60,668 bases of DNA, taken from Actinomycetota bacterium (lineage in GTDB: Bacteria; Actinomycetota; Acidimicrobiia; Acidimicrobiales; SZUA-35). The stretch spans positions 1-60,668 of the forward strand of contig JBCCGJ010000001.1 of NCBI GenBank assembly GCA_039029335.1. Reading direction: 5' to 3'. A program made the translations under genes and the position numbers. Shown one piece after another: positions 1-60,668 of this stretch. The stretch's first letter is position 1; the number at the start of each line of letters is the position of its first letter. The notes under the pieces are model-generated. The model ran no database searches and was not told where the DNA came from. It saw only the letters and a program-made list of their open reading frames with translations.

Positions 1-838
1 CGAGCGGTTCGATGTCGTGCGGGAAGTAGCTGCCGTCCGCACACTGCAGCGGCGGATGATCACCGGGAACCTCCGGCGAACCGGACCAGATCCGATACCC
101 GCCCGCTCCCTCTGCGGTGCCGTCGAAGCCGCCGTTCACAAACGCCCCGGGATAGGGGTGGGTCACCGCCCGCACCAGCCGGTCGACCTCTACCACCGAC
201 ATCTCGGGACGGATCTCCCCGTCCTCCGGGCGGCGGCCCGGCCATTCGGTCGCCTGTGAGTCGTCCTGGGTCATGAGCTCGATCGAGTCGTCCACCAGGG
301 ATGACCAGGTGGCCCGGATCAACGCCTTGTGGGCCAGACCGACCGCGTCGTACAGCTCTGTTGCGGTGGTGGTCGGTGTGAGCGGAATGCGCTCCTGGCC
401 GAGGATCGGCCCGGTGTCGACGCCCTCGTCCAGCTTGAACATGGTCACGCCGGTCTCCGGGAGACCCTTGAGGATGGCCCACGGCACCGCTGCCCGTCCC
501 CGACCGACCGGCAGCAGGGTCGGGTGGATCCCGATGCAGCCCCGTTTCGGTGCAGCCAGCGTGTTGGGCCGGGCGATCTGGGACCACCCGATGATAAAGA
601 GCCAGTCCAGGTCGTGTTTCGCGACGGCCTCGACAACCGCGTCATCGGATACGTGCCGGGATTTGAGCAGCGGAACGTCGTGCTGCTTGGCGAAGTCGTC
701 CAGGTAGATCCGACCGGACTTCGACTTCGCCTGCTCGTCGGTCAGTGTGATCAGCAGGTCGAGTGAGCCACCGATTTCGTAGATCTCCTCGATGCAGTCC
801 ATGCCAAGCTGGACGCAGGTGACAAAGCCGAACTTCAT
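1..838 (-). CDS. Formyltransferase-family protein (Fmt/ArnA-N-like, probable sugar N-formyltransferase); the 3' end runs off the window
   Basis: Absent from the supplied ORF track because the frame stays open to position 1. Hand translation from the ATG at 838-836 gives MKFGFVTCVQLGMDCIEEIYEIGGSLDLLITL...LFIIGWSQIARP...GIHPTLLPVGRGRAAVPWAIL...MFKLDEGVDTGPIL. These are the IIGxxxI, HP(S/T)LLP and DxGxDTG motifs of the formyl_trans_N fold. It lies 20 nt downstream of the sugar-transferase gene on the same strand. Confidence 0.75.
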   Translation of the reverse strand, partial: MKFGFVTCVQLGMDCIEEIYEIGGSLDLLITLTDEQAKSKSGRIYLDDFAKQHDVPLLKSRHVSDDAVVEAVAKHDLDWLFIIGWSQIARPNTLAAPKRGCIGIHPTLLPVGRGRAAVPWAILKGLPETGVTMFKLDEGVDTGPILGQERIPLTPTTTATELYDAVGLAHKALIRATWSSLVDDSIELMTQDDSQATEWPGRRPEDGEIRPEMSVVEVDRLVRAVTHPYPGAFVNGGFDGTAEGAGGYRIWSGSPEVPGDHPPLQCADGSYFPHDIEPL

Positions 839-858
839 GCCGGGTACCGACCGCTGCA

Positions 859-1410
859 CTAGTACTGCGGTGGCGGGCTGAGGAGGTACCGCCCGGTCTT
901 GAAGATCAGTCCGAGGTCATACAGCGGGTTGTTCTGTGCGGCGTACTCGCCGTCGTGGGCCGCCTTCTCCTCCGGGCTCATGCCGTCGTAGGAGCGGAGC
1001 TGGGCAAGGCCGGTCAGCCCCGGCTTCAGCGCCGCGGCACCGTTGGCCTCACGCATGTCCAGCAGTCCGGTCTGGGACGGCAGTGCGGGACGGGGCCCGA
1101 CGATGGACATGTCGCCGCGGAGGATGCACAGCAGCTGGGGGAGTTCGTCAACGTTGGTGCGACGGATGATCGGTCCCATTCTGGTCAGTTTGACCTCTGC
1201 GGCATCGGCACTTTCGACGTCGGGGGTGCTGACCGGCATCGAACGCAGCTTCAGGATTTCGAACGGCTCGCCATCCTTGCCGACCCGTTGCTGGCGGAAG
1301 ATCGGGCTGTGGCGATCCTCCAGCCACACAAGCAGCATCGCAAGCAGAAGGATCGGGGAGGTCACCAGAAGCCCGGTTCCGGAGACCGCGATGTCGGTCA
1401 GGCGCTTCAT
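859..1410 (-). CDS. Small monotopic phosphoglycosyl transferase (Bac_transf / PglC-WbaP C-terminal type); initiating undecaprenyl-phosphate sugar-phosphate transferase
   Basis: 183 aa. N-terminal re-entrant helix (LLVTSPILLLAMLLVWLED), then SPIFRQQRVGKDGEPFEILKLRSM, DELPQLLCILRGDMSIVGPRP and GLTGLAQL. This is the classic bacterial sugar-transferase signature. Its ATG (1410-1408) overlaps the upstream TGA (1409-1407) as ATGA. Confidence 0.85.
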   Translation of the reverse strand: MKRLTDIAVSGTGLLVTSPILLLAMLLVWLEDRHSPIFRQQRVGKDGEPFEILKLRSMPVSTPDVESADAAEVKLTRMGPIIRRTNVDELPQLLCILRGDMSIVGPRPALPSQTGLLDMREANGAAALKPGLTGLAQLRSYDGMSPEEKAAHDGEYAAQNNPLYDLGLIFKTGRYLLSPPPQY

Positions 1411-2114
1411 CGGGGCGACACCCGGTTCCGGGAGAACGCAACCTCAAACGCCTCGGCGTAGTAGAGGTGGGACTCCGCCCCTCGCAGCGTGGCCTGGGCC
1501 CGAATGGCCTCCTCGCTGCGGGGATGGGGGTAGGGCCGCATGACACCTCGGTAGGCCCGGACCGCCTGGAGCTTGGCCTCCAGACCCTCCTCGCCGAGTT
1601 CCACAAAACACTCCGGCACAAAGGTGGGGCCGAGCTGACGGTAGGACCAGTCCGTTGCCGACAGGGTCTCCATCAGCAGCACCTGGCTGACGTACGACGC
1701 ATCGCTGTCGCGCTGGGGGAGCCGGGCCGCGGCCAGGGCGGCGTGAGCGGTGTGCTGATGATCGATGTTCAGATCACTTGGGTGGTGGGTGATGATGACG
1801 TCCGGCCTGAGGTCCCGTACCGCAGACTCCACGAACTGGACCATCTCCAGATGGGGCACGGTGTTGAATTTGATGTTGGGGAACGTCCCGGAGTAGATGC
1901 GCTCAACACCGAGGTGCTTGAGCGCAACGATCGTGTCCTCTTCGAGTTCGTTGTCCTGCGGTCGACGGGTCCTGGCAGCGGCGTTGGCCGACAGTATGCA
2001 GCAGCCAACCTCGTAGCCGGCCTCTGCGGCCTGCCACAGCGTGCCGCCACAGCCCAACGACTCGTCGTCAGGGTGTGCGACAACTGCAAGGACCGGTCCT
2101 TTAATCGGAAACAC
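1407..2114 (-). CDS. PIG-L / LmbE-family N-acetyl-sugar deacetylase
   Basis: 235 aa. VLAVVAHPDDESLGCGGTL zinc-site motif, followed by HHPSDLNIDHQHT. GTG start at 2114 is preceded by GGGAGGGG (RBS) on the minus strand. Confidence 0.85.
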   Translation of the reverse strand: MFPIKGPVLAVVAHPDDESLGCGGTLWQAAEAGYEVGCCILSANAAARTRRPQDNELEEDTIVALKHLGVERIYSGTFPNIKFNTVPHLEMVQFVESAVRDLRPDVIITHHPSDLNIDHQHTAHAALAAARLPQRDSDASYVSQVLLMETLSATDWSYRQLGPTFVPECFVELGEEGLEAKLQAVRAYRGVMRPYPHPRSEEAIRAQATLRGAESHLYYAEAFEVAFSRNRVSPR

Positions 2115-2182
2115 TGGTCAACCCCTCCCGCCGTACTTTGGGGTGTTTGGGCGCATATTTGGCACTTTAGCGGTTCTTCTCA

Positions 2183-2214
2183 GCTCGGGGCGTAGGCACT
2201 TATCTGCCCCGAGC
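2183..2214 (-). terminator. 9-bp-stem hairpin (GCTCGGGGC-N14-GCCCCGAGC) downstream of the PKS gene; possible attenuator or terminator
   Basis: Perfect inverted repeat with no U-tract on either strand. Function uncertain. Confidence 0.3.
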
Positions 2215-2260
2215 ATCGACACAAAACCCCCTTGACCAAAGGGATTTGTGAGTTATCGAT

Positions 2261-2281
2261 CCAAATTTGGACCAAATTTGG
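2261..2281. promoter_or_regulatory. Two adjacent copies of the 10-bp perfect palindrome CCAAATTTGG
   Basis: Copies at 2261-2270 and 2272-2281, in the 211-nt gap between the PKS stop (2326) and the PIG-L start (2114). They are strikingly AT-rich for this genome. Confidence 0.35.
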
Positions 2282-2325
2282 CCCCCGCTCACAGGCCGAA
2301 CGACCCGTCGGCGTTTTGGCCGCGG

Positions 2326-5300
2326 CTACTCGTCGATGTTGTTGTTCAGTTCCGCGGCGATGGCCGGCAGATCCATCTCGACGAACCGGCCTTGGAAGTG
2401 GCCGCCGACCCGGCGGATCACCGACTGGCCCGTGTGGAACCGGCTGAAGCCGAGGGTGGGATCGTCGATCGCCCCCTCCGGCTGAATGGTGGCCGGTAGG
2501 TACACCACATCGACGTCCAGCGTTCGTGGTGCGTAGTTCCAGAACGCATTGTCGTTGATGCGGCCGATTCGATTCAGGGTGGTCCGTCTGCCGGTGGAGA
2601 CCGGCTCGGCCAGCCGCATGAGCGTGGTGTAGGCCTTGGCTCTGACACCGCGGACGATGGCGTTCGCTTTGGCCTTGGTGTCGACGTCGGCGATCTCGCC
2701 GCCCTCGTCGTCCAGGCGGGCCAGGCTCAGCTGGTCCCGGGTCATCCGGGCGATCCAGCTGGGTTTGGCGTCCGGCCGGTACTCCGGATACTCCCGGCTG
2801 AAGGCCTGGATCATAAACACGTTCGAGACTTCTTCGCCCTGGTCGAGCAGCTTGGCCGCCATCTCCCAGGCGATGGTGCCGCCCATGCAGAACCCGCCGA
2901 GGTGATAGGGGCCCTCCGGCTGATGCTCCCGCACCTCTGCCAGGTACAGGTCCGCCATGTCCTCGATGGTGGTCAGCGGGTCGGCGACACCGTCGATGCC
3001 CTGGGACTGGAACCCGACAACGTCGATGTCCTTGCGGAGATGGCGGGCCAGCCGCTCGTACGACAGGACCGTGCCGCCGTGGGCGTGGACCAGGTAGACC
3101 GGTGGACCGTCGGCCGGTCGGACCCGGACTTTGATCTTCGGTTTGGTGGACGGGACAACGATCTTGCGGGCCGACCCGTTGGTCGCCGCACCGGTGCCGT
3201 TGGAGGCGCTTCCGTTCGTCGAGCCGTTGGCGGCAGCGGTGGCTGCGGAACCGCCGGCTCCGCCTGCTGCAGGTGCCTCGTCCTCCGTCACGCCGACACC
3301 GTGGGCCTCGAGCAGCGCGGCCAGGTCGCCGAGCGTCGGGTACTCCAGCACCGTCTCGACCGGGAGCTCGATCCCGAACTGGCGATCGATCTGGGTGAAC
3401 ATCTTCACCGCCATCAGCGACGTGCCACCGAGGTCCGGGAACTGGTCCGTCGAGGCGATCTCATCGTGGCCCAGCAGTTGGTTCCAGATGGCCGCGACCT
3501 TGCGCTCGGTCGGGGTGAGCCCTTCACCGGAGACGGCATCGGCCGAGTCCTGGTGGGGTGTCGAGCGGGCACCGACCGGCGCTTTGCGGGCCAGGCCGAG
3601 GTGTTCAAGGGGAATAGGGGAGACGATGACCGCCGGAAGATCCGACCCCAGGAATCGGTCGAGCGCCTCGATGGCCGGGGCCGGCTCGACGCCGCTGACC
3701 GCGGCCTTGGCCTGACCGTCGGCGCTGAGCTGGTTTGTCATGCCGGTCCCGGTCCACGCCGGATAGGCGATGGCCCGCACCCGGCCGTGGTCCCTGGCCA
3801 ACGCCTGCTGGAACGCGGTCGCCGAGGAGTAGTCCACCTGGCCGGCTTCGGGGTGGGTGGCGGCGATCGAGGAGAACAGGACCAGCTCGGCGTCGTGGTG
3901 CTCGGCCGCGGTGAGGAGCTGTAGCGAGCCTTCGATCTTGGGGTACAGCACCGGGCGGGCGCTGTCCGGATCCTTCTGGGCCAGCAGTGCATTGTCCAGC
4001 ACACCACCCAGGTGGATGATCGTGTCCAGGCCGCCCATCTCCGACGCCGCACCGGCAAGCGCAGCGTCGACGTCGGCCTGGTCGCCGAACCGCAACTCTG
4101 CGGTGTGAGCTCGGCCGTCGTCGGCAAGCTCAGCAAGAGCTTGCTGGTGCTCGTCGCCGACCGGACGGGAGCTGGTCAACGTGACCGAGTCCCCCCGGGT
4201 GATGAAGTGCCGGGCGAGCTCGAGACCGATGCCGCCGAACCCACCGACGATGGCGATCTTCTTCGGCCTGATCGATGCGACGTCCTCCGGGGGCAGGGTG
4301 GTCCGCAGATACTGCGGGGTCCAGCGATGGTTGTTGGCCAGGACGTGGACGTCCCCGTCGGCGGCAAGCGCTCCGGTGAACAGCTCGGCTGTGGCGCCGG
4401 GGCCGACGTCGATCAGTCGGGCCGAGATGGTCTCCATCTCGGCGTTGATCACCCGGACCGGACCGAGGGCCAACGCCCCGGTGGCGGTGGCTCCGCCGTC
4501 CCGGTCGGCACCGGGGTCCTGGAGCGGGTCGATCAGGTTGTTGGTGACAACAACAACGTCGATGGTTTCGGCGTAGTCGAAGGCGGTCAGCGCCCGGCCG
4601 ATGGCCAGCAGCTCAACGGTCTGGTCCGTCGGATCGTCGGCTGCCCAGTGATACACGATCCGACCGGGCAGGCCGCCGCCGGACTCCATATTCGAGAGCA
4701 GTTCCTTGAACCCATCCGCCGTCCAGCGGCCGACAGGGGCGGTTGCCCCGGTCACCGGGCCGAGCGCATCGACCCAGCCGGTCACCGCGTCAGACCCGTT
4801 GCCGACGGCCAACGTTGCCGTCCCGCCCGGGGCTGCGGCGCCGAACGCCGGGGCGAAACTCTCGACGTGGATCCAGTCGCTCGGCGAGGGGGAGCGGAGG
4901 TCCAACCCGGACAGGCCGCCGCCGGTGGCGGCCTGGCGATTCGCCGCCTTGAACCAGTGGGCTTTGCCTCCGAACGGATAGCCGGGGAGGGACCGAAGCA
5001 GCGTGCCGCCCGCCCCGTCCCCAGCGGAAACGCCGCCGCTGATGGCGGGCAGACCCAGCACACCGAGCCAGGTCCGGGTGGAGACGGCGTGGATCAGGTC
5101 GTCGACCTGACCGGTCCGGGGCGGGAGGGTGGAGCGGACCTGATGGTGACCGCTCCGCTTGGGGTGAGCGGTGACCAGGCCGGTCAGCGTTGCCGCCGGT
5201 CCCAGTTCGAGGAACGCTCGGGTCGCAGAGCCAGCCGGGGCGGCGTCCAGGAGGGTGGCCAGCCCGTCGGAGAACCGCACCGCTGAGCGGACCTGGTCCG

Positions 5301-7665
5301 CCCAGTAGCGGGGGTTGTTGCGATCGTCGTCGCTGTACCAGGTACCGCTGATGTTGGAGATGATCGGGATCTTCGGTGCGGCCATGGTGATACCGGCCGC
5401 CGCCTCGGCAACCTTCTCCGCCGCCGGTTCCATCGACGCGGTGTGGAAGGCGTGGGAGGTCCGCAGCGCCCGGTAGGCGATGTCCCGCTGGTCAAGATCG
5501 GCGGTGAGCCGTTCGATGGCCTGGTCCGGTCCGGCCAGGACAAGCGAGGTCTTCCCGTTCTGCACCGCCAGCTCAACCCCATTGCCGAGCAGCGGTTTGA
5601 TGGTTTCCTCGTCCGCTTCGACGGCAACCATCGAGCCCGGCTCGCAGTCGAACATGGACTGGGCCCGGACCGAGACCAGCCGGATCGTGTGCTCCAGACT
5701 CATCACCTCGGCCACCGCCGCGGCGGTCAGCTCGCCGATGGAGTGGCCGAGCATCGCCACCGGGGTCACACCTTCGGCGAGCCACCACTGGGCCAGGGCG
5801 TACTCGATGGTGAACAGCGTCGGCTGGGTCAGCCACGTCTCGGCCAGCCGGGCCTGGGCCGCCTTGACCGTGTCCTCGTCCGGCTCGGCGGCCGGGTCCG
5901 CATAGCCGGGCCACATCTCGGCCCGGATGTCGGTGTCGAGGTGGGAGCGGAACAGCTCGGCGCAGCGGTCCACCGCGTCCCGGAACACGTCGGAGGTCCG
6001 ATAGAGCCCGAGGCCCATCCCGGCCCGCTGTGAACCCTGCCCGGTGAACAGGAACACCGCCTCCGCCGGTTTCTCGGCTGAAGCCGCTGGGGCGCCGGTC
6101 AGCTCGGCGACCAGCGGGCTGCCCTTCGTGCGGAGCGCGTCGATCAGCCCGGCCCGGTCCGCGCCGTGGACCATGCGCTTCTCCTGCTGCGGCGCCCGGG
6201 TGTCCAGCGAGTGCGCCACATCGAGCAACGACACGTCCGGGTTGTCCGTCAGGTACTCGGCCAGTTCGGCCGAAAGGTCGTCGATGGCACCCTTTGTCCG
6301 GCCGGTCAGCACCAGCGCAGGAACGACGTTCTCCGACGCCGGGCTGGGCGCGGCGGTCGGCTGGCCTTCCTCAACGATGATGTGGGCGTTCGTGCCGCCC
6401 ATACCGAGCGAGGTGATGCCCGCTCGGCGAGGTCGTTCGCCCCGAGGCCACGGCGTGTTGATCGCGGCAGGGACAAACGGAGTGGAGGCAAAGTCGATCT
6501 GGGGGTTCGGTTTCTCGAAGTGGAGGGTCTTCGGCAGGACCTCGTTCTCCAGGCTGAGCACCACCTTGATCAGCGACGCCATACCGGCTGCGGCGTCCAG
6601 GTGGCCCACGTTGCTCTTCACCGATCCGATCTTGGCGAACCCGGTCTTGTCGGTATCGGCCTGATAGGCCTGGGTCAGCGCGGCAACCTCGATGGGGTCA
6701 CCCAGGTAGGTGCCGGTGCCGTGGGCCTCCACGTAGTCGATGCTGTCGGCGGTGACGTCGGCTGCGCCCATGGCCTCGGTGATGGCCGCGGCCTGCATGC
6801 TGACGCTGGGGGCCGTGAAGTCCGACTTCTCGTTGCCGTCGTTGTTGACCGCCGAGCCGCGGATGATGGCCCGGATGTTGTCCCCGTCGGCCTCGGCCTT
6901 CACCGCCTGCTTCAGGATGACCCCGCCGACCCCGCTGCCGAAGATGGTGCCGGTGGCATCGGCGTCGAACGCCCGGCAGCGGCCGTCCCTGGTGAAGACA
7001 CTGGCCTCCTCGTACAGGTGACCGGTCTTCAACGGCGCCCGGACTGCGGCGGCGGCCACGAGTGTCATGTCCGACTCGCCCGAGAGCAGGCTCTGGATGG
7101 CGTAGTGGATGGCCACCAGCGAGGTTGAGCAGGCAGTCTGGATGGTCAGCGCCGGTCCCTGCAGCCCCAGCTTGTAGGAGAGCCGGGTGGCCAGAAAGTC
7201 CTTGTCCGAGCCCAGCAGCGTGGGCAGGTAGTCCCGGTAGAACTCCCCGGACAGACCGGTGTCAAGGAAGTAGGTGTTCATCGCCGTCCCGGCGAACACC
7301 CCGATGCGACCGTCGAACGTTGCCGGGTCGTAGCCGGCGTTCTCCAGGGCGAGCCAGCCGGTCTCCAGGAGCTGCCGCTGCTGAGGGTCGATACTCTTCG
7401 CCTCTTTCGGGGAGTAGCCGAAGAACTCGGCGTCGAACCGGTCGGCGTCGTCCAGCACCGGAGCGGCGGGGACGAAGTTCGGGTCGTCGAGGAGTTCCGG
7501 GTCAACACCGGACTCCTGCAGTTCCTCCCTGGTGAACCAGGTGACCCCGTCGGTGCCGTCAACCAGGTTCCGCCAGTACTCGTCAAGGTTCTTGGCCTTG
7601 GGGAACCTGCCTGCCATCCCGATGATGGCGATGTCGAAGTCGGAGTACTGACTCTCGGATTCCAT
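2326..7665 (-). CDS. Single-module type I polyketide synthase, KS-AT-KR-CP-TE
   Basis: 1779 aa.
- KS: TACSTS, Cys179 codon at 7129-7131; EAHGTGT; NVGHLD.
- AT: GQGSQ; GHSIGE with Ser642 at 5740-5742; HAFH, the malonyl-type motif.
- KR: structural half plus IVGGFGGIGLELARHF, K1243, FSSIAAT..DYSSAT, and VLDNAL resembling the B-type LDD motif.
- Carrier domain: FPDLGGTSLMAV, Ser1416 at 3418-3420.
- Linker: Gly/Ala/Asn/Ser-rich.
- Thioesterase: YHLGGFCMGG, Cys1593 at 2887-2889; VGGHF.
- No DH or ER domain is seen.
- Start: ATG preceded by an AGGAAA RBS. Confidence 0.95.
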   Translation of the reverse strand: MESESQYSDFDIAIIGMAGRFPKAKNLDEYWRNLVDGTDGVTWFTREELQESGVDPELLDDPNFVPAAPVLDDADRFDAEFFGYSPKEAKSIDPQQRQLLETGWLALENAGYDPATFDGRIGVFAGTAMNTYFLDTGLSGEFYRDYLPTLLGSDKDFLATRLSYKLGLQGPALTIQTACSTSLVAIHYAIQSLLSGESDMTLVAAAAVRAPLKTGHLYEEASVFTRDGRCRAFDADATGTIFGSGVGGVILKQAVKAEADGDNIRAIIRGSAVNNDGNEKSDFTAPSVSMQAAAITEAMGAADVTADSIDYVEAHGTGTYLGDPIEVAALTQAYQADTDKTGFAKIGSVKSNVGHLDAAAGMASLIKVVLSLENEVLPKTLHFEKPNPQIDFASTPFVPAAINTPWPRGERPRRAGITSLGMGGTNAHIIVEEGQPTAAPSPASENVVPALVLTGRTKGAIDDLSAELAEYLTDNPDVSLLDVAHSLDTRAPQQEKRMVHGADRAGLIDALRTKGSPLVAELTGAPAASAEKPAEAVFLFTGQGSQRAGMGLGLYRTSDVFRDAVDRCAELFRSHLDTDIRAEMWPGYADPAAEPDEDTVKAAQARLAETWLTQPTLFTIEYALAQWWLAEGVTPVAMLGHSIGELTAAAVAEVMSLEHTIRLVSVRAQSMFDCEPGSMVAVEADEETIKPLLGNGVELAVQNGKTSLVLAGPDQAIERLTADLDQRDIAYRALRTSHAFHTASMEPAAEKVAEAAAGITMAAPKIPIISNISGTWYSDDDRNNPRYWADQVRSAVRFSDGLATLLDAAPAGSATRAFLELGPAATLTGLVTAHPKRSGHHQVRSTLPPRTGQVDDLIHAVSTRTWLGVLGLPAISGGVSAGDGAGGTLLRSLPGYPFGGKAHWFKAANRQAATGGGLSGLDLRSPSPSDWIHVESFAPAFGAAAPGGTATLAVGNGSDAVTGWVDALGPVTGATAPVGRWTADGFKELLSNMESGGGLPGRIVYHWAADDPTDQTVELLAIGRALTAFDYAETIDVVVVTNNLIDPLQDPGADRDGGATATGALALGPVRVINAEMETISARLIDVGPGATAELFTGALAADGDVHVLANNHRWTPQYLRTTLPPEDVASIRPKKIAIVGGFGGIGLELARHFITRGDSVTLTSSRPVGDEHQQALAELADDGRAHTAELRFGDQADVDAALAGAASEMGGLDTIIHLGGVLDNALLAQKDPDSARPVLYPKIEGSLQLLTAAEHHDAELVLFSSIAATHPEAGQVDYSSATAFQQALARDHGRVRAIAYPAWTGTGMTNQLSADGQAKAAVSGVEPAPAIEALDRFLGSDLPAVIVSPIPLEHLGLARKAPVGARSTPHQDSADAVSGEGLTPTERKVAAIWNQLLGHDEIASTDQFPDLGGTSLMAVKMFTQIDRQFGIELPVETVLEYPTLGDLAALLEAHGVGVTEDEAPAAGGAGGSAATAAANGSTNGSASNGTGAATNGSARKIVVPSTKPKIKVRVRPADGPPVYLVHAHGGTVLSYERLARHLRKDIDVVGFQSQGIDGVADPLTTIEDMADLYLAEVREHQPEGPYHLGGFCMGGTIAWEMAAKLLDQGEEVSNVFMIQAFSREYPEYRPDAKPSWIARMTRDQLSLARLDDEGGEIADVDTKAKANAIVRGVRAKAYTTLMRLAEPVSTGRRTTLNRIGRINDNAFWNYAPRTLDVDVVYLPATIQPEGAIDDPTLGFSRFHTGQSVIRRVGGHFQGRFVEMDLPAIAAELNNNIDE

Positions 7666-7739
7666 GTCGTTTCCTGGCTGTTCTGTGAACGGTGTTTTTG
7701 GTGAGCCCGCAGCGGGTGCGGGCGGTGTCGGCCGAGCCG

Positions 7740-10700
7740 TCAGCCCCGCCTGGTCCGGCGGGCCGGCATCTGTCGACGCTGGGCGCCTCGGGACCGGGAC
7801 TCTTCCTGCCGCTGGCCTTCGTCCTGACCGGTGAGCCGCCGGATGGTCGGCCGGTCGAACAGGTCGACCAGCTTGAAATCGGGAACGGACTCGGTGGCCT
7901 GGATGGCCGAGATGAGTTCAACCGCCAGGAGGGAGGTGCCGCCGAACTCGAAGAAGTTGTCGTCGATGCCAAGGGTCTTGTAACCGAGGACCTTGCGCCA
8001 CACTTCCACAAGCTGGATCTGGACGTCGTTCTCCGGTGGCGCCAGTGGCGTGTCCTCGGGGCGGTTCTTCTCGAACTGCTCCCGGATCAGCTCCATGATC
8101 GCCGCGCCGGTCCGGCGGGTCATGGCGATCGTCTCGGACCGTTCGGAGTTGACGGGGACCGCGGCGGTGTTGCGGGCGGCCCCGTCATCGACCGCGTCCG
8201 GCTCCACCGGGACAAACACCAGCCCGGCGGCGGCGTCCGCGGCCATCGTGTAGGTGTCGCCGTCGAAGGCGGCGACGCCGTCCGTGACCAGCCCGTCCAG
8301 GAACTTGCGGACGGGTTCGTTGCGGTCACTGCGGAGGTAGGGGAGGGCAACGGTGGCCGCTCCGGCTTCGGATGCCCGCTCGCCGAGGGTGCGGATCATC
8401 TGATGCTCGACACCCCGGCCGAGGGCCCGACAGCTCATGAGAAAGCTGTCGGCGGTGAGCGTGCCGTCGGCCCCGGGGTTGTCGACCGAATGGGTCATCA
8501 ACCCGACGATGCCGTAGTCCCCGAATCGGTCGGAGACCTTCACCGTGGTGCCGCCGGCGTCGCCGGCCAGCAGTGATCGCATCTCCGCCTCGGTCCGGCG
8601 AACGGTTGTGGTGTTGAACTGGTTGGTCCGCTGGGTCATCTGGGCGGCCCGGGGGACGGACTCCTCGCCGAGGGGTTGGACGTCGATCGACAGTTCCAGC
8701 TGGGCGATGAAGTCGGCGAAGTCACCGCTGCCGGACTGCAGCTCCTGGCGGCGGGCCTCCTCGGAGTACATCTTGGCCCGCTTCTCGTCCTCGGCGGTTA
8801 GCTGTCCGAACTGGTCCAGCTCCCACAGGTGCCGGGCGAACCGGTCGTCGAGGCGATCGCGGTCCTCGACGCAGATGGTCAGAACCTCGGGGGCCCGGGA
8901 CCGCACTTCGCCGCACTCCAGCGGGGAGTCGTCGAGGAAGACGGCGGAGTCCGAACCGATGCCGATCTGGGTTGCGATGTCCCGGATGTTCTGCGACTTC
9001 GGGTCCCAGTTGATCCGGTGGGCGGTGATGTCGTCCCAGGTGAGGATCATGTCCGGCACGGCGGCGAACGCCTCGCGGACGATGGCCTCGTCGTTCTTGG
9101 AGGCGAGGGCCACCACCATGCCGCGGCCGATGGCGTCCTTGGCCAGCTGCTGCACCACCCGGGCCGGTTCGTCGATGACCAGACCGTCGACGCCGTCCTC
9201 GCCGACAACGCCTTTCCAGACGGTGTTGTCGCAGTCCAGGACCAGCAGCTTGCGGGGCGTCCTGGTTGACGCCAGGAGGAACCGGACGAGGTGGGTGCCG
9301 AGGGCGGCGAAGAAGTCCGGGGTGTAGGGCACATGGCCGAGGCGGTCGGCGACCGGATCCCGGAGTTCGGTGATGCCGTAGTCGTGGATGATCTGCTGGG
9401 CGTCCAGGACAACCGTGTTGAGTTCACTGAGGGCCGCGGTCAGCCGCCGGTGTTCGGCCATGACCGCCGGGGTCTCCTCCGAAGGCGGGCACACCACAAA
9501 CAGCGACGGGCGGTTTGTCCGGCCGAGATGGGAGCCGACCGCATCGATGAAGAGGTCCACATTCTTGGCCAGCGCGGCCAGCTGCTCTGCGTCCTCTGCG
9601 GAGGCGGTGCTGGCCGGGGCCTGGTAGTCCTTGGCCTTGGCGTAGATGGTGTAGAGGCCGGAGCCGACCAGCAGGTTCTCCTCGTCCGAGGTGCACTCGT
9701 AACCGTGTGCCTCCAGCAGCTCGGTCACGTCGTCGATGCCGTGGGGTTCCTCCCAGTGGACCTCGACGATGAGCTGGCGGATCTTCGGCCAGTCCTCGTC
9801 CCGGATACCCCGCAGGATGCCCCGCTCGCTCTTCTCGGCATCGACCTTGAGGAGATCGATCTCGGTCAGGTTGTGGCGATCGATGACTTCACCCAGGGAG
9901 ACCAGCTCACAGACCTGGGCCACGGCTTCGACCCGGTCGGCCATGAACTCCTCTACAACCTCGGCAACCAGCTCCTCGGAGTAGTTGCCGCTGGCCCGGA
10001 CCGTGTTCTCCACGATGGCCAGGATGGACTCCCGCTCCGTCTCGACCTCCGGGTCGAACGTGGAGAACACCGAGGACTTGGGATAGAAGGTCAGTTCCGC
10101 CTCGCCGTTGTGCTCGGCCATGCCGGCCTGGACCAGGTGGGACTCGTGCACGTGGGCCGCCATGTTGGCGGCGAGGATCGGAGCCATGACCGGTGACGGC
10201 TCGACGGCCACCACCTTCACGTTCTTGGCCCGGCTGGCGGCGAACATGGCGAACATACCCATGTTGGCCCCCACGTCGACCACGGTTGCCCCGTCGCCGA
10301 TGTCGATCCCGTGCCGGGCGTAGACGGTGTCGACAAAGATCTCGTTGTAGAGGTAATCCGTCTCGTACTGGTTGAGCTGGGCGACAGCCTGACCGGTGGG
10401 CAGGACCGTGGTGTCGAACTCGTCCGGAATCTCGGTGGTCTCCCGCTCCTTCATCCAGTCGTCGACCTTGACCAGCCCGACGTGGACGTCGGCGTCGGCG
10501 TTGAACGCATCCCCGCCGGTCAGCAGTTCCTGGAACAGCTGGCCGTAGCCCGCGGGCCGCAGCGCTATGGAGTTGCCGAACTCGGCGGACCAGTAGCGGA
10601 TGATCTGCTCAAGCGGATCGGTGGAGAAGGTGGCGGCAACACCGATGGTCGCGGTGTCGGCCGGAGCACCGAAGCGCTGCAGATGCACGCCCCGGAGGAA

Positions 10701-11435
10701 GGCGATGGTGTTGCCCGCCTCGTCGGCGACGTCAACGTCAGCGGTGAGCGTGGAGGGTGTGCGATCGACGTTGGTTGCGGTGATCGTCCCCGCCGCGGCC
10801 GTCACGTCGGCCACCCCGGCAGGGAAGCCGATCAGCTCGATCCGGCCGAGCAGGAACGCCGCGTCGAATCCGGCGGCCGCGCCCAGCACATGGAACGCAC
10901 CGTCCACGGCTGCGGTCAGCACGTTGGCCCCACCCTGCTCGACGACGTCCGCACCGATGCCCCACTGGGCGGAGAGCGCGCTGTCGGCGATGACGGCCGA
11001 GCTGATCACCTTGAGCGCATCGCCGTAGTTGTTGCCGACCGCGTCGAGCCCGCCGTAGATCTCGTCCGCGGAGACGGTTCGTCCGCCGCCGAGGTCGGCC
11101 TCGGCGAGCGGGGACGGCGCTTCGCTGGTGGGTTTTGCCGAGGCGAGGACGGACCCCTCCGCGTCGGTGAGGCTGATCGGGTTGTCGGCGACCACCCGGG
11201 CGACAAAGCCGCCGGCCTCGTCGGCCCGGATCATCGACTGGAAATCGACGCCGCCGAGGTGTGGCTCCGGCGAATCGGCCAGCATCTCCAGCACGGTGGC
11301 GATGCCGGGGACGATGACAACGCCGTTGACGACGTGGGCCGCCAGCAGGGACCAGGGAGTGGACGCCGCAGGACTCTGGCTGACGCCGGTCGAGAAGTCG
11401 ACCTCTCTGAGGTTGTCCGCGGAACTATCGGTCAT
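7740..11435 (-). CDS. Multidomain FkbH-type loading protein: PKS-DH-like hot-dog domain / FkbM-family methyltransferase / FkbH (HAD-IIIC phosphatase-acyltransferase) / carrier protein
   Basis: The longest ORF starts at a TTG at 11465. I prefer the ATG at 11435, preceded by GGAGGG.
- DH-like domain: HxxxGxxxxP motif HVVNGVVIVP, nt 11307-11336.
- FkbM-type SAM methyltransferase: VVDVGANMGMFAMFAA...VVAVEPSP.
- FkbH core: LLVLDCDNTVWKGVVGEDG (DxDxT at about 9222-9236), ...ASKND..., DDSPLE, with a GNAT-like C-terminal half (FGDYGIVG).
- Carrier domain: FFEFGGTSLLAV, Ser codon at 7932-7934.
- C-terminus: an Arg-rich tail. Confidence 0.9.
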   Translation of the reverse strand: MTDSSADNLREVDFSTGVSQSPAASTPWSLLAAHVVNGVVIVPGIATVLEMLADSPEPHLGGVDFQSMIRADEAGGFVARVVADNPISLTDAEGSVLASAKPTSEAPSPLAEADLGGGRTVSADEIYGGLDAVGNNYGDALKVISSAVIADSALSAQWGIGADVVEQGGANVLTAAVDGAFHVLGAAAGFDAAFLLGRIELIGFPAGVADVTAAAGTITATNVDRTPSTLTADVDVADEAGNTIAFLRGVHLQRFGAPADTATIGVAATFSTDPLEQIIRYWSAEFGNSIALRPAGYGQLFQELLTGGDAFNADADVHVGLVKVDDWMKERETTEIPDEFDTTVLPTGQAVAQLNQYETDYLYNEIFVDTVYARHGIDIGDGATVVDVGANMGMFAMFAASRAKNVKVVAVEPSPVMAPILAANMAAHVHESHLVQAGMAEHNGEAELTFYPKSSVFSTFDPEVETERESILAIVENTVRASGNYSEELVAEVVEEFMADRVEAVAQVCELVSLGEVIDRHNLTEIDLLKVDAEKSERGILRGIRDEDWPKIRQLIVEVHWEEPHGIDDVTELLEAHGYECTSDEENLLVGSGLYTIYAKAKDYQAPASTASAEDAEQLAALAKNVDLFIDAVGSHLGRTNRPSLFVVCPPSEETPAVMAEHRRLTAALSELNTVVLDAQQIIHDYGITELRDPVADRLGHVPYTPDFFAALGTHLVRFLLASTRTPRKLLVLDCDNTVWKGVVGEDGVDGLVIDEPARVVQQLAKDAIGRGMVVALASKNDEAIVREAFAAVPDMILTWDDITAHRINWDPKSQNIRDIATQIGIGSDSAVFLDDSPLECGEVRSRAPEVLTICVEDRDRLDDRFARHLWELDQFGQLTAEDEKRAKMYSEEARRQELQSGSGDFADFIAQLELSIDVQPLGEESVPRAAQMTQRTNQFNTTTVRRTEAEMRSLLAGDAGGTTVKVSDRFGDYGIVGLMTHSVDNPGADGTLTADSFLMSCRALGRGVEHQMIRTLGERASEAGAATVALPYLRSDRNEPVRKFLDGLVTDGVAAFDGDTYTMAADAAAGLVFVPVEPDAVDDGAARNTAAVPVNSERSETIAMTRRTGAAIMELIREQFEKNRPEDTPLAPPENDVQIQLVEVWRKVLGYKTLGIDDNFFEFGGTSLLAVELISAIQATESVPDFKLVDLFDRPTIRRLTGQDEGQRQEESRSRGAQRRQMPARRTRRG

Positions 11436-11659
11436 GATGCCCTCCATGGTTGGAGCCGAGATCAAACGTCTGCCCGACCTGACCGTTCTTGTCAGGACTT
11501 ACGCCTCGTGCCCCGTATTCTATTGACGAGCTTCTCGTGTCCACCGGAGCCGGCGTGTCGCCGAGGGCCGTGGTGAGAGGTTCGACAGGTTGAGACTGCG
11601 TCGACCTTCGGCCGTTACCCGATTCTCTCGGTGGTCCCGCCCCGCAAAGTCGATAGTCA

Positions 11660-13006
11660 ATGGTGTCAGGAGGGCGAGTGCAGCCACAACCAACACGGGG
11701 GAAAATAGACCGACTTAGGTCAAATCGCCTTGTGCGCGGCGTTGGTATGCAGGCCGGTGGCGCGGCGATTGCCCAGCTGGTTGTGGTGGCGGTCACACCT
11801 CTGCTCACCCGCCTGTACTCCGAGGAGGACTTCGGGGCCTTCGAGGTGTATGCGGCGATGCTGACGATGGTGGCGGTTCTTTCTACGGGGCGGTTGTTCG
11901 AGGCGATCGTCGTTCCGGCCGACGAAGGCGAGGGGCGGGCGGTTTTCGGTGCGGGGCTTCGGGTCCTGCTGGGGTTTGCCGGGGCGGTCCTTCTCATCGT
12001 CGCTGTGGGAAGGAACACCATCGCGGGCTGGTTCGGAACCCCGGACCTGGCCACGCTGCTCTGGCTTGCTCCGATCGGCATTTTGGCCCTCGGCATGAGG
12101 CAGCTGTACCAGGGCTGGGCAGTGCGGGCCAAGGACTACCGGGCCCTTGCGGAGAACAACCTGAGCCGGGGCATTGCGGCATCGGTGGTCAACGTTGGAG
12201 CGGGCGTCGTGGGACTCGGCGGTCTTGGCCTCGCGCTCGGCCACGGTGCCGGGTTCGGATTCGCCTCGTGGCGGCTGGGTAAGCGGCTCAAGGTGCCCCC
12301 GGCCACCAAGGATGTCCGGACGGTCGACGCACTGCGGGAGTACCGCCGGTTCCCCCTGCTGTCCGGACCGAGCGCCATGCTGAACGCCGTCTCCCGGGGC
12401 ATGCCGCCGCTGGCCCTTGCCGCAATCTTCAGTGCAACCGTCGTCGGGTTCTACGGCCTCATCACCCGAGCGCTCGGTCAGCCGCTGCTGCTGTTCCAGG
12501 AGGCCACCACCCGGGTCTTCTCCGGAGAGGCGGCCCAGCTCCGCCGGGACGGTCGGTCCGGACTGGTCCGGTTGGCGTTCAACTTCGTCAGGTCCCAGGC
12601 GGTCATCGGTGCGTTGATCGTCGGGGTTGCCTTTGTCCTGGCACCGACAATGATCCCCATCGTCTTCGGCGAGCGCTGGGCGGAGTCTGCGGACTACCTC
12701 CGCATCATGGCGCCACTGTTCTATATACGTACGATGGCGGGGCCGCTGATGGCCATCTTCTCGATCCTCGGCAGGCAACAAACCCATCTCCTGGTCGAGG
12801 TCAGTCGATTTGTGATGGTGGGAACCGGTTTTGTCCTGGCATATGTGCTGGACTTGGACGTGCTGATGACCCTCGGAGTGTTCACCGCCGCCGCCTCACT
12901 CGGGCAACTGTTCGGCGCATCCCTGGCCTTCTATGAGATGGGCCGCTGGGATCGTGCGCCGCTGCCACCAACCACCGACGGCGGGACACCCGGAATCGCC
13001 GAGTGA
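11660..13006 (+). CDS. MOP-superfamily polysaccharide flippase (Wzx-like)
   Basis: About 12 predicted hydrophobic segments. The N-terminus LRSNRLVRGVGMQAGGAAIAQLVVVAVTPLLTRLYSEEDFG matches the Polysacc_synt N-terminal pattern (..RL..PedFG). The start is ambiguous: an ATG at 11660, or a GTG at 11678 three nt after AGGAGGG. The TGA stop overlaps the next gene's GTG as GTGA at 13003-13006. Confidence 0.75.
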   Translation: MVSGGRVQPQPTRGKIDRLRSNRLVRGVGMQAGGAAIAQLVVVAVTPLLTRLYSEEDFGAFEVYAAMLTMVAVLSTGRLFEAIVVPADEGEGRAVFGAGLRVLLGFAGAVLLIVAVGRNTIAGWFGTPDLATLLWLAPIGILALGMRQLYQGWAVRAKDYRALAENNLSRGIAASVVNVGAGVVGLGGLGLALGHGAGFGFASWRLGKRLKVPPATKDVRTVDALREYRRFPLLSGPSAMLNAVSRGMPPLALAAIFSATVVGFYGLITRALGQPLLLFQEATTRVFSGEAAQLRRDGRSGLVRLAFNFVRSQAVIGALIVGVAFVLAPTMIPIVFGERWAESADYLRIMAPLFYIRTMAGPLMAIFSILGRQQTHLLVEVSRFVMVGTGFVLAYVLDLDVLMTLGVFTAAASLGQLFGASLAFYEMGRWDRAPLPPTTDGGTPGIAE

Positions 13007-14814
13007 TCCGCCGAGCGCTGACGCAGTCCGTTGTCGCGCTGGTGATCGCCGCCCTGGCATCGTTGGTCGTCGCCGCTGCCGGTGGCCCGGCCCTCGCAGC
13101 CGGGGCCGGCGTTCCGGCGGTGAATCGGAGCGGCGTTCCGGCGGTGACTTGGAGCGGCGTCCCGGTGGTGAATCGGAGCGGCGTTCCGGCGGTGAATCGG
13201 AGCGGCGTCCCGGCGGTGAATCGGAGCGGCGTTCCGCCGCGGGTCGCCTGCCCGCTGTTTGTGCCGGCCGACGTCCGGGTTAACGATCGGTTCGGGACGG
13301 CCATCGGCATCGACGGTGACGACCTCGCCGTCGGGTCGTGGCTGGCCGACGAGCAGGGGCTGCGGGACGCGGGCTCGGTCACCGTGTTCACCATCGGACC
13401 GGACGGTGCGGCGTCGGAGGTGCAGCGGCTGGTGGCCGAACCACCGGAGCCCCGGGCCAACTTCGGGTTCAGCGTCGACCTCGACGGGGACGTTCTGGCG
13501 GTTGGTGCCGTTGCCGCCTCGACCGAGCGGGGCGGCGACACCGTTACAGAAGCCGGAGCGGTCCACGTGTTCGAACGGGCCGGGGCGGACCAACCATGGG
13601 TCTGGTCGGCCCGGTTGGTGGCGGCCGACGCCGAGTCGGACGACCGGTTCGGCTACAGCCTGGAGGTCGACGCCGCATCGGGCACGATCATCGTCGGCGC
13701 CCACACCGATGACGTCGAGCTGCCCGACGCCGACACTGCGGGCGACGCCGCACCGCTTGTGGACGCCGGTTCGGCCTACCTGTTCGAGCGGACGGAGACC
13801 GGCAGCTGGACCCAGACCAAAAAGCTGGTCGACCCGACGGCCCGGCCCGGGGATCGGGCGGGCCACGACGTCGCCATCTCCGGCCGATGGATGATCGTCG
13901 GTCACCACCTCGACGATCAGGTCGGCAATCGAACCGTCAACAATGCGGGTGGTGCCCTCCTCTATGAACGAACCGACGACGGGATCGTCGGCCCGCTCGA
14001 GCTGACCGGCAGTGCGCCGATGGCCCGGGACCGGGCCGGCATCGCCGTGGACGTCGACGATGACCTCCTGGCCATGACCGGCTGGTCCCAGAACCCGGGC
14101 GATCGCAGCGTCCTGTGGGTGTTCCGTCACGGGGATGCCGGCTGGCGGGAGGAGGTCAGGATCGAGCTGGCGGAGCCGATCGTCGGCGAGGCCGACCGTG
14201 ACAGCAACGGCGACAGCAACGGTGTCGAGGGCAGTGTCGACAGTGACAGCAACGGTGGCCGCACACCGACCGCACGGACCGCACCGGCCACACAGTTCGG
14301 CCGACACCTGGCGGTGGCGAACGGGATCGTGATTGTCGGTGCATCGGCGGACGGGGTCGGTGCACCGGGCGGGGGAGCCGTCCACATCTTCGGCGCACCG
14401 GCGGGGGAGTGGGGTCGGCTCGGCCGGATCGCTCCGGACGACGTCGGCGAGAATGCCCAGGCCGGCATCTCGGTCGGGCTGTCCGAGCGGTGGGCGGCGA
14501 TGGGGGCGGAACGGGCCGAGCTCGGTCTGCGCAACAGTGGCGGCGCGTGTGTCCTCCCGCTTGCCGGGTTGCTCGACGACGCCGCAATCGAGGTGGACCC
14601 GTCGGTCACCGTTGTGCTCGACGCGGGTGATCGGGCGCCGGCCCCTGCGGAACCGCTCGGTGCCGGTCCCCTTCAGCGCCTCGGCGGCGATCGGTCGAAC
14701 AACACCGTGGCGGTCGGGGTCATCGCCGCCGGAGTGGCGGCTGCGGTCATGGCGCTCGCCGCCGTCGTCCTGGTGATCAGATCCCGCGGTCGAGGGGACC
14801 CCCGACTGCCGTGA
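13003..14814 (+). CDS. Secreted, C-terminally membrane-anchored FG-GAP-like beta-propeller protein with an N-terminal octapeptide repeat
   Basis: 603 aa.
- Signal peptide: MIRRALTQSVVALVIAALASLVVAAAGGPALAAGAG.
- Repeat: (GVPAVNRS)x5.
- Propeller blades: repeated DxFGxxxxxDGDxLAVGA....AGAVxVF.
- C-terminal TM helix: VAVGVIAAGVAAAVMALAAVVLVI followed by RSRGRG. Confidence 0.85.
   Translation: MIRRALTQSVVALVIAALASLVVAAAGGPALAAGAGVPAVNRSGVPAVTWSGVPVVNRSGVPAVNRSGVPAVNRSGVPPRVACPLFVPADVRVNDRFGTAIGIDGDDLAVGSWLADEQGLRDAGSVTVFTIGPDGAASEVQRLVAEPPEPRANFGFSVDLDGDVLAVGAVAASTERGGDTVTEAGAVHVFERAGADQPWVWSARLVAADAESDDRFGYSLEVDAASGTIIVGAHTDDVELPDADTAGDAAPLVDAGSAYLFERTETGSWTQTKKLVDPTARPGDRAGHDVAISGRWMIVGHHLDDQVGNRTVNNAGGALLYERTDDGIVGPLELTGSAPMARDRAGIAVDVDDDLLAMTGWSQNPGDRSVLWVFRHGDAGWREEVRIELAEPIVGEADRDSNGDSNGVEGSVDSDSNGGRTPTARTAPATQFGRHLAVANGIVIVGASADGVGAPGGGAVHIFGAPAGEWGRLGRIAPDDVGENAQAGISVGLSERWAAMGAERAELGLRNSGGACVLPLAGLLDDAAIEVDPSVTVVLDAGDRAPAPAEPLGAGPLQRLGGDRSNNTVAVGVIAAGVAAAVMALAAVVLVIRSRGRGDPRLP
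13108..13240 (+). repeat. In-frame 24-bp tandem repeat, about 5.5 copies (consensus GGCGTTCCGGCGGTGAATCGGAGC), encoding GVPAVNRS units
   Basis: Units start at 13108, 13132, 13156, 13180, 13204 and 13228 (partial). There are 0-3 substitutions per unit. Confidence 0.9.
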
Positions 14815-15493
14815 CGTCGGCCTTCACCAGGCCGACCCACGCTGCAGGGAGCGACGGATCGTGATCGCCGCCTGCACCGATCCGATCGAGCCGGACCGCC
14901 GCACCGTCGAACGTGAACGCGTTGGTCAGTCCCGGCCACCACAGCCGCAGGTTCTTCAGGTCTGCTCGCATACCCTCCCCGGTCCATTTGATCCACGCCT
15001 CCTTGAACACCCAGCACTGCAGGATGTCGTCGAGGTCGTCCCCGGCCAGCTGTTCGAGCTCCCGGGGATGGAGCGCCGGGGTGAGCGACGATGCCGTGAG
15101 GCCGTCGTGGATCTCGTGGCACTCGATGTCGACACCGACCGGGCCGGTGCGGTCCACGGCCAACACCATGAGCGGTCCGGAGGCCGACAGGTTGAAGTGC
15201 ACGGTGGGGCCGGGCTCGGCCCCGACATTGTTGTCGTCCGATTCCGCTGTGGTCGCAAGAATCGGTTTGAGGTTGCCGGCCGTTGTCAGCGCAACGGCCG
15301 CCGGGTCGATTCCCAACTCCTCGCCGAGGCGGCGGCGCAGCGCCGACTGTCGGCGGAGGTAGGAGTCCGCCGTAGCTGCATCGACAAAGCGGGCGTGCCT
15401 CGCCCGATCCTCGTCCGGCAGGAGGGAGCGGTCCGGCTCACAGGCTGCAAGCGGCAGCACATCGACCACCGTGTCCCCGTGATGGATCCGCAC
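14777..15493 (-). CDS. Sfp-type 4'-phosphopantetheinyl transferase
   Basis: GVDIE and WVFKEAWIKWTGEG (W/FxxKEAxxK) motifs. The longest ORF reaches 15577. However, the GTG at 15493-15491 overlaps the upstream gene's TAG (15495-15493) as TAGTG, so I prefer it as the coupled start. The 3' end overlaps the convergent gene by 38 nt. Confidence 0.85.
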   Translation of the reverse strand: MRIHHGDTVVDVLPLAACEPDRSLLPDEDRARHARFVDAATADSYLRRQSALRRRLGEELGIDPAAVALTTAGNLKPILATTAESDDNNVGAEPGPTVHFNLSASGPLMVLAVDRTGPVGVDIECHEIHDGLTASSLTPALHPRELEQLAGDDLDDILQCWVFKEAWIKWTGEGMRADLKNLRLWWPGLTNAFTFDGAAVRLDRIGAGGDHDPSLPAAWVGLVKADVTAVGGPLDRGI

Positions 15494-16629
15494 TACCGGC
15501 CGACCGTCCCCGCTGCGTCTTCGACGATGTTCATGACTTTGAGCCCGAATCGATCCCAGGTCATCGTGGCCGCCCATCGCCGGGCCTCGGCGCTTCGGTC
15601 CGCCCAGGCGGCCGGATCGCGGTCCAGCGTCTGGACCGTGCGGACGAACCCGTCAACGTCCCCCTCACCTACCAGCAGGCCGTCGGGACCAACGCTCTCC
15701 GGCATCGACGCCAGGTTCGTGACCACCGCGGGCACCCCCCTGGCCATCGACTCCAGGGCCACACTGCAGAAGCTCTCCACCTTGCTTGCGCTGACCACGG
15801 CGACGGTCCGGTCCAGCTCGGCGGCCAGGCCGGGCCGGTCGAGGAACCCGAGCAGCTCGATCGAGTCACGGACTCCCAACGACTCGGCAAGGTCGAGCTG
15901 GGGTTGAAACGCCGCAGCCTCCCGGCCGCTGCAGATGGCCAGGGTCCACGATCCGGGCTCGGCCCGGTTGAGGTCGGCCAGGACCCGAACCAGGGTGTCG
16001 TTGTCCTTGTGGGGTTGCGGGCTGGTGATTGCCAGCAGCCTGCCTCGCCGCTTGTCGTGGTCGGCAACCGGCGCATCCACCGGCAGCGCCCACCCGTCGG
16101 CCAGTCCGACATGGGCCACCGACGGATTGTTGATCGAGAGGTTGGGGTACCGACCGATCGCCGCGTCGAGCAGAAAGTTCGACTCGAAGATGTTCGCCGC
16201 GGCGCCGGTCAGCGCAGCCTTGGCCGCCCGGTCCCTGATCAATTCCGCCGGTCGCTGCTTCCAACCCCGGGCCCCGCTGCCCGGCTGGTAGCGGCTGAGG
16301 TTGATGTGCAGCACAACCTGCGGACCCGCCGAGCCCCGGGTCATCCGGTTCTGGGAGACCACCACCCGGTTCGGATCCGGGCCGAGCGCCTCATCGATGA
16401 GGGCCTGCTCCTGGGTGAAGCTCCTGATGCCACTCCCGGCGGCCAACTCCCGCACCTCGATCGCCGGATTCGCCTCTTTGATCATTGAGCAAACCTGCCC
16501 ATGGGAGGTGAGGGCGATCAGCTTCAGATCGCTGCCGTGACCCCGTCCGCCCGCCGCCAACGCCTCCCAAACCATGGCGCCACCACCGGGTCGTGCGGCG
16601 AGCGCATTAAACAAAACGGTCTGGGTCAT
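15493..16629 (-). CDS. GT4-family (GT-B fold) glycosyltransferase
   Basis: C-terminal VVSASKVESFCSVALESMARGVPAVVT (ExFxxxxxE, the EX7E motif). I prefer the ATG at 16629 (MTQTVLFNAL...) to the longest ORF, which reaches 16758. Confidence 0.85.
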   Translation of the reverse strand: MTQTVLFNALAARPGGGAMVWEALAAGGRGHGSDLKLIALTSHGQVCSMIKEANPAIEVRELAAGSGIRSFTQEQALIDEALGPDPNRVVVSQNRMTRGSAGPQVVLHINLSRYQPGSGARGWKQRPAELIRDRAAKAALTGAAANIFESNFLLDAAIGRYPNLSINNPSVAHVGLADGWALPVDAPVADHDKRRGRLLAITSPQPHKDNDTLVRVLADLNRAEPGSWTLAICSGREAAAFQPQLDLAESLGVRDSIELLGFLDRPGLAAELDRTVAVVSASKVESFCSVALESMARGVPAVVTNLASMPESVGPDGLLVGEGDVDGFVRTVQTLDRDPAAWADRSAEARRWAATMTWDRFGLKVMNIVEDAAGTVGR

Positions 16630-16848
16630 GACACTCCGTAAACGGGTTGTGAACGTAAAAACCCCCCGAAAAGCGGGGTTCGGCCGGTGGGAATCGGGGC
16701 GTGGTTCGCGCTTGCATGGACTGTAGGTCACGGCTGCAACCATCGGCTGCGACCACACCGATCCTCCGGCTCATCCAAGCGCCGACGCCGACCGGTTCAA
16801 ACTGGTCAAAATCCCGCCTGGGAAGCGGGGTAATGCCGCCGAACCTTC

Positions 16849-19800
16849 TTGGCAGGGAGTATTGCCCGTTGCGGCCTTTTTGGCCGATTCGGCGCGTTAC
16901 TCTCCCATACCGTGACTCTACTCGGCGGAAGTTCGCGTGCCCTTTTGCGTTCGCTACTGGTGTTGGCGATGCTTGCGTCCGTTTTGGTGGTCACGACACC
17001 GCGACCGGCGGCCGCCCATGCAGGAGACGACTGCGCGCTGTTCTTCCCCGCCGACGTGGCCGAGAACGACTGGTTCGGCTCCTCGGTCGGCATCGACGGG
17101 GACACCGCGGTCATCACCGCGTGGCTCGGCGACGAACCGACCGGCCCGATCAACGCCGGCGCGGCCTATGTCTATGACCGCCAGCCCGACGGCAGCTGGC
17201 TCGAGGGTCAGAAGCTGCTCCCCTCGGTGCAGGGGGCGTCCTTCAACTTCGGCTTCAGCGCCGACATCGACGGGGACATCATCGCCATCGGCGCCTGGCA
17301 CGAGACGGTCGGTGCCGCCGCCCAGGCGGGCGCCGTCTACATCTTCGAGCGTACGACCCCCACCGGCCCCTGGGCCGAGACGGCACGGCTTACCGCATCG
17401 GACGCCGACCCGGCCGACGACCTGGGCTACAACCTCGAGGTCGACGCCGCCACCTCGTCGGTCATCGTCGGTGCCCAGCAGGACGATGAGGGCGGTAGCA
17501 ACGCCGGTGCGGCGTACGTGTTCCGCAAGACGAACGGCGTGTGGGCCCAGGAGGCCAAGCTGCTCGACCCGAACGCAAACGTGAACGACCGGGCAGGCAA
17601 CGACGTTGCCATCGACGGCGACTGGGCGGTCGTCGGCCACCACCTGGACGACATCGGCATCAACGGTCCACAGACCAACGCCGGCGGTGCGCTGCTGTAC
17701 AAGCGGACCGGCACCACCTGGGGCGCCCCGGTCGAGCTGGACGTCAGCAACCCCGAGCCGATCAAGAACCGGGCGGGCTACGGCGTGGACATCGACGGGG
17801 ACCTGCTGGTCATGACCAGCTACCACGACTTCGACACCCAGATCCCCCAGGGTTGGATCTTCCGGGAGAACAACGGCGTCTGGACCGAGGAACAGCAGAT
17901 CTTCCCCTACCCGTCGGTCAACGCCGGTGATCATCCGTTCGCTGCTCCGAACAACGACGACGGCACCCACTTCGGCCGCCACGTCGAGTTGGACAACGGG
18001 GTCATCGCCGTGGGTTCGTCCTACGACTCCTCGCTCGACTTCGAGCGGGGCGCCACCCACTACTGGACGCAGGACACCAACGGGCTGTGGAAGGAAACGG
18101 CCAGGATCGATCCGGAAGGCAACGCTCGCTACTTCCACGCCGGCATCGCGGTCGGCCTCTCCGACACCCACGCCATCATCGGCGCTGAGAAGGGCAACGC
18201 AAACGACGACGGCATCCACGAACCGTTCGCCACCAGCCCGACCGAGATCTTCAACGCCGGCCTGGCCTGCATCGGCGACCTGTCCGACATCCTGGACGGC
18301 ACCCACTCCCCGAACCCGTTCTACGAGGTCTACGCCTCGGTCGGTGATGCAACCGTTGCCGAGGGGAACCCCGGTGACAGCAATCAGGCCTCGGTCGACG
18401 TGACCCTCTCCCAGGCTCCGCCGTCGGAAGTGACCGTCGAGATCTCGACCAGCGACGGCAGCGCCACCCTGGCCGACTCCGACTACACCCAGGTGACCAG
18501 CCAGGTCGTCACCTTCGCCGCCGGTGAGACCACCCAGACCGTCCTGTTCGACGTGACGGGGGACTTCAACACCGAGTCGAACGAGACGTTCCTGGTCGAG
18601 CTGGCCAATCCGACAACCGGTGTACTGATCGACGACGGTCTCGGCCAGGTGACCATCACCGACGAGGACGTCCTGGAGCTGACGGTCGGTGATGCAACCG
18701 TGACCGAGGGCGACAGCGGCACCACGGCCGCTCTGGTGGACGTCTCACTGCCGTTCCCCCCGACCGTTGTTGTGACGGCGGACCTGGCCACCCTCGACGG
18801 CTCGGCCACCACAGCCGACAATGACTACACCCCATACAGCGACACGCTCACCTTCGGTGTCGGTGAGCAGACCAAGCAGGTCTCGATCGACGTCATCGGT
18901 GACGGCTTCATCGAGGGTGACGAGACCTTCACCCTCGAGGTCACCGGCACGTCGGCAGGTCTCTCCATCGCAGACGGAAGCGGCCTGATCACGATCACCG
19001 GCGACGACGCCAACTCGGTGTCCATCGGCGACACCTCGGTCACCGAAGGAAACGCCGGGTCCACCGTCACCGCAACCGTTGATGTGACCCTGGCCTCGCC
19101 TGCATCCGTCCCGTTCGACGTCACGGTGTCCTCGGCGGACGGCACCGCAACCCTGGCCGACGGGGACTACCAGGCGTCAACGCAGACCGTTTCGTTTGCC
19201 ATCGGTGAGGACACCAAGTCCGTCTCCTTCACCGTGAACGGTGACGACACCCCCGAGGGCGACGAGGTCTTCACTGCCGAGCTCTCCAACCCCACCGCTG
19301 GTGTGACCATCAACGACGGCAGCGGGAACATCACGATCACAAACGACGACGCACCGAGCGTCTCGATCGGCGACGCCGAGACCCTTGAAGGGGCCCTCGG
19401 TGGCACCACCCCGGTCTCGGTCGAGGTCAGCCTGTCCTCTCCGGCCGTTGCCCCGGTATCCGTCACCGTCGACACGGCGGACGGCACCGCAACCACCGCG
19501 GACTCCGACTACACCGCGGTCACCGCCCAGGTGGTCAGCTTCGCCATCGGTGAGCAGACCAAGACCGTCACCGTCGACGTTCTCGGTGATGACACGGCCG
19601 AGTCGAACGAGGACCTCACGCTGGTTGCCTCCGCCCCGACCGGCGGTCTGACCATTGCGCACGGGACCGGCACGATCGACATCTTCGACGATGACTCCGT
19701 TGCGATCGTGGTCGGCGACGCCACCGTCGTCGAGGGCGCGGACGGCACCACGGACACCGTGACGGTCGACGTCACGCTCACCCAGCCGGCCGTCGGCCAG

Positions 19801-22800
19801 ATCGACGTCACCATCGCCACCGCAGACGACACCGCAACCACCGCGGACTCCGACTACGTGGCCAGTTCCCAAGTTGTGACCTTCCTCGACACCGAGTCGG
19901 CGAAGCAGGTGACCATCACGGTCAACGGTGATGACGTCGCCGAGGCCGATGAGGTCTTCCTCGTCCAGGCCTCCAACGTGGTGGGCACCGCCACCATCGG
20001 TGACGGGACCGGTGAGGTGACCATCACCAACGACGACTCCGTCTCGGTCTCCATCGCCGACGGTTCGATCGTCGAGGGTGACGCAGGCACATCGGCCCTG
20101 CTGCTCGACGTGACCCTCAGCGCCGCCGCCCCGGAGACGGTGACCGTTGAGGTCGGCACGGCCGACGGCACCGCCACCACCGCCGATTCGGACTACACCG
20201 CGGTCTCCGGCCAGGTTGTCACCTTCGCCCCGGGCCAGACGGCCAAGCAGGTGTCCATCCCGGTCATCGGTGACGAGCAGTTCGAGGACGACGAGGACTT
20301 CACCGTCAACCTGACCAACCCGTCCGCCGGTCTCACCATCGGTGACGGCAGCGCAACCGCCACCATCACCAACGACGAGGTCATCACCGTCTCCGTCGGC
20401 GACGCAACGATCGCCGAGGGCGACAGCGGAACGGCGATCGTCTCGGTCGACGTCACACTCTCCGATCCGGCGGATCAGCAGATGACCGTTCTGGTCGACA
20501 CCGCCGACATCAGCGCAACCGCCGGGACCGACTACGTCGACCCCGGCCAGCAGACCGTGACCTTCAACATCGGCGAGTCGACCCAGTCCGTCGACATCAC
20601 CGTCAACGGTGACACCGCGATCGAACCGGACGAGTCGTTCTCGGTCACCGCCTCGAGTCCCACCGGTGGTCTTGTCCTCGGTGACGCCACCGGCGTGGTC
20701 ACCATCACCAACGACGACGTCCCCTCGGCGATCGACGTCTCCATCAGCGACGTCACCGTCGATCCGGAGGGCACCGGAGCGAACGGCACGGCCAACGTGA
20801 CCGTGTCCCTGTCCGCACCGGCCCAGGTGCCGGTCACCCTCGACGTGTCCACCGGACCGGCCACGCCGGAGACCGCAACCGCAGGTGCCGACTACACCGC
20901 CATCACCGATCAGCAGGTGGCGTTCGCCGTCGGTGAGCAGTCCAAGGTCATCTCCATAGACATCGTGGCCGACAGTCTGGCCGAGGTCGACGAGACCTTC
21001 GAACTGGTCGGCACCAACCTGCTCGGTAGCAACGTGTCGTTCGCCAAGAACATCGGTGTGATCACCATTGTCGATGACGATCCCATCACCGTCTCCGTCT
21101 CCGATGTGACCGTCACCGAGACCGACTCCGGGGCCAACAACCTGCTGGCGACGTTCACCCTGAACGGCCCGAGCTTCCAGACCGTTGTCATCGACTACGC
21201 CACCCAGGACGGCACCGCCACCGTGGCCGACGTGGACTACATCGCCAAGTCCGGCGAGGTCCGCTTTGCGCCGGGCGTGACGGTGCTGACCCGAGGGATC
21301 CAGTACATCGGCGACACCAACGTGGAGCCGGACGAGTTCTTCGAAGTTGTGCTGTCCAATCCGATCAACACCCTGATCGGTCAGGGCACCGCCACGATCA
21401 CCATCCTGGACGATGACACGCCGCCGCCCATGCTGACCGTCGGCGACGTCACCGTCGACCCGGAGGGGGCAAGCGCCACCACGACAACCGCCACCGTCGA
21501 CCTGACCCTCGATATCCCGGCCGTCGACACTGCCTCGTTCACGTTGGCCACCGTCGACGGCAGCGCAACCGAGCTGGACGGGGACTACGTCGCCCTGAAC
21601 CAGACCGTGACCTTCACGACCGGTGAGCAGGCGAAGACCATCGACATCACCATCAACGGTGACGACACGCCGGAGATCAACGAGCAGCTCACGGTGGTCG
21701 CCTCAAACCCGGTTGGCAAGATCGGCTTCAGCGACGACACCGGCACCATCACCGTCGTCGACGATGACGGCGCGGTCATCGCCTCGGTGCAGGACGTGAC
21801 CATCGCCGAGGGTGACGCCGCGGGCGGCAACACCGACGTGACGGTGACCGTCAACCTGTCCAGCCCGGCGACCGGGCCGATGAGCGTCGATCTGACCACC
21901 TCCGACGGGACCGCAGAAGCCGGGGCAGCCAACCCCGACTACGTGACCGCCACCCAGACGGTGTCGTTCAACCTGGGCGACACCACCGGGACCGCAGTCT
22001 TCCAGGTCGTCGGGGACGACATCGCCGAGGACGACGAGAACTTCTTCGTGACCGGCTCCAACCCGACCGGCGGGCTCCTCGTCGACACCCAGCCCGGTGA
22101 GGTCACCATCACCGACGACGACAACGTGCTCGTGTCGGTCAGCGGCATCGCCATCACCGAGCGGGACGCCGGTACCAAGAACGCCATTGTGACCTTCACG
22201 CTCAGCAAACCGTCATCGGTCAGCGTCAGTGTGGACTACGCCACCCAGGACGGCACCGCCACCCTGGCCGACAATGACTATCTGGAACGTATCGGTGATG
22301 TTCGGTTCCCGCCGCTGGCCACCACCAGGACCCGCGGGTTCACCATCGTCGGTGACCTGAACGAGGAGGAGAACGAGATCTTCAACGTGCTCCTCAGCAA
22401 CCCGGTGAACGCCCAGATCGGCACGGGAACCGGTGTGGTCACCATCCTGGACGACGATGTCGTCGGCAACCCCCTGACCGTCGGTGACGCAACCGTGGTC
22501 GAGGGTGACAGCGGTACAACAACCGTTGACGTCACCCTGAGCCTGCAGGACCCGGCGGCGGACGCCTTCACCGTTGACGTGGAAACGCTCAACGGTACGG
22601 CGGTCTCCGGCACGGACTACCAGGCGATCAACCCGGCTCAGACCGTCTCATTCGCCCAGGGCGACCAGAGCCAGACCGTGACCCTCAACGTCAACGGCGA
22701 CACCGACCCCGAGGCCGACGAGACCTTCGCCCTTGTCGCCTCCAACAGTTCAACGACCGCGATCAACTTCGCCGACAACACCGGCCTGATCACGGTGTTC

Positions 22801-25800
22801 AACGACGACCTGATCGATGTGAGCGTCGGTGATGCAACCGTCGCCGAAGGTGCGGCGACCACCACGGTCGACGCAACGGTCACCGTGTCGCTCAGCCAGC
22901 CGGCCATCGGCACGATGACCGTCGATGTCGCTTCCGTCGACGGTTCGGCCACGGTTGCCGGATCGGACTACGTGGCCGTGCCGACCCAGACCTTGGTCTT
23001 CAGCGACGGCGAACAGACCCAGGACGTCACCGTCACCGTCAACGGCGACGACGACTTTGAGACCGACGAGAGCTTCTCTCTTGTTGTTGGGACGGTCACC
23101 GGTGACCTCAACGTCCTCGACGGTGCGGGCGAGGTGACGATCACCAACGACGACACGTTCATCGGCTCGCTGTCCGTTGTGGTCGGCGGCGCCACCGTCG
23201 TCGAGCCGGACGCCGGTTCAACGGTCAACGCCGTGGTCGACGTCACGCTCACCGAACCGGCGACCTCGGCGGTCAGCCTGGACATCGTGTCCTCGGACGG
23301 CACGGCGACCATTGCCGACAGTGACTACGTCGCCGTTGCCGAGACGGTCAACTTCGCCATCGGCGAGCAGACCAAGCAGGTCACGGTCATCGTCAACGGC
23401 GACGACGCCGCCGAGTTCGACGAGACGCTGACCCTTGTCGCCTCGAACCCCAGTGTGGGTCTGGCGATCCTCGACGGCGTTGGTGAGGTGGTCATCCTCA
23501 ACAACGACGCCGCCCCGCTGGTCGGCCTGACCGTCACCGACGTGACGGTGGTCGAGGGTGACAGCGGCACCACAACCGCCAGCGTCAACCTGGTCCTGGA
23601 CCAGCCGCCGGTCTTCCCGGTCTCGGTCGACGTGTCCACCGGCGACGGCACGGCCACCCTGGCCGACGGCGACTACACCCAGATCACCGGTCAGACCGTG
23701 ACCTTCGGCTCCGGTGTCACCTCGCAGGTCGTCGACGTCGACGTCACCGGTGACACGAACAACGAACTGGACGAGGCGTTCAACCTCATCGCCTCGAATC
23801 CCAGCTCCGGTCTGACCATCACCGATGACACCGGTGAAATCACCATCCAAACCGACGACGCCATCATGATTTCGGTGGGTGATGTGACCCTTACCGAGAT
23901 CGACGCCGGTTTCCGCTGGGCTCAGGTGCCGTTCACCCTGACCGCGGCGCCCGCCACAAACGCCGACACCGTCGTTGTGGACTACACAACCGTTGACGGC
24001 ACGGCCACCGTGGCCGACGGCGACTACGAGGCCAGGTCCCAGGAGCTCCGCTTCGGGGTCGGGGTCACCTCGATCACCCGGGGCATCCGGATCTTCGGCG
24101 ATACCGACGCAGAGGCCAACGAGGTCCTGACCGTCGAGCTGTCCAACGTGGTGAACGCCCAGATCGGTGACGGCATCGGTCAGATCACCATCCTCGACGA
24201 CGACACCGCAACCATCGGCCTGACCGTCGGGGACGTGTCGATCGCCGAGGGTGACGCCGGTACCAGCATCGTCACGGTCACCCTGAACCTCGACTCACCG
24301 GCGGTGAACCCGCTGACGGTCGACGTGGAGACGGCGGACGGCACCGCAACCGCAGGCTCCGACTACGTGGCGCTCCCGCTGCAGACCGTGACGTTCAACC
24401 CGAACGATCAATCGAAGACCGTCGACATCACCATCAACGGTGACACCGCGGTGGAGCCGGACGAAACGTTCGACCTGGTGGCCAGCAACCCGTCGCTCGG
24501 TCTTGCCCTGACCGACGGCACCGGGACCGTCACCATCCTCCACGACGATCAGCCGAGGCTGACGGTCTCCGACGTGACGGTGACGGAAGGTGACACCGGT
24601 ACCACCACCGCCGCCGTCCTGGTGGACCTCGACCGGTCACCGACACAGGAACTGACCGTTGTGGTCTCAACCGTCGACGGTTCCGCCACCATCGCCGACA
24701 ACGACTACACCGCAGTCGGTGAGACCCTGACGTTTGCCATCGGCGAACAGTCGAAGGCGGTCAACGTCTTCATCAACGGCGACACCACATTTGAGACCGA
24801 CGAGGAACTCTCGGTGGTGGCATCCAACCCGTCCGCCGGTTTGGCGATCGATGATGACACCGGCGTCATCACCGTGACCAACGACGACACAACCGGTACG
24901 TTCGGGCTGATCGTCGGCGACGCCTCGGTGGTCGAGGGGCCGGACGCCACCACAACCGTGGCCACCGTTGATCTCAGCCTCTCGTTCCCCGCTCCGGGTC
25001 CGGTCGACGTCACGATCGACACCGCGGACGGGACCGCAACCACGGCCGACGGCGATTACGTGGCCATCAGCGGCCAGACGGTGAGCTTCGCCACCGGCGA
25101 GCAGTTCAAGCAGGTCCAGGTCACCGTCAACGGTGACGGCGACGAGGAGACGGACGAGACGTTCACCGTTGTGGCCTCCAACCCCACCGGTGGTGCGGTG
25201 CTGACCGACGGCACCGGCGTGGTCAACGTCCTCAACGACGATGTGGCCAACCTGCAGGTGTCCGTCGGTGACGCCCAGGAGGTCGAGGGCGAGAGCGGCA
25301 CGGTTGTTGTGTCCGTCCCGGTCACCCTGAACAAGCCGTCCCCGGTTCCGGTCTCTGTCGAGGTCAGCACCGTCGACGACACGGCCACAACGGCCGACAA
25401 CGACTACGTGGCGATCTCCTCCCAGCTGGTGAACTTCCCGGCGAACGAGGTCAACGCCACCGTCGACATCACGATCAACGGCGACACCACCCAGGAGCTC
25501 AACGAGACCTTCAACCTGGTGGCGTCCAACCCGTCCGCAGAGCTCTCGCTCGGTGATGACACCGGCGTGATCACCATCGTCACCGACGACGGGGTGACCA
25601 TCTCGGTCGCCGACGTGACGATGACCGAGATCGATGCGGGCTTCAAGTGGGCCCAGGTCTCCTTCACCCTGAGCGCGGCCCCCGGCTCTGACACGTTCAC
25701 CGTGGATTACACCACCCAGGACGGCACCGCCACCGCGGCCAGCGGCGACTACGAAACCCGGAGCGGCGACCTGCGGTTCGCCAACAACACCACAACGCTG

Positions 25801-28701
25801 ACCAGAGGGTTCAAGGTCTTCGGTGATCAGACCCCGGAGGCCGATGAGGTCTTCAGCGTTGTGCTGTCCAACCCGGTCAACGGCTCGATCGCCGACGGTG
25901 TCGGTGCGATCACCATTCTCGACGACGACAACACCGGCATCGATCTGAACCTGGGCGACGTGACCGTCACCGAGGGCGACGCCGGCTCGACCGTCGCAGC
26001 GGTCCCGCTGACGCTGGACATTCCGGCTCTCAGCCCGCTGACGGTCAGCGTGTCAACCGTGGACGGCACCGCAACCACGGCCGACGTGGACTACAGCTCG
26101 GTGACCGAAGTGGTGGCGTTCGCCGTCGGTGAACAGACCAAGAACGTCAACATCAACGTCACCGGTGACACCAACATCGAGGCGGACGAGGCGTTCACCC
26201 TGGTGGCCAGTAACCCATCGAGCGGCCTGATCATCGAGGACGGTGTCGGCGAGGTGACCATCACCAACGACGACGTCCCGCCGGGCACGTCGGCCCTTAC
26301 CGTCGGCGACGTCATGGTGGTCGAAGGTGAATCGGGCACGACGATTGCCTCGGTCCCGCTGACGCTGGACATGCTGCCGTCACTCCCGGTCACCGTGACC
26401 GTCGACACCGTTGACGGCACCGCAACCGTTGCGGACGGAGACTACAACGCGGTGGTCGGGCAGACGTACACCTTCCAGACGAACGAGCTCACAAAGACCG
26501 TTGACATCGTCATTAACGGTGATACCGCGGCCGAGGTCGACGAGATGTTCACGCTGGTCGCGTCCAACCCGACCATCGGCCTGGCTCTGGTGGACGACAC
26601 CGGCGACGTCACGATCCAGACCGACGATGCCATCACCATCACCGCCGGGGACGTGACCCTGACCGAGATCAACGCCGGCTTCCGGTGGGCCCAGATGACC
26701 TTCACCCTGAGTGCCCCGCCGGGCACCAACACCTTCACCGTGGACTACGCAACGGCCGACGGCACGGCGACTCTGGCCGACGGCGACTACGAGGCACGGA
26801 GCGGCGAGCTGAAGTTCGTCAACAACACCACCACCCTCACCCGGGGGTTCAAGGTGTTCGGTGATACGCAGCCAGAACTCGACGAGGTGTTCATCGTCAA
26901 CCTGAGCAACCCGGTCAACGGGGTCATCGCCGACGGCGTCGGTGAGATCACGGTCCTGGACGACGACAACTCCGGCGTGGCGCTGACCGTCGGAGACGCA
27001 ACCGTCACCGAAGGGGACAGCGGTACCACAACGGCGCTGGTGGACCTGACGTTGGCCTCGGCCGCCGTGGTCCCCATGACGGTTGACGTCGCCACCGCCG
27101 ACGGCACGGCCACAACGGCGGACAGCGACTACACCCCCGTCACCCAGCAGGTCAGCTTTGCGATCGGCGATGTGACCAAGCAGGTTGCCATCGACATCAC
27201 CGGCGACACCAACATCGAGTTGGACGAGACGTTCACTCTGATCGCCTCGAACCCGTCAACCGGCCTGCTGCTGGCGGACGACACCGGCGACATCACCATC
27301 ACCAACGACGACGTGCCGCCGACGATCGATGTCAACCTGGTCGATGTGACCGTTGCCGAGGGCGACGCCGGTCAGAACACGGCGGCGACCGTCCAGGTCA
27401 ACCTGTCGCAGAATGCGGTCATCCCGGTCAGCGTCGACCTGAGCACGGTCGACGGCACGGCGACCGCCGCAAACTCGGACTTCACCCCGATCGCAGACCA
27501 GACCGTGACCTTCGCGGCCGGTGAGTCGTCCAAGTCGGTGGACATCAACATCATCGGCGACGACGACTTCGAGTTCGACGAGGACTTCCAGGTCACGGTG
27601 TCGAACCCGTCGGTCAGCCTCAACGTCGTCGACGGCACAGCGGACGTGACCATCACCAACGACGATGCGCAGCCGACCCTGTCGGTTATCGTCGCCGACG
27701 CCACCATCACCGAAGGTGACGCCGGCACAGCGAGCGTGACGGTCGACGTGAACCTCACGGCCCCGGCGGTTGCACCGGTGACGGTCGATGTGGCGACCGC
27801 CGACGACACCGCGGTCGCCGGATCCGACTACACCGCGGTCACTCAGACGGTGAACTTCGGCATCGGCGACACCGTCCAGCAGGTCACGATCGATGTCACC
27901 GGGGACACCGTCCTCGAGGGTGACGAGGTGTTCAACCTGGTGGCGTCCAACCCGAGCGTCGGCCTTGACATCCTCGACGGCACCGGCGACATCACCATCA
28001 CCGACGACGAAGTGCTGATCGTCAACGTCGGCGACCAGGTCATCGCAGAGGGCAACAGCCCGAACACCAGCGTCGTTTCCGTGACACTGACCCTGTCGGA
28101 ACCGGCCATCGCCCCGGTCACCGTTGTGGTCGACACGGTTGACGGCACGGCCACCGTTGCCGACGGGGACTTCGTCGCCATCAGCGGACAGACGGTGACG
28201 TTCCCCATCGGTTCGTCCTCCCAGACCGTCGACATCACGATCAACGGTGATGACAACATCGAGCCGGACGAGGACTTCTCGCTGGTCGCGTCCGCGCCGT
28301 CCGCAGGACTGACCCTCGGCGACACAACCGGTGTGATCACCATTCAGACCGACGATCTGCCTGCGGTGTCAATCGGCGACGTGACGGTCACCGAACTCAA
28401 CGCCGGGTACAAGTGGGCACAGGTCCGGTTCAGCCTCAGCGCACCGTCAACCCAGACGGTCCAGATCGAATACACCACCGTCGACGGCACCGCCACCGCG
28501 GTGGCCGGGGACTACACCCCCCGGAGCCAGATCCTGTCGTTCGCCCCCGGCAAGACCGAGCTGTTCCGAGGCATTCAGATCCTCGGTGACACCGCGGTCG
28601 AGGACGACGAATTCCTGACCGTCGAGCTGGTTGGTCCTCCCGTCAACGCCATCGTGGCCGACGGGATCGGTCAGATCGACATCATGGACAACGACAACTA
28701 G
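16849..28701 (+). CDS. Giant secreted surface protein: signal peptide, FG-GAP-like beta-propeller head, and about 30 tandem Calx-beta domains
   Basis: 3950 aa from a TTG at 16849. An in-frame GTG at 16912 would give the signal peptide VTLLGGSSRALLRSLLVLAMLASVLVVTTPRPAAAHA/GDD. The propeller (about 17020-18300) is paralogous to 13003-14814. From about 18331 onward there is a repeated unit of roughly 113 aa with the Calx-beta signature (V)xEG(D)xG...(D/G)(G)(T/S)AT...DY.....(V)xF..GE..K.(V)......D...E.DE.F. The protein ends ...DIMDNDN with no recognisable sorting signal. Confidence 0.95.
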   Translation: MAGSIARCGLFGRFGALLSHTVTLLGGSSRALLRSLLVLAMLASVLVVTTPRPAAAHAGDDCALFFPADVAENDWFGSSVGIDGDTAVITAWLGDEPTGPINAGAAYVYDRQPDGSWLEGQKLLPSVQGASFNFGFSADIDGDIIAIGAWHETVGAAAQAGAVYIFERTTPTGPWAETARLTASDADPADDLGYNLEVDAATSSVIVGAQQDDEGGSNAGAAYVFRKTNGVWAQEAKLLDPNANVNDRAGNDVAIDGDWAVVGHHLDDIGINGPQTNAGGALLYKRTGTTWGAPVELDVSNPEPIKNRAGYGVDIDGDLLVMTSYHDFDTQIPQGWIFRENNGVWTEEQQIFPYPSVNAGDHPFAAPNNDDGTHFGRHVELDNGVIAVGSSYDSSLDFERGATHYWTQDTNGLWKETARIDPEGNARYFHAGIAVGLSDTHAIIGAEKGNANDDGIHEPFATSPTEIFNAGLACIGDLSDILDGTHSPNPFYEVYASVGDATVAEGNPGDSNQASVDVTLSQAPPSEVTVEISTSDGSATLADSDYTQVTSQVVTFAAGETTQTVLFDVTGDFNTESNETFLVELANPTTGVLIDDGLGQVTITDEDVLELTVGDATVTEGDSGTTAALVDVSLPFPPTVVVTADLATLDGSATTADNDYTPYSDTLTFGVGEQTKQVSIDVIGDGFIEGDETFTLEVTGTSAGLSIADGSGLITITGDDANSVSIGDTSVTEGNAGSTVTATVDVTLASPASVPFDVTVSSADGTATLADGDYQASTQTVSFAIGEDTKSVSFTVNGDDTPEGDEVFTAELSNPTAGVTINDGSGNITITNDDAPSVSIGDAETLEGALGGTTPVSVEVSLSSPAVAPVSVTVDTADGTATTADSDYTAVTAQVVSFAIGEQTKTVTVDVLGDDTAESNEDLTLVASAPTGGLTIAHGTGTIDIFDDDSVAIVVGDATVVEGADGTTDTVTVDVTLTQPAVGQIDVTIATADDTATTADSDYVASSQVVTFLDTESAKQVTITVNGDDVAEADEVFLVQASNVVGTATIGDGTGEVTITNDDSVSVSIADGSIVEGDAGTSALLLDVTLSAAAPETVTVEVGTADGTATTADSDYTAVSGQVVTFAPGQTAKQVSIPVIGDEQFEDDEDFTVNLTNPSAGLTIGDGSATATITNDEVITVSVGDATIAEGDSGTAIVSVDVTLSDPADQQMTVLVDTADISATAGTDYVDPGQQTVTFNIGESTQSVDITVNGDTAIEPDESFSVTASSPTGGLVLGDATGVVTITNDDVPSAIDVSISDVTVDPEGTGANGTANVTVSLSAPAQVPVTLDVSTGPATPETATAGADYTAITDQQVAFAVGEQSKVISIDIVADSLAEVDETFELVGTNLLGSNVSFAKNIGVITIVDDDPITVSVSDVTVTETDSGANNLLATFTLNGPSFQTVVIDYATQDGTATVADVDYIAKSGEVRFAPGVTVLTRGIQYIGDTNVEPDEFFEVVLSNPINTLIGQGTATITILDDDTPPPMLTVGDVTVDPEGASATTTTATVDLTLDIPAVDTASFTLATVDGSATELDGDYVALNQTVTFTTGEQAKTIDITINGDDTPEINEQLTVVASNPVGKIGFSDDTGTITVVDDDGAVIASVQDVTIAEGDAAGGNTDVTVTVNLSSPATGPMSVDLTTSDGTAEAGAANPDYVTATQTVSFNLGDTTGTAVFQVVGDDIAEDDENFFVTGSNPTGGLLVDTQPGEVTITDDDNVLVSVSGIAITERDAGTKNAIVTFTLSKPSSVSVSVDYATQDGTATLADNDYLERIGDVRFPPLATTRTRGFTIVGDLNEEENEIFNVLLSNPVNAQIGTGTGVVTILDDDVVGNPLTVGDATVVEGDSGTTTVDVTLSLQDPAADAFTVDVETLNGTAVSGTDYQAINPAQTVSFAQGDQSQTVTLNVNGDTDPEADETFALVASNSSTTAINFADNTGLITVFNDDLIDVSVGDATVAEGAATTTVDATVTVSLSQPAIGTMTVDVASVDGSATVAGSDYVAVPTQTLVFSDGEQTQDVTVTVNGDDDFETDESFSLVVGTVTGDLNVLDGAGEVTITNDDTFIGSLSVVVGGATVVEPDAGSTVNAVVDVTLTEPATSAVSLDIVSSDGTATIADSDYVAVAETVNFAIGEQTKQVTVIVNGDDAAEFDETLTLVASNPSVGLAILDGVGEVVILNNDAAPLVGLTVTDVTVVEGDSGTTTASVNLVLDQPPVFPVSVDVSTGDGTATLADGDYTQITGQTVTFGSGVTSQVVDVDVTGDTNNELDEAFNLIASNPSSGLTITDDTGEITIQTDDAIMISVGDVTLTEIDAGFRWAQVPFTLTAAPATNADTVVVDYTTVDGTATVADGDYEARSQELRFGVGVTSITRGIRIFGDTDAEANEVLTVELSNVVNAQIGDGIGQITILDDDTATIGLTVGDVSIAEGDAGTSIVTVTLNLDSPAVNPLTVDVETADGTATAGSDYVALPLQTVTFNPNDQSKTVDITINGDTAVEPDETFDLVASNPSLGLALTDGTGTVTILHDDQPRLTVSDVTVTEGDTGTTTAAVLVDLDRSPTQELTVVVSTVDGSATIADNDYTAVGETLTFAIGEQSKAVNVFINGDTTFETDEELSVVASNPSAGLAIDDDTGVITVTNDDTTGTFGLIVGDASVVEGPDATTTVATVDLSLSFPAPGPVDVTIDTADGTATTADGDYVAISGQTVSFATGEQFKQVQVTVNGDGDEETDETFTVVASNPTGGAVLTDGTGVVNVLNDDVANLQVSVGDAQEVEGESGTVVVSVPVTLNKPSPVPVSVEVSTVDDTATTADNDYVAISSQLVNFPANEVNATVDITINGDTTQELNETFNLVASNPSAELSLGDDTGVITIVTDDGVTISVADVTMTEIDAGFKWAQVSFTLSAAPGSDTFTVDYTTQDGTATAASGDYETRSGDLRFANNTTTLTRGFKVFGDQTPEADEVFSVVLSNPVNGSIADGVGAITILDDDNTGIDLNLGDVTVTEGDAGSTVAAVPLTLDIPALSPLTVSVSTVDGTATTADVDYSSVTEVVAFAVGEQTKNVNINVTGDTNIEADEAFTLVASNPSSGLIIEDGVGEVTITNDDVPPGTSALTVGDVMVVEGESGTTIASVPLTLDMLPSLPVTVTVDTVDGTATVADGDYNAVVGQTYTFQTNELTKTVDIVINGDTAAEVDEMFTLVASNPTIGLALVDDTGDVTIQTDDAITITAGDVTLTEINAGFRWAQMTFTLSAPPGTNTFTVDYATADGTATLADGDYEARSGELKFVNNTTTLTRGFKVFGDTQPELDEVFIVNLSNPVNGVIADGVGEITVLDDDNSGVALTVGDATVTEGDSGTTTALVDLTLASAAVVPMTVDVATADGTATTADSDYTPVTQQVSFAIGDVTKQVAIDITGDTNIELDETFTLIASNPSTGLLLADDTGDITITNDDVPPTIDVNLVDVTVAEGDAGQNTAATVQVNLSQNAVIPVSVDLSTVDGTATAANSDFTPIADQTVTFAAGESSKSVDINIIGDDDFEFDEDFQVTVSNPSVSLNVVDGTADVTITNDDAQPTLSVIVADATITEGDAGTASVTVDVNLTAPAVAPVTVDVATADDTAVAGSDYTAVTQTVNFGIGDTVQQVTIDVTGDTVLEGDEVFNLVASNPSVGLDILDGTGDITITDDEVLIVNVGDQVIAEGNSPNTSVVSVTLTLSEPAIAPVTVVVDTVDGTATVADGDFVAISGQTVTFPIGSSSQTVDITINGDDNIEPDEDFSLVASAPSAGLTLGDTTGVITIQTDDLPAVSIGDVTVTELNAGYKWAQVRFSLSAPSTQTVQIEYTTVDGTATAVAGDYTPRSQILSFAPGKTELFRGIQILGDTAVEDDEFLTVELVGPPVNAIVADGIGQIDIMDNDN
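18331..28698 (+). repeat. Calx-beta coding repeat array (period about 340-345 bp) with a higher-order 3- and 5-unit super-repeat
   Basis: Hand count gives about 30 units. Six belong to a distinct subtype (TE(I/L)(D/N)AG(F/Y)(K/R)WAQ..F(T/S)L...DY(A/T)T.DGTAT...DY(E/I/L/T)(A/T/E/P)(R/K)S..(L)(R/K)F......(T/F)RG(F/I)). These start near 21083, 22126, 23864, 25594, 26632 and 28360, giving spacings of 1043, 1738, 1730, 1038 and 1728 bp. Confidence 0.9.
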
Positions 28702-28711
28702 GCCGCCGCCG

Positions 28712-30103
28712 ATGACCACCGACCCCACGATCGACACAGCAACAAGCGAACCGGCAACCGCCCGGAGTGTCCCCGCGGCAGCAGACGGTTCGCGTCCCCG
28801 TGTCCTGCTGGCCCACCGGTTCTACTACCCGGATGTGACCACCTACTCCCAGATGCTGCGAATCATCGGCGAGCATCTGGACCGGGACGGCTTCGACGTC
28901 ACGGTGTTCTCCACCCAACCCGGGTACAACGGGGTCTACGACGGTCCTCCGCTGCCGAAGCGGGCGACCGAAGCCGGGCTGACCGTCCACCGGGCCGGAA
29001 TCCCCGGAGCGGGGTCCAGTCTTGGCCGGCTCCTCGGCGGGTTCGTGTACGGCCTGCTGCTCATCGCTCACTGCGTCAGGCGGCGCGGCACGTACGACGC
29101 CATCTCCGTGTCCACCGTCCCGCCGGTGCTCATGGGGCTGTGCGGGACGATCGCAGCAAGGCTCTCCGGGGCGAAGCTCGTCTACCACTGCATGGACCTG
29201 TATCCGGAAATCGCCGTCGCCTCCGGCCTCTCCACCGAGGGGTTCCTCACCTCGGTGGCCCGCCGGTTGGACATGATCACGGTTCGTTCGGCCACAACGG
29301 TCATCGTCCTCTCCGACGACATGGCGGCCACCCTGGCCGCTCGAGGCCATCACAACCGCAACGTCGAGATCCTCAACAACTTCACGATCGAGGAGGTGGG
29401 CCAGGCGGCGCCGCTGCCCGACGAGTTCGCCCGGGGCGACAAAGACCGCTTCCGGGTGCTGTTCGCCGGCAACCTCGGCCGGTTCCAGGGGCTCGACACG
29501 GTCATGACGGGCTTCCTGGCCGCCCGAGAAGCCGACGAGAGCCTTGAGCTCTGTTTTATGGGTGCCGGCGCCATGGAGTCAGAGCTGCGGTCGATGGCCG
29601 GTGACGAGGTGGGCAGGTCCGTACAGTTCTGGCCCCACAGCCCGCTCCCGATCGCCATGGACGCCATCGCCGACGCCGACCTTGCGCTGGTCTCGCTGGT
29701 GCCCGGCCTTGTCCAGTCCGCATTCCCGTCCAAGACGCTCATGTACCTCGAGATGGGGACCAGGATCATGGCCGTGGTCGAGGCGGACAGCGCGCTGGCC
29801 CGCCTCGTCGAGGACGAGAAGGTCGGGACGGTTGCCCCGGTGGGTGATCACGAGGCCCTTGCCGCCGAACTGGTGGCCGAGGCCGCTCAGGCCACCGCAC
29901 GGCGCCAGGACGGCGACCTCGGCGACGCCGACCGTAATCGGGCAACCGAGGCTGCGGCCCGGCTGTTCGGTCAGCCGGTTGTGCTCCCGAAGTGGACCAC
30001 GCTGTATGCGGACCTGCTCGGTGTTTCGCATCCGGCGGGAAAGACCGCCGCCGATACCGCAGCCAGGCCGCCGATCAACGCCCCGGAAGTAGTGGAACAA
30101 TGA
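28712..30103 (+). CDS. GT4-family glycosyltransferase (WcaI/WbuB-like)
   Basis: ATG at 28712, 10 nt after the giant gene's stop. RVLLAHRFYYPDVTTYSQML (Glyco_trans_4-like N-terminal half), FRVLFAGNLGRFQGLD, and FPSKTLMYLEMGTRIMAVVE (GT1/4 C-terminal motif). Confidence 0.85.
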   Translation: MTTDPTIDTATSEPATARSVPAAADGSRPRVLLAHRFYYPDVTTYSQMLRIIGEHLDRDGFDVTVFSTQPGYNGVYDGPPLPKRATEAGLTVHRAGIPGAGSSLGRLLGGFVYGLLLIAHCVRRRGTYDAISVSTVPPVLMGLCGTIAARLSGAKLVYHCMDLYPEIAVASGLSTEGFLTSVARRLDMITVRSATTVIVLSDDMAATLAARGHHNRNVEILNNFTIEEVGQAAPLPDEFARGDKDRFRVLFAGNLGRFQGLDTVMTGFLAAREADESLELCFMGAGAMESELRSMAGDEVGRSVQFWPHSPLPIAMDAIADADLALVSLVPGLVQSAFPSKTLMYLEMGTRIMAVVEADSALARLVEDEKVGTVAPVGDHEALAAELVAEAAQATARRQDGDLGDADRNRATEAAARLFGQPVVLPKWTTLYADLLGVSHPAGKTAADTAARPPINAPEVVEQ

Positions 30104-30201
30104 GGGTTCGCGCGGTCAGGTTTCGACCTTAAAGTCCTACCGTTGATACCGATATGACACTGGATCGGTGCTCCACTTCCGCAACCACCTGGAGGGACGG
30201 A

Positions 30202-30636
30202 ATGAGAATTTGGAAACTGGTACCTGTGGTGCTGAGCTGTCTGCTCCTCGTGACCGCCTGCAGTGACTCCGACGACGAGGGTGACGCCGTCGGCAAGGCC
30301 TCCGAGGAGGTTGCCGACGGTGACGGTGTTGTAGCCGAGAGCCTGAACGAGACCACCGCCGTCCCCCGTCCGGAACAGTCCGTCCCGGATCTCGCGGGCC
30401 GTACCGAGGAGAACATCACGATCGGTGGCTGGGTGTTCGAGTCGAACGGCACGTTCCTCCTGTGTGAGGCCGCCGGCGAGGGCGATCCGCCGACCTGCGA
30501 AGGAGAAACGATGGAGATCTCCAACGGGGAGGTCATCGATGAGACGATCTTCCTCGGCGAAGCGGGCTCCCGATACTCCGACGCCCAGGTGGTTGTCACC
30601 GGAGACGTCGTCGACGGCGTGTTGACCATCGGCTGA
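30202..30636 (+). CDS. Small lipoprotein of unknown function
   Basis: ATG at 30202 after GGAGGGA. MRIWKLVPVVLSCLLLVTAC carries a lipobox (VTAC). This is followed by an acidic linker and a roughly 90-aa Cys-containing domain. Confidence 0.7.
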   Translation: MRIWKLVPVVLSCLLLVTACSDSDDEGDAVGKASEEVADGDGVVAESLNETTAVPRPEQSVPDLAGRTEENITIGGWVFESNGTFLLCEAAGEGDPPTCEGETMEISNGEVIDETIFLGEAGSRYSDAQVVVTGDVVDGVLTIG

Positions 30637-30645
30637 GTTCTGTCC

Positions 30646-32151
30646 ATGGCGGTCATAGACATACCGACGACGTTCTCCGCACCGGTCACCCGGTCGCGGG
30701 GCAACCTCCTCGACGGTCTTGTCTCCGTCATCCCGTTCGCCGCGCTTGTCCTGGCTCTTGTCGGCGGCGCCCTCTACCTCATCGGTGATGAGAAGGCACT
30801 CTTCCTGGTTGTGGGTGGGTTGCCCCTTGCGGCCGCATCGATCCCGTTGCTGTGGCGGCGGCATCGTGAGCTGGGGATGTGGACCTTCGCCATCATCTCG
30901 GTTGGCATCGGCTACACGCTGACCTTGTTCTACGTCTACGCCGGAAATCCCAGCGAGGAACTGATCGACAGCTTTTTCCTCCTCGGCGAGGAGCCGGAGT
31001 ACTTCCTCTACCCGGCGCTGCTGGTCAGCGTCGGGTTGACGATGATGGCGCTGTCCTACGTGGGGGTCACCGGCAAGCGGCAGAGCGTGGCCGTGAACCT
31101 GGGAGAGTTGCAGGTAAGCCGCCGACGCCTCTACGGCGTCACCAGCTTCTTTGCCATGATGAGTTTCCTCAGTCTGATCCTGTTCATTCAGGGAACCGGC
31201 GGATTCGACTTCTCCAGCCTCTCGACAAAGCGAACCTCGATCAACACCATCGACGTCGGCAACGATTCCTCCCTTCGGACCCTCGGCGAGGTTCGTTACC
31301 TCTCCAGCCTCGGGGTGGTGGGGTACCTGTTCCTCCTGGCCGCGCTGCTGTCGAAGGGGAGAAAGCTCCGCAGGGGCGAGATCGCGCTGGTGTCGGTGTT
31401 TCTCCTGGTCAACCTGTTGCTGCCCTTCTACTCCAGCAGCCGGAGTGACACCATCGTGCCCATCCTGGCCACCGTGGTCATGCTCGCCCGGTACGAGCGC
31501 AAGCTGAACTGGCGGGTTGTCCTGGTCCCGGCGCTTGCGCTGCTGCTGATCTTCAACACCATGACCGACCTCCGATCGGACGACTCGTTGGATCCGGGCT
31601 CGGTGCTCGGCGTCTCGGTTGTCACCGAGTTCTCGGACAACATCGCCCTCAACCGCAATTTCGCCGACTTCAGCAAGGCGTCACATCTGATCCAGCGGGT
31701 GCCGGAGGACCTGGACTTCCGCTACGGGTCGACCATCGCGGCGTTTGTGGTTGCCCCGATCCCTCGTTCGTTGTGGCCCTCAAAGCCGCTGATCAGCGCC
31801 GGTCCGATCATCGGTCAGCAGATCTACAAACAGCGTCGGGCCTTCGGGCTGTCCGCCAGCGGCATCCCTCCGGGCTTCTTCGGTGAGATGTACTGGAACT
31901 TCGGCACCGCCGGCATCCTGCTCGGTTCACCGCTGCTCGGCGCGGCCCTCGGTCTTGGCAACCGGTGGTCGAAGACCAGACAGGACATCCGGGCCCAGGT
32001 GTTCTACGGCGCCGGTCTGTTCTCAACGATTTCCGGGTTCCTGGCGGTCGGCGTCGGTTTTGCGCTGTTGGAGTTGGCCACGACGTTTGTTGGTGTACAG
32101 GCGATCTACTACCTGCTTGGCAGACCGAAAATCGCCAGAGGACCGCGATGA
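30646..32151 (+). CDS. Polytopic membrane protein; oligosaccharide repeat-unit polymerase (Wzy-like), or possibly a related ligase/oligosaccharyltransferase
   Basis: 501 aa with at least 10 hydrophobic helices. Contains a large loop and IPPGFFGEMYWNFGTAGILLG, which resembles Wzy/EpsG-type polymerases. Its position in a Wzx-containing glycan cluster supports the call. The family assignment was made by eye only. Confidence 0.6.
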   Translation: MAVIDIPTTFSAPVTRSRGNLLDGLVSVIPFAALVLALVGGALYLIGDEKALFLVVGGLPLAAASIPLLWRRHRELGMWTFAIISVGIGYTLTLFYVYAGNPSEELIDSFFLLGEEPEYFLYPALLVSVGLTMMALSYVGVTGKRQSVAVNLGELQVSRRRLYGVTSFFAMMSFLSLILFIQGTGGFDFSSLSTKRTSINTIDVGNDSSLRTLGEVRYLSSLGVVGYLFLLAALLSKGRKLRRGEIALVSVFLLVNLLLPFYSSSRSDTIVPILATVVMLARYERKLNWRVVLVPALALLLIFNTMTDLRSDDSLDPGSVLGVSVVTEFSDNIALNRNFADFSKASHLIQRVPEDLDFRYGSTIAAFVVAPIPRSLWPSKPLISAGPIIGQQIYKQRRAFGLSASGIPPGFFGEMYWNFGTAGILLGSPLLGAALGLGNRWSKTRQDIRAQVFYGAGLFSTISGFLAVGVGFALLELATTFVGVQAIYYLLGRPKIARGPR

Positions 32152-32196
32152 GGCGGCGCCCGGCGATGGACCAGAAGAAGAAGGCGGAGGGCACGA

Positions 32197-33108
32197 ATGC
32201 CGAACAGTGAACCGTTGACGTACAACGATGCGATCTCCCGAGGTGAGGTGCAACCGATCATCCTGTTCGGGGCACCGCGCTCCGGCACCCAGATGTATCG
32301 GGACATGATCTGCAGCCACCCCGATGTGGCCACGTGGCCGTACAACGAGATGACCTACATGTGGCGGTACGGCAACCGGAACCACCCCACGGATGAGATC
32401 CCGGTCGAGAAGCTGACCCGGAAGAGCGCCCGATACATCCGCAACTCCTTCATCAAGCTGTCGGAGAAGACCGGCAGCCCGATGGTGCTGGACAAGACCT
32501 GCCACAACTGTCTCCGCCCGGAGTACGTCCAGGCGGTGCTGCCGGAGGCGAAGTACATCTACCTGGTCCGTCACGCAATGGACGTTGTGCCGTCGACGAT
32601 CAAGCGGTCGGAGCATCCACCGCCGGCTCAGGAGTTCACCCGGATCAAGTCGATGCCGCTGGCCGACGTGGGGTACTACGTGGCCAGGGCGGCGTGGAAC
32701 CACGGCGGGCTGCTCCGCCCGGGGAACAGCCAGGCCAGGATCTGGGGGCCGCGCTTCACCGGAATGGAGGAGCTGGCGGCCACCCGGCCGATGCCGGAGG
32801 TCTACGCTTATCAGTGGCTCCGCCACATCGAGCTGACGGACCGGTTCCTCAACGACCCGGCATTCGACGCCCCGCTCCTTCGGGTCCGGTACGAGGAGAT
32901 CACCAAGCACCCCCGGGAGGCGTTCGAGGAGGTCTACGGATTCCTCGGGATCTCGGTTCCTGAGGCGGTGGTCGAGGAGTGGATCGGCAAGGTCAACTAC
33001 CGTGAGCCGGGCTCCGGCGCCGGATCGCTCGGCGAGCACGAGGCCGCAGTGGAGGCCATCGTCGCCGAGAAGAACGGCGAACACGGGTACCAGTCGACGT
33101 CCGCCTAG
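32197..33108 (+). CDS. PAPS-dependent sulfotransferase
   Basis: 5'-PSB loop FGAPRSGTQ (about 32275-32289) and 3'-PB motif YLVRHAMDVVPS (RxxxDxxxS). ATG follows a GGAGGG RBS with a 6-nt spacer. Confidence 0.8.
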   Translation: MPNSEPLTYNDAISRGEVQPIILFGAPRSGTQMYRDMICSHPDVATWPYNEMTYMWRYGNRNHPTDEIPVEKLTRKSARYIRNSFIKLSEKTGSPMVLDKTCHNCLRPEYVQAVLPEAKYIYLVRHAMDVVPSTIKRSEHPPPAQEFTRIKSMPLADVGYYVARAAWNHGGLLRPGNSQARIWGPRFTGMEELAATRPMPEVYAYQWLRHIELTDRFLNDPAFDAPLLRVRYEEITKHPREAFEEVYGFLGISVPEAVVEEWIGKVNYREPGSGAGSLGEHEAAVEAIVAEKNGEHGYQSTSA

Positions 33109-33127
33109 GCCACTCCGGCACGCCGAC

Positions 33128-33156
33128 CGGGTCGATTCATCGACCCGATTTGAGTT
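33128..33156 (+). terminator. Probable intrinsic terminator after the sulfotransferase gene
   Basis: CGGGTCGA ttca TCGACCCG (8-bp stem) followed by ATTTGAGTT. It lies 20 nt after the stop codon and closes the plus-strand glycan operon. Confidence 0.55.
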
Positions 33157-33159
33157 GGG

Positions 33160-33177
33160 TCTAACAGATCTGTTAGA
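33160..33177. promoter_or_regulatory. Perfect 18-bp palindrome TCTAACAGATCTGTTAGA; candidate TetR operator
   Basis: It lies 65 nt upstream of the TetR-family gene's ATG (33242) and is AT-richer than the surrounding sequence. TetR-family dimers typically bind palindromes of this size. Confidence 0.4.
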
Positions 33178-33241
33178 ACGACTAAGTGAGTAGATCGATC
33201 GCCCAGCCGGTGTTTGGACGGATGTTACCCGTCAACGCAGG

Positions 33242-33829
33242 ATGACCACCGAACCGCTCAGTTCGGAGCTGGTGATCAAAACCGCGGCGATGATCGCCGA
33301 TGACGAGGGTATCGACGCGCTCACCCTTACCACGGTGGCAAAACGTCTGGGCACGTCTCAGCCCGCTCTCTATCGCCATGTGGAGAGCTACGACGACCTG
33401 ATCCGCTCGCTGGGACTGCAGGGCCGGGAGATGCTGGCTCAGCGGCTGACCGAGTCGGCCGTCGGCGTGGCCCGAGAGGACGCGGTCCGGGCCGTCGGCC
33501 TGGCCTGGCGCAAGATGGTGGCCGAACACCCCGGGTTGTACGCCGCCACCGACCGGTACCCGTGCGCCGGAGATCCGGAGTTGGAGGCTGCGGTCGACCG
33601 GGTCATCCGGACGCTCCAGATGTCGCTCGCCGGGTTCGACCTCTCTGAGGATCAGGAGGTCCATGTTGCCAGGACCATGCGCAGCGCGTTCCACGGGTTC
33701 AGCCACCTGGAGGCCGGGGACGGGCATCCGTTGGAGCAGGACCTCGACGACTCGTTCGACCAGCTCATCGAGCTGCTCTGCCGGGGAATCCGCGCTGCCG
33801 GCCTGGACACGGCGGGTGGCCGGGATTGA
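33242..33829 (+). CDS. TetR/AcrR-family transcriptional regulator (WHG-type C-terminal domain)
   Basis: HTH motif LTLTTVAKRLGTSQPALYRHV. C-terminal FHGFSHLE (a WHG-like motif). Confidence 0.85.
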   Translation: MTTEPLSSELVIKTAAMIADDEGIDALTLTTVAKRLGTSQPALYRHVESYDDLIRSLGLQGREMLAQRLTESAVGVAREDAVRAVGLAWRKMVAEHPGLYAATDRYPCAGDPELEAAVDRVIRTLQMSLAGFDLSEDQEVHVARTMRSAFHGFSHLEAGDGHPLEQDLDDSFDQLIELLCRGIRAAGLDTAGGRD

Positions 33830-33942
33830 GCCCGTTCGCTGGGACCGTTGAGCCCTACGGCTGTGACGGTTGAGCCCTCCGGGCTGTGACACTTGAGCCC
33901 TCCGGGCTGTGACACTTGAGCCCTCCGGGCTCGGGTAGACAC
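33826..33942 (+). repeat. Five head-to-tail 22-23 bp repeats (TTGAGCCCTCCGGGCTGTGACAC consensus), each containing a short hairpin AGCCC-TCC-GGGCT
   Basis: Units start at 33826, 33848, 33870, 33893 and 33916. Units 3 and 4 are identical. The array begins inside the TetR stop codon and ends about 30 nt before the next ATG. Confidence 0.85.
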
Positions 33943-33972
33943 TCTTACTGTCCAGTTATAGGGTCTTAGCCA
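33936..33972 (+). promoter_or_regulatory. Candidate promoter giving a leaderless transcript for the Xsc-like gene
   Basis: TAGACA (33936-33941), a 17-nt spacer, TAGGGT (33959-33964), then 7 nt to the A of the ATG at 33972. There is no Shine-Dalgarno sequence upstream of that ATG. Confidence 0.3.
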
Positions 33973-35738
33973 TGACCCGAATGACACCCAGTGAAGCCTT
34001 CGTAGAAACCCTTGTCGCCAATGGCGTGACGGATGCGTTCGGCATCATGGGGTCGGCCTTCATGGACGCCATGGACATCTTCGCTCCGGCCGGCATCCGA
34101 CTCATTCCGGTTGTCCATGAGCAGGGTGCGGCTCACATGGCCGACGGGTACGCCCGGGTCTCCGGCCGCCACGGCATGGTCATCGGCCAGAACGGTCCTG
34201 GCATCTCCAACTGCGTCACGGCGATCGCCGCTGCGTTCTGGGCCCATACCCCGGTTGTCATTGTCACGCCGGAGACGGGCACCATGGGCATCGGCCTCGG
34301 CGGGTTCCAGGAGGCCAACCAGCTCCCGATGTTCCAGGAGTTCGTCAAGTACCAGGGTCACGTCAACAACGAGAACCGCATGGCGGAGCTCACCGCCCGC
34401 TGCTTCGACCGGGCGATGTCGGAGATGGGCCCCACCCAGCTGAACATCCCCCGGGACCGGTTCTACGGCGACATCGACGTTGAGATCCCGGAGCCGATGC
34501 GGCTTGATCGGGGGCCCGGCGGTGAGGACAGCCTCAACGCCGCGGCGGACATGCTGGCCGAGGCGGAGTTCCCGGTCCTGCTCAGCGGCGGTGGCGTTGT
34601 CATGGGTGACGCCCTTGACGAGTGTGTGGCCCTCGCCGAGCGGCTCGGCTGCCCGGTGGTCAACAGCTACCTCCACAACGATTCGTTCCCCGCAAGCCAC
34701 CCCCAGTGGTGCGGTCCGCTCGGCTACCAGGGGTCGAAGGCGGCGATGAAGCTGATCAGCCAGGCCGACGTTGTGCTGGCCCTCGGTACCCGGCTCGGGC
34801 CGTTCGGCACCCTGCCCCAGCACGACATGGACTACTGGCCGAAGGACGCCAAGATCATCCAGGTCGACGCGGATCACAAGATGCTCGGCCTGGTCAAGAA
34901 GATCTCCGTGGGGATCTGCGGGGACGCAGGAGCGGCTGCGGTCGCGCTGACCAAGCGGCTGGAGGGTCGGGAGCTGCGCTGTGATGCCACCCGCGAAGCC
35001 CGGGCGGCTAAGACGGCCGACGAGAAGCAGATTTGGGAAGCCGAGCTGGACGAGTGGATCCACGAGAAGGACGATTTCTCGCTGGACGCCATCGCCGAGG
35101 CGGCCGATATGCCCGGTGACTGGCTCCATCCCCGACAGGTCCTCCGGGAGCTGGAGAAGGCCATGCCGGCCCGGGTCATGGTCTCCACCGACATCGGCAA
35201 CATCAACTCGGTCGCCAACTCCTACCTCCGTTTCGAGGAGGGCCGCAGCTTCCTGGCCCCGATGAGCTGGGGCAACTGCGGGTACGCCCTGCCAACCATC
35301 ATCGGCGCAAAGTGCGCCGCCCCGGATCGCCCGGCCGTGGCCTACGCCGGCGACGGCGCCTGGGCCATGTCCATGTCGGAGCTGATGACCGCGGTCCGCC
35401 ACGACATCCCGGTCACAGCGGTGGTGTTCCACAACCGGCAGTGGGGTGCGGAGAAGAAAAACCAGGTGGACTTCTACGGCCGTCGGTTTGTCGCCGGTGA
35501 GCTGGAGGGCGGCGAGAACTACAGCGAGATCGCCAGGTCAATGGGCGCAGAAGGGGTCCGGGTGGACAAGCTGGACAACGTCGGTGCCGCCCTCACGGAC
35601 GCCATTGACGCCCAGATGAACGAAGGCAAAACCACCGTCATCGAGATCATGTGCACCCAGGAGTTGGGGGACCCGTTCCGCAAGGACGCCCTGTCAAAGC
35701 CGGTCCGTTATCTGGACAAGTACAAGGACTATGTGTAG
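33972..35738 (+). CDS. xsc: ThDP-dependent enzyme, most likely sulfoacetaldehyde acetyltransferase (Xsc)
   Basis: 588 aa with the ThDP fold (GQNGPGISN; ThDP-binding GDGAWAMSMSELMTAV...NRQWGAEKKNQ). The C-terminal QELGDPFRKDALSKPVRYLDKYKDYV matches my recollection of Xsc signatures rather than those of acetolactate synthase. The subfamily call is from memory only. Confidence 0.65.
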   Translation: MTRMTPSEAFVETLVANGVTDAFGIMGSAFMDAMDIFAPAGIRLIPVVHEQGAAHMADGYARVSGRHGMVIGQNGPGISNCVTAIAAAFWAHTPVVIVTPETGTMGIGLGGFQEANQLPMFQEFVKYQGHVNNENRMAELTARCFDRAMSEMGPTQLNIPRDRFYGDIDVEIPEPMRLDRGPGGEDSLNAAADMLAEAEFPVLLSGGGVVMGDALDECVALAERLGCPVVNSYLHNDSFPASHPQWCGPLGYQGSKAAMKLISQADVVLALGTRLGPFGTLPQHDMDYWPKDAKIIQVDADHKMLGLVKKISVGICGDAGAAAVALTKRLEGRELRCDATREARAAKTADEKQIWEAELDEWIHEKDDFSLDAIAEAADMPGDWLHPRQVLRELEKAMPARVMVSTDIGNINSVANSYLRFEEGRSFLAPMSWGNCGYALPTIIGAKCAAPDRPAVAYAGDGAWAMSMSELMTAVRHDIPVTAVVFHNRQWGAEKKNQVDFYGRRFVAGELEGGENYSEIARSMGAEGVRVDKLDNVGAALTDAIDAQMNEGKTTVIEIMCTQELGDPFRKDALSKPVRYLDKYKDYV

Positions 35739-35757
35739 GCGCTCGGAGGGCGCCTAC
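35735..35757 (+). terminator. Stem-loop overlapping the xsc stop codon (GTAGGCGC-tcggagg-GCGCCTAC)
   Basis: 8-bp perfect stem with no U-tract. A second, 10-bp inverted repeat follows: CGCATTCGCA (35761-35770) and TGCGAATGCG (35797-35806). Confidence 0.35.
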
Positions 35758-35824
35758 CTACGCATTCGCACCGCTCGGTTGTGTCATCGCTCGGTCTGCG
35801 AATGCGGTGTAACCGTTGGTGTTC

Positions 35825-36751
35825 ATGAGTGAGTTGACTGCAGCGTCCGAGTTGTTCGGGTTGGAGACCGACCTCAAGGTCTCGGTCCTCGGTGACGCCG
35901 GGGAGCTGGCCGATCATGTGCCGGCGGTGGACCCGGCCTACCACTTCGACCGGGAAACCACCCTGGCCGTCCTGTCGGGCTTCGAGCACAACCGACGGGT
36001 TCTGGTGCAGGGGGCTCACGGCTCGGGCAAGTCGACCCACATCGAACAGGTGGCGGCCAGGCTCAACTGGCCGTGCCTACGGATCAACCTGGACGGCCAG
36101 ATCTCCCGGATGGAGCTGGTCGGGCGGGATGCCATCGTCGTCCGGGACGGGGTCCAGGTCACGGAGTTCGCCGAGGGTCTGCTGCCGTGGGCCTTGCAGC
36201 GCCCGGTCGCCCTGGTCTTCGACGAGTATGACGCCGGCCGGCCGGATGTCATGTTTGTCATCCAGCGGCTGCTGGAACGGGACGGCCGGTTCACCCTGCT
36301 GGACCAGAACCGGGTCATCACCCCCCACCCTCAATTCAGGATTTTTGCAACGGCGAACACCGTCGGTCTTGGTGACGCCACCGGGCTGTACCGGGGGGCA
36401 CAGATTCTCAACCAGGCGCAGCTCGACCGATGGAGCGTGGTGGCCAGGCTGGACTACCTTGACCCGGCGGCGGAGCAGACGGTTGTCCTCGGCCAGGTCC
36501 CGGCCTTCGCCGAGCGGGCAGACGCCGCGGAACTGGTGGCCAAGATGGTGGCGGTCGCCGCGATGACCAGGACCGGGTTCGCCGCCGGTGACCTCTCCAC
36601 CGTCATGTCCCCCCGGACCGTGATCAGCTGGGCGGAGAACACCGTCACCTTCGGCGATGTCGACACCGCGTTCCGCCTCACCTTCGCCAACAAGTGCGAC
36701 GACGCCGAGCGGCCGGTGGTCGAGGAGTACCTGCAGCGGGCGTTCGGCTGA
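35825..36751 (+). CDS. cobS: Aerobic cobaltochelatase subunit CobS (AAA+ MoxR-like ATPase)
   Basis: [52 protein letters not shown] and [14 protein letters not shown] are near-verbatim CobS signature blocks as I remember them. ATG at 35825; alternative starts are a TTG at 35816 and a GTG at 35819. Confidence 0.9.
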
Positions 36752-36767
36752 CGCCGGCCGCGGTACG

Positions 36768-38480
36768 GTGACCGGGACCGGAGGACTCGTGGCTGCCGAG
36801 GCATCAAGCCGGCGAACGGACCGACTGGCCGCCGCCGGCCTTCGGGCGGTGGCCGGCGATCCTCGGGCGGAGCTTCGGGGCAAGCGGGTCACGGTCGGCG
36901 ATCGGCCGGTTGTGGTGGTCGTCCCCTATCTGGCCCTTACGGTCGCTGGTGAGGCGGTGGCGCCGGAGGACAGGCGAGGCATCGTCGACGGCCTCGGTCT
37001 GCGGGTTCGCCACAGCGATCCGGAGCTGCACCGCCGGCTCAGCCCGGAGCCGTTGTTGGAGCGAATCGTCTTCGACATCGCTGAGCAGTTCCGCTGCGAG
37101 AGTCTGGTCGATCCCACGCTGACCGGCGTTGTGGCCAATACGACAGAGGCGTTCGACCGGTGGAGCGACCAGGCCAGAGCAAACCGCATCGCCGAAACCG
37201 GTGTCGGTCTGCTGGTCTACACGATCACCCACATGCTGCGGGCTCGCCTGCTCAAGCGGCCGACAACGGAAGCGGTTGACGAGATCATCGAAGGCACCCG
37301 GGCCAACCTGGCCCGCCTGGTCGGCCACGGTCTGGGTCAACTGACCACTACCGCCCACTCCCAGGAGCTCTTTGCCGTCCCGGCGGCCGAGATCGCCCGG
37401 TTGTTGGCCGAGATGGTGGAGGACGCGGCAGAGGCGCTCGAGGATGCGCCGGAGGCCGTCACGGCCAACACGCTGCTGGCGTCATTGGACTGGGACCTGA
37501 TCGAGGAGTTGGCCGCACACGCCGAGGACGCCCGGGATCCGGCGGAGCCGGACGCCGACTACCGGGTGTTCACCACCGCCTATGACCGGGAGGTCTCGGC
37601 GGAGGCCCTCTACCGGGCGGAGGCGCTTCGCGGGCTCCGGGCCGATCTGGAGGGGCATCGGGCCGATCAGGCCGTGAGCGTCACCCGGCTGACCCAGCGA
37701 CTGCGAGCACTGTTCGCCACGTGGCGGGATGACGGCTGGCTCGGCGCAACCGAGGACGGCGTCCTGGACCCCGCTCGGCTTGCCCAGGTGGTGGCCGACC
37801 CGACAAACCGGCTGGTCCACCGTCATCCCCGGTCCCAACCCACCGGCGACGCAGCCGTGACGTTTCTTATCGACACCTCGGGTTCGATGCGGGCCCAGCG
37901 GTACGAGTCGGTGGCCGTTCTGGTGGACACCCTGGTCCGGTCCCTCGAAGCAGCCGGTGTGGTGAGCGAAGTACTCGGGTTCACCACCGGGGCGTGGGCC
38001 GGCGGCCGAGCGGCGGCCGACTGGCGGGCCCAGGGGTCGCAGGCGAATCCCGGCAGGCTCAACGAGGTTCAGCATGTCATCTACAAGGACTTCGAGCGGA
38101 CGTGGCGCCAGGCCCGGTTCGGAATCGCGGCCATGTTACGGACCGACCATTATCGGGAGGGCATCGACGGTGAAGCGCTGATCTGGGCCCATCGTCGTCT
38201 TGTCCGCCGACCGGAGCGACGCCGGGTGCTGGTCATCATCTCCGACGGTCACCCGATGGATGCCGCTACGGCGAACAACAACCGGGACGGGTTCCTCGCT
38301 GACCACCTCCGGGCGGTGGCGTCCCGTATCGAGGCGGATGGCGCGGTGGCCCTGGGGGCTATCGGTATCGACGACCAGCTCGATGCGTACATCGGGGCGT
38401 CCGTCTCGCTCGACCTGGACGGCACGCTGACCATCGGCTCCTACGACGTGCTGCACCGTCTGTTCGGCTCAATCGGATAA
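36768..38480 (+). CDS. cobT: Cobaltochelatase subunit CobT (C-terminal vWA domain)
   Basis: N-terminal LRAVAGDPRAELR... CobT-like region. C-terminal vWA domain with MIDAS motif VTFLIDTSGSM. It immediately follows cobS. The start is uncertain: a GTG at 36768 or 36789. The longest ORF, from 36657, would overlap cobS. Confidence 0.8.
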   Translation: MTGTGGLVAAEASSRRTDRLAAAGLRAVAGDPRAELRGKRVTVGDRPVVVVVPYLALTVAGEAVAPEDRRGIVDGLGLRVRHSDPELHRRLSPEPLLERIVFDIAEQFRCESLVDPTLTGVVANTTEAFDRWSDQARANRIAETGVGLLVYTITHMLRARLLKRPTTEAVDEIIEGTRANLARLVGHGLGQLTTTAHSQELFAVPAAEIARLLAEMVEDAAEALEDAPEAVTANTLLASLDWDLIEELAAHAEDARDPAEPDADYRVFTTAYDREVSAEALYRAEALRGLRADLEGHRADQAVSVTRLTQRLRALFATWRDDGWLGATEDGVLDPARLAQVVADPTNRLVHRHPRSQPTGDAAVTFLIDTSGSMRAQRYESVAVLVDTLVRSLEAAGVVSEVLGFTTGAWAGGRAAADWRAQGSQANPGRLNEVQHVIYKDFERTWRQARFGIAAMLRTDHYREGIDGEALIWAHRRLVRRPERRRVLVIISDGHPMDAATANNNRDGFLADHLRAVASRIEADGAVALGAIGIDDQLDAYIGASVSLDLDGTLTIGSYDVLHRLFGSIG

Positions 38481-38594
38481 CCCGGCCGGGCCTGTGGCGG
38501 GTGTTGTATGGCGGGTCCCGGGTCTGTCGGGCGATGTGTCGCGGGCCTGCCGGGCGGCGGGTCTGTACGGGCGATAGGGAGCGTCGTCCGCGGG

Positions 38595-39146
38595 TCAGCG
38601 CAGGCCGACCGAGTCCGTCCGCCAGAAGGCGTCCGGGTAGACCAGGCGGCCCGACAGACCGTCGGGGAGGTCGCCGAGCGGCCGCACCTGAAAGGCCGGG
38701 TCGGGGATGCGGTCCGACGGTTTCACAAACCCCAGCTCCGCCCCCGGACGGAACCCGAACCGGGGGTAGTAGGCCGGGCTTCCCTCGAGGAACACCACCG
38801 GTTCCGGGCGGTCCCGCAGAAGCGGCAGCGTCTCGGTGATCAACCGACCGCCGATGCCTCGGCCGTGCAGATCCCGACGGACCCCGATGGGACTCAGCAC
38901 CAGCACGTCCACCAACGCCGCCGGGGCGTCGACGATCGCCGAGGTGTACAGCACATGGCCGACGATCTCACCGTCCAGCTCGGCCACAAACGACAGCTCG
39001 TCCCGCCAGCACCACGACTCCCGGAGGGCATCCAGCAGCACGCCGATGTCGGCGTCGTCGAACGCCTCGATCGAAACGGCCCGCATCGTCGGGTACTCCT
39101 CGGCCCGCATTGTCCGAACGGTCACGGGCGGTTTGTCCTGACTCAT
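38595..39146 (-). CDS. GNAT-family N-acetyltransferase
   Basis: 183 aa. The acetyl-CoA site is VRRDLHGRGIGGRLI (Q/RxxGxG/A), with a C-terminal YYPRFGF. Confidence 0.8.
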   Translation of the reverse strand: MSQDKPPVTVRTMRAEEYPTMRAVSIEAFDDADIGVLLDALRESWCWRDELSFVAELDGEIVGHVLYTSAIVDAPAALVDVLVLSPIGVRRDLHGRGIGGRLITETLPLLRDRPEPVVFLEGSPAYYPRFGFRPGAELGFVKPSDRIPDPAFQVRPLGDLPDGLSGRLVYPDAFWRTDSVGLR

Positions 39147-39226
39147 AACCCCCGAGTCTGTCCCGTGAACACCTCGCCCGCCGGGAATTTCCGTCGATGG
39201 GTCCAGACCGGCCGGCGGTGCGGCGG

Positions 39227-40102
39227 TCAGCCCCCGGTGCTGTCGCTGCGATCGTCGATGAGGTCGTTCACCTGGTCCGGGGATGGAAGGTCCTGGGCCC
39301 TGGTTGCGGCGATGGTGACGGTGACGTCGAGGTCGTCGGTGACCGGCACCGCATAGGCCGGAACCAGGAGGCGTTGATTGGACTCCCGGTCGTACCGGCT
39401 CTCCAGGATCAGTTCCGTACGACCTACCACGTCGGCGGTGGCCTCCCGCCCCACACCTTCGAGGGCCTCCTGCGGCTTGAGGAGGGGAACATCACCGAGC
39501 TCGACGGCGCTCACGAAGTGCCCACCGGCAAGGGCCAGGGCGCCGTCGCTGTTGCGGTAGTTCACCGACCAGGTGATGTCCGTGCTCACGCCGCCGACAA
39601 CCAGACTGGCCAGCACCGTGAGGCTGACATCCGGCCCGCCGTCGCCCGACACGGCAACGGTTCGGAACGAGTAGTCGGACGGGTCGAGCCCGACCGCTTC
39701 CAGCACCACCGTCGCACGTCGCAGCGCTTCGTCCCTGTCAAACGGCAGCGGCGTGCAGTCATGGCAGAACTGGTCCGTGTGATAGTCGTCGGTGGCGTAG
39801 CTCCAGGTTTTGTCGAGGTTGTCGATGATCACACCGCCGTCGCCGTTCGGACTGGTGTAGCCCCGCCGGTTCCAACCGGTTCCGTCGACCGGTCCGGTGA
39901 GGAAGGTGTCGTCGAGTGATCGGGTGTGGGGCCAGTCGAAGACCTCGGCGATGCGATCGAGTTGGGCTTGACCGTTGTCCTCGGAGAACGGCGTCGGGGT
40001 GACGAGCCAGATGGTGGCGACCTCTCGCCCGTCGGCGAAGTCATCGTCGCCGTTTGTGCAGGCGGCGGCGGTCAGCGCCGCAGCGACCGAAGCCAGGATC
40101 AT
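39227..40102 (-). CDS. Lipoprotein of unknown function
   Basis: The ATG at 40102-40100 overlaps the upstream TGA (40101-40099) as ATGA. MILASVAAALTAAAC carries a lipobox (TAAC-type). I recognised no family motif. Confidence 0.7.
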   Translation of the reverse strand: MILASVAAALTAAACTNGDDDFADGREVATIWLVTPTPFSEDNGQAQLDRIAEVFDWPHTRSLDDTFLTGPVDGTGWNRRGYTSPNGDGGVIIDNLDKTWSYATDDYHTDQFCHDCTPLPFDRDEALRRATVVLEAVGLDPSDYSFRTVAVSGDGGPDVSLTVLASLVVGGVSTDITWSVNYRNSDGALALAGGHFVSAVELGDVPLLKPQEALEGVGREATADVVGRTELILESRYDRESNQRLLVPAYAVPVTDDLDVTVTIAATRAQDLPSPDQVNDLIDDRSDSTGG

Positions 40103-42489
40103 CGTTGCCCACCGCCGTCGAGTTCGAAGAGCGCGTCCTCGGGGAGAAAGGCCGTCAACGCCGCATCGCCGTGAATGTCCGAGCGATCCGCGGTGAAGTC
40201 TCCCAGGTTGTCGAACAGCGCCGGATCGGTGTGAAACTGATGAAACAGGTTGGCGATGTACCACTGGCGTTCCTCCCAGTCGTTCCAGCGTATAGCGCCG
40301 GTTCCGGTCAGATTGACGCCGTCGTCGGTGCCCCGGCCCTCCTCGACAACGCCGCCTGCGGTGGTCAGGTAGTTGCCGTCGCCGCCGGTGGCCCAGTCCT
40401 CGACCGAGGTTGGCAGCGCCTCCATCGCGCCCGGCGGCGGGTTGTCCCAGCCCCCAAGCGCGGCGGTGACAACGTCGGCGTCCGATCCGTCCAGACCAAC
40501 GGTGAAGTCCGGGAACGCCACTGTCTGTTTGTCATCGGCGGTCGGGTCGAACGCGACCAGCGGGACCCCGATGATGGCGCTGTTGTCACCGGGCCGGGCC
40601 GGTACGTCACGGGCCAACCGGAATTCCTCGTAGTCGTCGTGTTCTGTGCCGGTTCTGATTCCCAGCGGGAGGATCATCTGATCCGTGGCGATGGCCTCGT
40701 CCCCGCCCACCAGCCAGGTCCCGCCCTGGGCGAGTGCCCGCCAGCCGTCATCGGACCAGTCGAGGTCGGTTATCTGTTCGATCCAGTGCTGGGCGCCGGC
40801 CTGCTCGAAGGTGGCCAGCAGCAGGTTGCCGGTGAAGACAAGCTCCTGACGGCGAACCGGATCGTCCTCCTCGATCGCTGCGGCGTAGTAGACAAACCCG
40901 TCCCGCATGTCCGCCTGACCCGGCCGGAAGATCGAGTGCCCGGTTCCGCCGTACCGACGGGCCGGATTGACAAACGCCGCAATGCGACCCTCGGTGATCT
41001 CCCGACCGGGCGGGAACGCGTCGAGGAACGCGGCGTACGTCGGGCCGATCGTGCCGAAGATGTACTGGTTGCCGTCCGCCGCGGCCTGTCGGTCCCCGAG
41101 GCTCGGCTCCAGGCCGAACGCGGACAGGTCGGCGGTGATGACGGGCCGTACGCCGTTCGAGGCGTGGGGCGCCATCATCGCCCAGTGGGCGCCGGAGTGG
41201 CCGACGGCCGTCGGGTCGGACGGGTCGACCAGATGGGCGTTCAGCCGGTGGTTCATCCGCTTTGCGATCTCCGCGTAGTACGCGGTGATGAGCAGGTTTC
41301 GGACTCCGCCTTCGGACTCCGGGAGGTACGAGACGACCAGCGTCTGCTCGACGAATCCGTCCGCCCCGCCTAGTGCGGCACCGGCCAGTGCCCGGAGGGC
41401 GTCGTCCTCGGCGAGACGGATGTCGAAACCGGAGGATTTGCCGGACAGGTCGTCGAAGGAGGTGGGCAGTTGTGTGACGAAGCGGTAGGCGCCGTCTGGA
41501 TCGTTGGCAAAGGCGTGCCGGTTGATCACCGCCCCGACCACATCGGTGTAGGAGACCCCGTCGTGGTACGAGCCGGTCAGGCCGGGGCCGTCGGACAGGC
41601 CCTGGTTCTCCGCCTCGGCCGCCAACTCGATGATTGGCACGTTCTGCTCCTGGATCGTCCGCAGTGGGTCGCGCCCCGCGTAGTTCACACCAAGCAGTGC
41701 AGCGAAGACGTCCGGAGGGAGGGCGTCCTCGGCCGCAGCGACTTCGCCGTAGGTGATCCGCCCGTTGCCGTCCGCGTCGACCGCCTGGAAATACTCCTGG
41801 TTCGACAGCACCCGCAGCCCCTCGTTGACGATCACGGTGGTTTCGATGTCGTTGCGGGACACGCTGACGCTGAAGCTGGGATTCGGCCCACTCATCCGAG
41901 CCACCCGGAGGAACAGATCGGGGTTCTGATATAGGTATCGGGCGGCCTGACGGACTTCGACCGGTAGCGGAGCCCGCTCGTCGCCGTCGGAGCCGCTGCC
42001 GACCGGCGCCGCACCGGTCAGAACCATGCCGGTCAGCTGATCGGCGCTCAGCGAGTTGACGCCGTTGGCCTGCATCCACCCGCCGAGCAACCGGAGCGCA
42101 TCGTCCCCGACCGGTCCGGTCGGCTGACGGTCCGCCAGCTGTTGATCCCGTGCCGCCGACAGATCGTCACCGGTCAGGTCGAGTCCGGCGACGGCGAGCG
42201 CGGCATCGATCCGGTCGGTGTCAACGGTGACCGCTCCGCCGGCGAACCGATGGGTGTGCAGCGCAACCAGGATCGTGTCGACGTAGCGGTTGTTGACCGT
42301 CGCCTCGGCCAGCAGCTCGGCGAAGGGGACGGTGGCATCCACCCCCACGTCGGCGCCGACCGCGGCCATCACCGTCGACCGGCGAAACCGTACGGTGTCC
42401 AGGATCGCCTCCAGCCGGGTGACGTAGTTCAGGCCGCCATCAACGAAGGCCTGAAGGTCGTGGGTGTCTGCTTTCACTTCGTCGGTCAT
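40099..42489 (-). CDS. Large protein of unknown function (about 796 aa) with one canonical EF-hand Ca2+-binding loop and no signal peptide
   Basis: This is the only one of the overlapping ORFs with a protein-like composition. EF-hand loop DADGNGRITYGE at nt 41743-41778. The start is ambiguous: an ATG at 42489 (MTDEVKADTHDLQAF...), an ATG at 42555, or the longest ORF from 42597. Confidence 0.75.
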   Translation of the reverse strand: MTDEVKADTHDLQAFVDGGLNYVTRLEAILDTVRFRRSTVMAAVGADVGVDATVPFAELLAEATVNNRYVDTILVALHTHRFAGGAVTVDTDRIDAALAVAGLDLTGDDLSAARDQQLADRQPTGPVGDDALRLLGGWMQANGVNSLSADQLTGMVLTGAAPVGSGSDGDERAPLPVEVRQAARYLYQNPDLFLRVARMSGPNPSFSVSVSRNDIETTVIVNEGLRVLSNQEYFQAVDADGNGRITYGEVAAAEDALPPDVFAALLGVNYAGRDPLRTIQEQNVPIIELAAEAENQGLSDGPGLTGSYHDGVSYTDVVGAVINRHAFANDPDGAYRFVTQLPTSFDDLSGKSSGFDIRLAEDDALRALAGAALGGADGFVEQTLVVSYLPESEGGVRNLLITAYYAEIAKRMNHRLNAHLVDPSDPTAVGHSGAHWAMMAPHASNGVRPVITADLSAFGLEPSLGDRQAAADGNQYIFGTIGPTYAAFLDAFPPGREITEGRIAAFVNPARRYGGTGHSIFRPGQADMRDGFVYYAAAIEEDDPVRRQELVFTGNLLLATFEQAGAQHWIEQITDLDWSDDGWRALAQGGTWLVGGDEAIATDQMILPLGIRTGTEHDDYEEFRLARDVPARPGDNSAIIGVPLVAFDPTADDKQTVAFPDFTVGLDGSDADVVTAALGGWDNPPPGAMEALPTSVEDWATGGDGNYLTTAGGVVEEGRGTDDGVNLTGTGAIRWNDWEERQWYIANLFHQFHTDPALFDNLGDFTADRSDIHGDAALTAFLPEDALFELDGGGQR

Positions 42490-42698
42490 ACGCCCCGGTG
42501 CCCCGCGATCGAACTGGTTCGAGCCATTCTCCAACGGCTCGGTCCGAGCGACCATGGGGACCGGTCCCCGCGGCCCTCGATCACGGTCGCCCGGCACCGC
42601 CAGTTCGCCCGGGTGCCGCCGTCCGTGGAAAACTGGCTGGCCTCGGGGCAGTGTCGGGCCCCGTCGCCGGCTCGCCGGCAGGTGAAGAGGGAGTTGTC

Positions 42699-45600
42699 AT
42701 GTCACTGGTTGACTTCAAACTCGAGGACCGCTTCGGGATGGACGAGGGCGACGTCGCCATGTCCGGCGTCCAAGCGCTGCTGCGGGTCCTCCTCGACCAA
42801 CTCCGGGCCGACCGGCGGGACGGTTTGAACAACGCCGCCATGGTGTCCGGCTACCGGGGGTCTCCCCTTGGGGGGATGGACAGCCTGTTCCTCGGCAACA
42901 AGGCGGAGTTGGACGCCAACAACGTCACGTTCATCCCCGGCCTCAACGAGGACCTCGGTGCCACCGCCGTGTGGGGCAGTCAGCTGGCCAACTACAACTG
43001 GGAGGGCCGCTACGACGGGGTGCTTGGCATGTGGTATGGCAAGGCCCCCGGCGTCGACCGCTCCGGTGACGCCATCCGCCACGCCAACGTCTCCGGTGTC
43101 GACCCGAACGGCGGCGTGCTCCTGGTGGCGGGCGACGACCCGGCCTCCAAGTCCTCAACGCTCACCGCCGAGTCCGAGTTCATCCTGGTCCACTTCGAGA
43201 CCCCGATCTTCTACCCCGGCAGTGTCCAGGAGGTGGCCGACTTCGGCCGCTGGGGGTATGCGCTCTCCCGCTACAGCGGCCTGTGGTCCTCCATCAAGAT
43301 CGTCACCAACGTGGCGGACGGCTACTCGACCATCAGGGTCGGTCCCGGCCGGGTCCGCCCCTCACGCCCGGCTTGGGAGTGGAACGGTAAGCCGTGGGCC
43401 CACAGCCAGGAGGATCGGCTGTTCGGCCCGCTTGCGGTGGCCATGGAGCGGGAGGTGTACGAGGGCCGCATCGAGGCCGCAAAACACTTCATCGCCCACA
43501 ACGACCTGAACAAGCAAACCGTCGACACCTCGGATGCGAAGCTGGGCATCGTCGCCGCCGGCAAGACCTACTACGACGTGCGGGCGGCGCTGGACAAGCT
43601 CGGCCTCGACGAGGGGGCGCTTCGCAGCCGTGGGGTGCGGATCTTCAAGCCGGCCGTCGTCTGGCCCCTTGAGGAGCGTGGCCTCCGCCGCTTCGCCGAG
43701 GGCCTGGACACCATCGTCATCGTCGAGGAGAAGCGGGCGTTCATCGAAACCCTGGCTCGGGAGGCGCTGTACGGCATGCCGAACGCGCCGCGGATCCTCG
43801 GCAAACGGCACGCCGACGGGTCGCTGTGGTTCCCCGGTTACGGCGAGATGGACGCGGACGGCATCACCAAGCTGCTCCGGCCGTTCCTTGTCGAACAGTT
43901 CGGTGAGGCGGCGGTGGCCCCGGCCGAGCGGGAGCGGGTGATGATCCCCCTGATCGGCTCGAAGGCCGGAACCTCGGCAAACCGGGCCGCCGGGTTCTGC
44001 TCCGGCTGCCCGCACAACACTTCAACCTGGGTTCCCGAAGGGTCCGAGGCCGGTGGCGGTATCGGCTGTCATGGCATGGCGGGCACCACACCGGACCGCA
44101 ACACAAAAGGCACCAGCCAGATGGGTGGTGAGGGGATCGCCTGGGTCGGGGCGGCGCCGTTTGTGACGCTGGAGCATCGGTTCCAGAACATCGGTGACGG
44201 GACCTACCATCACTCCGGCAGCCTGGCTCTTCGTCAAGCGGTGGCGGCGGGGACAAACATCACCTACAAAATCCTCTACAACGGCGCCGTGGCGATGACC
44301 GGTGGGCAGGACGTCGACGGCCAGATGCAGGTCCCCGAGCTGACCCGGTCGATCCACGCAGAGGGTGTGGCCAAGATCATGGTGGTCACCGACGACCCGA
44401 AGAAGTACCCGTCCGACGCCAACTTCGCCCTGGGTACCGACATTTGGCACCGCTCCCGCATGGATGAGGCCCAGCGCCTCCTGCGGGATGTCCGCGGCTG
44501 CACCGTGCTGATCTACGACCAGGCCTGCGCCGCCGAACTCCGGCGGGACCGTAAGCGGGGCAAGATCGCCGACCCGGCGATGCGGATCTTCATCAACGAG
44601 GCGGTTTGTGAGGGGTGCGGGGACTGCGGTGTGAAGTCCAGCTGCCTCTCGGTCCAGCCGGTCGAGACCGAGTTCGGCCGCAAGACCCGGATTCATCAGT
44701 CGTCCTGCAACAAGGACTACACGTGTGTTGAAGGGGACTGCCCGGCTTTTGTCGAGGTCATCCCCGATCCGAACGCGGTCAAGAAGGCGACGGTCCCGTT
44801 CGACCCGATCGGCCGGGACGATCTCCCGGAGCCCGATCGCATCGATGAGGGTGACGTCCTCATGATGGGTATCGGCGGCACCGGCGTGGTGACCGTCAAC
44901 CAGTTGTTGGCGACGGCGGCGCTGTTGGATGGGAAGCGGGCCGATGGGCTCGACCAGACCGGCCTTTCCCAGAAGGGCGGTTCGGTCATCTCCAACCTGA
45001 AGATTCGGCGAACCGGTGATGGCGACAGTGCCGCGACGACCGCTGACGGCGCGTTGGTCAACGACGGCATCGCCAACAAGGTGTCCACCGGCGAGGCCGA
45101 CGCCTACCTGGTGTTCGACGTGCTGACCGGTACCAGTGACGTAAACCTGGAGAAGACCGACCCGAACCGTACGGTTGCCATCGTCTCCTCCAGCAAGGTG
45201 CCGACCGGTTCGATGGTGCGGGACACCAGCGCCGCGTTCCCGGAGTGGGCGGCGCTCCAGGCCAGGATCGACGCAACGACGGCTGCGGACAGGAATGTCT
45301 ACTTCGATGCGGGCACTGTCTCCGACTCCCTGTTCCGGTCCCACATGCCGGCCAACGTGATCGTGCTGGGGGCCGGGTATCAGCAGGGTGTGATCCCGAT
45401 CTCGGCGGACGCCATCGAGCGGGCCATCGAGCTGAACGGTGTTGCCGTCGAGTCGAACATCCAGGCGTTCCGCATCGGCCGGAAGATCGCCATGGACCCG
45501 TCCTGGATCGAGGCGATGGGATTGACCGGAGCCGGAGATGGCAAGGGCCGTGCGGCCGCCCGCGCCGAGCGACGCCGGTCGAAGGTGGCGGACAAGCTCA

Positions 45601-46232
45601 TCGCCGAGGTCGCGGACCCCTCCGCAGAGCTGACCCGGTTGCTGGGAATCCGGGTTCCGGACCTGATCGACTATCAGGACGCAGCCTACGCCAGGCGCTA
45701 CGTGGCCAAGGTGGCGCAGGTCCGGGCCGCCGAGTCGGCGGTCGGGGACGACACCCGGCTGTCCGAAGCAGTCGCCCGGTACCTCTACAAGTTGATGGCC
45801 TACAAGGACGAGTACGAGGTCGCCCGGCTCCACCGGTCGTCCTCGTTCAAGGATGCGTTGGCCGAACAGTTCGGTGACGGGGCGACGATCACCTACAAGC
45901 TGCACCCGCCGACGATGCGCCGGCTGGGGTATGACTCCAAGATCGGCCTCGGGCGGTCCGGCGAGATGGCCTTTGCCGCCCTCGCCAGGATGAAGCGGTT
46001 GCGGGGGACGGTTCTCGATCCGTTCGGCCGAACGGGGCACCGCAGACTGGAGCGGGAGCTGATCGACGAGTACGAGGCCATGGTGGACAAGGTCCTCGAC
46101 GGTTTAGCCGCGGGCAACATGGACCGGGCGGTCGAGGTGGCCGAACTGCCGGACGGTGTCCGGGGATACGAGGGCATCAAAGAGGACAACGTCGCTGAGT
46201 TTCGCTCCAAGGCGCAGCAGTTGCTGAAGTAG
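42699..46232 (+). CDS. Fused indolepyruvate:ferredoxin oxidoreductase family protein (IorA-IorB fusion)
   Basis: ATG at 42699 after GAAGAGGGA. MSGVQALLRVLLDQ..., SGYRGSPLGG, a ThDP site GIGCHGM..., a 4Fe-4S cluster motif CEGCGDCGVKSSC...CNKDYTCVEGDCP, and an IorB-like C-terminal half. Confidence 0.9.
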   Translation: MSLVDFKLEDRFGMDEGDVAMSGVQALLRVLLDQLRADRRDGLNNAAMVSGYRGSPLGGMDSLFLGNKAELDANNVTFIPGLNEDLGATAVWGSQLANYNWEGRYDGVLGMWYGKAPGVDRSGDAIRHANVSGVDPNGGVLLVAGDDPASKSSTLTAESEFILVHFETPIFYPGSVQEVADFGRWGYALSRYSGLWSSIKIVTNVADGYSTIRVGPGRVRPSRPAWEWNGKPWAHSQEDRLFGPLAVAMEREVYEGRIEAAKHFIAHNDLNKQTVDTSDAKLGIVAAGKTYYDVRAALDKLGLDEGALRSRGVRIFKPAVVWPLEERGLRRFAEGLDTIVIVEEKRAFIETLAREALYGMPNAPRILGKRHADGSLWFPGYGEMDADGITKLLRPFLVEQFGEAAVAPAERERVMIPLIGSKAGTSANRAAGFCSGCPHNTSTWVPEGSEAGGGIGCHGMAGTTPDRNTKGTSQMGGEGIAWVGAAPFVTLEHRFQNIGDGTYHHSGSLALRQAVAAGTNITYKILYNGAVAMTGGQDVDGQMQVPELTRSIHAEGVAKIMVVTDDPKKYPSDANFALGTDIWHRSRMDEAQRLLRDVRGCTVLIYDQACAAELRRDRKRGKIADPAMRIFINEAVCEGCGDCGVKSSCLSVQPVETEFGRKTRIHQSSCNKDYTCVEGDCPAFVEVIPDPNAVKKATVPFDPIGRDDLPEPDRIDEGDVLMMGIGGTGVVTVNQLLATAALLDGKRADGLDQTGLSQKGGSVISNLKIRRTGDGDSAATTADGALVNDGIANKVSTGEADAYLVFDVLTGTSDVNLEKTDPNRTVAIVSSSKVPTGSMVRDTSAAFPEWAALQARIDATTAADRNVYFDAGTVSDSLFRSHMPANVIVLGAGYQQGVIPISADAIERAIELNGVAVESNIQAFRIGRKIAMDPSWIEAMGLTGAGDGKGRAAARAERRRSKVADKLIAEVADPSAELTRLLGIRVPDLIDYQDAAYARRYVAKVAQVRAAESAVGDDTRLSEAVARYLYKLMAYKDEYEVARLHRSSSFKDALAEQFGDGATITYKLHPPTMRRLGYDSKIGLGRSGEMAFAALARMKRLRGTVLDPFGRTGHRRLERELIDEYEAMVDKVLDGLAAGNMDRAVEVAELPDGVRGYEGIKEDNVAEFRSKAQQLLK

Positions 46233-46302
46233 CCCCGGATCAGCGGAAACTCGCCACCGGAGGACCGATCCGGCGGGGAGCAATCGGATACCGTTCTGCG
46301 GA

Positions 46303-47784
46303 ATGGCAGATGATCCCGTTGCGCTCGGCATTGACATCGGCACCGGCTCAACCAAGGTGGGGCTGGTGACGGCCGACGGTGACCTCGTGGCGGTCGGGCG
46401 GTCGGAACACCCCATCGAGGAGCCGCACCCGGGTTGGTCCGAAACCGATCCGGCCCGGTGGCTCATATCGACCTGGACGGCGGCGGCCGACGCACTGGCC
46501 GCCGGCCGGGATTCGGGCATGACACCACGGGTGATGGCCATCGGCCTCTCCGGGCAGATGCACGGGGTGGTGTTGGCCGACGACCGGGGCCGAGCGTTGC
46601 GGCCGGCGATCCTCTGGTCGGATCGGCGGTCCGAGCCGATTCTCGATCAACTCCGAGCCGACCTGGATTCGGCGTTCGGGGGCGATGCCGGGTCGAGGCT
46701 CGCCAACCCGGTCGTTGCCGGTATGGCCGGTCCGACCGTTGCCGCACTCGACCGGGCCGGATCGGACAACGGGCCGTCCGCACTCCCCGCAGGGACCGCG
46801 ATGATGCTGCAGCCGAAGGACTGGGTCCGGTTCCAACTGACCGGGGTTTTGGCAACAGATCCGTCTGACGCATCGGCAACGCTGCTGTGGGATGTGGCCG
46901 CTGATCGGTGGTCAGCGGAGGCTGCGGCGGTGTTCGGGGTCAACCCGTCGTGGTTGCCGCCGGTGCTGCCGTCCGCCTCGGTCGGCGGTCTGCTTCTGGC
47001 CGAGTCGGCGACAAAGCTGGGCCTGCAGGCGGGACTTCCGGTTGCGGTCGGGGCGGCGGACACCGCGGCCGCGCTTCTGGGTGCGGGCATCGGACCGGGG
47101 GAGACCCAGGTGTCGATCGGTACCGGTGGCCAGATCGCCCAACCGGTCGCCGAACCGCGCATCGACCGGTCCGGGAGGACGCACCTCTTCCGGGCGGCCA
47201 CGCTCCGGCCGGACGATCCGTCGCAATGGTATGCGATGGCGGCCATGCAGAACGTGGGGATCGTCAACGCCTGGGCCCGATCGATCTTTGCGGTCGGTGA
47301 CCAGGAGCTCGAGACGATCATGACATCGGCGGGGCGGGCGGAGCAGGCGGAGGAGACCGGTTCGACCGGCCGCTCGGTGCGGTTCCAGCCGTACCTGACG
47401 GGGGAGCGGACCCCCCACATCGACGCAACGCTCACCGGGGGCGTCACCGGTTTGCGGACCTCGACAACCCGGGAGGAGCTGATCCGGGCCGTGTATCGGG
47501 GTGTGGCGGACGCCATCGGCGATGGCCGACGGGCGCTGACCGAGGCCGGGGTCGAGGTCACCGAGGCCCTGCTTGCCGGCGGCGGATCACTCGCACCGTG
47601 GTGGCGGCAGCTGCTGGCCGACGCACTCGGGGTCACCCTCGTCCCCCACAACGTGGCGGATGCGTCGGTCCGGGGTGCCGGACTGCTTGGTTGGGCCGGA
47701 CTGGGCCGGGTCATCGACCCGCGGGCCGGTGTGGCCACCGACACCACGATTCACCGGCCTCGCCCCCACCAGCCGGTGCACTGA
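46303..47784 (+). CDS. FGGY-family carbohydrate kinase (xylulokinase-like)
   Basis: LGIDIGTGSTKVGL, GLSGQMHGVVLAD, PAILWSDRRS, and C-terminal GGGS...W.Q..AD motifs. Confidence 0.85.
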   Translation: MADDPVALGIDIGTGSTKVGLVTADGDLVAVGRSEHPIEEPHPGWSETDPARWLISTWTAAADALAAGRDSGMTPRVMAIGLSGQMHGVVLADDRGRALRPAILWSDRRSEPILDQLRADLDSAFGGDAGSRLANPVVAGMAGPTVAALDRAGSDNGPSALPAGTAMMLQPKDWVRFQLTGVLATDPSDASATLLWDVAADRWSAEAAAVFGVNPSWLPPVLPSASVGGLLLAESATKLGLQAGLPVAVGAADTAAALLGAGIGPGETQVSIGTGGQIAQPVAEPRIDRSGRTHLFRAATLRPDDPSQWYAMAAMQNVGIVNAWARSIFAVGDQELETIMTSAGRAEQAEETGSTGRSVRFQPYLTGERTPHIDATLTGGVTGLRTSTTREELIRAVYRGVADAIGDGRRALTEAGVEVTEALLAGGGSLAPWWRQLLADALGVTLVPHNVADASVRGAGLLGWAGLGRVIDPRAGVATDTTIHRPRPHQPVH

Positions 47785-47877
47785 CAAAAAGTCGCCAGCC
47801 TCATCCAGCCCACGGACCGGCCGATCTAAGGTTATGGCCCGGAAAGCCCCGGCTCCGCCGACACCGGGAACAACACC

Positions 47878-48147
47878 GTGATCCCAATCCTGCTCCTCGA
47901 CCTGGCGGGTGTGCTGTTGGTCATCGGGTACGTGCTGCTCGACCGCCACCAGAACCGCCCCATCGAACCGACCGGATCCGACCGCGCCGAGCCGTCCGTG
48001 ACCCCTGACGTGATGCCGTCGCTGCCGGTTGAGCCGATCATCGCCCAACGACCGCAGGAACACGACGAGCCTCGTCGGATCCGTCGACCGAACCGGACGC
48101 CGAGGCGCTCGCCGGCCTCCGAGGTCAGCCGCTCTGACGAAGCTTGA
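47878..48147 (+). CDS. Hypothetical small membrane protein (one N-terminal TM helix, Pro/Arg-rich tail)
   Basis: GTG start. Third-codon-position G+C is strongly elevated, as in the neighbouring real genes. It fills an otherwise 340-nt gap. The last 23 nt overlap the convergent CoA-ligase gene. I recognised no family. Confidence 0.4.
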   Translation: MIPILLLDLAGVLLVIGYVLLDRHQNRPIEPTGSDRAEPSVTPDVMPSLPVEPIIAQRPQEHDEPRRIRRPNRTPRRSPASEVSRSDEA

Positions 48148-49645
48148 ACCGCTGGATCTTGCCGGTTGCGGTCTTTGGCAGATCGGAGACGATCTCGTAG
48201 CGCCTCGGGCGTTTGAACCCGGCGAGCCGGTCGCGGCAGAAGTCGGTGAGGGTGTTGGCCAGCGCCGAGGTGTCGGTGCCCTCCATCGGGATGACGTAGG
48301 CCACCGGTCGGAGAATCGCCTGTTCGTCCCGTTCGCCGACAATGGCCGCCTCCAGCACCGCATCGTGCTCGATCAGCACGCCCTCCACCTCAGCCGGTGA
48401 CACCCATTCACCCCCGACCCGGAGCATGTCGTCAACCCGCCCCATGTAGGTGTAGAACCCGTCCTCGTCCCGGTTGTACAGGTCCCCGGTCCGCATCCAC
48501 TCGCCGGCGAAGGTCGATTTGTTGGTGTCGGATCGGCACCAGTAGCCGGTGGTGACCGAGTCTCCCTTCACCAGAAGTTGGCCCGGTTCGCCGGCCGGTT
48601 GCGGATTGCCGTCCTCGTCCACCACCTGGACGTCGTATCCGGGCACCGGCACCCCGCTGGTCCCGGCCCTGGTGGCGGCCGGGCTGTTGGAGAGATAGAT
48701 GTGCAGCAGTTCGGTCGAGCCGATGCCGTCCAGGATCGTCACCCCGAACCGTTCCTTGAACCGATCGAACGTTTCGGCCGGCAGGGGTTCGGCGGCCGAC
48801 ACCCCGTAGCGGACAGACGCGAACGTGTCGTCGGCCAGGTCACTGGCGGTCAGCGCGGCGTAGAACGTCGGGATGCAGAAGAACAGCGTCGGGCGGTGGG
48901 TGGTAACGATGTCGGCCACCAGCTGTGGTGTTGGCGGCCTGGTCGGCTCCAGGATGGCAGTCGCACCGACGGCGAAGGGAAACGTCAACGAGTTACCGAG
49001 GCCGTAGGCGTGGAACATCGGACCGACGGAGAAGAACCGGTCCTCCGACGTGGTGCCCAGGATGTTTGCGGCATAGGTGTCGCAGGTGACTTTGATGTCC
49101 CCGTGGCGGTGGGCGGCCAGCTTCGGCTGCCCGGTGGAGCCGGAGGTGCACAGCCAGAACCCGGGGGACTCGAACCAGGTGTCGTAGGCGCCGGCATCTC
49201 CGCCTTCGCCCGCCGCCTGGAACCGCTCCCACGCAGCACCGTCGGTAAGGAGCACCTCGGTCAGCTCGGGCGCACCCGCCCGCAGATCGTCCACCCGATC
49301 CGCCTGAGCACCGGACACCACGGCAAGCCGAGCCCGGGCGTCTGCGGCGATTACCGCCAGATCGCGCCCGGGCAGAAGCGGGTTCATCGCCACCGGTACG
49401 GCACCGATCCGCATCGCACCGAGGAACGTGGCGACGAACTCCATCGAGTCGAGCATCGCCAGGGCCACCCGCTCCTCGGGCCGCAACCCCCACGCCCGCA
49501 GCGCGGCCGCCATCCGGTGAACCTCGGTCCGGACCTCGGCGTAGGTGTAGGTCCGGTCCTGGCAGATCACCGCGGTCCGGTCCCCGTTGACGTCGTCGAC
49601 GTGGCGATCGACCAGCCACACCGCGGCGTTGAACGACTCGTGCAT
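48125..49645 (-). CDS. AMP-dependent aryl-CoA ligase (benzoate/4-hydroxybenzoate-CoA ligase family)
   Basis: N-terminal NAAVWLVDRHV... typical of benzoate-CoA ligases. AMP-binding box LCTSGSTGQPKLAAHRH, then YGLGN, TGD.Y..DEDGFYTY.GR.DDM and a C-terminal PKTATGKIQRFKLR. Confidence 0.85.
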   Translation of the reverse strand: MHESFNAAVWLVDRHVDDVNGDRTAVICQDRTYTYAEVRTEVHRMAAALRAWGLRPEERVALAMLDSMEFVATFLGAMRIGAVPVAMNPLLPGRDLAVIAADARARLAVVSGAQADRVDDLRAGAPELTEVLLTDGAAWERFQAAGEGGDAGAYDTWFESPGFWLCTSGSTGQPKLAAHRHGDIKVTCDTYAANILGTTSEDRFFSVGPMFHAYGLGNSLTFPFAVGATAILEPTRPPTPQLVADIVTTHRPTLFFCIPTFYAALTASDLADDTFASVRYGVSAAEPLPAETFDRFKERFGVTILDGIGSTELLHIYLSNSPAATRAGTSGVPVPGYDVQVVDEDGNPQPAGEPGQLLVKGDSVTTGYWCRSDTNKSTFAGEWMRTGDLYNRDEDGFYTYMGRVDDMLRVGGEWVSPAEVEGVLIEHDAVLEAAIVGERDEQAILRPVAYVIPMEGTDTSALANTLTDFCRDRLAGFKRPRRYEIVSDLPKTATGKIQRFKLRQSG

Positions 49646-49679
49646 GTTTACTCCCAGCCTTTGGTGAAACGTCCCGGCT

Positions 49680-50459
49680 TCACGGTGACCATCGATCGTC
49701 CATCTGGGCGATCAACCGAACAACCAGATCGGGGTCCTGATGATGCAGGAGATGGCCGACGCCGTCCAGCAGCAGGTACTCGGCGTTCTCGCCGATCGCC
49801 GCCGCCGTGTCGACCGCATGAGCCGATGCGGCGTACTCATCGTCGACCCCCTGGGCCACCACGGTGGGGCAGCTGACCGTTGCCAGCATCGGCCGGATGT
49901 CCCAGGTGCGGAACTCGTCGGACACCCAGACACCGCTCCACGCTTCGAACACCGCATCCGGATGGGGGTGGTCCCGTCCGAGACCCCGAACGATCGAGTC
50001 GGTGTTGGCTCGCATACCGACGATGCCGTCGAAGCAGGTCTGCTCAACCCAGCTGTGGGCGGCCAGGGTCAGCAGCCCCCGCATCCGGCCGCCTGCCGCG
50101 GCGTGGAGCAGGGCGATCGAGCCGCCGTCGGAATGGCCGACAACCAGAGGTTCCGGCACCAGGTCGAGCTTCGGCAAGAGCCGGCCGAACCTGGCCGCCT
50201 CCCGGTGCAGCCAATCCGCGGGCCACGGGCCCGTCGGGACGGGTGTCGAGTCCCCGTGGCCGGGCCGGTCGTAGGCCAGCACCGTCTTACCGGTCTTCGC
50301 AGCGACCTCGGCGGGGATGGACCGCCACTGGCGGATCGACCCCAGCCCGTCGTGGAGCAGGATGATGCCGGCGGTGCCGTCACCCCAGCGGGCGACCGTC
50401 ACGGCGCCGTCGTCGACCGGGACCGATTCGATGCTGGTCGGTTGTGGGGTGTCAGGCAC
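49680..50459 (-). CDS. Alpha/beta-fold hydrolase
   Basis: ILLHDGLGS (oxyanion-hole region), nucleophile elbow VVGHSDGGSIAL (GxSxG), and a C-terminal H in GVGHLLHHQDP. GTG start. Confidence 0.8.
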   Translation of the reverse strand: MPDTPQPTSIESVPVDDGAVTVARWGDGTAGIILLHDGLGSIRQWRSIPAEVAAKTGKTVLAYDRPGHGDSTPVPTGPWPADWLHREAARFGRLLPKLDLVPEPLVVGHSDGGSIALLHAAAGGRMRGLLTLAAHSWVEQTCFDGIVGMRANTDSIVRGLGRDHPHPDAVFEAWSGVWVSDEFRTWDIRPMLATVSCPTVVAQGVDDEYAASAHAVDTAAAIGENAEYLLLDGVGHLLHHQDPDLVVRLIAQMDDRWSP

Positions 50460-50475
50460 CCGACGAGAGTACCGC

Positions 50476-52350
50476 CTACCCCTTTGGTCGGACCAGGTAG
50501 GACTCGGTCACGGAATAGTGGCCGTCCTCGTGTTGCCAGTCGGTGCTGAACAACAGCATCTCGTTGCCGTTGCCGACGAAGTGGATGTGTTGACCGGCCA
50601 CGTCGAAGGGTTGCCAGTCGACGCCGTTTGCCGTGTAGAAGGTGATCGAGGTGTCCTCGGCGGGCTCCCCGGTCACCGGATCCCAACGGGGGCCGAAGGT
50701 GACAAACACCCCGAGGCTGGAGCCACGGACATCCCAGAGGTGACGGTCGCCGATGTCGGTGCCGTCGACGATGTCTCCGGGTGAGACGCTCTCCCACGGG
50801 CCATCACCCACACGTGTCTGCAGGTCCGGTGTCGGCTCGACCCACTCCTCCTCGGGCGCATTCTCCTCGAAGGCCATCTCGTCGTACCAGATCCGGAAGC
50901 CTCTATCCCCGACGACCGGGGCCATGTAGCCACCGTCGTTGTACCACCAGGGCTCGAAGACGTCATCGTCGGACTGCGGGTACGGGTGGAACTCCTCCCG
51001 CCAGGTCTCCCCGTCGGAGGTGATGAAGGCGGTTTCACCGTCCGGTTCCTCGATGACCTCGGTGTTGTAGTCGAATTCGTCATAGACCGAGATCACCAGT
51101 TGGCGGTCCCTGGCCTGGACGAACCCGGCCTGCTGATTCGGACCGAACGGCAGGTCGAGTTCCTGAAGGTTCGCACCGTCGAATCGGAACAGGCCGGCCC
51201 AGGGACTCCACTCCTCGGGCACCTCGATGCCGAGGCCCTCCCAGGTCTTGGTGACCGGCTCGGGAAGCTCGGGCAGGTCGCCTATGGTCAGCTGGTCGAC
51301 GTTATCGGGCACCGAGCAGCCGTTGGCTTCGATCTCCTCGGTGACCCATCCGAGTTCATCGGCCCGGATCTGCTCGAACTCCGCATCGCTCATCTCCTCG
51401 CCGTACTCACTGCGGTACAGGTCCATCTCGATCACCATCGGCAGAAGTTGCCCGAGGACGAAATCACAGCGATCGTCCCCGTCCAGCGGCACGTAGGTGA
51501 AACCGTTCCCGTCGACGTTGTACAGCGACATCGGGAAGAGTTCGATCCCGGCCGTCGCCGCCAGCTCCGTCGCCTGCTCGAAGTCGGCGTAGCCCCACCG
51601 GGAGGCGAAGACAAGAGGCTGATCGTCGGTGGCGAGGATGTGAACCTGGTCCACCTTGGGGAGGCCGTCCATGTTCTGCCAGTCCCACGACCGGCCGCGG
51701 TCCGTCGAGGTGCCGACCGCGGCCTGGTCGGTTGCGACGCCACCGGTGCTGACCACGTACAGCACACCCTCACGAACGTCGAAGTCGGAGACGAACCGAT
51801 CCTCGATGGTGGTGACCTCCCAGCCGGAGGACTCCTGGAAGATGTAGAAGGTGTTTGGCCGCATCAGCTCGAAGAATTCCTCATCCGAGCCGGTTTCCCA
51901 GTCGAACCGAACCCGTCCCGGGGCGGTGGACAGGAAGTAGTACACGTCGTTCTCGACGACCACCGGGCCGTTGCCGCTCGGGCTGAGATCGGAGGTGATG
52001 TCGGTGAAGTCCAGATCTGCGGATCCGGCAGTGCCGCCGTCTCCCGAACCGGTGCCCGAATCGCTTTCGCCGGAGGTGTCACCGGATGACTCATCCCCGT
52101 CGTCCGCCGCACCGTCATCGGTGTCCTCGGCTTCGCCGGCGGCGATCTCGGTGGTACCACCGTCGTCGTCCGACAGCATCCAGAACCCGGCACCGGCCAC
52201 GGCCACCAGCAACACGGCGGTCATGAACTGCACTACTTTTCCCGAACGTGGCGGGGTCGGATCCATGACCACCGACGGGTTGTCCGGTTCGATGCCGATT
52301 CGTCGGCCGCTTTCGGCCAGGTGATCCTTCAGACGCTGTTCGATGTCCAT
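50476..52350 (-). CDS. Single-pass membrane protein with an extracytoplasmic BNR/Asp-box beta-propeller-like domain; putative anti-sigma or sensor partner of the upstream ECF sigma factor
   Basis: I prefer the ATG at 52350, 5 nt after the sigma gene's stop. About 40-aa cytoplasmic N-terminus, then TM helix VVQFMTAVLLVAVAGAGFWML and an acidic linker. Asp-box motifs STDRGRSW and TSDGETW. No HxxxCxxC ZAS motif. Confidence 0.7.
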   Translation of the reverse strand: MDIEQRLKDHLAESGRRIGIEPDNPSVVMDPTPPRSGKVVQFMTAVLLVAVAGAGFWMLSDDDGGTTEIAAGEAEDTDDGAADDGDESSGDTSGESDSGTGSGDGGTAGSADLDFTDITSDLSPSGNGPVVVENDVYYFLSTAPGRVRFDWETGSDEEFFELMRPNTFYIFQESSGWEVTTIEDRFVSDFDVREGVLYVVSTGGVATDQAAVGTSTDRGRSWDWQNMDGLPKVDQVHILATDDQPLVFASRWGYADFEQATELAATAGIELFPMSLYNVDGNGFTYVPLDGDDRCDFVLGQLLPMVIEMDLYRSEYGEEMSDAEFEQIRADELGWVTEEIEANGCSVPDNVDQLTIGDLPELPEPVTKTWEGLGIEVPEEWSPWAGLFRFDGANLQELDLPFGPNQQAGFVQARDRQLVISVYDEFDYNTEVIEEPDGETAFITSDGETWREEFHPYPQSDDDVFEPWWYNDGGYMAPVVGDRGFRIWYDEMAFEENAPEEEWVEPTPDLQTRVGDGPWESVSPGDIVDGTDIGDRHLWDVRGSSLGVFVTFGPRWDPVTGEPAEDTSITFYTANGVDWQPFDVAGQHIHFVGNGNEMLLFSTDWQHEDGHYSVTESYLVRPKG

Positions 52351-52355
52351 CGGGG

Positions 52356-52871
52356 TCAGCCTTCCGTTCCTGCGGTGGGGGTGGATGTTTCCGGTTCCAG
52401 CTGGCAGCGAAGCTCGCTCAGGGCCTGGTGGAGTCTGCTCTTCACCGTGCCGGTCGGGATCTCCAGGGCGGCCGCGGTCTGTTTTGTCGACCAGTCCAGG
52501 TAGTAGCGGCACACCACGACGGCCCGGAGGCGGTGGTCCAGATGCCGGAGGGCGTCCCGGAGTGCGGGATCCGAGGTCTCCGGCAGTTCGGTCTGGGTGC
52601 GGTCCAACCAGGGCAGACGACGACCGGCCCGACGAAACCACGAACGACCCCAGTTGAGGCCGACCCGGTAGACCCAGCCCGCCGGGTTGTCGTGGCCGGA
52701 GACCGTGCCCCAACGCTGGAACGCCCGGGTCATCGCCTCGTCGGTTGCTTCGCGGCCCAGCTCGGCATCACCGAAGTTCATGGCCAGGGATGCGGCGATC
52801 TTCTGGTAGTGGATCGAGTAGAACTCTGCGAAGGAAGCGACAAAAACCGCTCCCGGGGCTTCATTGTCCAT
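52356..52871 (-). CDS. ECF (group 4) RNA polymerase sigma factor
   Basis: Region 2 (FYSIHYQKIAASLAMNFGDAELGREATDEAMTRAF...NPAGWVYRVGLNW) and region 4 HTH (STKQTAAALEIPTGTVKSRLHQA). I prefer the ATG at 52871 after GGGAGGG plus a 6-nt spacer. The longer ORF to 53006 has an atypically AT-rich third codon position. Confidence 0.85.
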   Translation of the reverse strand: MDNEAPGAVFVASFAEFYSIHYQKIAASLAMNFGDAELGREATDEAMTRAFQRWGTVSGHDNPAGWVYRVGLNWGRSWFRRAGRRLPWLDRTQTELPETSDPALRDALRHLDHRLRAVVVCRYYLDWSTKQTAAALEIPTGTVKSRLHQALSELRCQLEPETSTPTAGTEG

Positions 52872-52989
52872 GGTGCGCCCTCCCACCGACCGTTCGAGCA
52901 GGTCGACCGTCCGCCCGTTCGTCAGGATCTTATCATCCTGGATTCGGGCTCGGTCCTGGTTGCCAAGAGCGTCCTTCATTGCCCAATAA

Positions 52990-53014
52990 GACGTTCGAAC
53001 CAACACCTCGGTTC
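52990..53014 (-). promoter_or_regulatory. Candidate ECF-type autoregulated promoter (cCGAAC-N17-CGTC on the minus strand)
   Basis: Reverse complement of 52990-53014 reads GAAC cgaggtgttggttcgaa CGTC. This resembles the GGAAC-N16-18-CGT(T/C) ECF consensus, about 120 nt upstream of the sigma gene's ATG. It is a single weak match. Confidence 0.25.
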
Positions 53015-53057
53015 GGAATTACAAGCAAAAATCAGTTATCTTCGTCCCGGTCCGGGG

Positions 53058-55160
53058 TCAGGGGTCTTCCGCAAGGCGACGGAGTTCAGCAAGGTTCTGC
53101 TGCGGTTCCGGCCGATCGGGGGCAAGCCGGGCCGCCTCCTCCATGGCGGTGATGGCCGCGGGGAGGTCGCCGTCGATGGCCCTCGCCACGCCAAGTCGCT
53201 GCAGGTGTTCCGGGTGGAATGGCGCCCGCTCGACCAGCGCCTCGAGTGCCACCCTGGCCTCGGTGATCGCCGCATCCCGGGCCCGTCCCTCCGGGGTGGC
53301 CCTGGCGATGTCCAGCAGCAGCCTGCTCTCCTCGCCGAGCAACGCCGGGTCGGCAGGCGATCGCTCCAACCCGGATCGAACCAGGGCCAGCGCGCCGGCG
53401 AGGTCGCCCTCTGCCCTGGCGGCTCTGGCCCCGATGAACCGGTAACGGACGGAGTCCGGCCGTAGTCGAGCGGCGTCGGCCGCTGCCGCCCGCAACCCCT
53501 CGGGTATCGCGGCATCCGCCGCCTCGCCGTCGGCGGTCGCTTCGTCGGCGGTGGCCCGACCGATCAGGACGTTTGCCGCAACATCGAGGGCTGCACCGAT
53601 GGAGACCACCACCGCCAGCCCGAGGGCGAGGCCGGCTGCAACGGGACGCAGCTGCGACGCGGTGGTCGGCCACCGCAACGGCGCCCCGGTCGGCCGCGAT
53701 CGGCCGGCCAGAAGACCGACGAACAGCCACAGCAGGGGGTCCAGTTCGCTGAGCGGAAACAGGAACTGCTGCTGCACCAGGTACGCAACGATCCCGACCC
53801 CCAGCCCGATCCGAATCGGTTCCGACGATCGCATGGCGGAGAACGCCGACCGGCCGGCCAGCACAAGCAGCAGACCGAAGAGGACGGCACCGGGGACGCC
53901 GGTGGTGAGCGCCACGTCGAGCAGACCGTTGTGGGCTCGGTCGGTGATGACCTCCCACCCCCACTGCAGGACGTACCGATCATCGACGTGGCTGGTGAAC
54001 ACCGTTCGGTACCCCTCCGGGCCGTAACCGACCACCGGTGCCTCGGCCAACGCCCGGAGCCCGACCCGCCACTCGTCCAGTCGACCGGCGAGCCCGCCGT
54101 TGTCGCCGAAGGTGCCGGTGACCCGGTCCCGCAGCGCGGGAACCGCAAGCACCGCGACGACCAGGCCGACCATCACCGAAACGGCGGCTCGCGTCGGCAG
54201 TGAGGCGTCAGCCGTTCTGTCGGCCGGTGCCCCTTTGGCCGCCCGGTCGACATCGCCTCGGCGGGCCCGGCCCCGACCTGCGAGCACGTACACCGTCCCG
54301 GCCGCCAGGATCCCGACGATCGCGGCCCGGGACTGGGAGGCCAGCACCGCGGCCAGGCAGGCGGCTGCCCCAACGGTGCCGACGATCCGCCATCCGGTCC
54401 GCTCGGACCGTTCCCCGGCCAGTCCGGCGGCCACCGGCCCGGCCAGTACCGCCGCCGCCCCGAGAAACGCCGGCTGGCCGAACGGCCCACCGGCCCGACC
54501 ACCGGCAAACCGGACGTCGACCGCCGGCCACCACGGCCCACTCCCCACAACCGAGCCGAGCCACTCCAGTGCGGTGTACAAACCGAGCAACGCGCCGCCG
54601 ATGGCGACGCCCCGCACGATCCGCCGTCTGTCGGCTGCGCCCCGCCGCCGGGCCACCAGGTACAGCCCGCCGCACAGCAGCCACGTCACAAAACCGAACC
54701 GTCGCTCCGGCGTGCCGATCCAGGCGTGGAGTCCGTCAACGGCGAGGATCGAGCACAGCGCAGCCCAGCAGAGGAACACCGGCCACAACCCGGCCAGTGT
54801 CACCGATCGCTGCAACACGGGCACTCGGAACCAGGGGTCGGTGGGGGCCGCGGGCTCGGTCGGCCCGGTAGGGGAGTTGCGGGTCGCCGAACCTCCGGCT
54901 CCCAGCGACCGGGCGATGGCCCAGAAGCCCACCCCGGCGATGACCAGAAACCGGAGCGGCCCGAAGCGGTCCCAGCCGACCGGATCGACAACAACAAGTC
55001 CCAGGCAGGCCATACCGGCCAGCAGCCACCCGACACCGTCGGTGGCTCCGCCGAGCGGCGCGTCGGTGGCCGCGGCCGCCCCGGTCGGCCGGGGTGCTGC
55101 GGTTTCCCGGCTCGTTGGGGTCTGTCTGTTCCGGTCCGTCACCGTGGACAAGGATGACAC
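53058..55160 (-). CDS. O-antigen ligase (Wzy_C)-family polytopic membrane protein with a C-terminal TPR domain
   Basis: 700 aa with many TM helices. Contains DRAHNGLLDVALTTGVPGAVLFG (the HNxxL..E/TxG Wzy_C loop motif). The C-terminal roughly 200 aa consist of Ala/Leu/Arg-rich TPR-like helical repeats. GTG start. Confidence 0.75.
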   Translation of the reverse strand: MSSLSTVTDRNRQTPTSRETAAPRPTGAAAATDAPLGGATDGVGWLLAGMACLGLVVVDPVGWDRFGPLRFLVIAGVGFWAIARSLGAGGSATRNSPTGPTEPAAPTDPWFRVPVLQRSVTLAGLWPVFLCWAALCSILAVDGLHAWIGTPERRFGFVTWLLCGGLYLVARRRGAADRRRIVRGVAIGGALLGLYTALEWLGSVVGSGPWWPAVDVRFAGGRAGGPFGQPAFLGAAAVLAGPVAAGLAGERSERTGWRIVGTVGAAACLAAVLASQSRAAIVGILAAGTVYVLAGRGRARRGDVDRAAKGAPADRTADASLPTRAAVSVMVGLVVAVLAVPALRDRVTGTFGDNGGLAGRLDEWRVGLRALAEAPVVGYGPEGYRTVFTSHVDDRYVLQWGWEVITDRAHNGLLDVALTTGVPGAVLFGLLLVLAGRSAFSAMRSSEPIRIGLGVGIVAYLVQQQFLFPLSELDPLLWLFVGLLAGRSRPTGAPLRWPTTASQLRPVAAGLALGLAVVVSIGAALDVAANVLIGRATADEATADGEAADAAIPEGLRAAAADAARLRPDSVRYRFIGARAARAEGDLAGALALVRSGLERSPADPALLGEESRLLLDIARATPEGRARDAAITEARVALEALVERAPFHPEHLQRLGVARAIDGDLPAAITAMEEAARLAPDRPEPQQNLAELRRLAEDP

Positions 55161-55192
55161 AGCGAAACCCGCTGTTCTCGTAGGATGACCGG

Positions 55193-56230
55193 GTGGAGGC
55201 CAACCGGCGGCGGGCGCCAGAACGCGGAGAGGAACCGGGCGTTGACCTTGTCCTGCTGCCGGGGGAGGCCCGGGCGCCCCTCACCGCGGTCCTCCGCCGG
55301 GTTGGTTTTGCGGTGGGCCTTGTCGTTTTTGTCGCACTGGTGGTGCTCCTCGGCCGCTCCGGTTATGAGGATGTGAGCGGCGACGAGATCGGTTTTGTCG
55401 ACGCGCTCTATTACGCATCGGTCACCGTGACCACCACCGGCTACGGCGACATCACCGCCATCAGCAGCGGCGCCCGGCTGGCCACCATCTTCTTGATCAC
55501 CCCGGCCAGGATCCTGTTCCTGATCCTGGTTGTCGGTACAACCGTCGAGGTTCTGACCGAACAGTCCCGACGGCTGCTCACCACCAGACGCTGGAGGCGC
55601 CACGTGAACGACCACTATCTGATCTGTGGCTTCGGGGCCACCGGCCGCAGCGCCGCGGAGGACCTGATCAGCCGAGGGATCGACAAGGCGTCGATCGTGG
55701 CGGTCGACGCCGATCGGGACGCGGTCGACGAGGCCACCAAGGCCGGTTACGTTGCGATTCACGGCGACGCCACCCAACGGGCGGTCCTGCGTCAGGCGTC
55801 GATCGAGGATGCGCGATCGGTCATCGTGGCCCCGAACCGGGACGACACCGCGGTGCTGATCACCCTGACCGCCCGGGAGCTCAACCCCGAGGTGCACATC
55901 GTGGCCGGCGGGCGCGAGCAGGAGAACCTCCACCTGCTCCGCCAGGGCGGGGCCAACGAGGTGATCGACGCGACCGCCGCGGTCGGTCGGATGCTGGGGC
56001 TCGGCTGCCACGCCCCCGGTGCAGTGCAGGTTCTGGACGATCTGCTGGACGCCGGGACCGGCCTCGACCTCGTGGAGATCGGTCCGGACCTGTCCGGCGA
56101 TCAGCCGACGATCCCGGCCAGAGTGACCCTGGTGGCCGTCGTTCGCGACGGGGTGACCCTGCGGGCGGACGAGATCGCCGAGCGCCCCCTTCAGGCCACC
56201 GACCGCCTGGTGGTGCTCCGGGGCGCCTGA
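55193..56230 (+). CDS. Potassium channel with a cytoplasmic RCK/TrkA-N domain
   Basis: Selectivity filter VTVTTTGYGDI. Rossmann motif LICGFGATGRSAAEDL. GTG start, only 32 nt from the divergent gene, so both starts are uncertain. Confidence 0.9.
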   Translation: MEANRRRAPERGEEPGVDLVLLPGEARAPLTAVLRRVGFAVGLVVFVALVVLLGRSGYEDVSGDEIGFVDALYYASVTVTTTGYGDITAISSGARLATIFLITPARILFLILVVGTTVEVLTEQSRRLLTTRRWRRHVNDHYLICGFGATGRSAAEDLISRGIDKASIVAVDADRDAVDEATKAGYVAIHGDATQRAVLRQASIEDARSVIVAPNRDDTAVLITLTARELNPEVHIVAGGREQENLHLLRQGGANEVIDATAAVGRMLGLGCHAPGAVQVLDDLLDAGTGLDLVEIGPDLSGDQPTIPARVTLVAVVRDGVTLRADEIAERPLQATDRLVVLRGA

Positions 56231-56306
56231 CCGGGCAGGCCGGTGCGCAGCCGGCGGACCCGGAACGACCCGACCGTGCTGCGTCGTCCCGGGGCGCTGC
56301 TCCGCG

Positions 56307-59096
56307 TCAGCCCGTGTTCCGGAGGCCGGCGGCCACGCCGTTCACGGTCAGCAGCAGTGCCCGCTGGAGATGCCTGTCGTGGTCGTCCCCGTCACCCTCG
56401 CGTGCGTCCGTCTCGGCCCGTGACCGGGCCAGCAACTCCGCCTGGAGCACGTTGATCGGATCCAGGTAGGTGTCCCGCACGGCAAGGGTCCGCTTCAGCA
56501 GCGGTAGGTCGTCGAGCAGCGTCCCGCCCTTGAGCCACCCGATGTTTGCCACCGTCCGGTCGTACTCGGCGGCGATGGTTTCGAAGAAGTGGTGCAGCTC
56601 AGGTTCCACCAGCCGATTGACGTAGTGGCGGGCGATGGCCAGGTCGGTCTTGGTCAGGGTCATCTCGACGTTCGAGAGGAACGTGGCGAAGAACGGCCAG
56701 CCGGCGTACATCGCCTGCAACTCCTCCTCGTGCCCGTTCTCCCGCGCGGTCTCCAGCGCGGTCCCGACCCCGAACCAGCCGGGGATGATCTGACGGGACT
56801 GGGTCCAGCCGAACACCCACGGGATGGCCCGCAGGTCCTCGATGCCGCCGGGACCGCCACCGCTTCGCCTGGCGGGCCGGGAGCCGATGTTCATCGCTCC
56901 GAGCTCCTCCACCGGTGTGGAGCATTGGAAATACTCGACAAGGCCGGGCGCATCGACGAGGGATCGGTACATCGCATAGGCCGACTCGGACATCAGCTCC
57001 ATGATCTCGTCCCAGCGGCCGACGGTTGCCGCATCGTGGATCGGTTTGCGGCGCAGGATCGATGCCTCCAATACGGCGGAGATCGCCAGGTCGAGGTTTC
57101 TCCTGGCCAGGCTGGGCAGCCCGTACTTGTCGGCGATGACCTCGCCCTGCTCGGTGATCTTCACCCCACCGCTGACGACGCCGGGGGGTTGGCTGAGAAT
57201 CGCCGCGTTGGTCGGCCCACCGCCGCGGCCGACGGACCCGCCGCGGCCGTGGAACACCACGATGCGAATCCCGGTTTCCGCCGACACCTCGGCCACCTGA
57301 CGGAGCGCCTTGTGGATCTCCCACTGGGAGGTGGTGATGCCGCCGTCCTTGTTTGAGTCCGAGTAGCCGACCATCACCTCCTGCACGTCGCCCCGCAGCT
57401 CGACCAGCCGCCGGTAGGGGGCGACCGACAGCAGGTCTCGGAGCACGGTCCCGATCCGCCGAAGGTCGTCGATGGTCTCGAACAGCGGGACGAACCCCAG
57501 CCGGGCGACACCGTTCGACAGGTCGATCAGACCGACGTCTCTGGCCAATACGGCCGGCGCCAGAACGTCATCCACGTTCCGGGTCATCGAGACGATGTAG
57601 CTCTGGATGATCTCGTCACCGGATCGGTCCATCTCGGTCCGGATCGTGCTCATCAACGACAGAGCGGGTGGCCCGTCCGACGCGGTCGGCGGGGCGAGCG
57701 GCCGACGGCTGGCCAGCTCCGTGGTCAGCAACTCGGTCCGTTCCGCCCGGTCGAGGTTCGGGTAGTCGATGCCGAGCGGTTCAAACAGCTGGGCCAGGCC
57801 GGCGTGGTGGCGTTCGGCGTGCTCCCGGATGTCCAGGGTCATCAGCCGGAACCCCACAAGGGCAACGATCCGCCGCACCCGGGCAAGCCGACCGCGGGCC
57901 AGCAGGCTGCCGTTGTTCTTTTCCAGCGAGTTCGACATCATCGCCAGGTCCGCCTCCAGCTCGGCCACCGACCCGTACGCCCTGCGGCCGGCCGGTGTCT
58001 CAGCGGTCTCCAACAAGCGCTGATGGATCACCGTGATCCGCTGCCGGTACGGCTCGTCGGGGCTGAGCACCCGGAGCCGGGTGGACAGGCTGTGAAACCG
58101 TTCCCGGTCCTGTTCGATCTGTGCGGCAAGCTCATCGGTGATGGGGGTTACCGCGGTGCTGACCGAGAGCTCGGACGACAGGTCCTCCATCTCGGCGATC
58201 AGCAGTCGCAGCGCCCGCGACCGCTGCAGTGCCAGCACCTCCCGGGTGGTCTCCGGGGTGACGTTCGGGTTGCCGTCGCGGTCACCGCCGACCCAGGACC
58301 CGAACCGGATCGGGACCCGGTCCGCGTTCGGTCGACCACCGATGGTCTGCAGGGTGTGGTCGATGTCGTCCAGGAGTTCCGGTACACCATCGGCAACGAT
58401 CTGGGTCACGTAGTACAGGATCGACCGGGCCTCGTCGACCGGGTCCGGCCGCTCGAGCCGTAGCTCGTCGGTTTGCCAGATGGCGTCGATCAGCTCATCG
58501 ATCCGCCGGTCGATGCGGCGGGTCCTGTTCCGGTCTGCGGACTTTTCGCCCCGTTCCTCGATCAGGACCGCGATCTCCGCAAGCTTGTCCAGGATCGAAC
58601 GCCGGGACGCCTCGGTGGGGTGGGCGGTGAAGACCGGCAGCAGTTCGGCGGAGCGGGCCGCCGCCACGATCTCCGAGTCCGACACGCCGGCGGCCTGGAT
58701 CTTCGCCACCGTCTCGACGAATCGGTTGCCGCTGGCCGGAGCCGACGAGCGGAGGTCGTCCACCCGGTGGACCTGCTCCGCGGTGTTGGCCAGATGGAAG
58801 TAGATGGTGAAAGCCCGGACCAGGCGGATCGCCTCGATCATCGGAATGTCCTCCAGGATGCCGGCCAGCTCCGCGGTGGCGTCGCCGTCGTCCCGGCGGA
58901 GCGATCGGGCCAGCGTTCTGACCTGCTCAACCCGCTCCAAAAGGTCTGGCCCGTCCTGGCGGACCAGCGCATCTCCCAGCTGTGTCCCCAGGCGGCGGAT
59001 GTCGTTCCGCAGCGCCGTGTCGATCTGACTCAGCGCATCGTCCAGTATCTGCTGGTCTGCGGCCGGTGGGGTCGGGGTCACATCGGAGTTGGTCAC
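56307..59096 (-). CDS. ppc: Phosphoenolpyruvate carboxylase
   Basis: 929 aa. VFTAHPTE, GYSDSNKDGG, FHGRGGSVGRGGGP, and the diagnostic C-terminus ...GLRNTG. Confidence 0.95.
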   Translation of the reverse strand: MTNSDVTPTPPAADQQILDDALSQIDTALRNDIRRLGTQLGDALVRQDGPDLLERVEQVRTLARSLRRDDGDATAELAGILEDIPMIEAIRLVRAFTIYFHLANTAEQVHRVDDLRSSAPASGNRFVETVAKIQAAGVSDSEIVAAARSAELLPVFTAHPTEASRRSILDKLAEIAVLIEERGEKSADRNRTRRIDRRIDELIDAIWQTDELRLERPDPVDEARSILYYVTQIVADGVPELLDDIDHTLQTIGGRPNADRVPIRFGSWVGGDRDGNPNVTPETTREVLALQRSRALRLLIAEMEDLSSELSVSTAVTPITDELAAQIEQDRERFHSLSTRLRVLSPDEPYRQRITVIHQRLLETAETPAGRRAYGSVAELEADLAMMSNSLEKNNGSLLARGRLARVRRIVALVGFRLMTLDIREHAERHHAGLAQLFEPLGIDYPNLDRAERTELLTTELASRRPLAPPTASDGPPALSLMSTIRTEMDRSGDEIIQSYIVSMTRNVDDVLAPAVLARDVGLIDLSNGVARLGFVPLFETIDDLRRIGTVLRDLLSVAPYRRLVELRGDVQEVMVGYSDSNKDGGITTSQWEIHKALRQVAEVSAETGIRIVVFHGRGGSVGRGGGPTNAAILSQPPGVVSGGVKITEQGEVIADKYGLPSLARRNLDLAISAVLEASILRRKPIHDAATVGRWDEIMELMSESAYAMYRSLVDAPGLVEYFQCSTPVEELGAMNIGSRPARRSGGGPGGIEDLRAIPWVFGWTQSRQIIPGWFGVGTALETARENGHEEELQAMYAGWPFFATFLSNVEMTLTKTDLAIARHYVNRLVEPELHHFFETIAAEYDRTVANIGWLKGGTLLDDLPLLKRTLAVRDTYLDPINVLQAELLARSRAETDAREGDGDDHDRHLQRALLLTVNGVAAGLRNTG

Positions 59097-59113
59097 ACCA
59101 AAACCCTATTGGG

Positions 59114-60307
59114 CTAGGTCCCGAATCTGGCCCGCTCGAACGGGGTGAGATCGAGGGTCGAGTCACCGGTGGCCAACCGCTGGGCCACCGCTTCGCCAAG
59201 TGCCGCGGAGTGTTTGAAGCCGTGACCGCTGCACGGTGACATCAGCAGCACCCGGTCCGACGTCGGGGCGGTGTCGATCAGGAAGTGGTCGTCCGGGGTG
59301 TTGGTGTAGAGGCACACCGAGGCCGTGCGGCAGGTGCGACCGGCACCCGCCAACTTCGGGCCGACGTGGCGGTCGTAAAAGTCCCGAATCTCGGCGTCCG
59401 ACACGGTTCGCTCGACATCCTCCGGGTGGGTCGTCGCCGCGAACTGTTCGCCCAGCACCTTCAGTGCCGGTGTGCCGCCCGGCGGGATGGGGAAGACCCC
59501 GAGGTAGTCCGCATCGGTGTCCCCGACCCACATCACAAACGGGAACCGGTCGGTCCCGAACGCCGCCGGGTCATCGACCTCGAACCAGTAGACAACCTGG
59601 CGGGTGACCGTCAGTCGGCTGCGATCCGGTTCATCGGTCAGGTCGCCCAGCCACGGCCCGGCGGCCACCACCACCTGGTCCGCCCGGTAGGTTCCCGCAT
59701 CGGTGGTCACGCTCACCTCGCGGTCGTTCGGGGTGACGGCGGTAACCGGCTCAGTCCGTCTGAGGACGGCGCCCGCCGCCTCGGCCAGCTGGAGCTGGAT
59801 CGCCACCGCCCGCTCGGCCATCACCAACCCGGCGGAGCGTTCAAAGCCGATTCGTTTCCCGGCCAGACCCCGCAGTCGGTCAAGACCGGGCCGGTTCCCG
59901 GTGTCCGCCGTCTGCTCGAACACCTCGAAGTCGATGCCGCCGGTTTTGGCGATCCGGTCCGTCTCGGTGACAAAGTCGTGCCAGCGCTGGCCGGCCACCG
60001 GCGTCTGCTCGGTGATGATGTACCCGCCGCACTGGTGGAGCAGCGAGGTGCCGGTCCGATCCTCGAGGTCCCGCCAGATCTCGTGTGATCTGGCGACAAA
60101 CGGCAGGTACTGTCGCCCTTCGCCGACGGCCAGCCGGGTGATTCTTGTCTCCGCCGTCGTCGACCCGAGATGGTGGGGCGGATCGTGACGGTCGATCCCC
60201 AGCACCCGCAGGCCGAGTGCGGTCGCGTGATGGGCCACCGCCGCCCCCATGGCGCCAAGACCCACAACGATCAGATCGAACCGCTCCGAGCTTGCTGTCA
60301 TTGGCAC
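59114..60307 (-). CDS. FAD-dependent monomeric sarcosine oxidase / N-methyltryptophan oxidase-like enzyme
   Basis: DLIVVGLGAMGAAVAHHA (GxGxxG), GSTTAETRITR (cf. GSSHGxTRIIR), and C-terminal CSGHGFKH. Confidence 0.8.
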   Translation of the reverse strand: MPMTASSERFDLIVVGLGAMGAAVAHHATALGLRVLGIDRHDPPHHLGSTTAETRITRLAVGEGRQYLPFVARSHEIWRDLEDRTGTSLLHQCGGYIITEQTPVAGQRWHDFVTETDRIAKTGGIDFEVFEQTADTGNRPGLDRLRGLAGKRIGFERSAGLVMAERAVAIQLQLAEAAGAVLRRTEPVTAVTPNDREVSVTTDAGTYRADQVVVAAGPWLGDLTDEPDRSRLTVTRQVVYWFEVDDPAAFGTDRFPFVMWVGDTDADYLGVFPIPPGGTPALKVLGEQFAATTHPEDVERTVSDAEIRDFYDRHVGPKLAGAGRTCRTASVCLYTNTPDDHFLIDTAPTSDRVLLMSPCSGHGFKHSAALGEAVAQRLATGDSTLDLTPFERARFGT

Positions 60308-60372
60308 ATGATGGAAGACCGGGTCCGAGGATGTCGACCCGGCCGGCGGGCCCGGACCGCTACGCTGCGCCC

Positions 60373-60668
60373 ATGCGGCAGAACATTCAATCCGGTGGCC
60401 CGTTCGAAGACCTCTACGGCTACTGCCGGGCGGTCCGGGTCGGCAACCAGGTGCATGTGGCCGGCACCTGTGCTCAGGACCCGAACATCGACGGCTGCGA
60501 CACCTATCAGCAGGCGGTGGCGGCGCTGGAGATCATCGAGGATGCACTCGGCCAGGCAGGAGCGTCGATGGCCGACGTGGTGCGGACGGTGACATATGTG
60601 ACCGATGTGGGGGACATGGAGCAGGTGGCCAAGGCCCACCGGGCCAAGTTCGCCGATGTCCGGCCCGC
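60373..60668 (+). CDS. RidA/YjgF/L-PSP-family protein; the 3' end runs off the window
   Basis: Hand translation from the ATG at 60373 gives MRQNIQSGGPFEDLYGYCRAVRVGNQVHVAGTCAQDP...TYQQAVAALEIIEDALGQAGASMADVVRTVTYVTD. This is a typical RidA-family pattern. It is not in the ORF track because no stop lies within the window. Confidence 0.75.
   Translation, partial: MRQNIQSGGPFEDLYGYCRAVRVGNQVHVAGTCAQDPNIDGCDTYQQAVAALEIIEDALGQAGASMADVVRTVTYVTDVGDMEQVAKAHRAKFADVRP

Follow-up and report, generated by a model that had tools for sequence, protein, structure and literature searches.

The window analysed here is one entire 60.7-kb contig from an Acidimicrobiales MAG of an uncultured bacterium. It carries a glycan island with a one-module polyketide synthase (PKS) and its loader, and the genes, overlaps and terminator named in a preliminary description of this DNA were all recovered by profile matches and direct reading of the sequence. 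Family matches of these genes are significant. Glycan genes lie on either side of the PKS, and a Wzx gene diverges from the loader.

The left end of the island is on the minus strand. An ArnA-type sugar N-formyltransferase (2..838; Formyl_trans_N 84 bits, 1.3e-23) has lost its C-terminal end at the contig end; it has an 83% identical orthologue in L166 and best matches to the ArnA N-terminal domain (PDB 2.8e-24; NF005998 5e-38). In relatives an SDR gene follows the formyltransferase, and the island is predicted to continue for this one gene past the contig start. Because the enzyme is ArnA-like, it is no less likely to N-formylate transiently than to serve as the alternative acyl donor suggested previously. 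Next to it are a small PglC-like polyprenyl-phosphate phosphoglycosyl transferase (PGT, 859..1410, minus; Bac_transf 163 bits, 6e-48), for which a 100% identical database protein exists, and a PIG-L/LmbE-family (CE14) de-N-acetylase (1407..2114, minus; PF02585 77 bits, 3e-21). The ATG of the PGT overlaps the PIG-L stop codon as ATGA at 1407-1410. The closest solved structures to the PIG-L protein are TT1542, diacetylchitobiose deacetylase and BshB, and its best NCBIfam match is BshB1, at 3.9e-16 and under the curated cut-off. Neither an aminotransferase nor a 4,6-dehydratase was found in the gene content of the window, which counts against the pathway proposed below.

Between PIG-L and the PKS are 211 nt (2115..2325, minus), the PIG-L-side half of which is conserved with L166. 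This region may harbour an internal promoter or regulatory site. It contains a twin palindrome, two copies of CCAAATTTGG at 2261-2281, that is specific to this window.

The PKS (2326..7665, minus) was assigned as a type I KS-AT-KR-ACP-TE module from Pfam domains and motifs. The KS has TACST/HGTGT/GHL, the AT has the malonyl-specific GHSIG/HAFH, and the ACP has GGTSL. The KR keeps its K, S and Y residues, and Thr replaces the conserved Asn of YxxxN; the loss of this Asn counts against an amide-decoration pathway. In the thioesterase (TE) the nucleophile is Cys rather than Ser (GFCMGG), with Gln at triad position I and DD after beta7, the acid being at position II. The Pks13 TE, which acylates trehalose and so counts as a precedent, is among its PDB matches, and by PDB comparison the TE is not CurM-like. 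As the window holds no other acyltransferase and no condensation domain, the TE is the only offloading candidate. Its Cys, Gln at position I and triad acid after beta7 are shared with the TEs of ObiF and SulM. The Cys-TEs characterised with this layout make small products, beta-lactones or beta-lactams, and no amides (PMC11298585); this also counts against amide decoration.

Upstream, the loader (7740..11435, minus) is a DH-FkbM-FkbH-ACP starter module, recognised by PS-DH, TIGR01444 (74 bits), TIGR01686 (291 bits vs a cut-off of 147) and PP-binding. Its ATG start at 11435 is supported by the 100% identical database protein P0001. The N-terminal DH carries the HxxxGxxxxP, YGP and DxxxH motifs with the catalytic motifs intact, and the catalytic motifs of the loader are invariant in alignment A1. 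The DH and FkbM methyltransferase domains are additions to the earlier account, which had an FkbH-type loader only. The FkbH domain is predicted to form glyceryl-S-ACP from a phosphoglycerate. Since there are no FkbI or FkbK genes within the window, the glyceryl unit would not be turned into methoxymalonyl-ACP.

A divergent promoter region (11436..11659, from coordinates and sequence reading), with the same layout in L001 and L002, separates the loader from the Wzx-type MOP flippase (11660..13006, plus; Polysacc_synt_3 1.7e-16). The flippase stop overlaps the start of the next gene as GTGA (13003-13006), a coupling kept in L001. That gene encodes a type I membrane-anchored FG-GAP beta-propeller protein (13003..14814, plus; FG-GAP_2 2e-38), with a signal peptide, C-terminal TM segment and Arg-rich tail that are kept in L001 and L002. 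Its sequence is paralogous to the N-terminal part of the giant adhesin-like protein described below.

Next come an Sfp-type 4'-phosphopantetheinyl transferase (PPTase, 14777..15493, minus; ACPS 1.3e-9 and AASDHPPT_N), which would be available for activating the two carrier domains, and the glycosyltransferase GT4a (15493..16629, minus; Glycos_transf_1 2e-16). The GTG start of the PPTase overlaps the GT4a stop as TAGTG at 15493, as had been noted, with the addition that both genes are on the minus strand; this coupling is kept in L001 and L002. The GT4a ORF is open to 16758, and its start is likely the Met at 16629, its homologues having 379-399 aa. Plus-strand ORFs at 14861-15907 and 15904-16488 have no family matches and were rejected as antisense shadows of GT4a and the PPTase.

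The right arm of the island is on the plus strand. It begins with a giant, predicted secreted protein of 3950 aa (16849..28701; Calx-beta 1065 bits in 30 stretches; FG-GAP_2 3e-37), composed of a signal peptide, an N-terminal FG-GAP propeller and 30 Calx-beta domains, with no recognisable anchor at its C-terminus. It is kept in L001, L002, L006, L168 and L169. After a gap of 10 nt (28702-28711) follows the WcaI-like GT4b (28712..30103; Glyco_trans_4_4, Glyco_trans_1_4; NF007640 1e-28), 72-78% identical to its orthologues in L168 and L169. A small conserved lipoprotein (30202..30636; ORF open from 30154) has the lipobox LVTAC|S and no Pfam match; its orthologues in L168 and L169 have a LAAC lipobox. 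The Wzy-type repeat-unit polymerase (30646..32151) exceeds the cut-offs of TIGR04370 (54 bits vs 40) and PF14296 (27.7 bits vs 26.6) and has orthologues with 77-86% identity. Last is a PAPS-type sulfotransferase (32197..33108; Sulfotransfer_3 3e-18, Sulfotransfer_1 8e-10), with orthologues in L168 and L169. Its PDB matches are weak, to tyrosylprotein sulfotransferase 2 (TPST2, 3.6e-6) and the CurM/OLS PKS sulfotransferase domains (8e-5 to 3e-4); that these closest solved enzymes are protein- and polyketide-sulfating counts against glycan sulfation. The arm is closed by a hairpin terminator (33128..33147, plus) with an 8-bp stem of which 6 pairs are G-C, followed directly by the T-rich tail ATTTGAGTTG.

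At least six related contigs keep the loader, PKS, PPTase, GT4a, GT4b, Wzx, Wzy, sulfotransferase, lipoprotein, FG-GAP protein and giant protein together. The order PKS, PIG-L, PGT, formyltransferase, SDR is common to L166, L167 and a contig from sample ERR4592245, and the order giant protein, GT4b, lipoprotein, Wzy, sulfotransferase is common to L168 and L169. The same housekeeping genes bound the island in relatives. The aa identity to these in-clade relatives is high (70-90%), which limits the weight of synteny taken by itself. Other island variants have a CE4 deacetylase in place of PIG-L (CE14), and a non-orthologous SDR-PGT fusion (33-35% identity) at the opposite island end in place of the PGT and SDR; such variants also carry DegT, a GNAT-like gene and, adjoining a polysaccharide deacetylase, a second sulfotransferase. 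A deacetylase is thus present in every variant through non-orthologous enzymes. The swapped versions of the PGT, SDR and deacetylase indicate that the functions have been retained and the genes have not.

Loaders also adjoin glycan genes in unrelated lineages. In L007 (Granulosicoccaceae) a PGT gene is divergent from a loader, KS-AT-KR-ACP-Condensation, TauD, DegT and PglF-like dehydratase; the terminal domain of this gammaproteobacterial PKS is the amide-forming condensation domain, and it adjoins the DegT and PglF amino-sugar genes. A soil lineage has GT2, methyltransferase, DegT, PGT, PglF and GT4 genes and then directly a loader, and L019 has GFO, PGT, DegT, Wza, Wzc, PPTase and loader. 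Of roughly 160 distant loader homologues, about 80% belong to ordinary NRPS/PKS clusters that include FkbI/FkbK, AMP-ligase and NRPS genes and in which no glycan gene could be recognised within 10 kb; this counts against the pathway proposed below. Conservation with cassette swapping, together with recurrence in unrelated lineages, indicates that the link between the PKS and the glycan genes is not accidental. This bears out the earlier view that the PKS and loader are embedded in a Wzx/Wzy-type glycan island, with which they evolve together.

The best explanation, on which belief and doubt are about evenly balanced, is that the genes of the island form a single pathway which, by way of Wzx and Wzy, leads to a sulfated heteropolysaccharide of the cell surface that bears acyl groups, together with two co-encoded propeller/Calx-beta surface proteins. 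The PKS product would most likely be a C5 acyl group from glycerate and malonate, attached to an amino sugar of the polymer after its deacetylation. Glyceryl-ACP could be dehydrated and/or O-methylated, making 2-methoxyacryloyl or O-methylglyceroyl a plausible starter, and one malonate extension would give a C5 3-hydroxy acyl-ACP if the Asn-less KR works, or otherwise a 3-oxo product. In parallel, the PGT would transfer an N-acyl or N-formyl amino-sugar phosphate, prepared by the ArnA-like formyltransferase and neighbouring SDR, to undecaprenyl phosphate. PIG-L would remove the N-acetyl or N-formyl group and the Cys-TE would pass the polyketide acyl to the freed amine, directly or via a beta-lactone. 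That a deacetylase exposes an amine for a PKS-made acyl group had been proposed before, and it is the reading best backed comparatively, by the deacetylase in every variant and the condensation-ended gammaproteobacterial module. GT4a and GT4b would finish a roughly trisaccharide unit, sulfated by the sulfotransferase, flipped by Wzx and polymerised by Wzy. The polymer could share the surface with the FG-GAP/Calx-beta proteins or be carried by them; no ligase or oligosaccharyltransferase that would join the glycan to them was found, and Wzy matches polymerase models.

It is unlikely, though worth weighing, that the PKS and loader only happen to adjoin the glycan genes and yield a free small molecule exported by other means. 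With a beta-hydroxyacyl-ACP and the ObiF/SulM-like TE layout, that molecule could be a small beta-lactone, or else a hydroxy acid or lactone resembling 2-deoxypentonate. This reading is favoured by the TE layout, by the natural-product-type NRPS/PKS clusters that house most of the distant loader homologues, and by the 211-nt gap, which may split transcription units. Against it, every variant has glycan genes to the left and right of the PKS, translation of the PPTase is coupled to that of GT4a, the housekeeping boundaries are constant, the island has no dedicated exporter apart from Wzx, and glycan-embedded loaders occur independently, one with a terminal condensation domain beside DegT and PglF. 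GT4 and PIG-L enzymes recur together in the synthesis of bacillithiol, mycothiol and GPI; BshA glycosylates malate, and deacetylation occurs in the BshB, MshB and PIG-L pathways. It is accordingly conceivable, if quite improbable, that the polyketide hydroxy acid is an aglycone or primer to which a GT4 adds GlcNAc, with deacetylation by PIG-L and formylation of the amine, giving a glycoside or glycolipid-like product, possibly MOP-exported. The BshB-like matches of PIG-L and the coupling of GT4a to the PPTase fit this, as does Collimonas carenaemin, where an NRPS/PKS core is linked to Wzy-pathway genes (PMC8313283). A simple glycoside would not need the conserved polyprenyl-phosphate PGT and Wzy polymerase, however, a C5 acid is no lipid anchor, and CE4 replaces PIG-L in other variants.

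There is a slim chance that the glycan is unsulfated and that the sulfotransferase acts on the polyketide beta-hydroxyl, ACP-bound or released as in CurM/OLS-type ST-TE systems, or on tyrosines of the giant and FG-GAP proteins. Its closest solved structures point this way, and sponge-symbiont swf clusters likewise combine a sulfotransferase domain with a PKS that is mono-modular (PMC3908369). Yet those structure matches are mainly over the PAPS-binding motifs, the TE is of another type than CurM, the gene ends the GT4b-lipoprotein-Wzy operon, away from the PKS, and the second sulfotransferase of variant islands is beside a polysaccharide deacetylase. Very improbable is an iterative, WcbR/RkpA-like module building a longer polyhydroxy chain that would end the polysaccharide or anchor it in the manner of a lipid. 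PKSs encoded by wcbR and rkpA are known in capsule clusters (PMC3908369), and a KR-only module could iterate to a 1,3-polyol, but the dedicated starter module and TE form a non-iterative loader-plus-module layout and the gammaproteobacterial analogue, ending in a condensation domain, adjoins amino-sugar genes. WcbR and RkpA are accompanied by an ABC-transporter (Kps-type) route, genes for which were not found in the island, whereas Wzx and Wzy are present here.

The impression of novelty given by the preliminary description was overstated in light of these capsule PKSs and two further precedents. In Flavobacterium psychrophilum, wfpC-G are predicted to supply ACP/KS/KR-made hydroxyacyl groups for O-antigen amino sugars (PMC6519341). 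Campylobacter jejuni has the FkbH gene cj1302 in its flagellin-glycan locus and pseudaminic acid with di-O-methylglyceric acid (PMC7099621, PMC3958885). The island is most likely a variation on a decoration strategy predicted earlier for some O-antigens.

The island at the left end of the contig is real, conserved and coherent, and each gene in the order claimed by the preliminary description was confirmed by family scans. Its minus-strand arm comprises an ArnA-like formyltransferase gene truncated by the contig end (2-838), a 183 aa phosphoglycosyl transferase (PGT; 859-1410), a PIG-L deacetylase (1407-2114), the KS-AT-KR-ACP-TE PKS (2326-7665) and the DH-FkbM-FkbH-ACP loader (7740-11435). 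Diverging from the loader is wzx (11660-13006, plus strand), which has a GTGA overlap with the gene for the 603 aa FG-GAP protein (13003-14814, plus strand). The genes for an Sfp-type PPTase (14777-15493) and the glycosyltransferase GT4a (15493-16629) are on the minus strand and share a TAGTG overlap. The plus strand then carries the gene for the 3950 aa giant protein (16849-28701), which has an FG-GAP propeller at its N-terminus followed by 30 Calx-beta domains and, beginning 10 nt past it, GT4b (28712-30103), a lipoprotein gene with the lipobox LVTAC, wzy (30646-32151) and a sulfotransferase gene (32197-33108). The terminator previously placed near 33128 was found as an 8 bp hairpin (33128-33147) that ends the right arm. 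The genes 3' of the island are TetR, a TPP enzyme, an AAA/CobT-VWA pair and further housekeeping genes.

The window comprises the whole of a 60,668 nt contig. The G+C content along the contig is 63-71%, with no compositional break at the island, and scans of the window found no tRNA gene and no Rfam family. The closest relatives of the contig are labelled Acidimicrobiales, the MAG itself being labelled Actinomycetota. Two ORFs outside the island have no Pfam match at E<=0.001: 40099-42597 (minus strand, 832 aa), with a gene-like codon-position G+C, and 50476-52713 (minus strand, 745 aa). Within the island, the plus-strand ORFs 14861-15907 and 15904-16488 were considered as the GT4 and PPTase genes and rejected as antisense shadows; they have no Pfam or NCBIfam match, and the true genes are on the minus strand. 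The FG-GAP and PPTase genes converge with a 38 nt overlap of their 3' ends (14777-14814), which is also present in the related contig L001 and absent from L002. The 211 nt gap between the PKS and PIG-L genes is AT-richer and contains the perfect palindrome CCAAATTTGG twice, side by side (2261-2281); two or more matches occurred in 6 of 100 shuffles. The PIG-L-proximal half of this gap is conserved with L166, while the corresponding gaps of L166 and L167 lack the twin palindrome, which was rejected as an operator.

Related contigs carry parts of the same island. In L001, L002 and L006 the genes are in the order giant, GT4a, PPTase, FG-GAP, Wzx, loader and PKS, L006 stopping within the loader gene. 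Loader identity to the window is 90% for L001, where the gene junctions overlap as in the window, and 79% for L002, where they are tight. The order PKS, PIG-L, PGT, formyltransferase is kept in L166, L167 and a contig from sample ERR4592245, followed by an SDR gene and then by a prolyl-oligopeptidase-like gene, which marks where the island stops on the left. At the other end, L168 (from the same sample as L001) and L169 have the giant, GT4b, lipoprotein, Wzy and sulfotransferase genes in the same order, with the TetR and TPP-enzyme genes of the window on the right flank and, in L168, AAA/CobT as well.

The L001/L168-type island has no PIG-L, small PGT or formyltransferase gene. Beside its PKS are instead a CE4 deacetylase, a second sulfotransferase, a GNAT-like gene and DegT, and past the sulfotransferase is a non-orthologous SDR-PGT fusion with 33-35% identity to the PGT of the window. 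The variants thus swap genes and keep functions, so that one PGT, one SDR and one deacetylase are always present. The PKS, loader, PPTase, both GT4, Wzx, Wzy, sulfotransferase and the two surface proteins are constant. On this comparison of gene content, the pattern is that of one functional glycan locus exchanging cassettes in a serotype-like manner, which two unrelated neighbouring clusters would not be expected to show. An accidental adjacency of PKS and glycan genes, raised at the outset as the case against the proposal, is contradicted by the synteny kept across the related contigs and by its recurrence outside the clade. In L001, a GGDEF diguanylate-cyclase gene (16637-17764) is directly after the PKS and before the CE4, sulfotransferase, GNAT-like and DegT genes, which suggests possible c-di-GMP control of the island in this variant.

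The loader has an FkbH domain (TIGR01686, 291 bits; cut-off 147). In the loader alignment the LDCDNT sequence, which is the HAD-IIIC DxDxT motif of FkbH, and the downstream carrier-domain Ser are invariant, and across seven loader homologues the DH motifs HxxxGxxxxP, YGP and DxxxH and the SAM-binding motif of FkbM are invariant along with them. The PKS has the KS Cys-His-His residues (TACST, HGTGT, GHL), the AT motifs GHSIG and HAFH, the latter indicating malonyl specificity, and the ACP motif GGTSL, all of which are kept in L001 and L002. Its KR has Lys, Ser and Tyr at canonical spacing. In place of the Asn of its YxxxN motif it has Thr in the window (3798-3836, residues 1277-1289), L001 and L002, but every distant homologue examined, including that of the gammaproteobacterial locus L007, has Asn. 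The KR may be impaired or mechanistically altered. An identical-sequence look-up of the PKS protein gave no match. A methoxymalonyl-ACP role for the FkbH/FkbM pair is ruled out because the window has neither FkbI nor FkbK, tblastn with such proteins from distant loci finding nothing in it.

The thioesterase (TE) does not have the canonical Ser-Asp-His triad. Its nucleophile is Cys (GFCMGG), conserved in the relatives, with Gln at triad position I, His present and an acidic pair after the beta7 region; among the TE domains matched in distant loader clusters, 23 of 28 are also of the Cys type. The lack of Asp at position I with an acid after beta7 is the layout of the beta-lactone- and lactam-forming TEs ObiF and SulM, and the GxCxG nucleophile is common to these, AB3403 and the island TE (PMC11298585). 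The best solved match is AB3403 (PDB 4zxh), likewise a Cys-TE and the nearest in overall sequence, yet it retains the position-I Asp; similarity to ObiF or SulM was not detectable at E<0.01. A further likeness to all three is the small beta-substituted acyl thioester substrate predicted for the island TE. A single-sequence AlphaFold model of the TE reached a pLDDT of 42, too poor for triad geometry or a fold search.

The PGT, which would initiate the repeat unit, matches Bac_transf with 163 bits (cut-off 27) and is of PglC-like size. Wzx belongs to the MOP family (Polysacc_synt_3, 60.8 bits; cut-off 23), its NCBIfam MOP flippase match being under the cut-off, and Wzy matches TIGR04370 (54.2 bits; cut-off 40) and PF14296 (27.7 bits; cut-off 26.6). 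Family scans found no ABC-transporter or Kps families in the island, which has Wzx and Wzy instead. Among the island ORFs and ten downstream ORFs there was no PCP/Wzz chain-length regulator and no ligase (LCP, WaaL or O-OTase), and such genes may be elsewhere in the genome. The formyltransferase comes closest to the N-terminal domain of ArnA, and the SDR adjoining its gene in L166 and L167 has generic matches only; ArnB, ArnT and ArnE/F are absent from the window. By family scans and tblastn the window also has no LbH/PglD-like, DegT or PglF homologue, DegT being present in the L001 variant and both DegT and PglF in L007 and the L146 lineage. The only NCBIfam match of the sulfotransferase is NoeE, and it is weak (9e-4). 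Its nearest solved relatives, also at weak E-values, are tyrosylprotein sulfotransferases and the CurM/OLS PKS sulfotransferase domains. The sulfation target could therefore be glycan, polyketide or protein.

Taken together, these genes suggest, as the most likely mechanism, a pathway in which a PKS-made acyl group is placed on a de-N-acylated amino sugar of a sulfated unit that is then assembled by Wzx/Wzy; the chance that it is right as a whole is about even. FkbH domains load and dephosphorylate phosphoglycerates (PMC10099666), and that of the loader would put glycerate on the ACP. The DH and FkbM domains would plausibly turn the glyceryl unit into an enol-ether (2-methoxyacryloyl) or O-methylglyceroyl starter, to which the KS would add one malonate, with possible reduction by the KR, giving a C5 3-hydroxy (or 3-oxo) acyl-ACP. 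These steps are predicted from domain content and motifs. The Cys-TE would have to offload the product, since the window holds no other acyltransferase. On the sugar side, an amino sugar may be N-formylated, moved to the lipid carrier and de-N-acylated by the ArnA-like formyltransferase and SDR, PGT and PIG-L, and the polyketide would then be transferred to the exposed amine, either directly or via a beta-lactone. GT4a and GT4b would lengthen the unit, the sulfotransferase sulfate it, Wzx flip it and Wzy polymerise it. From offloading through polymerisation, the steps are proposed from gene content, conservation and analogy.

Other, less probable uses of the same genes were weighed. The PKS product could be a free metabolite, possibly a beta-lactone; the layout of the TE and the usual surroundings of its distant relatives are compatible with this, and the cassette-exchange pattern argues for a glycan locus instead. 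A glycoside built on the hydroxy acid by GT4 and PIG-L, as in bacillithiol, would draw on enzymes that the window does encode, of which PIG-L is missing from the L001/L168-type island. The polyketide itself could be sulfated, given the CurM/OLS domains among the relatives of the sulfotransferase, with the tyrosylprotein enzymes among those relatives as well. Finally, the PKS could build its chain iteratively as in WcbR/RkpA, also found with surface-polysaccharide genes, but with another domain set. For acylation of the sugar amine, the strongest single argument comes from outside the clade, from the locus L007.

Genome and metagenome scans gave 160 loader homologues that were kept, all with identity of 48% or less. 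The metagenome scan with the clade alignment likewise found only distant homologues (<=48% identity) and no intermediate relatives. Near distant loaders, tblastn by itself missed many glycan genes, and their detection required family scans and home-made HMMs. Most of the kept homologues are in natural-product-type clusters with FkbK, ACP, FkbI, AMP-ligase, PKS, C-A NRPS and PPTase genes. Such clusters, found in Acidobacteriota, Verrucomicrobiota, Ignavibacteriota, Gemmatimonadota and Betaproteobacteria, share with the island the four-domain loader (29-38% identity), a similar KS-AT-KR-ACP module and a PPTase gene close by. Unlike the island, they add the hydroxy/methoxymalonyl-ACP genes (FkbK, ACP, FkbI), AMP-ligase and C-A NRPS, and they are usually without glycan genes. 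In this widespread and apparently uncharacterised cluster type (among L003-L165; for example L010, L017, L021 and L035) the C-A NRPS has a Cys-type TE, and GTDB species genomes contain at least 479 relatives. In Nostoc (L011, L015, L018, L022, L025, L028, L033 and L047), FkbM-FkbH-ACP without DH is fused into a PKS of approximately 2900 aa that adjoins a Rieske oxygenase-like protein and an APS kinase, which hints at a sulfated product.

Several loader homologues are embedded in amino-sugar glycan loci, and a Bac_transf gene is in the flanks of 7 of the approximately 160 distant loci. In L007 (Granulosicoccaceae, Gammaproteobacteria), GT2, UDP-sugar dehydrogenase, UDP-GlcNAc 2-epimerase and small PGT genes are on one side, and on the divergent side are the loader, KS-AT-KR-ACP-Condensation, TauD, DegT and a PglF-like dehydratase. 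An amide-forming condensation domain here replaces the TE beside 4-amino-sugar genes, which argues that the acyl group ends on the sugar amine. The gene for the TauD/TfdA-family dioxygenase (19471-20259) separates the PKS-condensation gene from DegT, and hydroxylation of the acyl group or of the sugar is a possible role for this enzyme. In a soil lineage (L092, L133, L142, L146 and L162), GT2, methyltransferase, DegT, PGT, PglF and GT4 genes are followed directly by the loader; L019 (Ignavibacteria) has GFO, PGT, DegT, Wza, Wzc, PPTase and loader genes, and L041 (Verrucomicrobiia) has GFO and PGT near the loader.

It is possible, if on balance doubtful, that FkbH-primed type I PKS modules with direct offloading onto amino sugars represent a polyketide-glycan hybrid type of envelope decoration that has gone unrecognised and is scattered over the phylogeny, with offloading by a Cys-thioesterase in Acidimicrobiales and by a terminal condensation domain in the gammaproteobacterium, and that in Acidimicrobiales the decorated sulfated polymer and the giant Calx-beta/FG-GAP pair make a Ca2+-dependent surface matrix. 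The Cys-TE might also make a beta-lactone that acts as the activated acyl donor.

The closest described logic is that of wfpC-G in the Flavobacterium psychrophilum O-polysaccharide locus, where Qui2NAc4N, an amino sugar of the trisaccharide repeat, is predicted to receive a 3,5-dihydroxyhexanoyl group through an ACP, two ketosynthases, a ketoreductase and a PglD-like transferase (PMC6519341). There, as in the island, KS, KR and ACP are inside a Wzx/Wzy locus, but as discrete type II proteins with an acetate starter; in the island they are domains of a fused type I module, which is supplied by a glycerate loader (FkbH/DH/FkbM) and accompanied by a PPTase gene of the island. The PglD-like enzyme acts on a UDP-4-amino sugar made by PglE/PglF, whereas the island has a Cys-TE and no PglD-like enzyme, and its amine is probably exposed by a deacetylase. 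The Campylobacter jejuni flagellin-glycan locus contains an FkbH-domain gene, cj1302, and its pseudaminic acid can bear di-O-methylglyceric acid (PMC7099621, PMC3958885), a methylated glycerate-derived acyl group on an amino sugar, as proposed for the island. We infer that cj1302 makes the glyceroyl group, which neither of these papers states. In this case no KS extension is known, and flagellin carries the sugar, a nonulosonic acid, in O-linkage. WcbR and RkpA are type I PKSs within Burkholderia and rhizobial capsule clusters (PMC3908369) and are thought to produce a lipid moiety; these clusters differ from the island in using an ABC-transporter capsule route and lacking the FkbH loader. For carenaemin of Collimonas, an NRPS/PKS core is linked to Wzy-pathway genes (PMC8313283).

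In relation to the Arn (Ara4N) pathway, the island formyltransferase and the following SDR gene resemble a split ArnA, and a lipid-carrier transferase and a deacetylase-type enzyme are likewise co-operonic. By analogy this suggests that formylation could be a transient step ahead of de-N-acylation on the lipid carrier, although the transferase is a phosphoglycosyl transferase rather than a GT2 and the deacetylase is CE14 rather than CE4. Nod factors are tailored by the NodB deacetylase, the NodA N-acyltransferase, NodE/NodF (KS/ACP) and the NodH/NoeE sulfotransferases, and are free chito-oligosaccharides made by NodC and exported via an ABC transporter. They share with the proposed route the succession of deacetylation, addition of a KS/ACP-made acyl group to the amine and sulfation, but they are not Und-PP-linked Wzx/Wzy polymers, and no NodA homologue is present here.

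No description of an FkbH-polysaccharide or type I PKS-Wzx/Wzy system was found in the open full-text literature, a scope that leaves out most subscription journals. The sense of novelty in the preliminary description is overstated, as the concept has precedents. The system is not categorically new, and its chemistry in the island is still a prediction. What is new is that a fused type I module comes with a DH-FkbM-FkbH loader, that a Cys-TE is the apparent transferase and no PglD-type enzyme is present, and that in this actinobacterial lineage, an uncultured Acidimicrobiales clade, the locus is consistently associated with a giant Calx-beta/FG-GAP protein pair. For the specialist, it is the assembly-line/Cys-TE route and its cross-phylum recurrence that are noteworthy and directly testable.

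Should the PKS prove to be the source of an acyl group on the glycan, assembly-line (type I) polyketide chemistry would be among the means by which cell-surface polysaccharides are tailored, with glycerate as primer, formation of an enol ether or O-methyl group and a rare Cys-thioesterase. Such islands would then be misread by genome-mining tools as orphan PKS clusters that make a diffusible metabolite, and the acyl group would escape glycan-typing tools. It would also provide a testable PKS thioesterase or condensation domain with a sugar amine as nucleophile, useful for glyco-engineering.

Nothing in the island is able to attach a glycan to protein or wall: there is no WaaL, LCP or PCP and no oligosaccharyltransferase of the PglB/AglB or PglL/Wzy_C type, the Wzy-like protein fitting polymerase models and not Wzy_C. 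A possible link of the glycan to the FG-GAP/Calx-beta proteins is suggested by conserved co-location and by the Wzx-FG-GAP translational coupling. The propeller of the FG-GAP protein is a paralogue of the giant's N-terminus; the protein also carries a signal peptide and, at its C-terminal end, a conserved TM segment with an Arg-rich tail, and no solved relative of it was detectable by sequence. After its signal peptide is a tandem GVPAV(N/T)(R/W)S repeat (13099-13243, residues ~33-80) with four N-R-S sequons. These N-x-S repeats (GVPAVNRS) were considered as glycosylation sites and rejected; they are absent from the L001 and L002 orthologues and the repeat is therefore strain-specific. The assemblies of L001, L002, L168 and L169 all stop inside the repetitive giant gene. 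Opposite this gene in the window (17400-28400, minus strand) is a ladder of antisense ORFs of ~110-115 aa at a spacing of ~342 nt, which mirrors the Calx-beta repeat period and does not represent genes.

Follow-up and report, generated by a model that had tools for sequence, protein, structure and literature searches.

A gene on the minus strand of the window, the 60,668-nucleotide stretch of Actinomycetota DNA analysed here, raises two questions: whether a methyltransferase lies next to, or inside, an FkbH-like enzyme, and what the resulting protein would make. The ORF runs over 7740..11465, and translation from the ATG at 11435 gives a protein of 1231 aa (7740..11435, minus strand) with the same length and start as the NCBI MAG protein P0001. 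The order of its parts is a dehydratase (DH), the first part of the FkbH N-terminal domain, an FkbM O-methyltransferase, the rest of the N-terminal domain, a HAD core, a GNAT-like part, a carrier domain and a basic tail. The motifs quoted for it in the preliminary description were all found in the translation. The marker motifs HVVNGVVIVP, VDVGANMG, DCDNT, SCRALGRG and GGTS are located at residues 34, 386, 734, 1001 and 1165, respectively.

Catalytic and carrier domains

The N-terminal 262 residues (10650..11435, minus strand) form a PKS-type double-hotdog DH, as first proposed from the motif. His34 is the catalytic residue of HxxxGxxxxP, GNxYG lies at 134-138, and Asp178 and His182 belong to the DxxxQ/H motif. 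The PS-DH profile (PF14765) matched residues 107-260 with 31.1 bits against a cut-off of 23.7. The AlphaFold model of the domain showed a pLDDT of 89.9 and a pTM of 0.88, and its best Foldseek matches were all PKS DH domains (5hst, 5il6, 5bp3, CurJ; TM about 0.70, E about 1e-15), the DH domains of MlnB, RzxB, MAS-like and Cur proteins being among the matches. His34 was kept in 45 of 45 homologues and Asp178 in 52 of 52, and at position 182, 44 had Q and 8 had H. Considering the strict conservation of His34 and Asp178 and the complete DH fold, the domain appears to be selected for catalysis.

The FkbH catalytic region covers residues 728-1070 (8226..9254, minus strand) and consists of a HAD-IIIC core, with Asp734 and Asp736 in DCDNT, followed by a GNAT-like acyltransferase part in which Cys1002 of SCRALGRG is conserved. 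The FkbH profile TIGR01686 matched residues 728-1047 with 291.2 bits (cut-off 146.65), and TIGR01681 gave 57.7 bits (cut-off 35.75). PDB 3slr was matched both by sequence (E 1.9e-25) and by fold (E 5.6e-14), and the C-terminal part of the region found GNAT acetyltransferase folds. In an alignment of 105 sequences the two Asp residues of the DxD motif never vary, and at least 90% of the sequences have the Cys, which is invariant among the 13 sequences of a smaller alignment. Judged from profile, motifs and N-terminal domain, the protein is predicted to contain an FkbH-like glyceryl-carrier-protein synthase of the HAD-IIIC class. An acyl or peptidyl carrier domain follows at residues 1131-1204 (7824..8045, minus strand), with the phosphopantetheine site Ser1168 in GGTS. 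PF00550 (PP-binding) matched residues 1141-1202 with 40 bits, and PDB carrier domains were also matched.

Lactate-starter modules of the BryA (bryostatin) type, DH-KR-FkbH-ACP, also place a DH before FkbH-ACP, where its presumed task is dehydration of the glyceryl unit; they have a KR and no methyltransferase, and their product is lactyl. In contrast, the present loader has a methyltransferase, and profile searches found no KR or SDR match in its 1231 aa. On this count the loader does not belong to the lactate-starter modules.

A methyltransferase within the FkbH N-terminal domain

The methyltransferase had been described as an insertion of about 260 residues that splits the FkbH N-terminal domain, rather than as a simple fusion. 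The first half of this alpha/beta domain spans residues of about 262-328 (10452..10649, minus strand), runs b1-a-b2-a-b3 and ends with the conserved VKVDDW. Next comes an O-methyltransferase module of the FkbM family, which takes up residues 329-610 (9606..10451, minus strand) when its linkers are counted and has VDVGANMG as its SAM motif. It is followed by the second half of the domain (residues 611-727; 9255..9605, minus strand), which contains a long helix, b4 (SLFVVCPP), a helix, b5 and further helices leading into the HAD core. FkbM profiles matched residues 387-580 (PF05050, 53.5 bits, cut-off 22.7) and 384-560 (TIGR01444, 74.2 bits, cut-off 37.7). In the profile searches, no profile covered residues 261-383 or 581-727, which are the segments claimed to form one split domain.

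The protein was compared by BLASTP with four FkbH proteins that carry no methyltransferase (P0011-P0014), and each alignment fell into two collinear pieces, the first half being matched with E values of 1e-9 to 1e-11. In P0011, residues 3-67 correspond to query residues 264-327 (E 1.8e-10) and residues 75-638 to query residues 629-1184 (E 5e-108). Between the paired segments lie 7 residues of P0011, as against about 300 of the query. BLASTP and a MAFFT alignment showed that the second half is contiguous with the first in P0011-P0015 and that the module is missing from the methyltransferase-free homologues at exactly the insertion position. When 18 methyltransferase-free FkbH proteins were combined into a profile, it aligned unbroken to 3slr 48-379 across the insertion point (E 2.2e-49). 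The nested module itself has homologues in the FkbM modules that are built into the NRPS proteins P0016 and P0017.

The order of elements in the predicted structure agrees with these alignments. In the AlphaFold model (pLDDT 92.4), strands b1-b3 (model residues 8-14, 36-40 and 63-69; pLDDT 94-98) are followed by the methyltransferase and then by the helix-b4-b5 part (H357-385, E390-395, H402-417, E421-424), and the top fold match is again 3slr. By alignment and fold match, the protein has the 3slr-type N-terminal alpha/beta domain, split by the methyltransferase. Pairwise, multiple and profile alignments and the modelled topology together support an insertion that interrupts the FkbH N-terminal domain and speak against an end-to-end fusion. 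The segments around 270-340 and 625-735, for which a failure to align as halves of one domain had been named as a refuting result, did align as such halves. The proposed insertion is upheld, with its size corrected to about 280 residues (329-610, linkers included) and the first half of the domain to residues 262-328. Stand-alone glyceryl-ACP synthases of the FkbH/OzmB type, and 3slr (the N-terminal part of BF1531), share the N-terminal alpha/beta domain and the HAD-IIIC core with the query, and full-length FkbH proteins share the Cys-containing C-terminal part as well. Unlike the query, they have an uninterrupted N-terminal domain and no fused DH, methyltransferase or carrier.

Relatives and gene neighbourhood

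The architecture, first taken to be unusual, turned out to be widespread, and its module type had already been described. At the 50% identity level, over 100 representatives were found to contain the same nested FkbH::FkbM unit, in secondary-metabolite and glycan contexts alike. One of them has it in the N-terminal part of an OocJ-like (oocydin-type) megasynthase, others are NRPS loaders that belong to the 2-O-methylglycerate 3-sulfate type, and the query is homologous to both oocydin-type and Mgs-type loaders. According to PMC6174933, the first module of phormidolide and module 1 of OocJ, from the oocydin/haterumalide trans-AT PKS, have the same set of DH, O-methyltransferase, FkbH and ACP as the query; the order is also the same and a KS follows. 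The query is a further member of this type. The megasynthase P0167 from Musicola paradisiaca Ech703 has the architecture DH-[FkbH::FkbM]-ACP-KS-...-ECH-ACP-KS and carries the same nested methyltransferase. It is collinear with query residues 233-1076 at 34% identity (BLASTP), and its N-terminus was matched in one stretch, at model positions 11-825. Since organism, annotation and architecture fit modules 1-2 of OocJ, P0167 is probably OocJ.

A second group of relatives has no DH. P0140, [FkbH::FkbM]-PCP-sulfotransferase-C-A-PCP-E, is collinear with query residues 254-1198 at 34.5% identity (BLASTP) and has exactly the architecture of the OMT-FkbH-PCP-ST loaders BslA (suomilide/banyaside) and DysB (dysinosin). 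These share the nested unit and carrier with the query but lack its DH, carry a fused sulfotransferase followed by a C domain, and retain and sulfate the 3-hydroxyl; the product of this module type is 2-O-methylglyceric acid 3-O-sulfate (PMC13122637; PMC6520454). Because P0140 is of this type, the nested methyltransferase would act on O-2, and the 3-hydroxyl would be kept where the DH is missing.

A PKS gene that starts with a KS begins 74 nt downstream of the loader (2326..7665, minus strand). From Pfam domains and motifs, its product of 1779 aa is a one-module PKS, KS-AT-KR-ACP-TE, with the KS Cys/His/His residues, GHSIGE and a malonyl-type HAFH in the AT, LDN in the KR and a Cys nucleophile (GFCMG) in the TE. 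The TE Cys is also found in the PKSs of the related loci L003 and L007 and at the same position in the nearest PDB thioesterase, 4zxh. A gene starting with a KS directly follows the loader in all seven loci read (the window, L001, L002, L003, L005, L006 and L007). An Sfp-type phosphopantetheinyl transferase (14777..15577, minus strand; PF01648 ACPS, 38.5 bits), which is needed for activating both carrier domains, is encoded nearby, and such a gene adjoins the loader in L003, L004, L005 and L008. The loader, PKS and transferase genes are all located inside a Wzx/Wzy polysaccharide locus with glycosyltransferase, PIG-L deacetylase and sulfotransferase genes. In phormidolide and OocJ the corresponding set forms the N-terminus of a trans-AT megasynthase in a macrolide pathway, whereas the query is a separate protein that is predicted to feed one cis-AT module ending in a Cys-TE, in a polysaccharide cluster of an Acidimicrobiia-like MAG. 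A surface-polysaccharide gene cluster is an unusual place for a known module type.

Predicted chemistry and its alternatives

In the proposed mechanism, FkbH would use its HAD core and its GNAT-like part with the Cys to obtain a glyceryl unit from 1,3-bisphosphoglycerate, remove the phosphate and charge the protein's own carrier with the unit. The methyltransferase, inserted behind strand b3 in a loop of the FkbH N-terminal domain, would then methylate the 2-hydroxyl, and the DH would remove the 3-hydroxyl, probably in this order, to give 2-methoxyacrylyl-S-ACP. The starter would be handed to the KS-AT(malonyl)-KR-ACP-TE protein, which would add one C2 unit and reduce the beta-keto group. The thioesterase is predicted to release or transfer a 3-hydroxy-4-methoxypent-4-enoyl unit through its Cys nucleophile. 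Judged purely from the Wzx/Wzy, glycosyltransferase, deacetylase and sulfotransferase neighbours, the acyl group may end on a surface glycan. For phormidolide and oocydin, a 2-methoxyacrylyl starter made from 1,3-bisphosphoglycerate by the DH-OMT-FkbH-ACP set is, in the text available, a proposal from product structure and domain content, and the products given to this DH-containing module type bear a methoxyvinyl group, not a methoxy-diol (PMC6174933). A dehydrated, O-methylated starter such as 2-methoxyacrylyl, one of the units suggested in the preliminary description, gains support from this precedent and from the conserved His and Asp of the DH. We assign a probability of roughly 0.7 to this reading as a whole, in which the gene encodes a free-standing loading module with the DH-OMT-FkbH-ACP set and the mechanism runs as above.

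It is conceivable, but unlikely, that the DH is only structural or silent. The loader would then deliver 2-O-methylglyceryl-ACP, and the PKS would make a 3,5-dihydroxy-4-methoxypentanoyl unit that is perhaps sulfated by a sulfotransferase of the cluster. The relatives without a DH do make 2-O-methylglycerate 3-sulfate, the query has GNNYGDAL where the family motif is GNxYGPxF, and a sulfotransferase gene is found in the locus, with another near the PKS of L003. However, the strict conservation of the catalytic His and Asp, the complete fold and the methoxyvinyl products noted above stand against a silent DH, and the sulfotransferase gene (32152-33108) lies at a distance of 21 kb, in the midst of glycan genes.

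Since sugar O-methyltransferases are frequent in the FkbM family, a sugar hydroxyl of the glycan has to be considered as the target of the methyltransferase; the loader would in that case provide an enolpyruvyl- or pyruvoyl-ACP starter. The polysaccharide setting and a weak match to the RfbT-type sugar methyltransferase profile (PF05575, E 0.005) are in favour of this activity elsewhere. It is nevertheless quite improbable, since the domain is nested in FkbH in over 100 representatives regardless of context, both described module types with the nested unit yield 2-O-methylated C3 units, and a nested domain is badly positioned for a lipid-linked glycan.

Another arrangement would be a split module, in which the DH dehydrates the 3-hydroxyacyl group on the next protein to give a 2-enoyl product and leaves the 2-O-methylglyceryl-derived end intact. 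The downstream PKS does have a KR and no DH, and trans-AT systems offer examples of split modules, such as the OocJKL module (PMC6174933). Against this, every member has its DH at the extreme N-terminal end of the loader, including megasynthases with a beta-branching next module (P0167). In L002 and L009 the next module is KS-AT-ACP with no KR, and therefore has no beta-hydroxy group to remove. The presence of the DH also tracks with the fate of the starter 3-hydroxyl. On these grounds a split module is very doubtful.

That the loader belongs to a methoxymalonyl-ACP-type extender pathway (an FkbG/H/I/J/K analogue) is hardly credible: members in L008 and L010 do directly adjoin the FkbK/J/I set (genes for 3-hydroxyacyl-CoA dehydrogenase, free ACP and acyl-CoA dehydrogenase), but no 3HCDH (FkbK) or acyl-CoA dehydrogenase (FkbI) gene was found among the window's genes (1-33108 and the remainder), the downstream AT is of the malonyl type, and the loader has its own carrier, with a KS immediately downstream. 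Because some members adjoin FkbK/FkbJ/FkbI-like genes, the chemistry of the family may not be single.

In the preferred reading, transfer of 2-methoxyacrylyl to the PKS may be assisted by docking, as the preliminary description suggested. The C-terminal tail of the loader, ending in SRSRGAQRRQMPARRTRRG (residues 1205-1231; 7743..7823, minus strand), is basic and is a candidate docking element for the KS N-terminus. Tails of this RGxxRR...R kind, with a net charge of at least +4 in the last 30 residues, occur in 91 of 106 stand-alone loaders. The N-termini of the downstream KSs were short and acidic in 7 of the 7 examined, which is consistent with such a role.

Domain order of the loader and the nested methyltransferase

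The loader gene lies in a single open reading frame (7740..11465, minus strand) with a strong coding signal (GC3 0.89, GC2 0.44). The ATG at 11435 gives a protein of 1231 aa, and this start and length match those of the NCBI MAG protein P0001, which is named merely 'FkbM family methyltransferase'. Profile search placed a PS-DH domain at residues 107–260, FkbM at 384–580, FkbH (TIGR01686) at 728–1047 with 291 bits against a cut-off of 147, and PP-binding at 1141–1202. Residues 261–383 and 581–727, the segments taken in the preliminary description for two halves of one domain, had no profile match. DCDNT is found in the HAD core and VDVGANMG as the SAM motif, and the loader also has the conserved Cys1002 and the carrier serine in GGTS. 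In a separate AlphaFold model, residues 1–262 form a full double-hotdog dehydratase (pLDDT 89.9, pTM 0.88), which resembled PKS DH domains in Foldseek with a TM of about 0.70 and an E-value of about 1e-15. Of its catalytic residues, His34 is kept in all 45 homologues and Asp178 in all 52, with Gln (44) or His (8) at position 182. A silent DH, which would leave a 2-O-methylglyceryl starter, is disfavoured by the strict conservation of this catalytic dyad.

The methyltransferase had been proposed to sit inside the N-terminal domain of FkbH, and this was confirmed by sequence comparison and modelling. BLASTP with P0011, an FkbH protein without methyltransferase, gave two collinear pieces. Loader residues (Q) 264–327 matched residues 3–67 of P0011 (E 1.8e-10), and Q629–1184 matched residues 75–638 (E 5e-108). 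The same split pattern was obtained with four further methyltransferase-free proteins (P0012, P0013, P0014, and P0015). In the MAFFT alignment, the conserved strand ...V(R/K)xxDW adjoins the helix ...F(V/I)DA(V/L)... in the methyltransferase-free proteins, and about 280 extra residues separate the two elements in those with the methyltransferase. Eighteen methyltransferase-free FkbH proteins were combined into a profile, which aligned with residues 48–379 of the BF1531 crystal structure (3slr) unbroken across the insertion point (E 2.2e-49). An AlphaFold model of Q255–1110 was built from 105 sequences (mean pLDDT 92.4, pTM 0.76). Its elements run in the order b1-a-b2-a-b3, methyltransferase, long helix, b4-a-b5, helices, and HAD core. 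The best PDB fold match of this model was again 3slr (E 5.6e-14, 284 columns). In fold, its methyltransferase part comes close to class-I methyltransferases, and the C-terminal part of FkbH to GNAT acetyltransferases. Both flanks probably belong to one sheet, as judged by homology to the contiguous domain.

The nested topology was not found stated in the literature searched, where the primary phormidolide paper was represented only through PMC6174933. Possibly no publication has yet reported the nesting in the FkbH N-domain. In that case, it would account for the way the methyltransferase is kept beside the carrier-bound C3 unit. For engineering, the loop after b3 of the FkbH N-domain is a natural site tolerating a whole extra domain. 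The FkbM module, together with an N-terminal extension (LPxGxxxAxLNxYETxYLYxEIF), was also found inside P0016 and P0017, two A-domain-containing NRPSs from metagenomes, with 32–34% identity to Q345–605. Therefore, the methyltransferase cassette has been inserted into different assembly-line scaffolds.

Spread of the loader family and the known module type

The architecture had been described as unusual. This was not borne out, since more than 100 representatives share it and the module type has already been described. Profile search returned some 70 clusters (90% identity) that share the Pfam set of the loader, and their named sources include Cyanobacteria, Chloroflexota, Bacteroidota, Verrucomicrobiota, and Actinomycetota. 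An exhaustive phmmer search covered 1.84 billion representatives, and among its best 150 matches more than 100 span Q255–1110 in a single stretch, which takes in both flanks, the methyltransferase, and FkbH. The nested loader unit is carried by more than 100 clusters at 50% identity, and the nested-domain topology is common to the whole loader family. Most members are stand-alone proteins of 1230–1350 aa. Others are found at the N-terminus of megasynthases (3400–6800 aa), and others again have no DH and stand at the start of NRPSs. The tblastn search against plasmids gave partial matches only (FkbM and FkbH without DH, or FkbH alone). An action of the nested methyltransferase on sugars is disfavoured, as the nesting persists in non-glycan contexts.

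Two relatives connect the loader with known chemistry. P0167, an OocJ-like megasynthase of Musicola (Dickeya) paradisiaca Ech703, has the order DH-[FkbH::FkbM]-ACP-KS-...-ECH-ACP-KS and is collinear with Q233–1076. Its architecture fits modules 1–2 of OocJ as presented by Meoded et al. (PMC6174933), where haterumalide B and biselide B are described as keeping the methoxyvinyl group. In contrast, P0140 has no DH, and its order, [FkbH::FkbM]-PCP-sulfotransferase-C-A-PCP-E, is that of the BslA/DysB module type. This type yields 2-O-methylglyceric acid 3-O-sulfate (PMC13122637, PMC6520454). Taken together, the comparison of the OocJ-type modules with DH and the BslA/DysB-type modules without DH suggests that the nested methyltransferase targets O-2 of the carrier-bound glyceryl unit, and that the 3-hydroxyl would be removed where a DH is present and kept where it is missing. 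The methoxyacrylyl-type loading given as an example in the preliminary description is supported by these described modules and by the DH and methyltransferase motifs present. The loader is a new stand-alone, cis-AT-coupled case of the DH-OMT-FkbH-ACP loader type. The public names ('FkbM family methyltransferase', 'HAD-IIIC phosphatase') conceal a complete starter module. Such modules can be found by a split match to the FkbH N-domain on either side of an FkbM match. A methoxyvinyl terminus is expected where the DH is present, and 2-O-methylglycerate where it is absent.

The downstream PKS and the predicted product

The PKS gene (2326..7665, minus strand) starts 74 nt downstream of the loader gene and encodes KS-AT-KR-ACP-TE. 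It has the Cys/His/His of an elongating KS, a malonyl-type AT (GHSIGE and HAFH), and a KR with LDN. The nucleophile of its thioesterase is Cys, not Ser (GFCMG, residues 1591–1595). The same Cys occurs in the equivalent PKSs of L003, a locus of a related Acidimicrobiales MAG, and of L007, a metagenomic locus, and the nearest solved thioesterase, 4zxh (AB3403), likewise has Cys (GGWCFGG). With a beta-hydroxyacyl substrate, the Cys-TE could perform acyl transfer or lactone formation instead of plain hydrolysis. An Sfp-type PPTase is encoded at 14777..15577 (minus strand). The loader would form 2-methoxyacrylyl-S-ACP, and one extension and one reduction by the PKS would then give a 3-hydroxy-4-methoxypent-4-enoyl thioester.

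The tail of the loader, RGxxRR...R (7743–7823, minus strand), is basic, and the net charge of the last 30 residues is at least +4 in 91/106 stand-alone loaders. The KS N-termini (7633–7665, minus strand, in this PKS) have 10–14 residues before the core with a net charge of −2 to −5 in 7/7 downstream KS proteins. The basic tail and the acidic N-terminus fit the docking pair suggested in the preliminary description and would be a candidate for a minimal electrostatic one.

The DH might instead serve the next module. This is disfavoured, as some downstream partners have no KR. A methoxymalonyl-ACP route has a point in its favour in the relatives L008 and L010, where FkbI/FkbK-like genes lie next door. 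It was rejected for the window, where no FkbI/FkbK-like genes were found and the AT is of the malonyl type. In these two loci (L008:13872–16226, L010:13875–16173), the loader is directly followed by genes for a 3-hydroxyacyl-CoA dehydrogenase, a free ACP, and an acyl-CoA dehydrogenase, which we take to be the FkbK/FkbJ/FkbI set of methoxymalonyl-ACP pathways. Therefore, the loader family may serve more than one chemistry. A lactate-type loader was ruled out by the absence of a KR in the loader.

The surface-glycan setting

The locus around the loader encodes a formyltransferase-like protein, an initiating sugar transferase, a PIG-L de-N-acetylase, a Wzx-like flippase, a Wzy-like polymerase, two GT4 glycosyltransferases, a sulfotransferase, FG-GAP proteins, and a Calx-beta protein of 3955 aa. 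This arrangement is kept in the related Acidimicrobiales MAGs (L003 and L004). What is unusual is where the genes lie, with a two-protein PKS and its Cys-TE among the surface-polysaccharide genes of an uncultured actinobacterium. From the gene context, we infer that the acyl unit made by the loader and the PKS may decorate a glycan. The cassette of loader, one-module Cys-TE PKS, and PPTase recurs in unrelated bacteria, where it lies in polysaccharide loci with Wzx/Wzy or Wza/Wzc, namely in the window with L003 and L004 and in L007, an unrelated polysaccharide locus where the loader is followed by KS-AT-KR-ACP-TE with the Cys nucleophile; L010 has a variant. We consider it possible, with a probability of roughly one in four, that this conserved cassette serves to modify surface glycans with an enol-ether acyl group of PKS origin, the 3-hydroxy-4-methoxypent-4-enoyl unit being moved by the Cys-TE onto an amino sugar. 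The acceptor would be exposed, for example, by PIG-L de-N-acetylation before acylation by the Cys-TE, and the transferred group would be an acid-labile enol ether. If true, the surface polysaccharide would bear a polyketide-derived, chemically reactive decoration. Such a minimal PKS in a glycan locus suggests that small polyketide acyl groups may serve to decorate glycans, a little-explored topic. A link to the methoxy-acyl amino sugars of mycobacterial glycolipids was dropped, as the closest relatives are Acidimicrobiales and Actinomycetota MAGs and the locus showed no tie to mycobacteria.

Among the metagenomic contigs, L007:854–19492 encodes Wza/Wzc, Bac_transf, a DegT aminotransferase, and GNAT, and L010:12–22525, with its cassette variant, encodes three GT4 proteins, a flippase, and polysaccharide deacetylases. 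The 33–60 kb part of the window holds unrelated housekeeping genes (TetR, ThDP enzyme, CobT, oxidoreductase, kinase, and acyl-CoA ligase). The Calx-beta giant (16834–28701, plus strand) contains roughly 30 Calx-beta repeats, with FG-GAP repeats at the N-terminus, and in L004 the loader locus is likewise flanked by a Calx-beta giant. The giant of the window is adjoined by a second FG-GAP protein (12937–14814, plus strand). The 5' part of this FG-GAP gene contains a 24-bp tandem repeat (13107–13236, 5.4 copies, 90% matches), which encodes a repeated 8-residue peptide.
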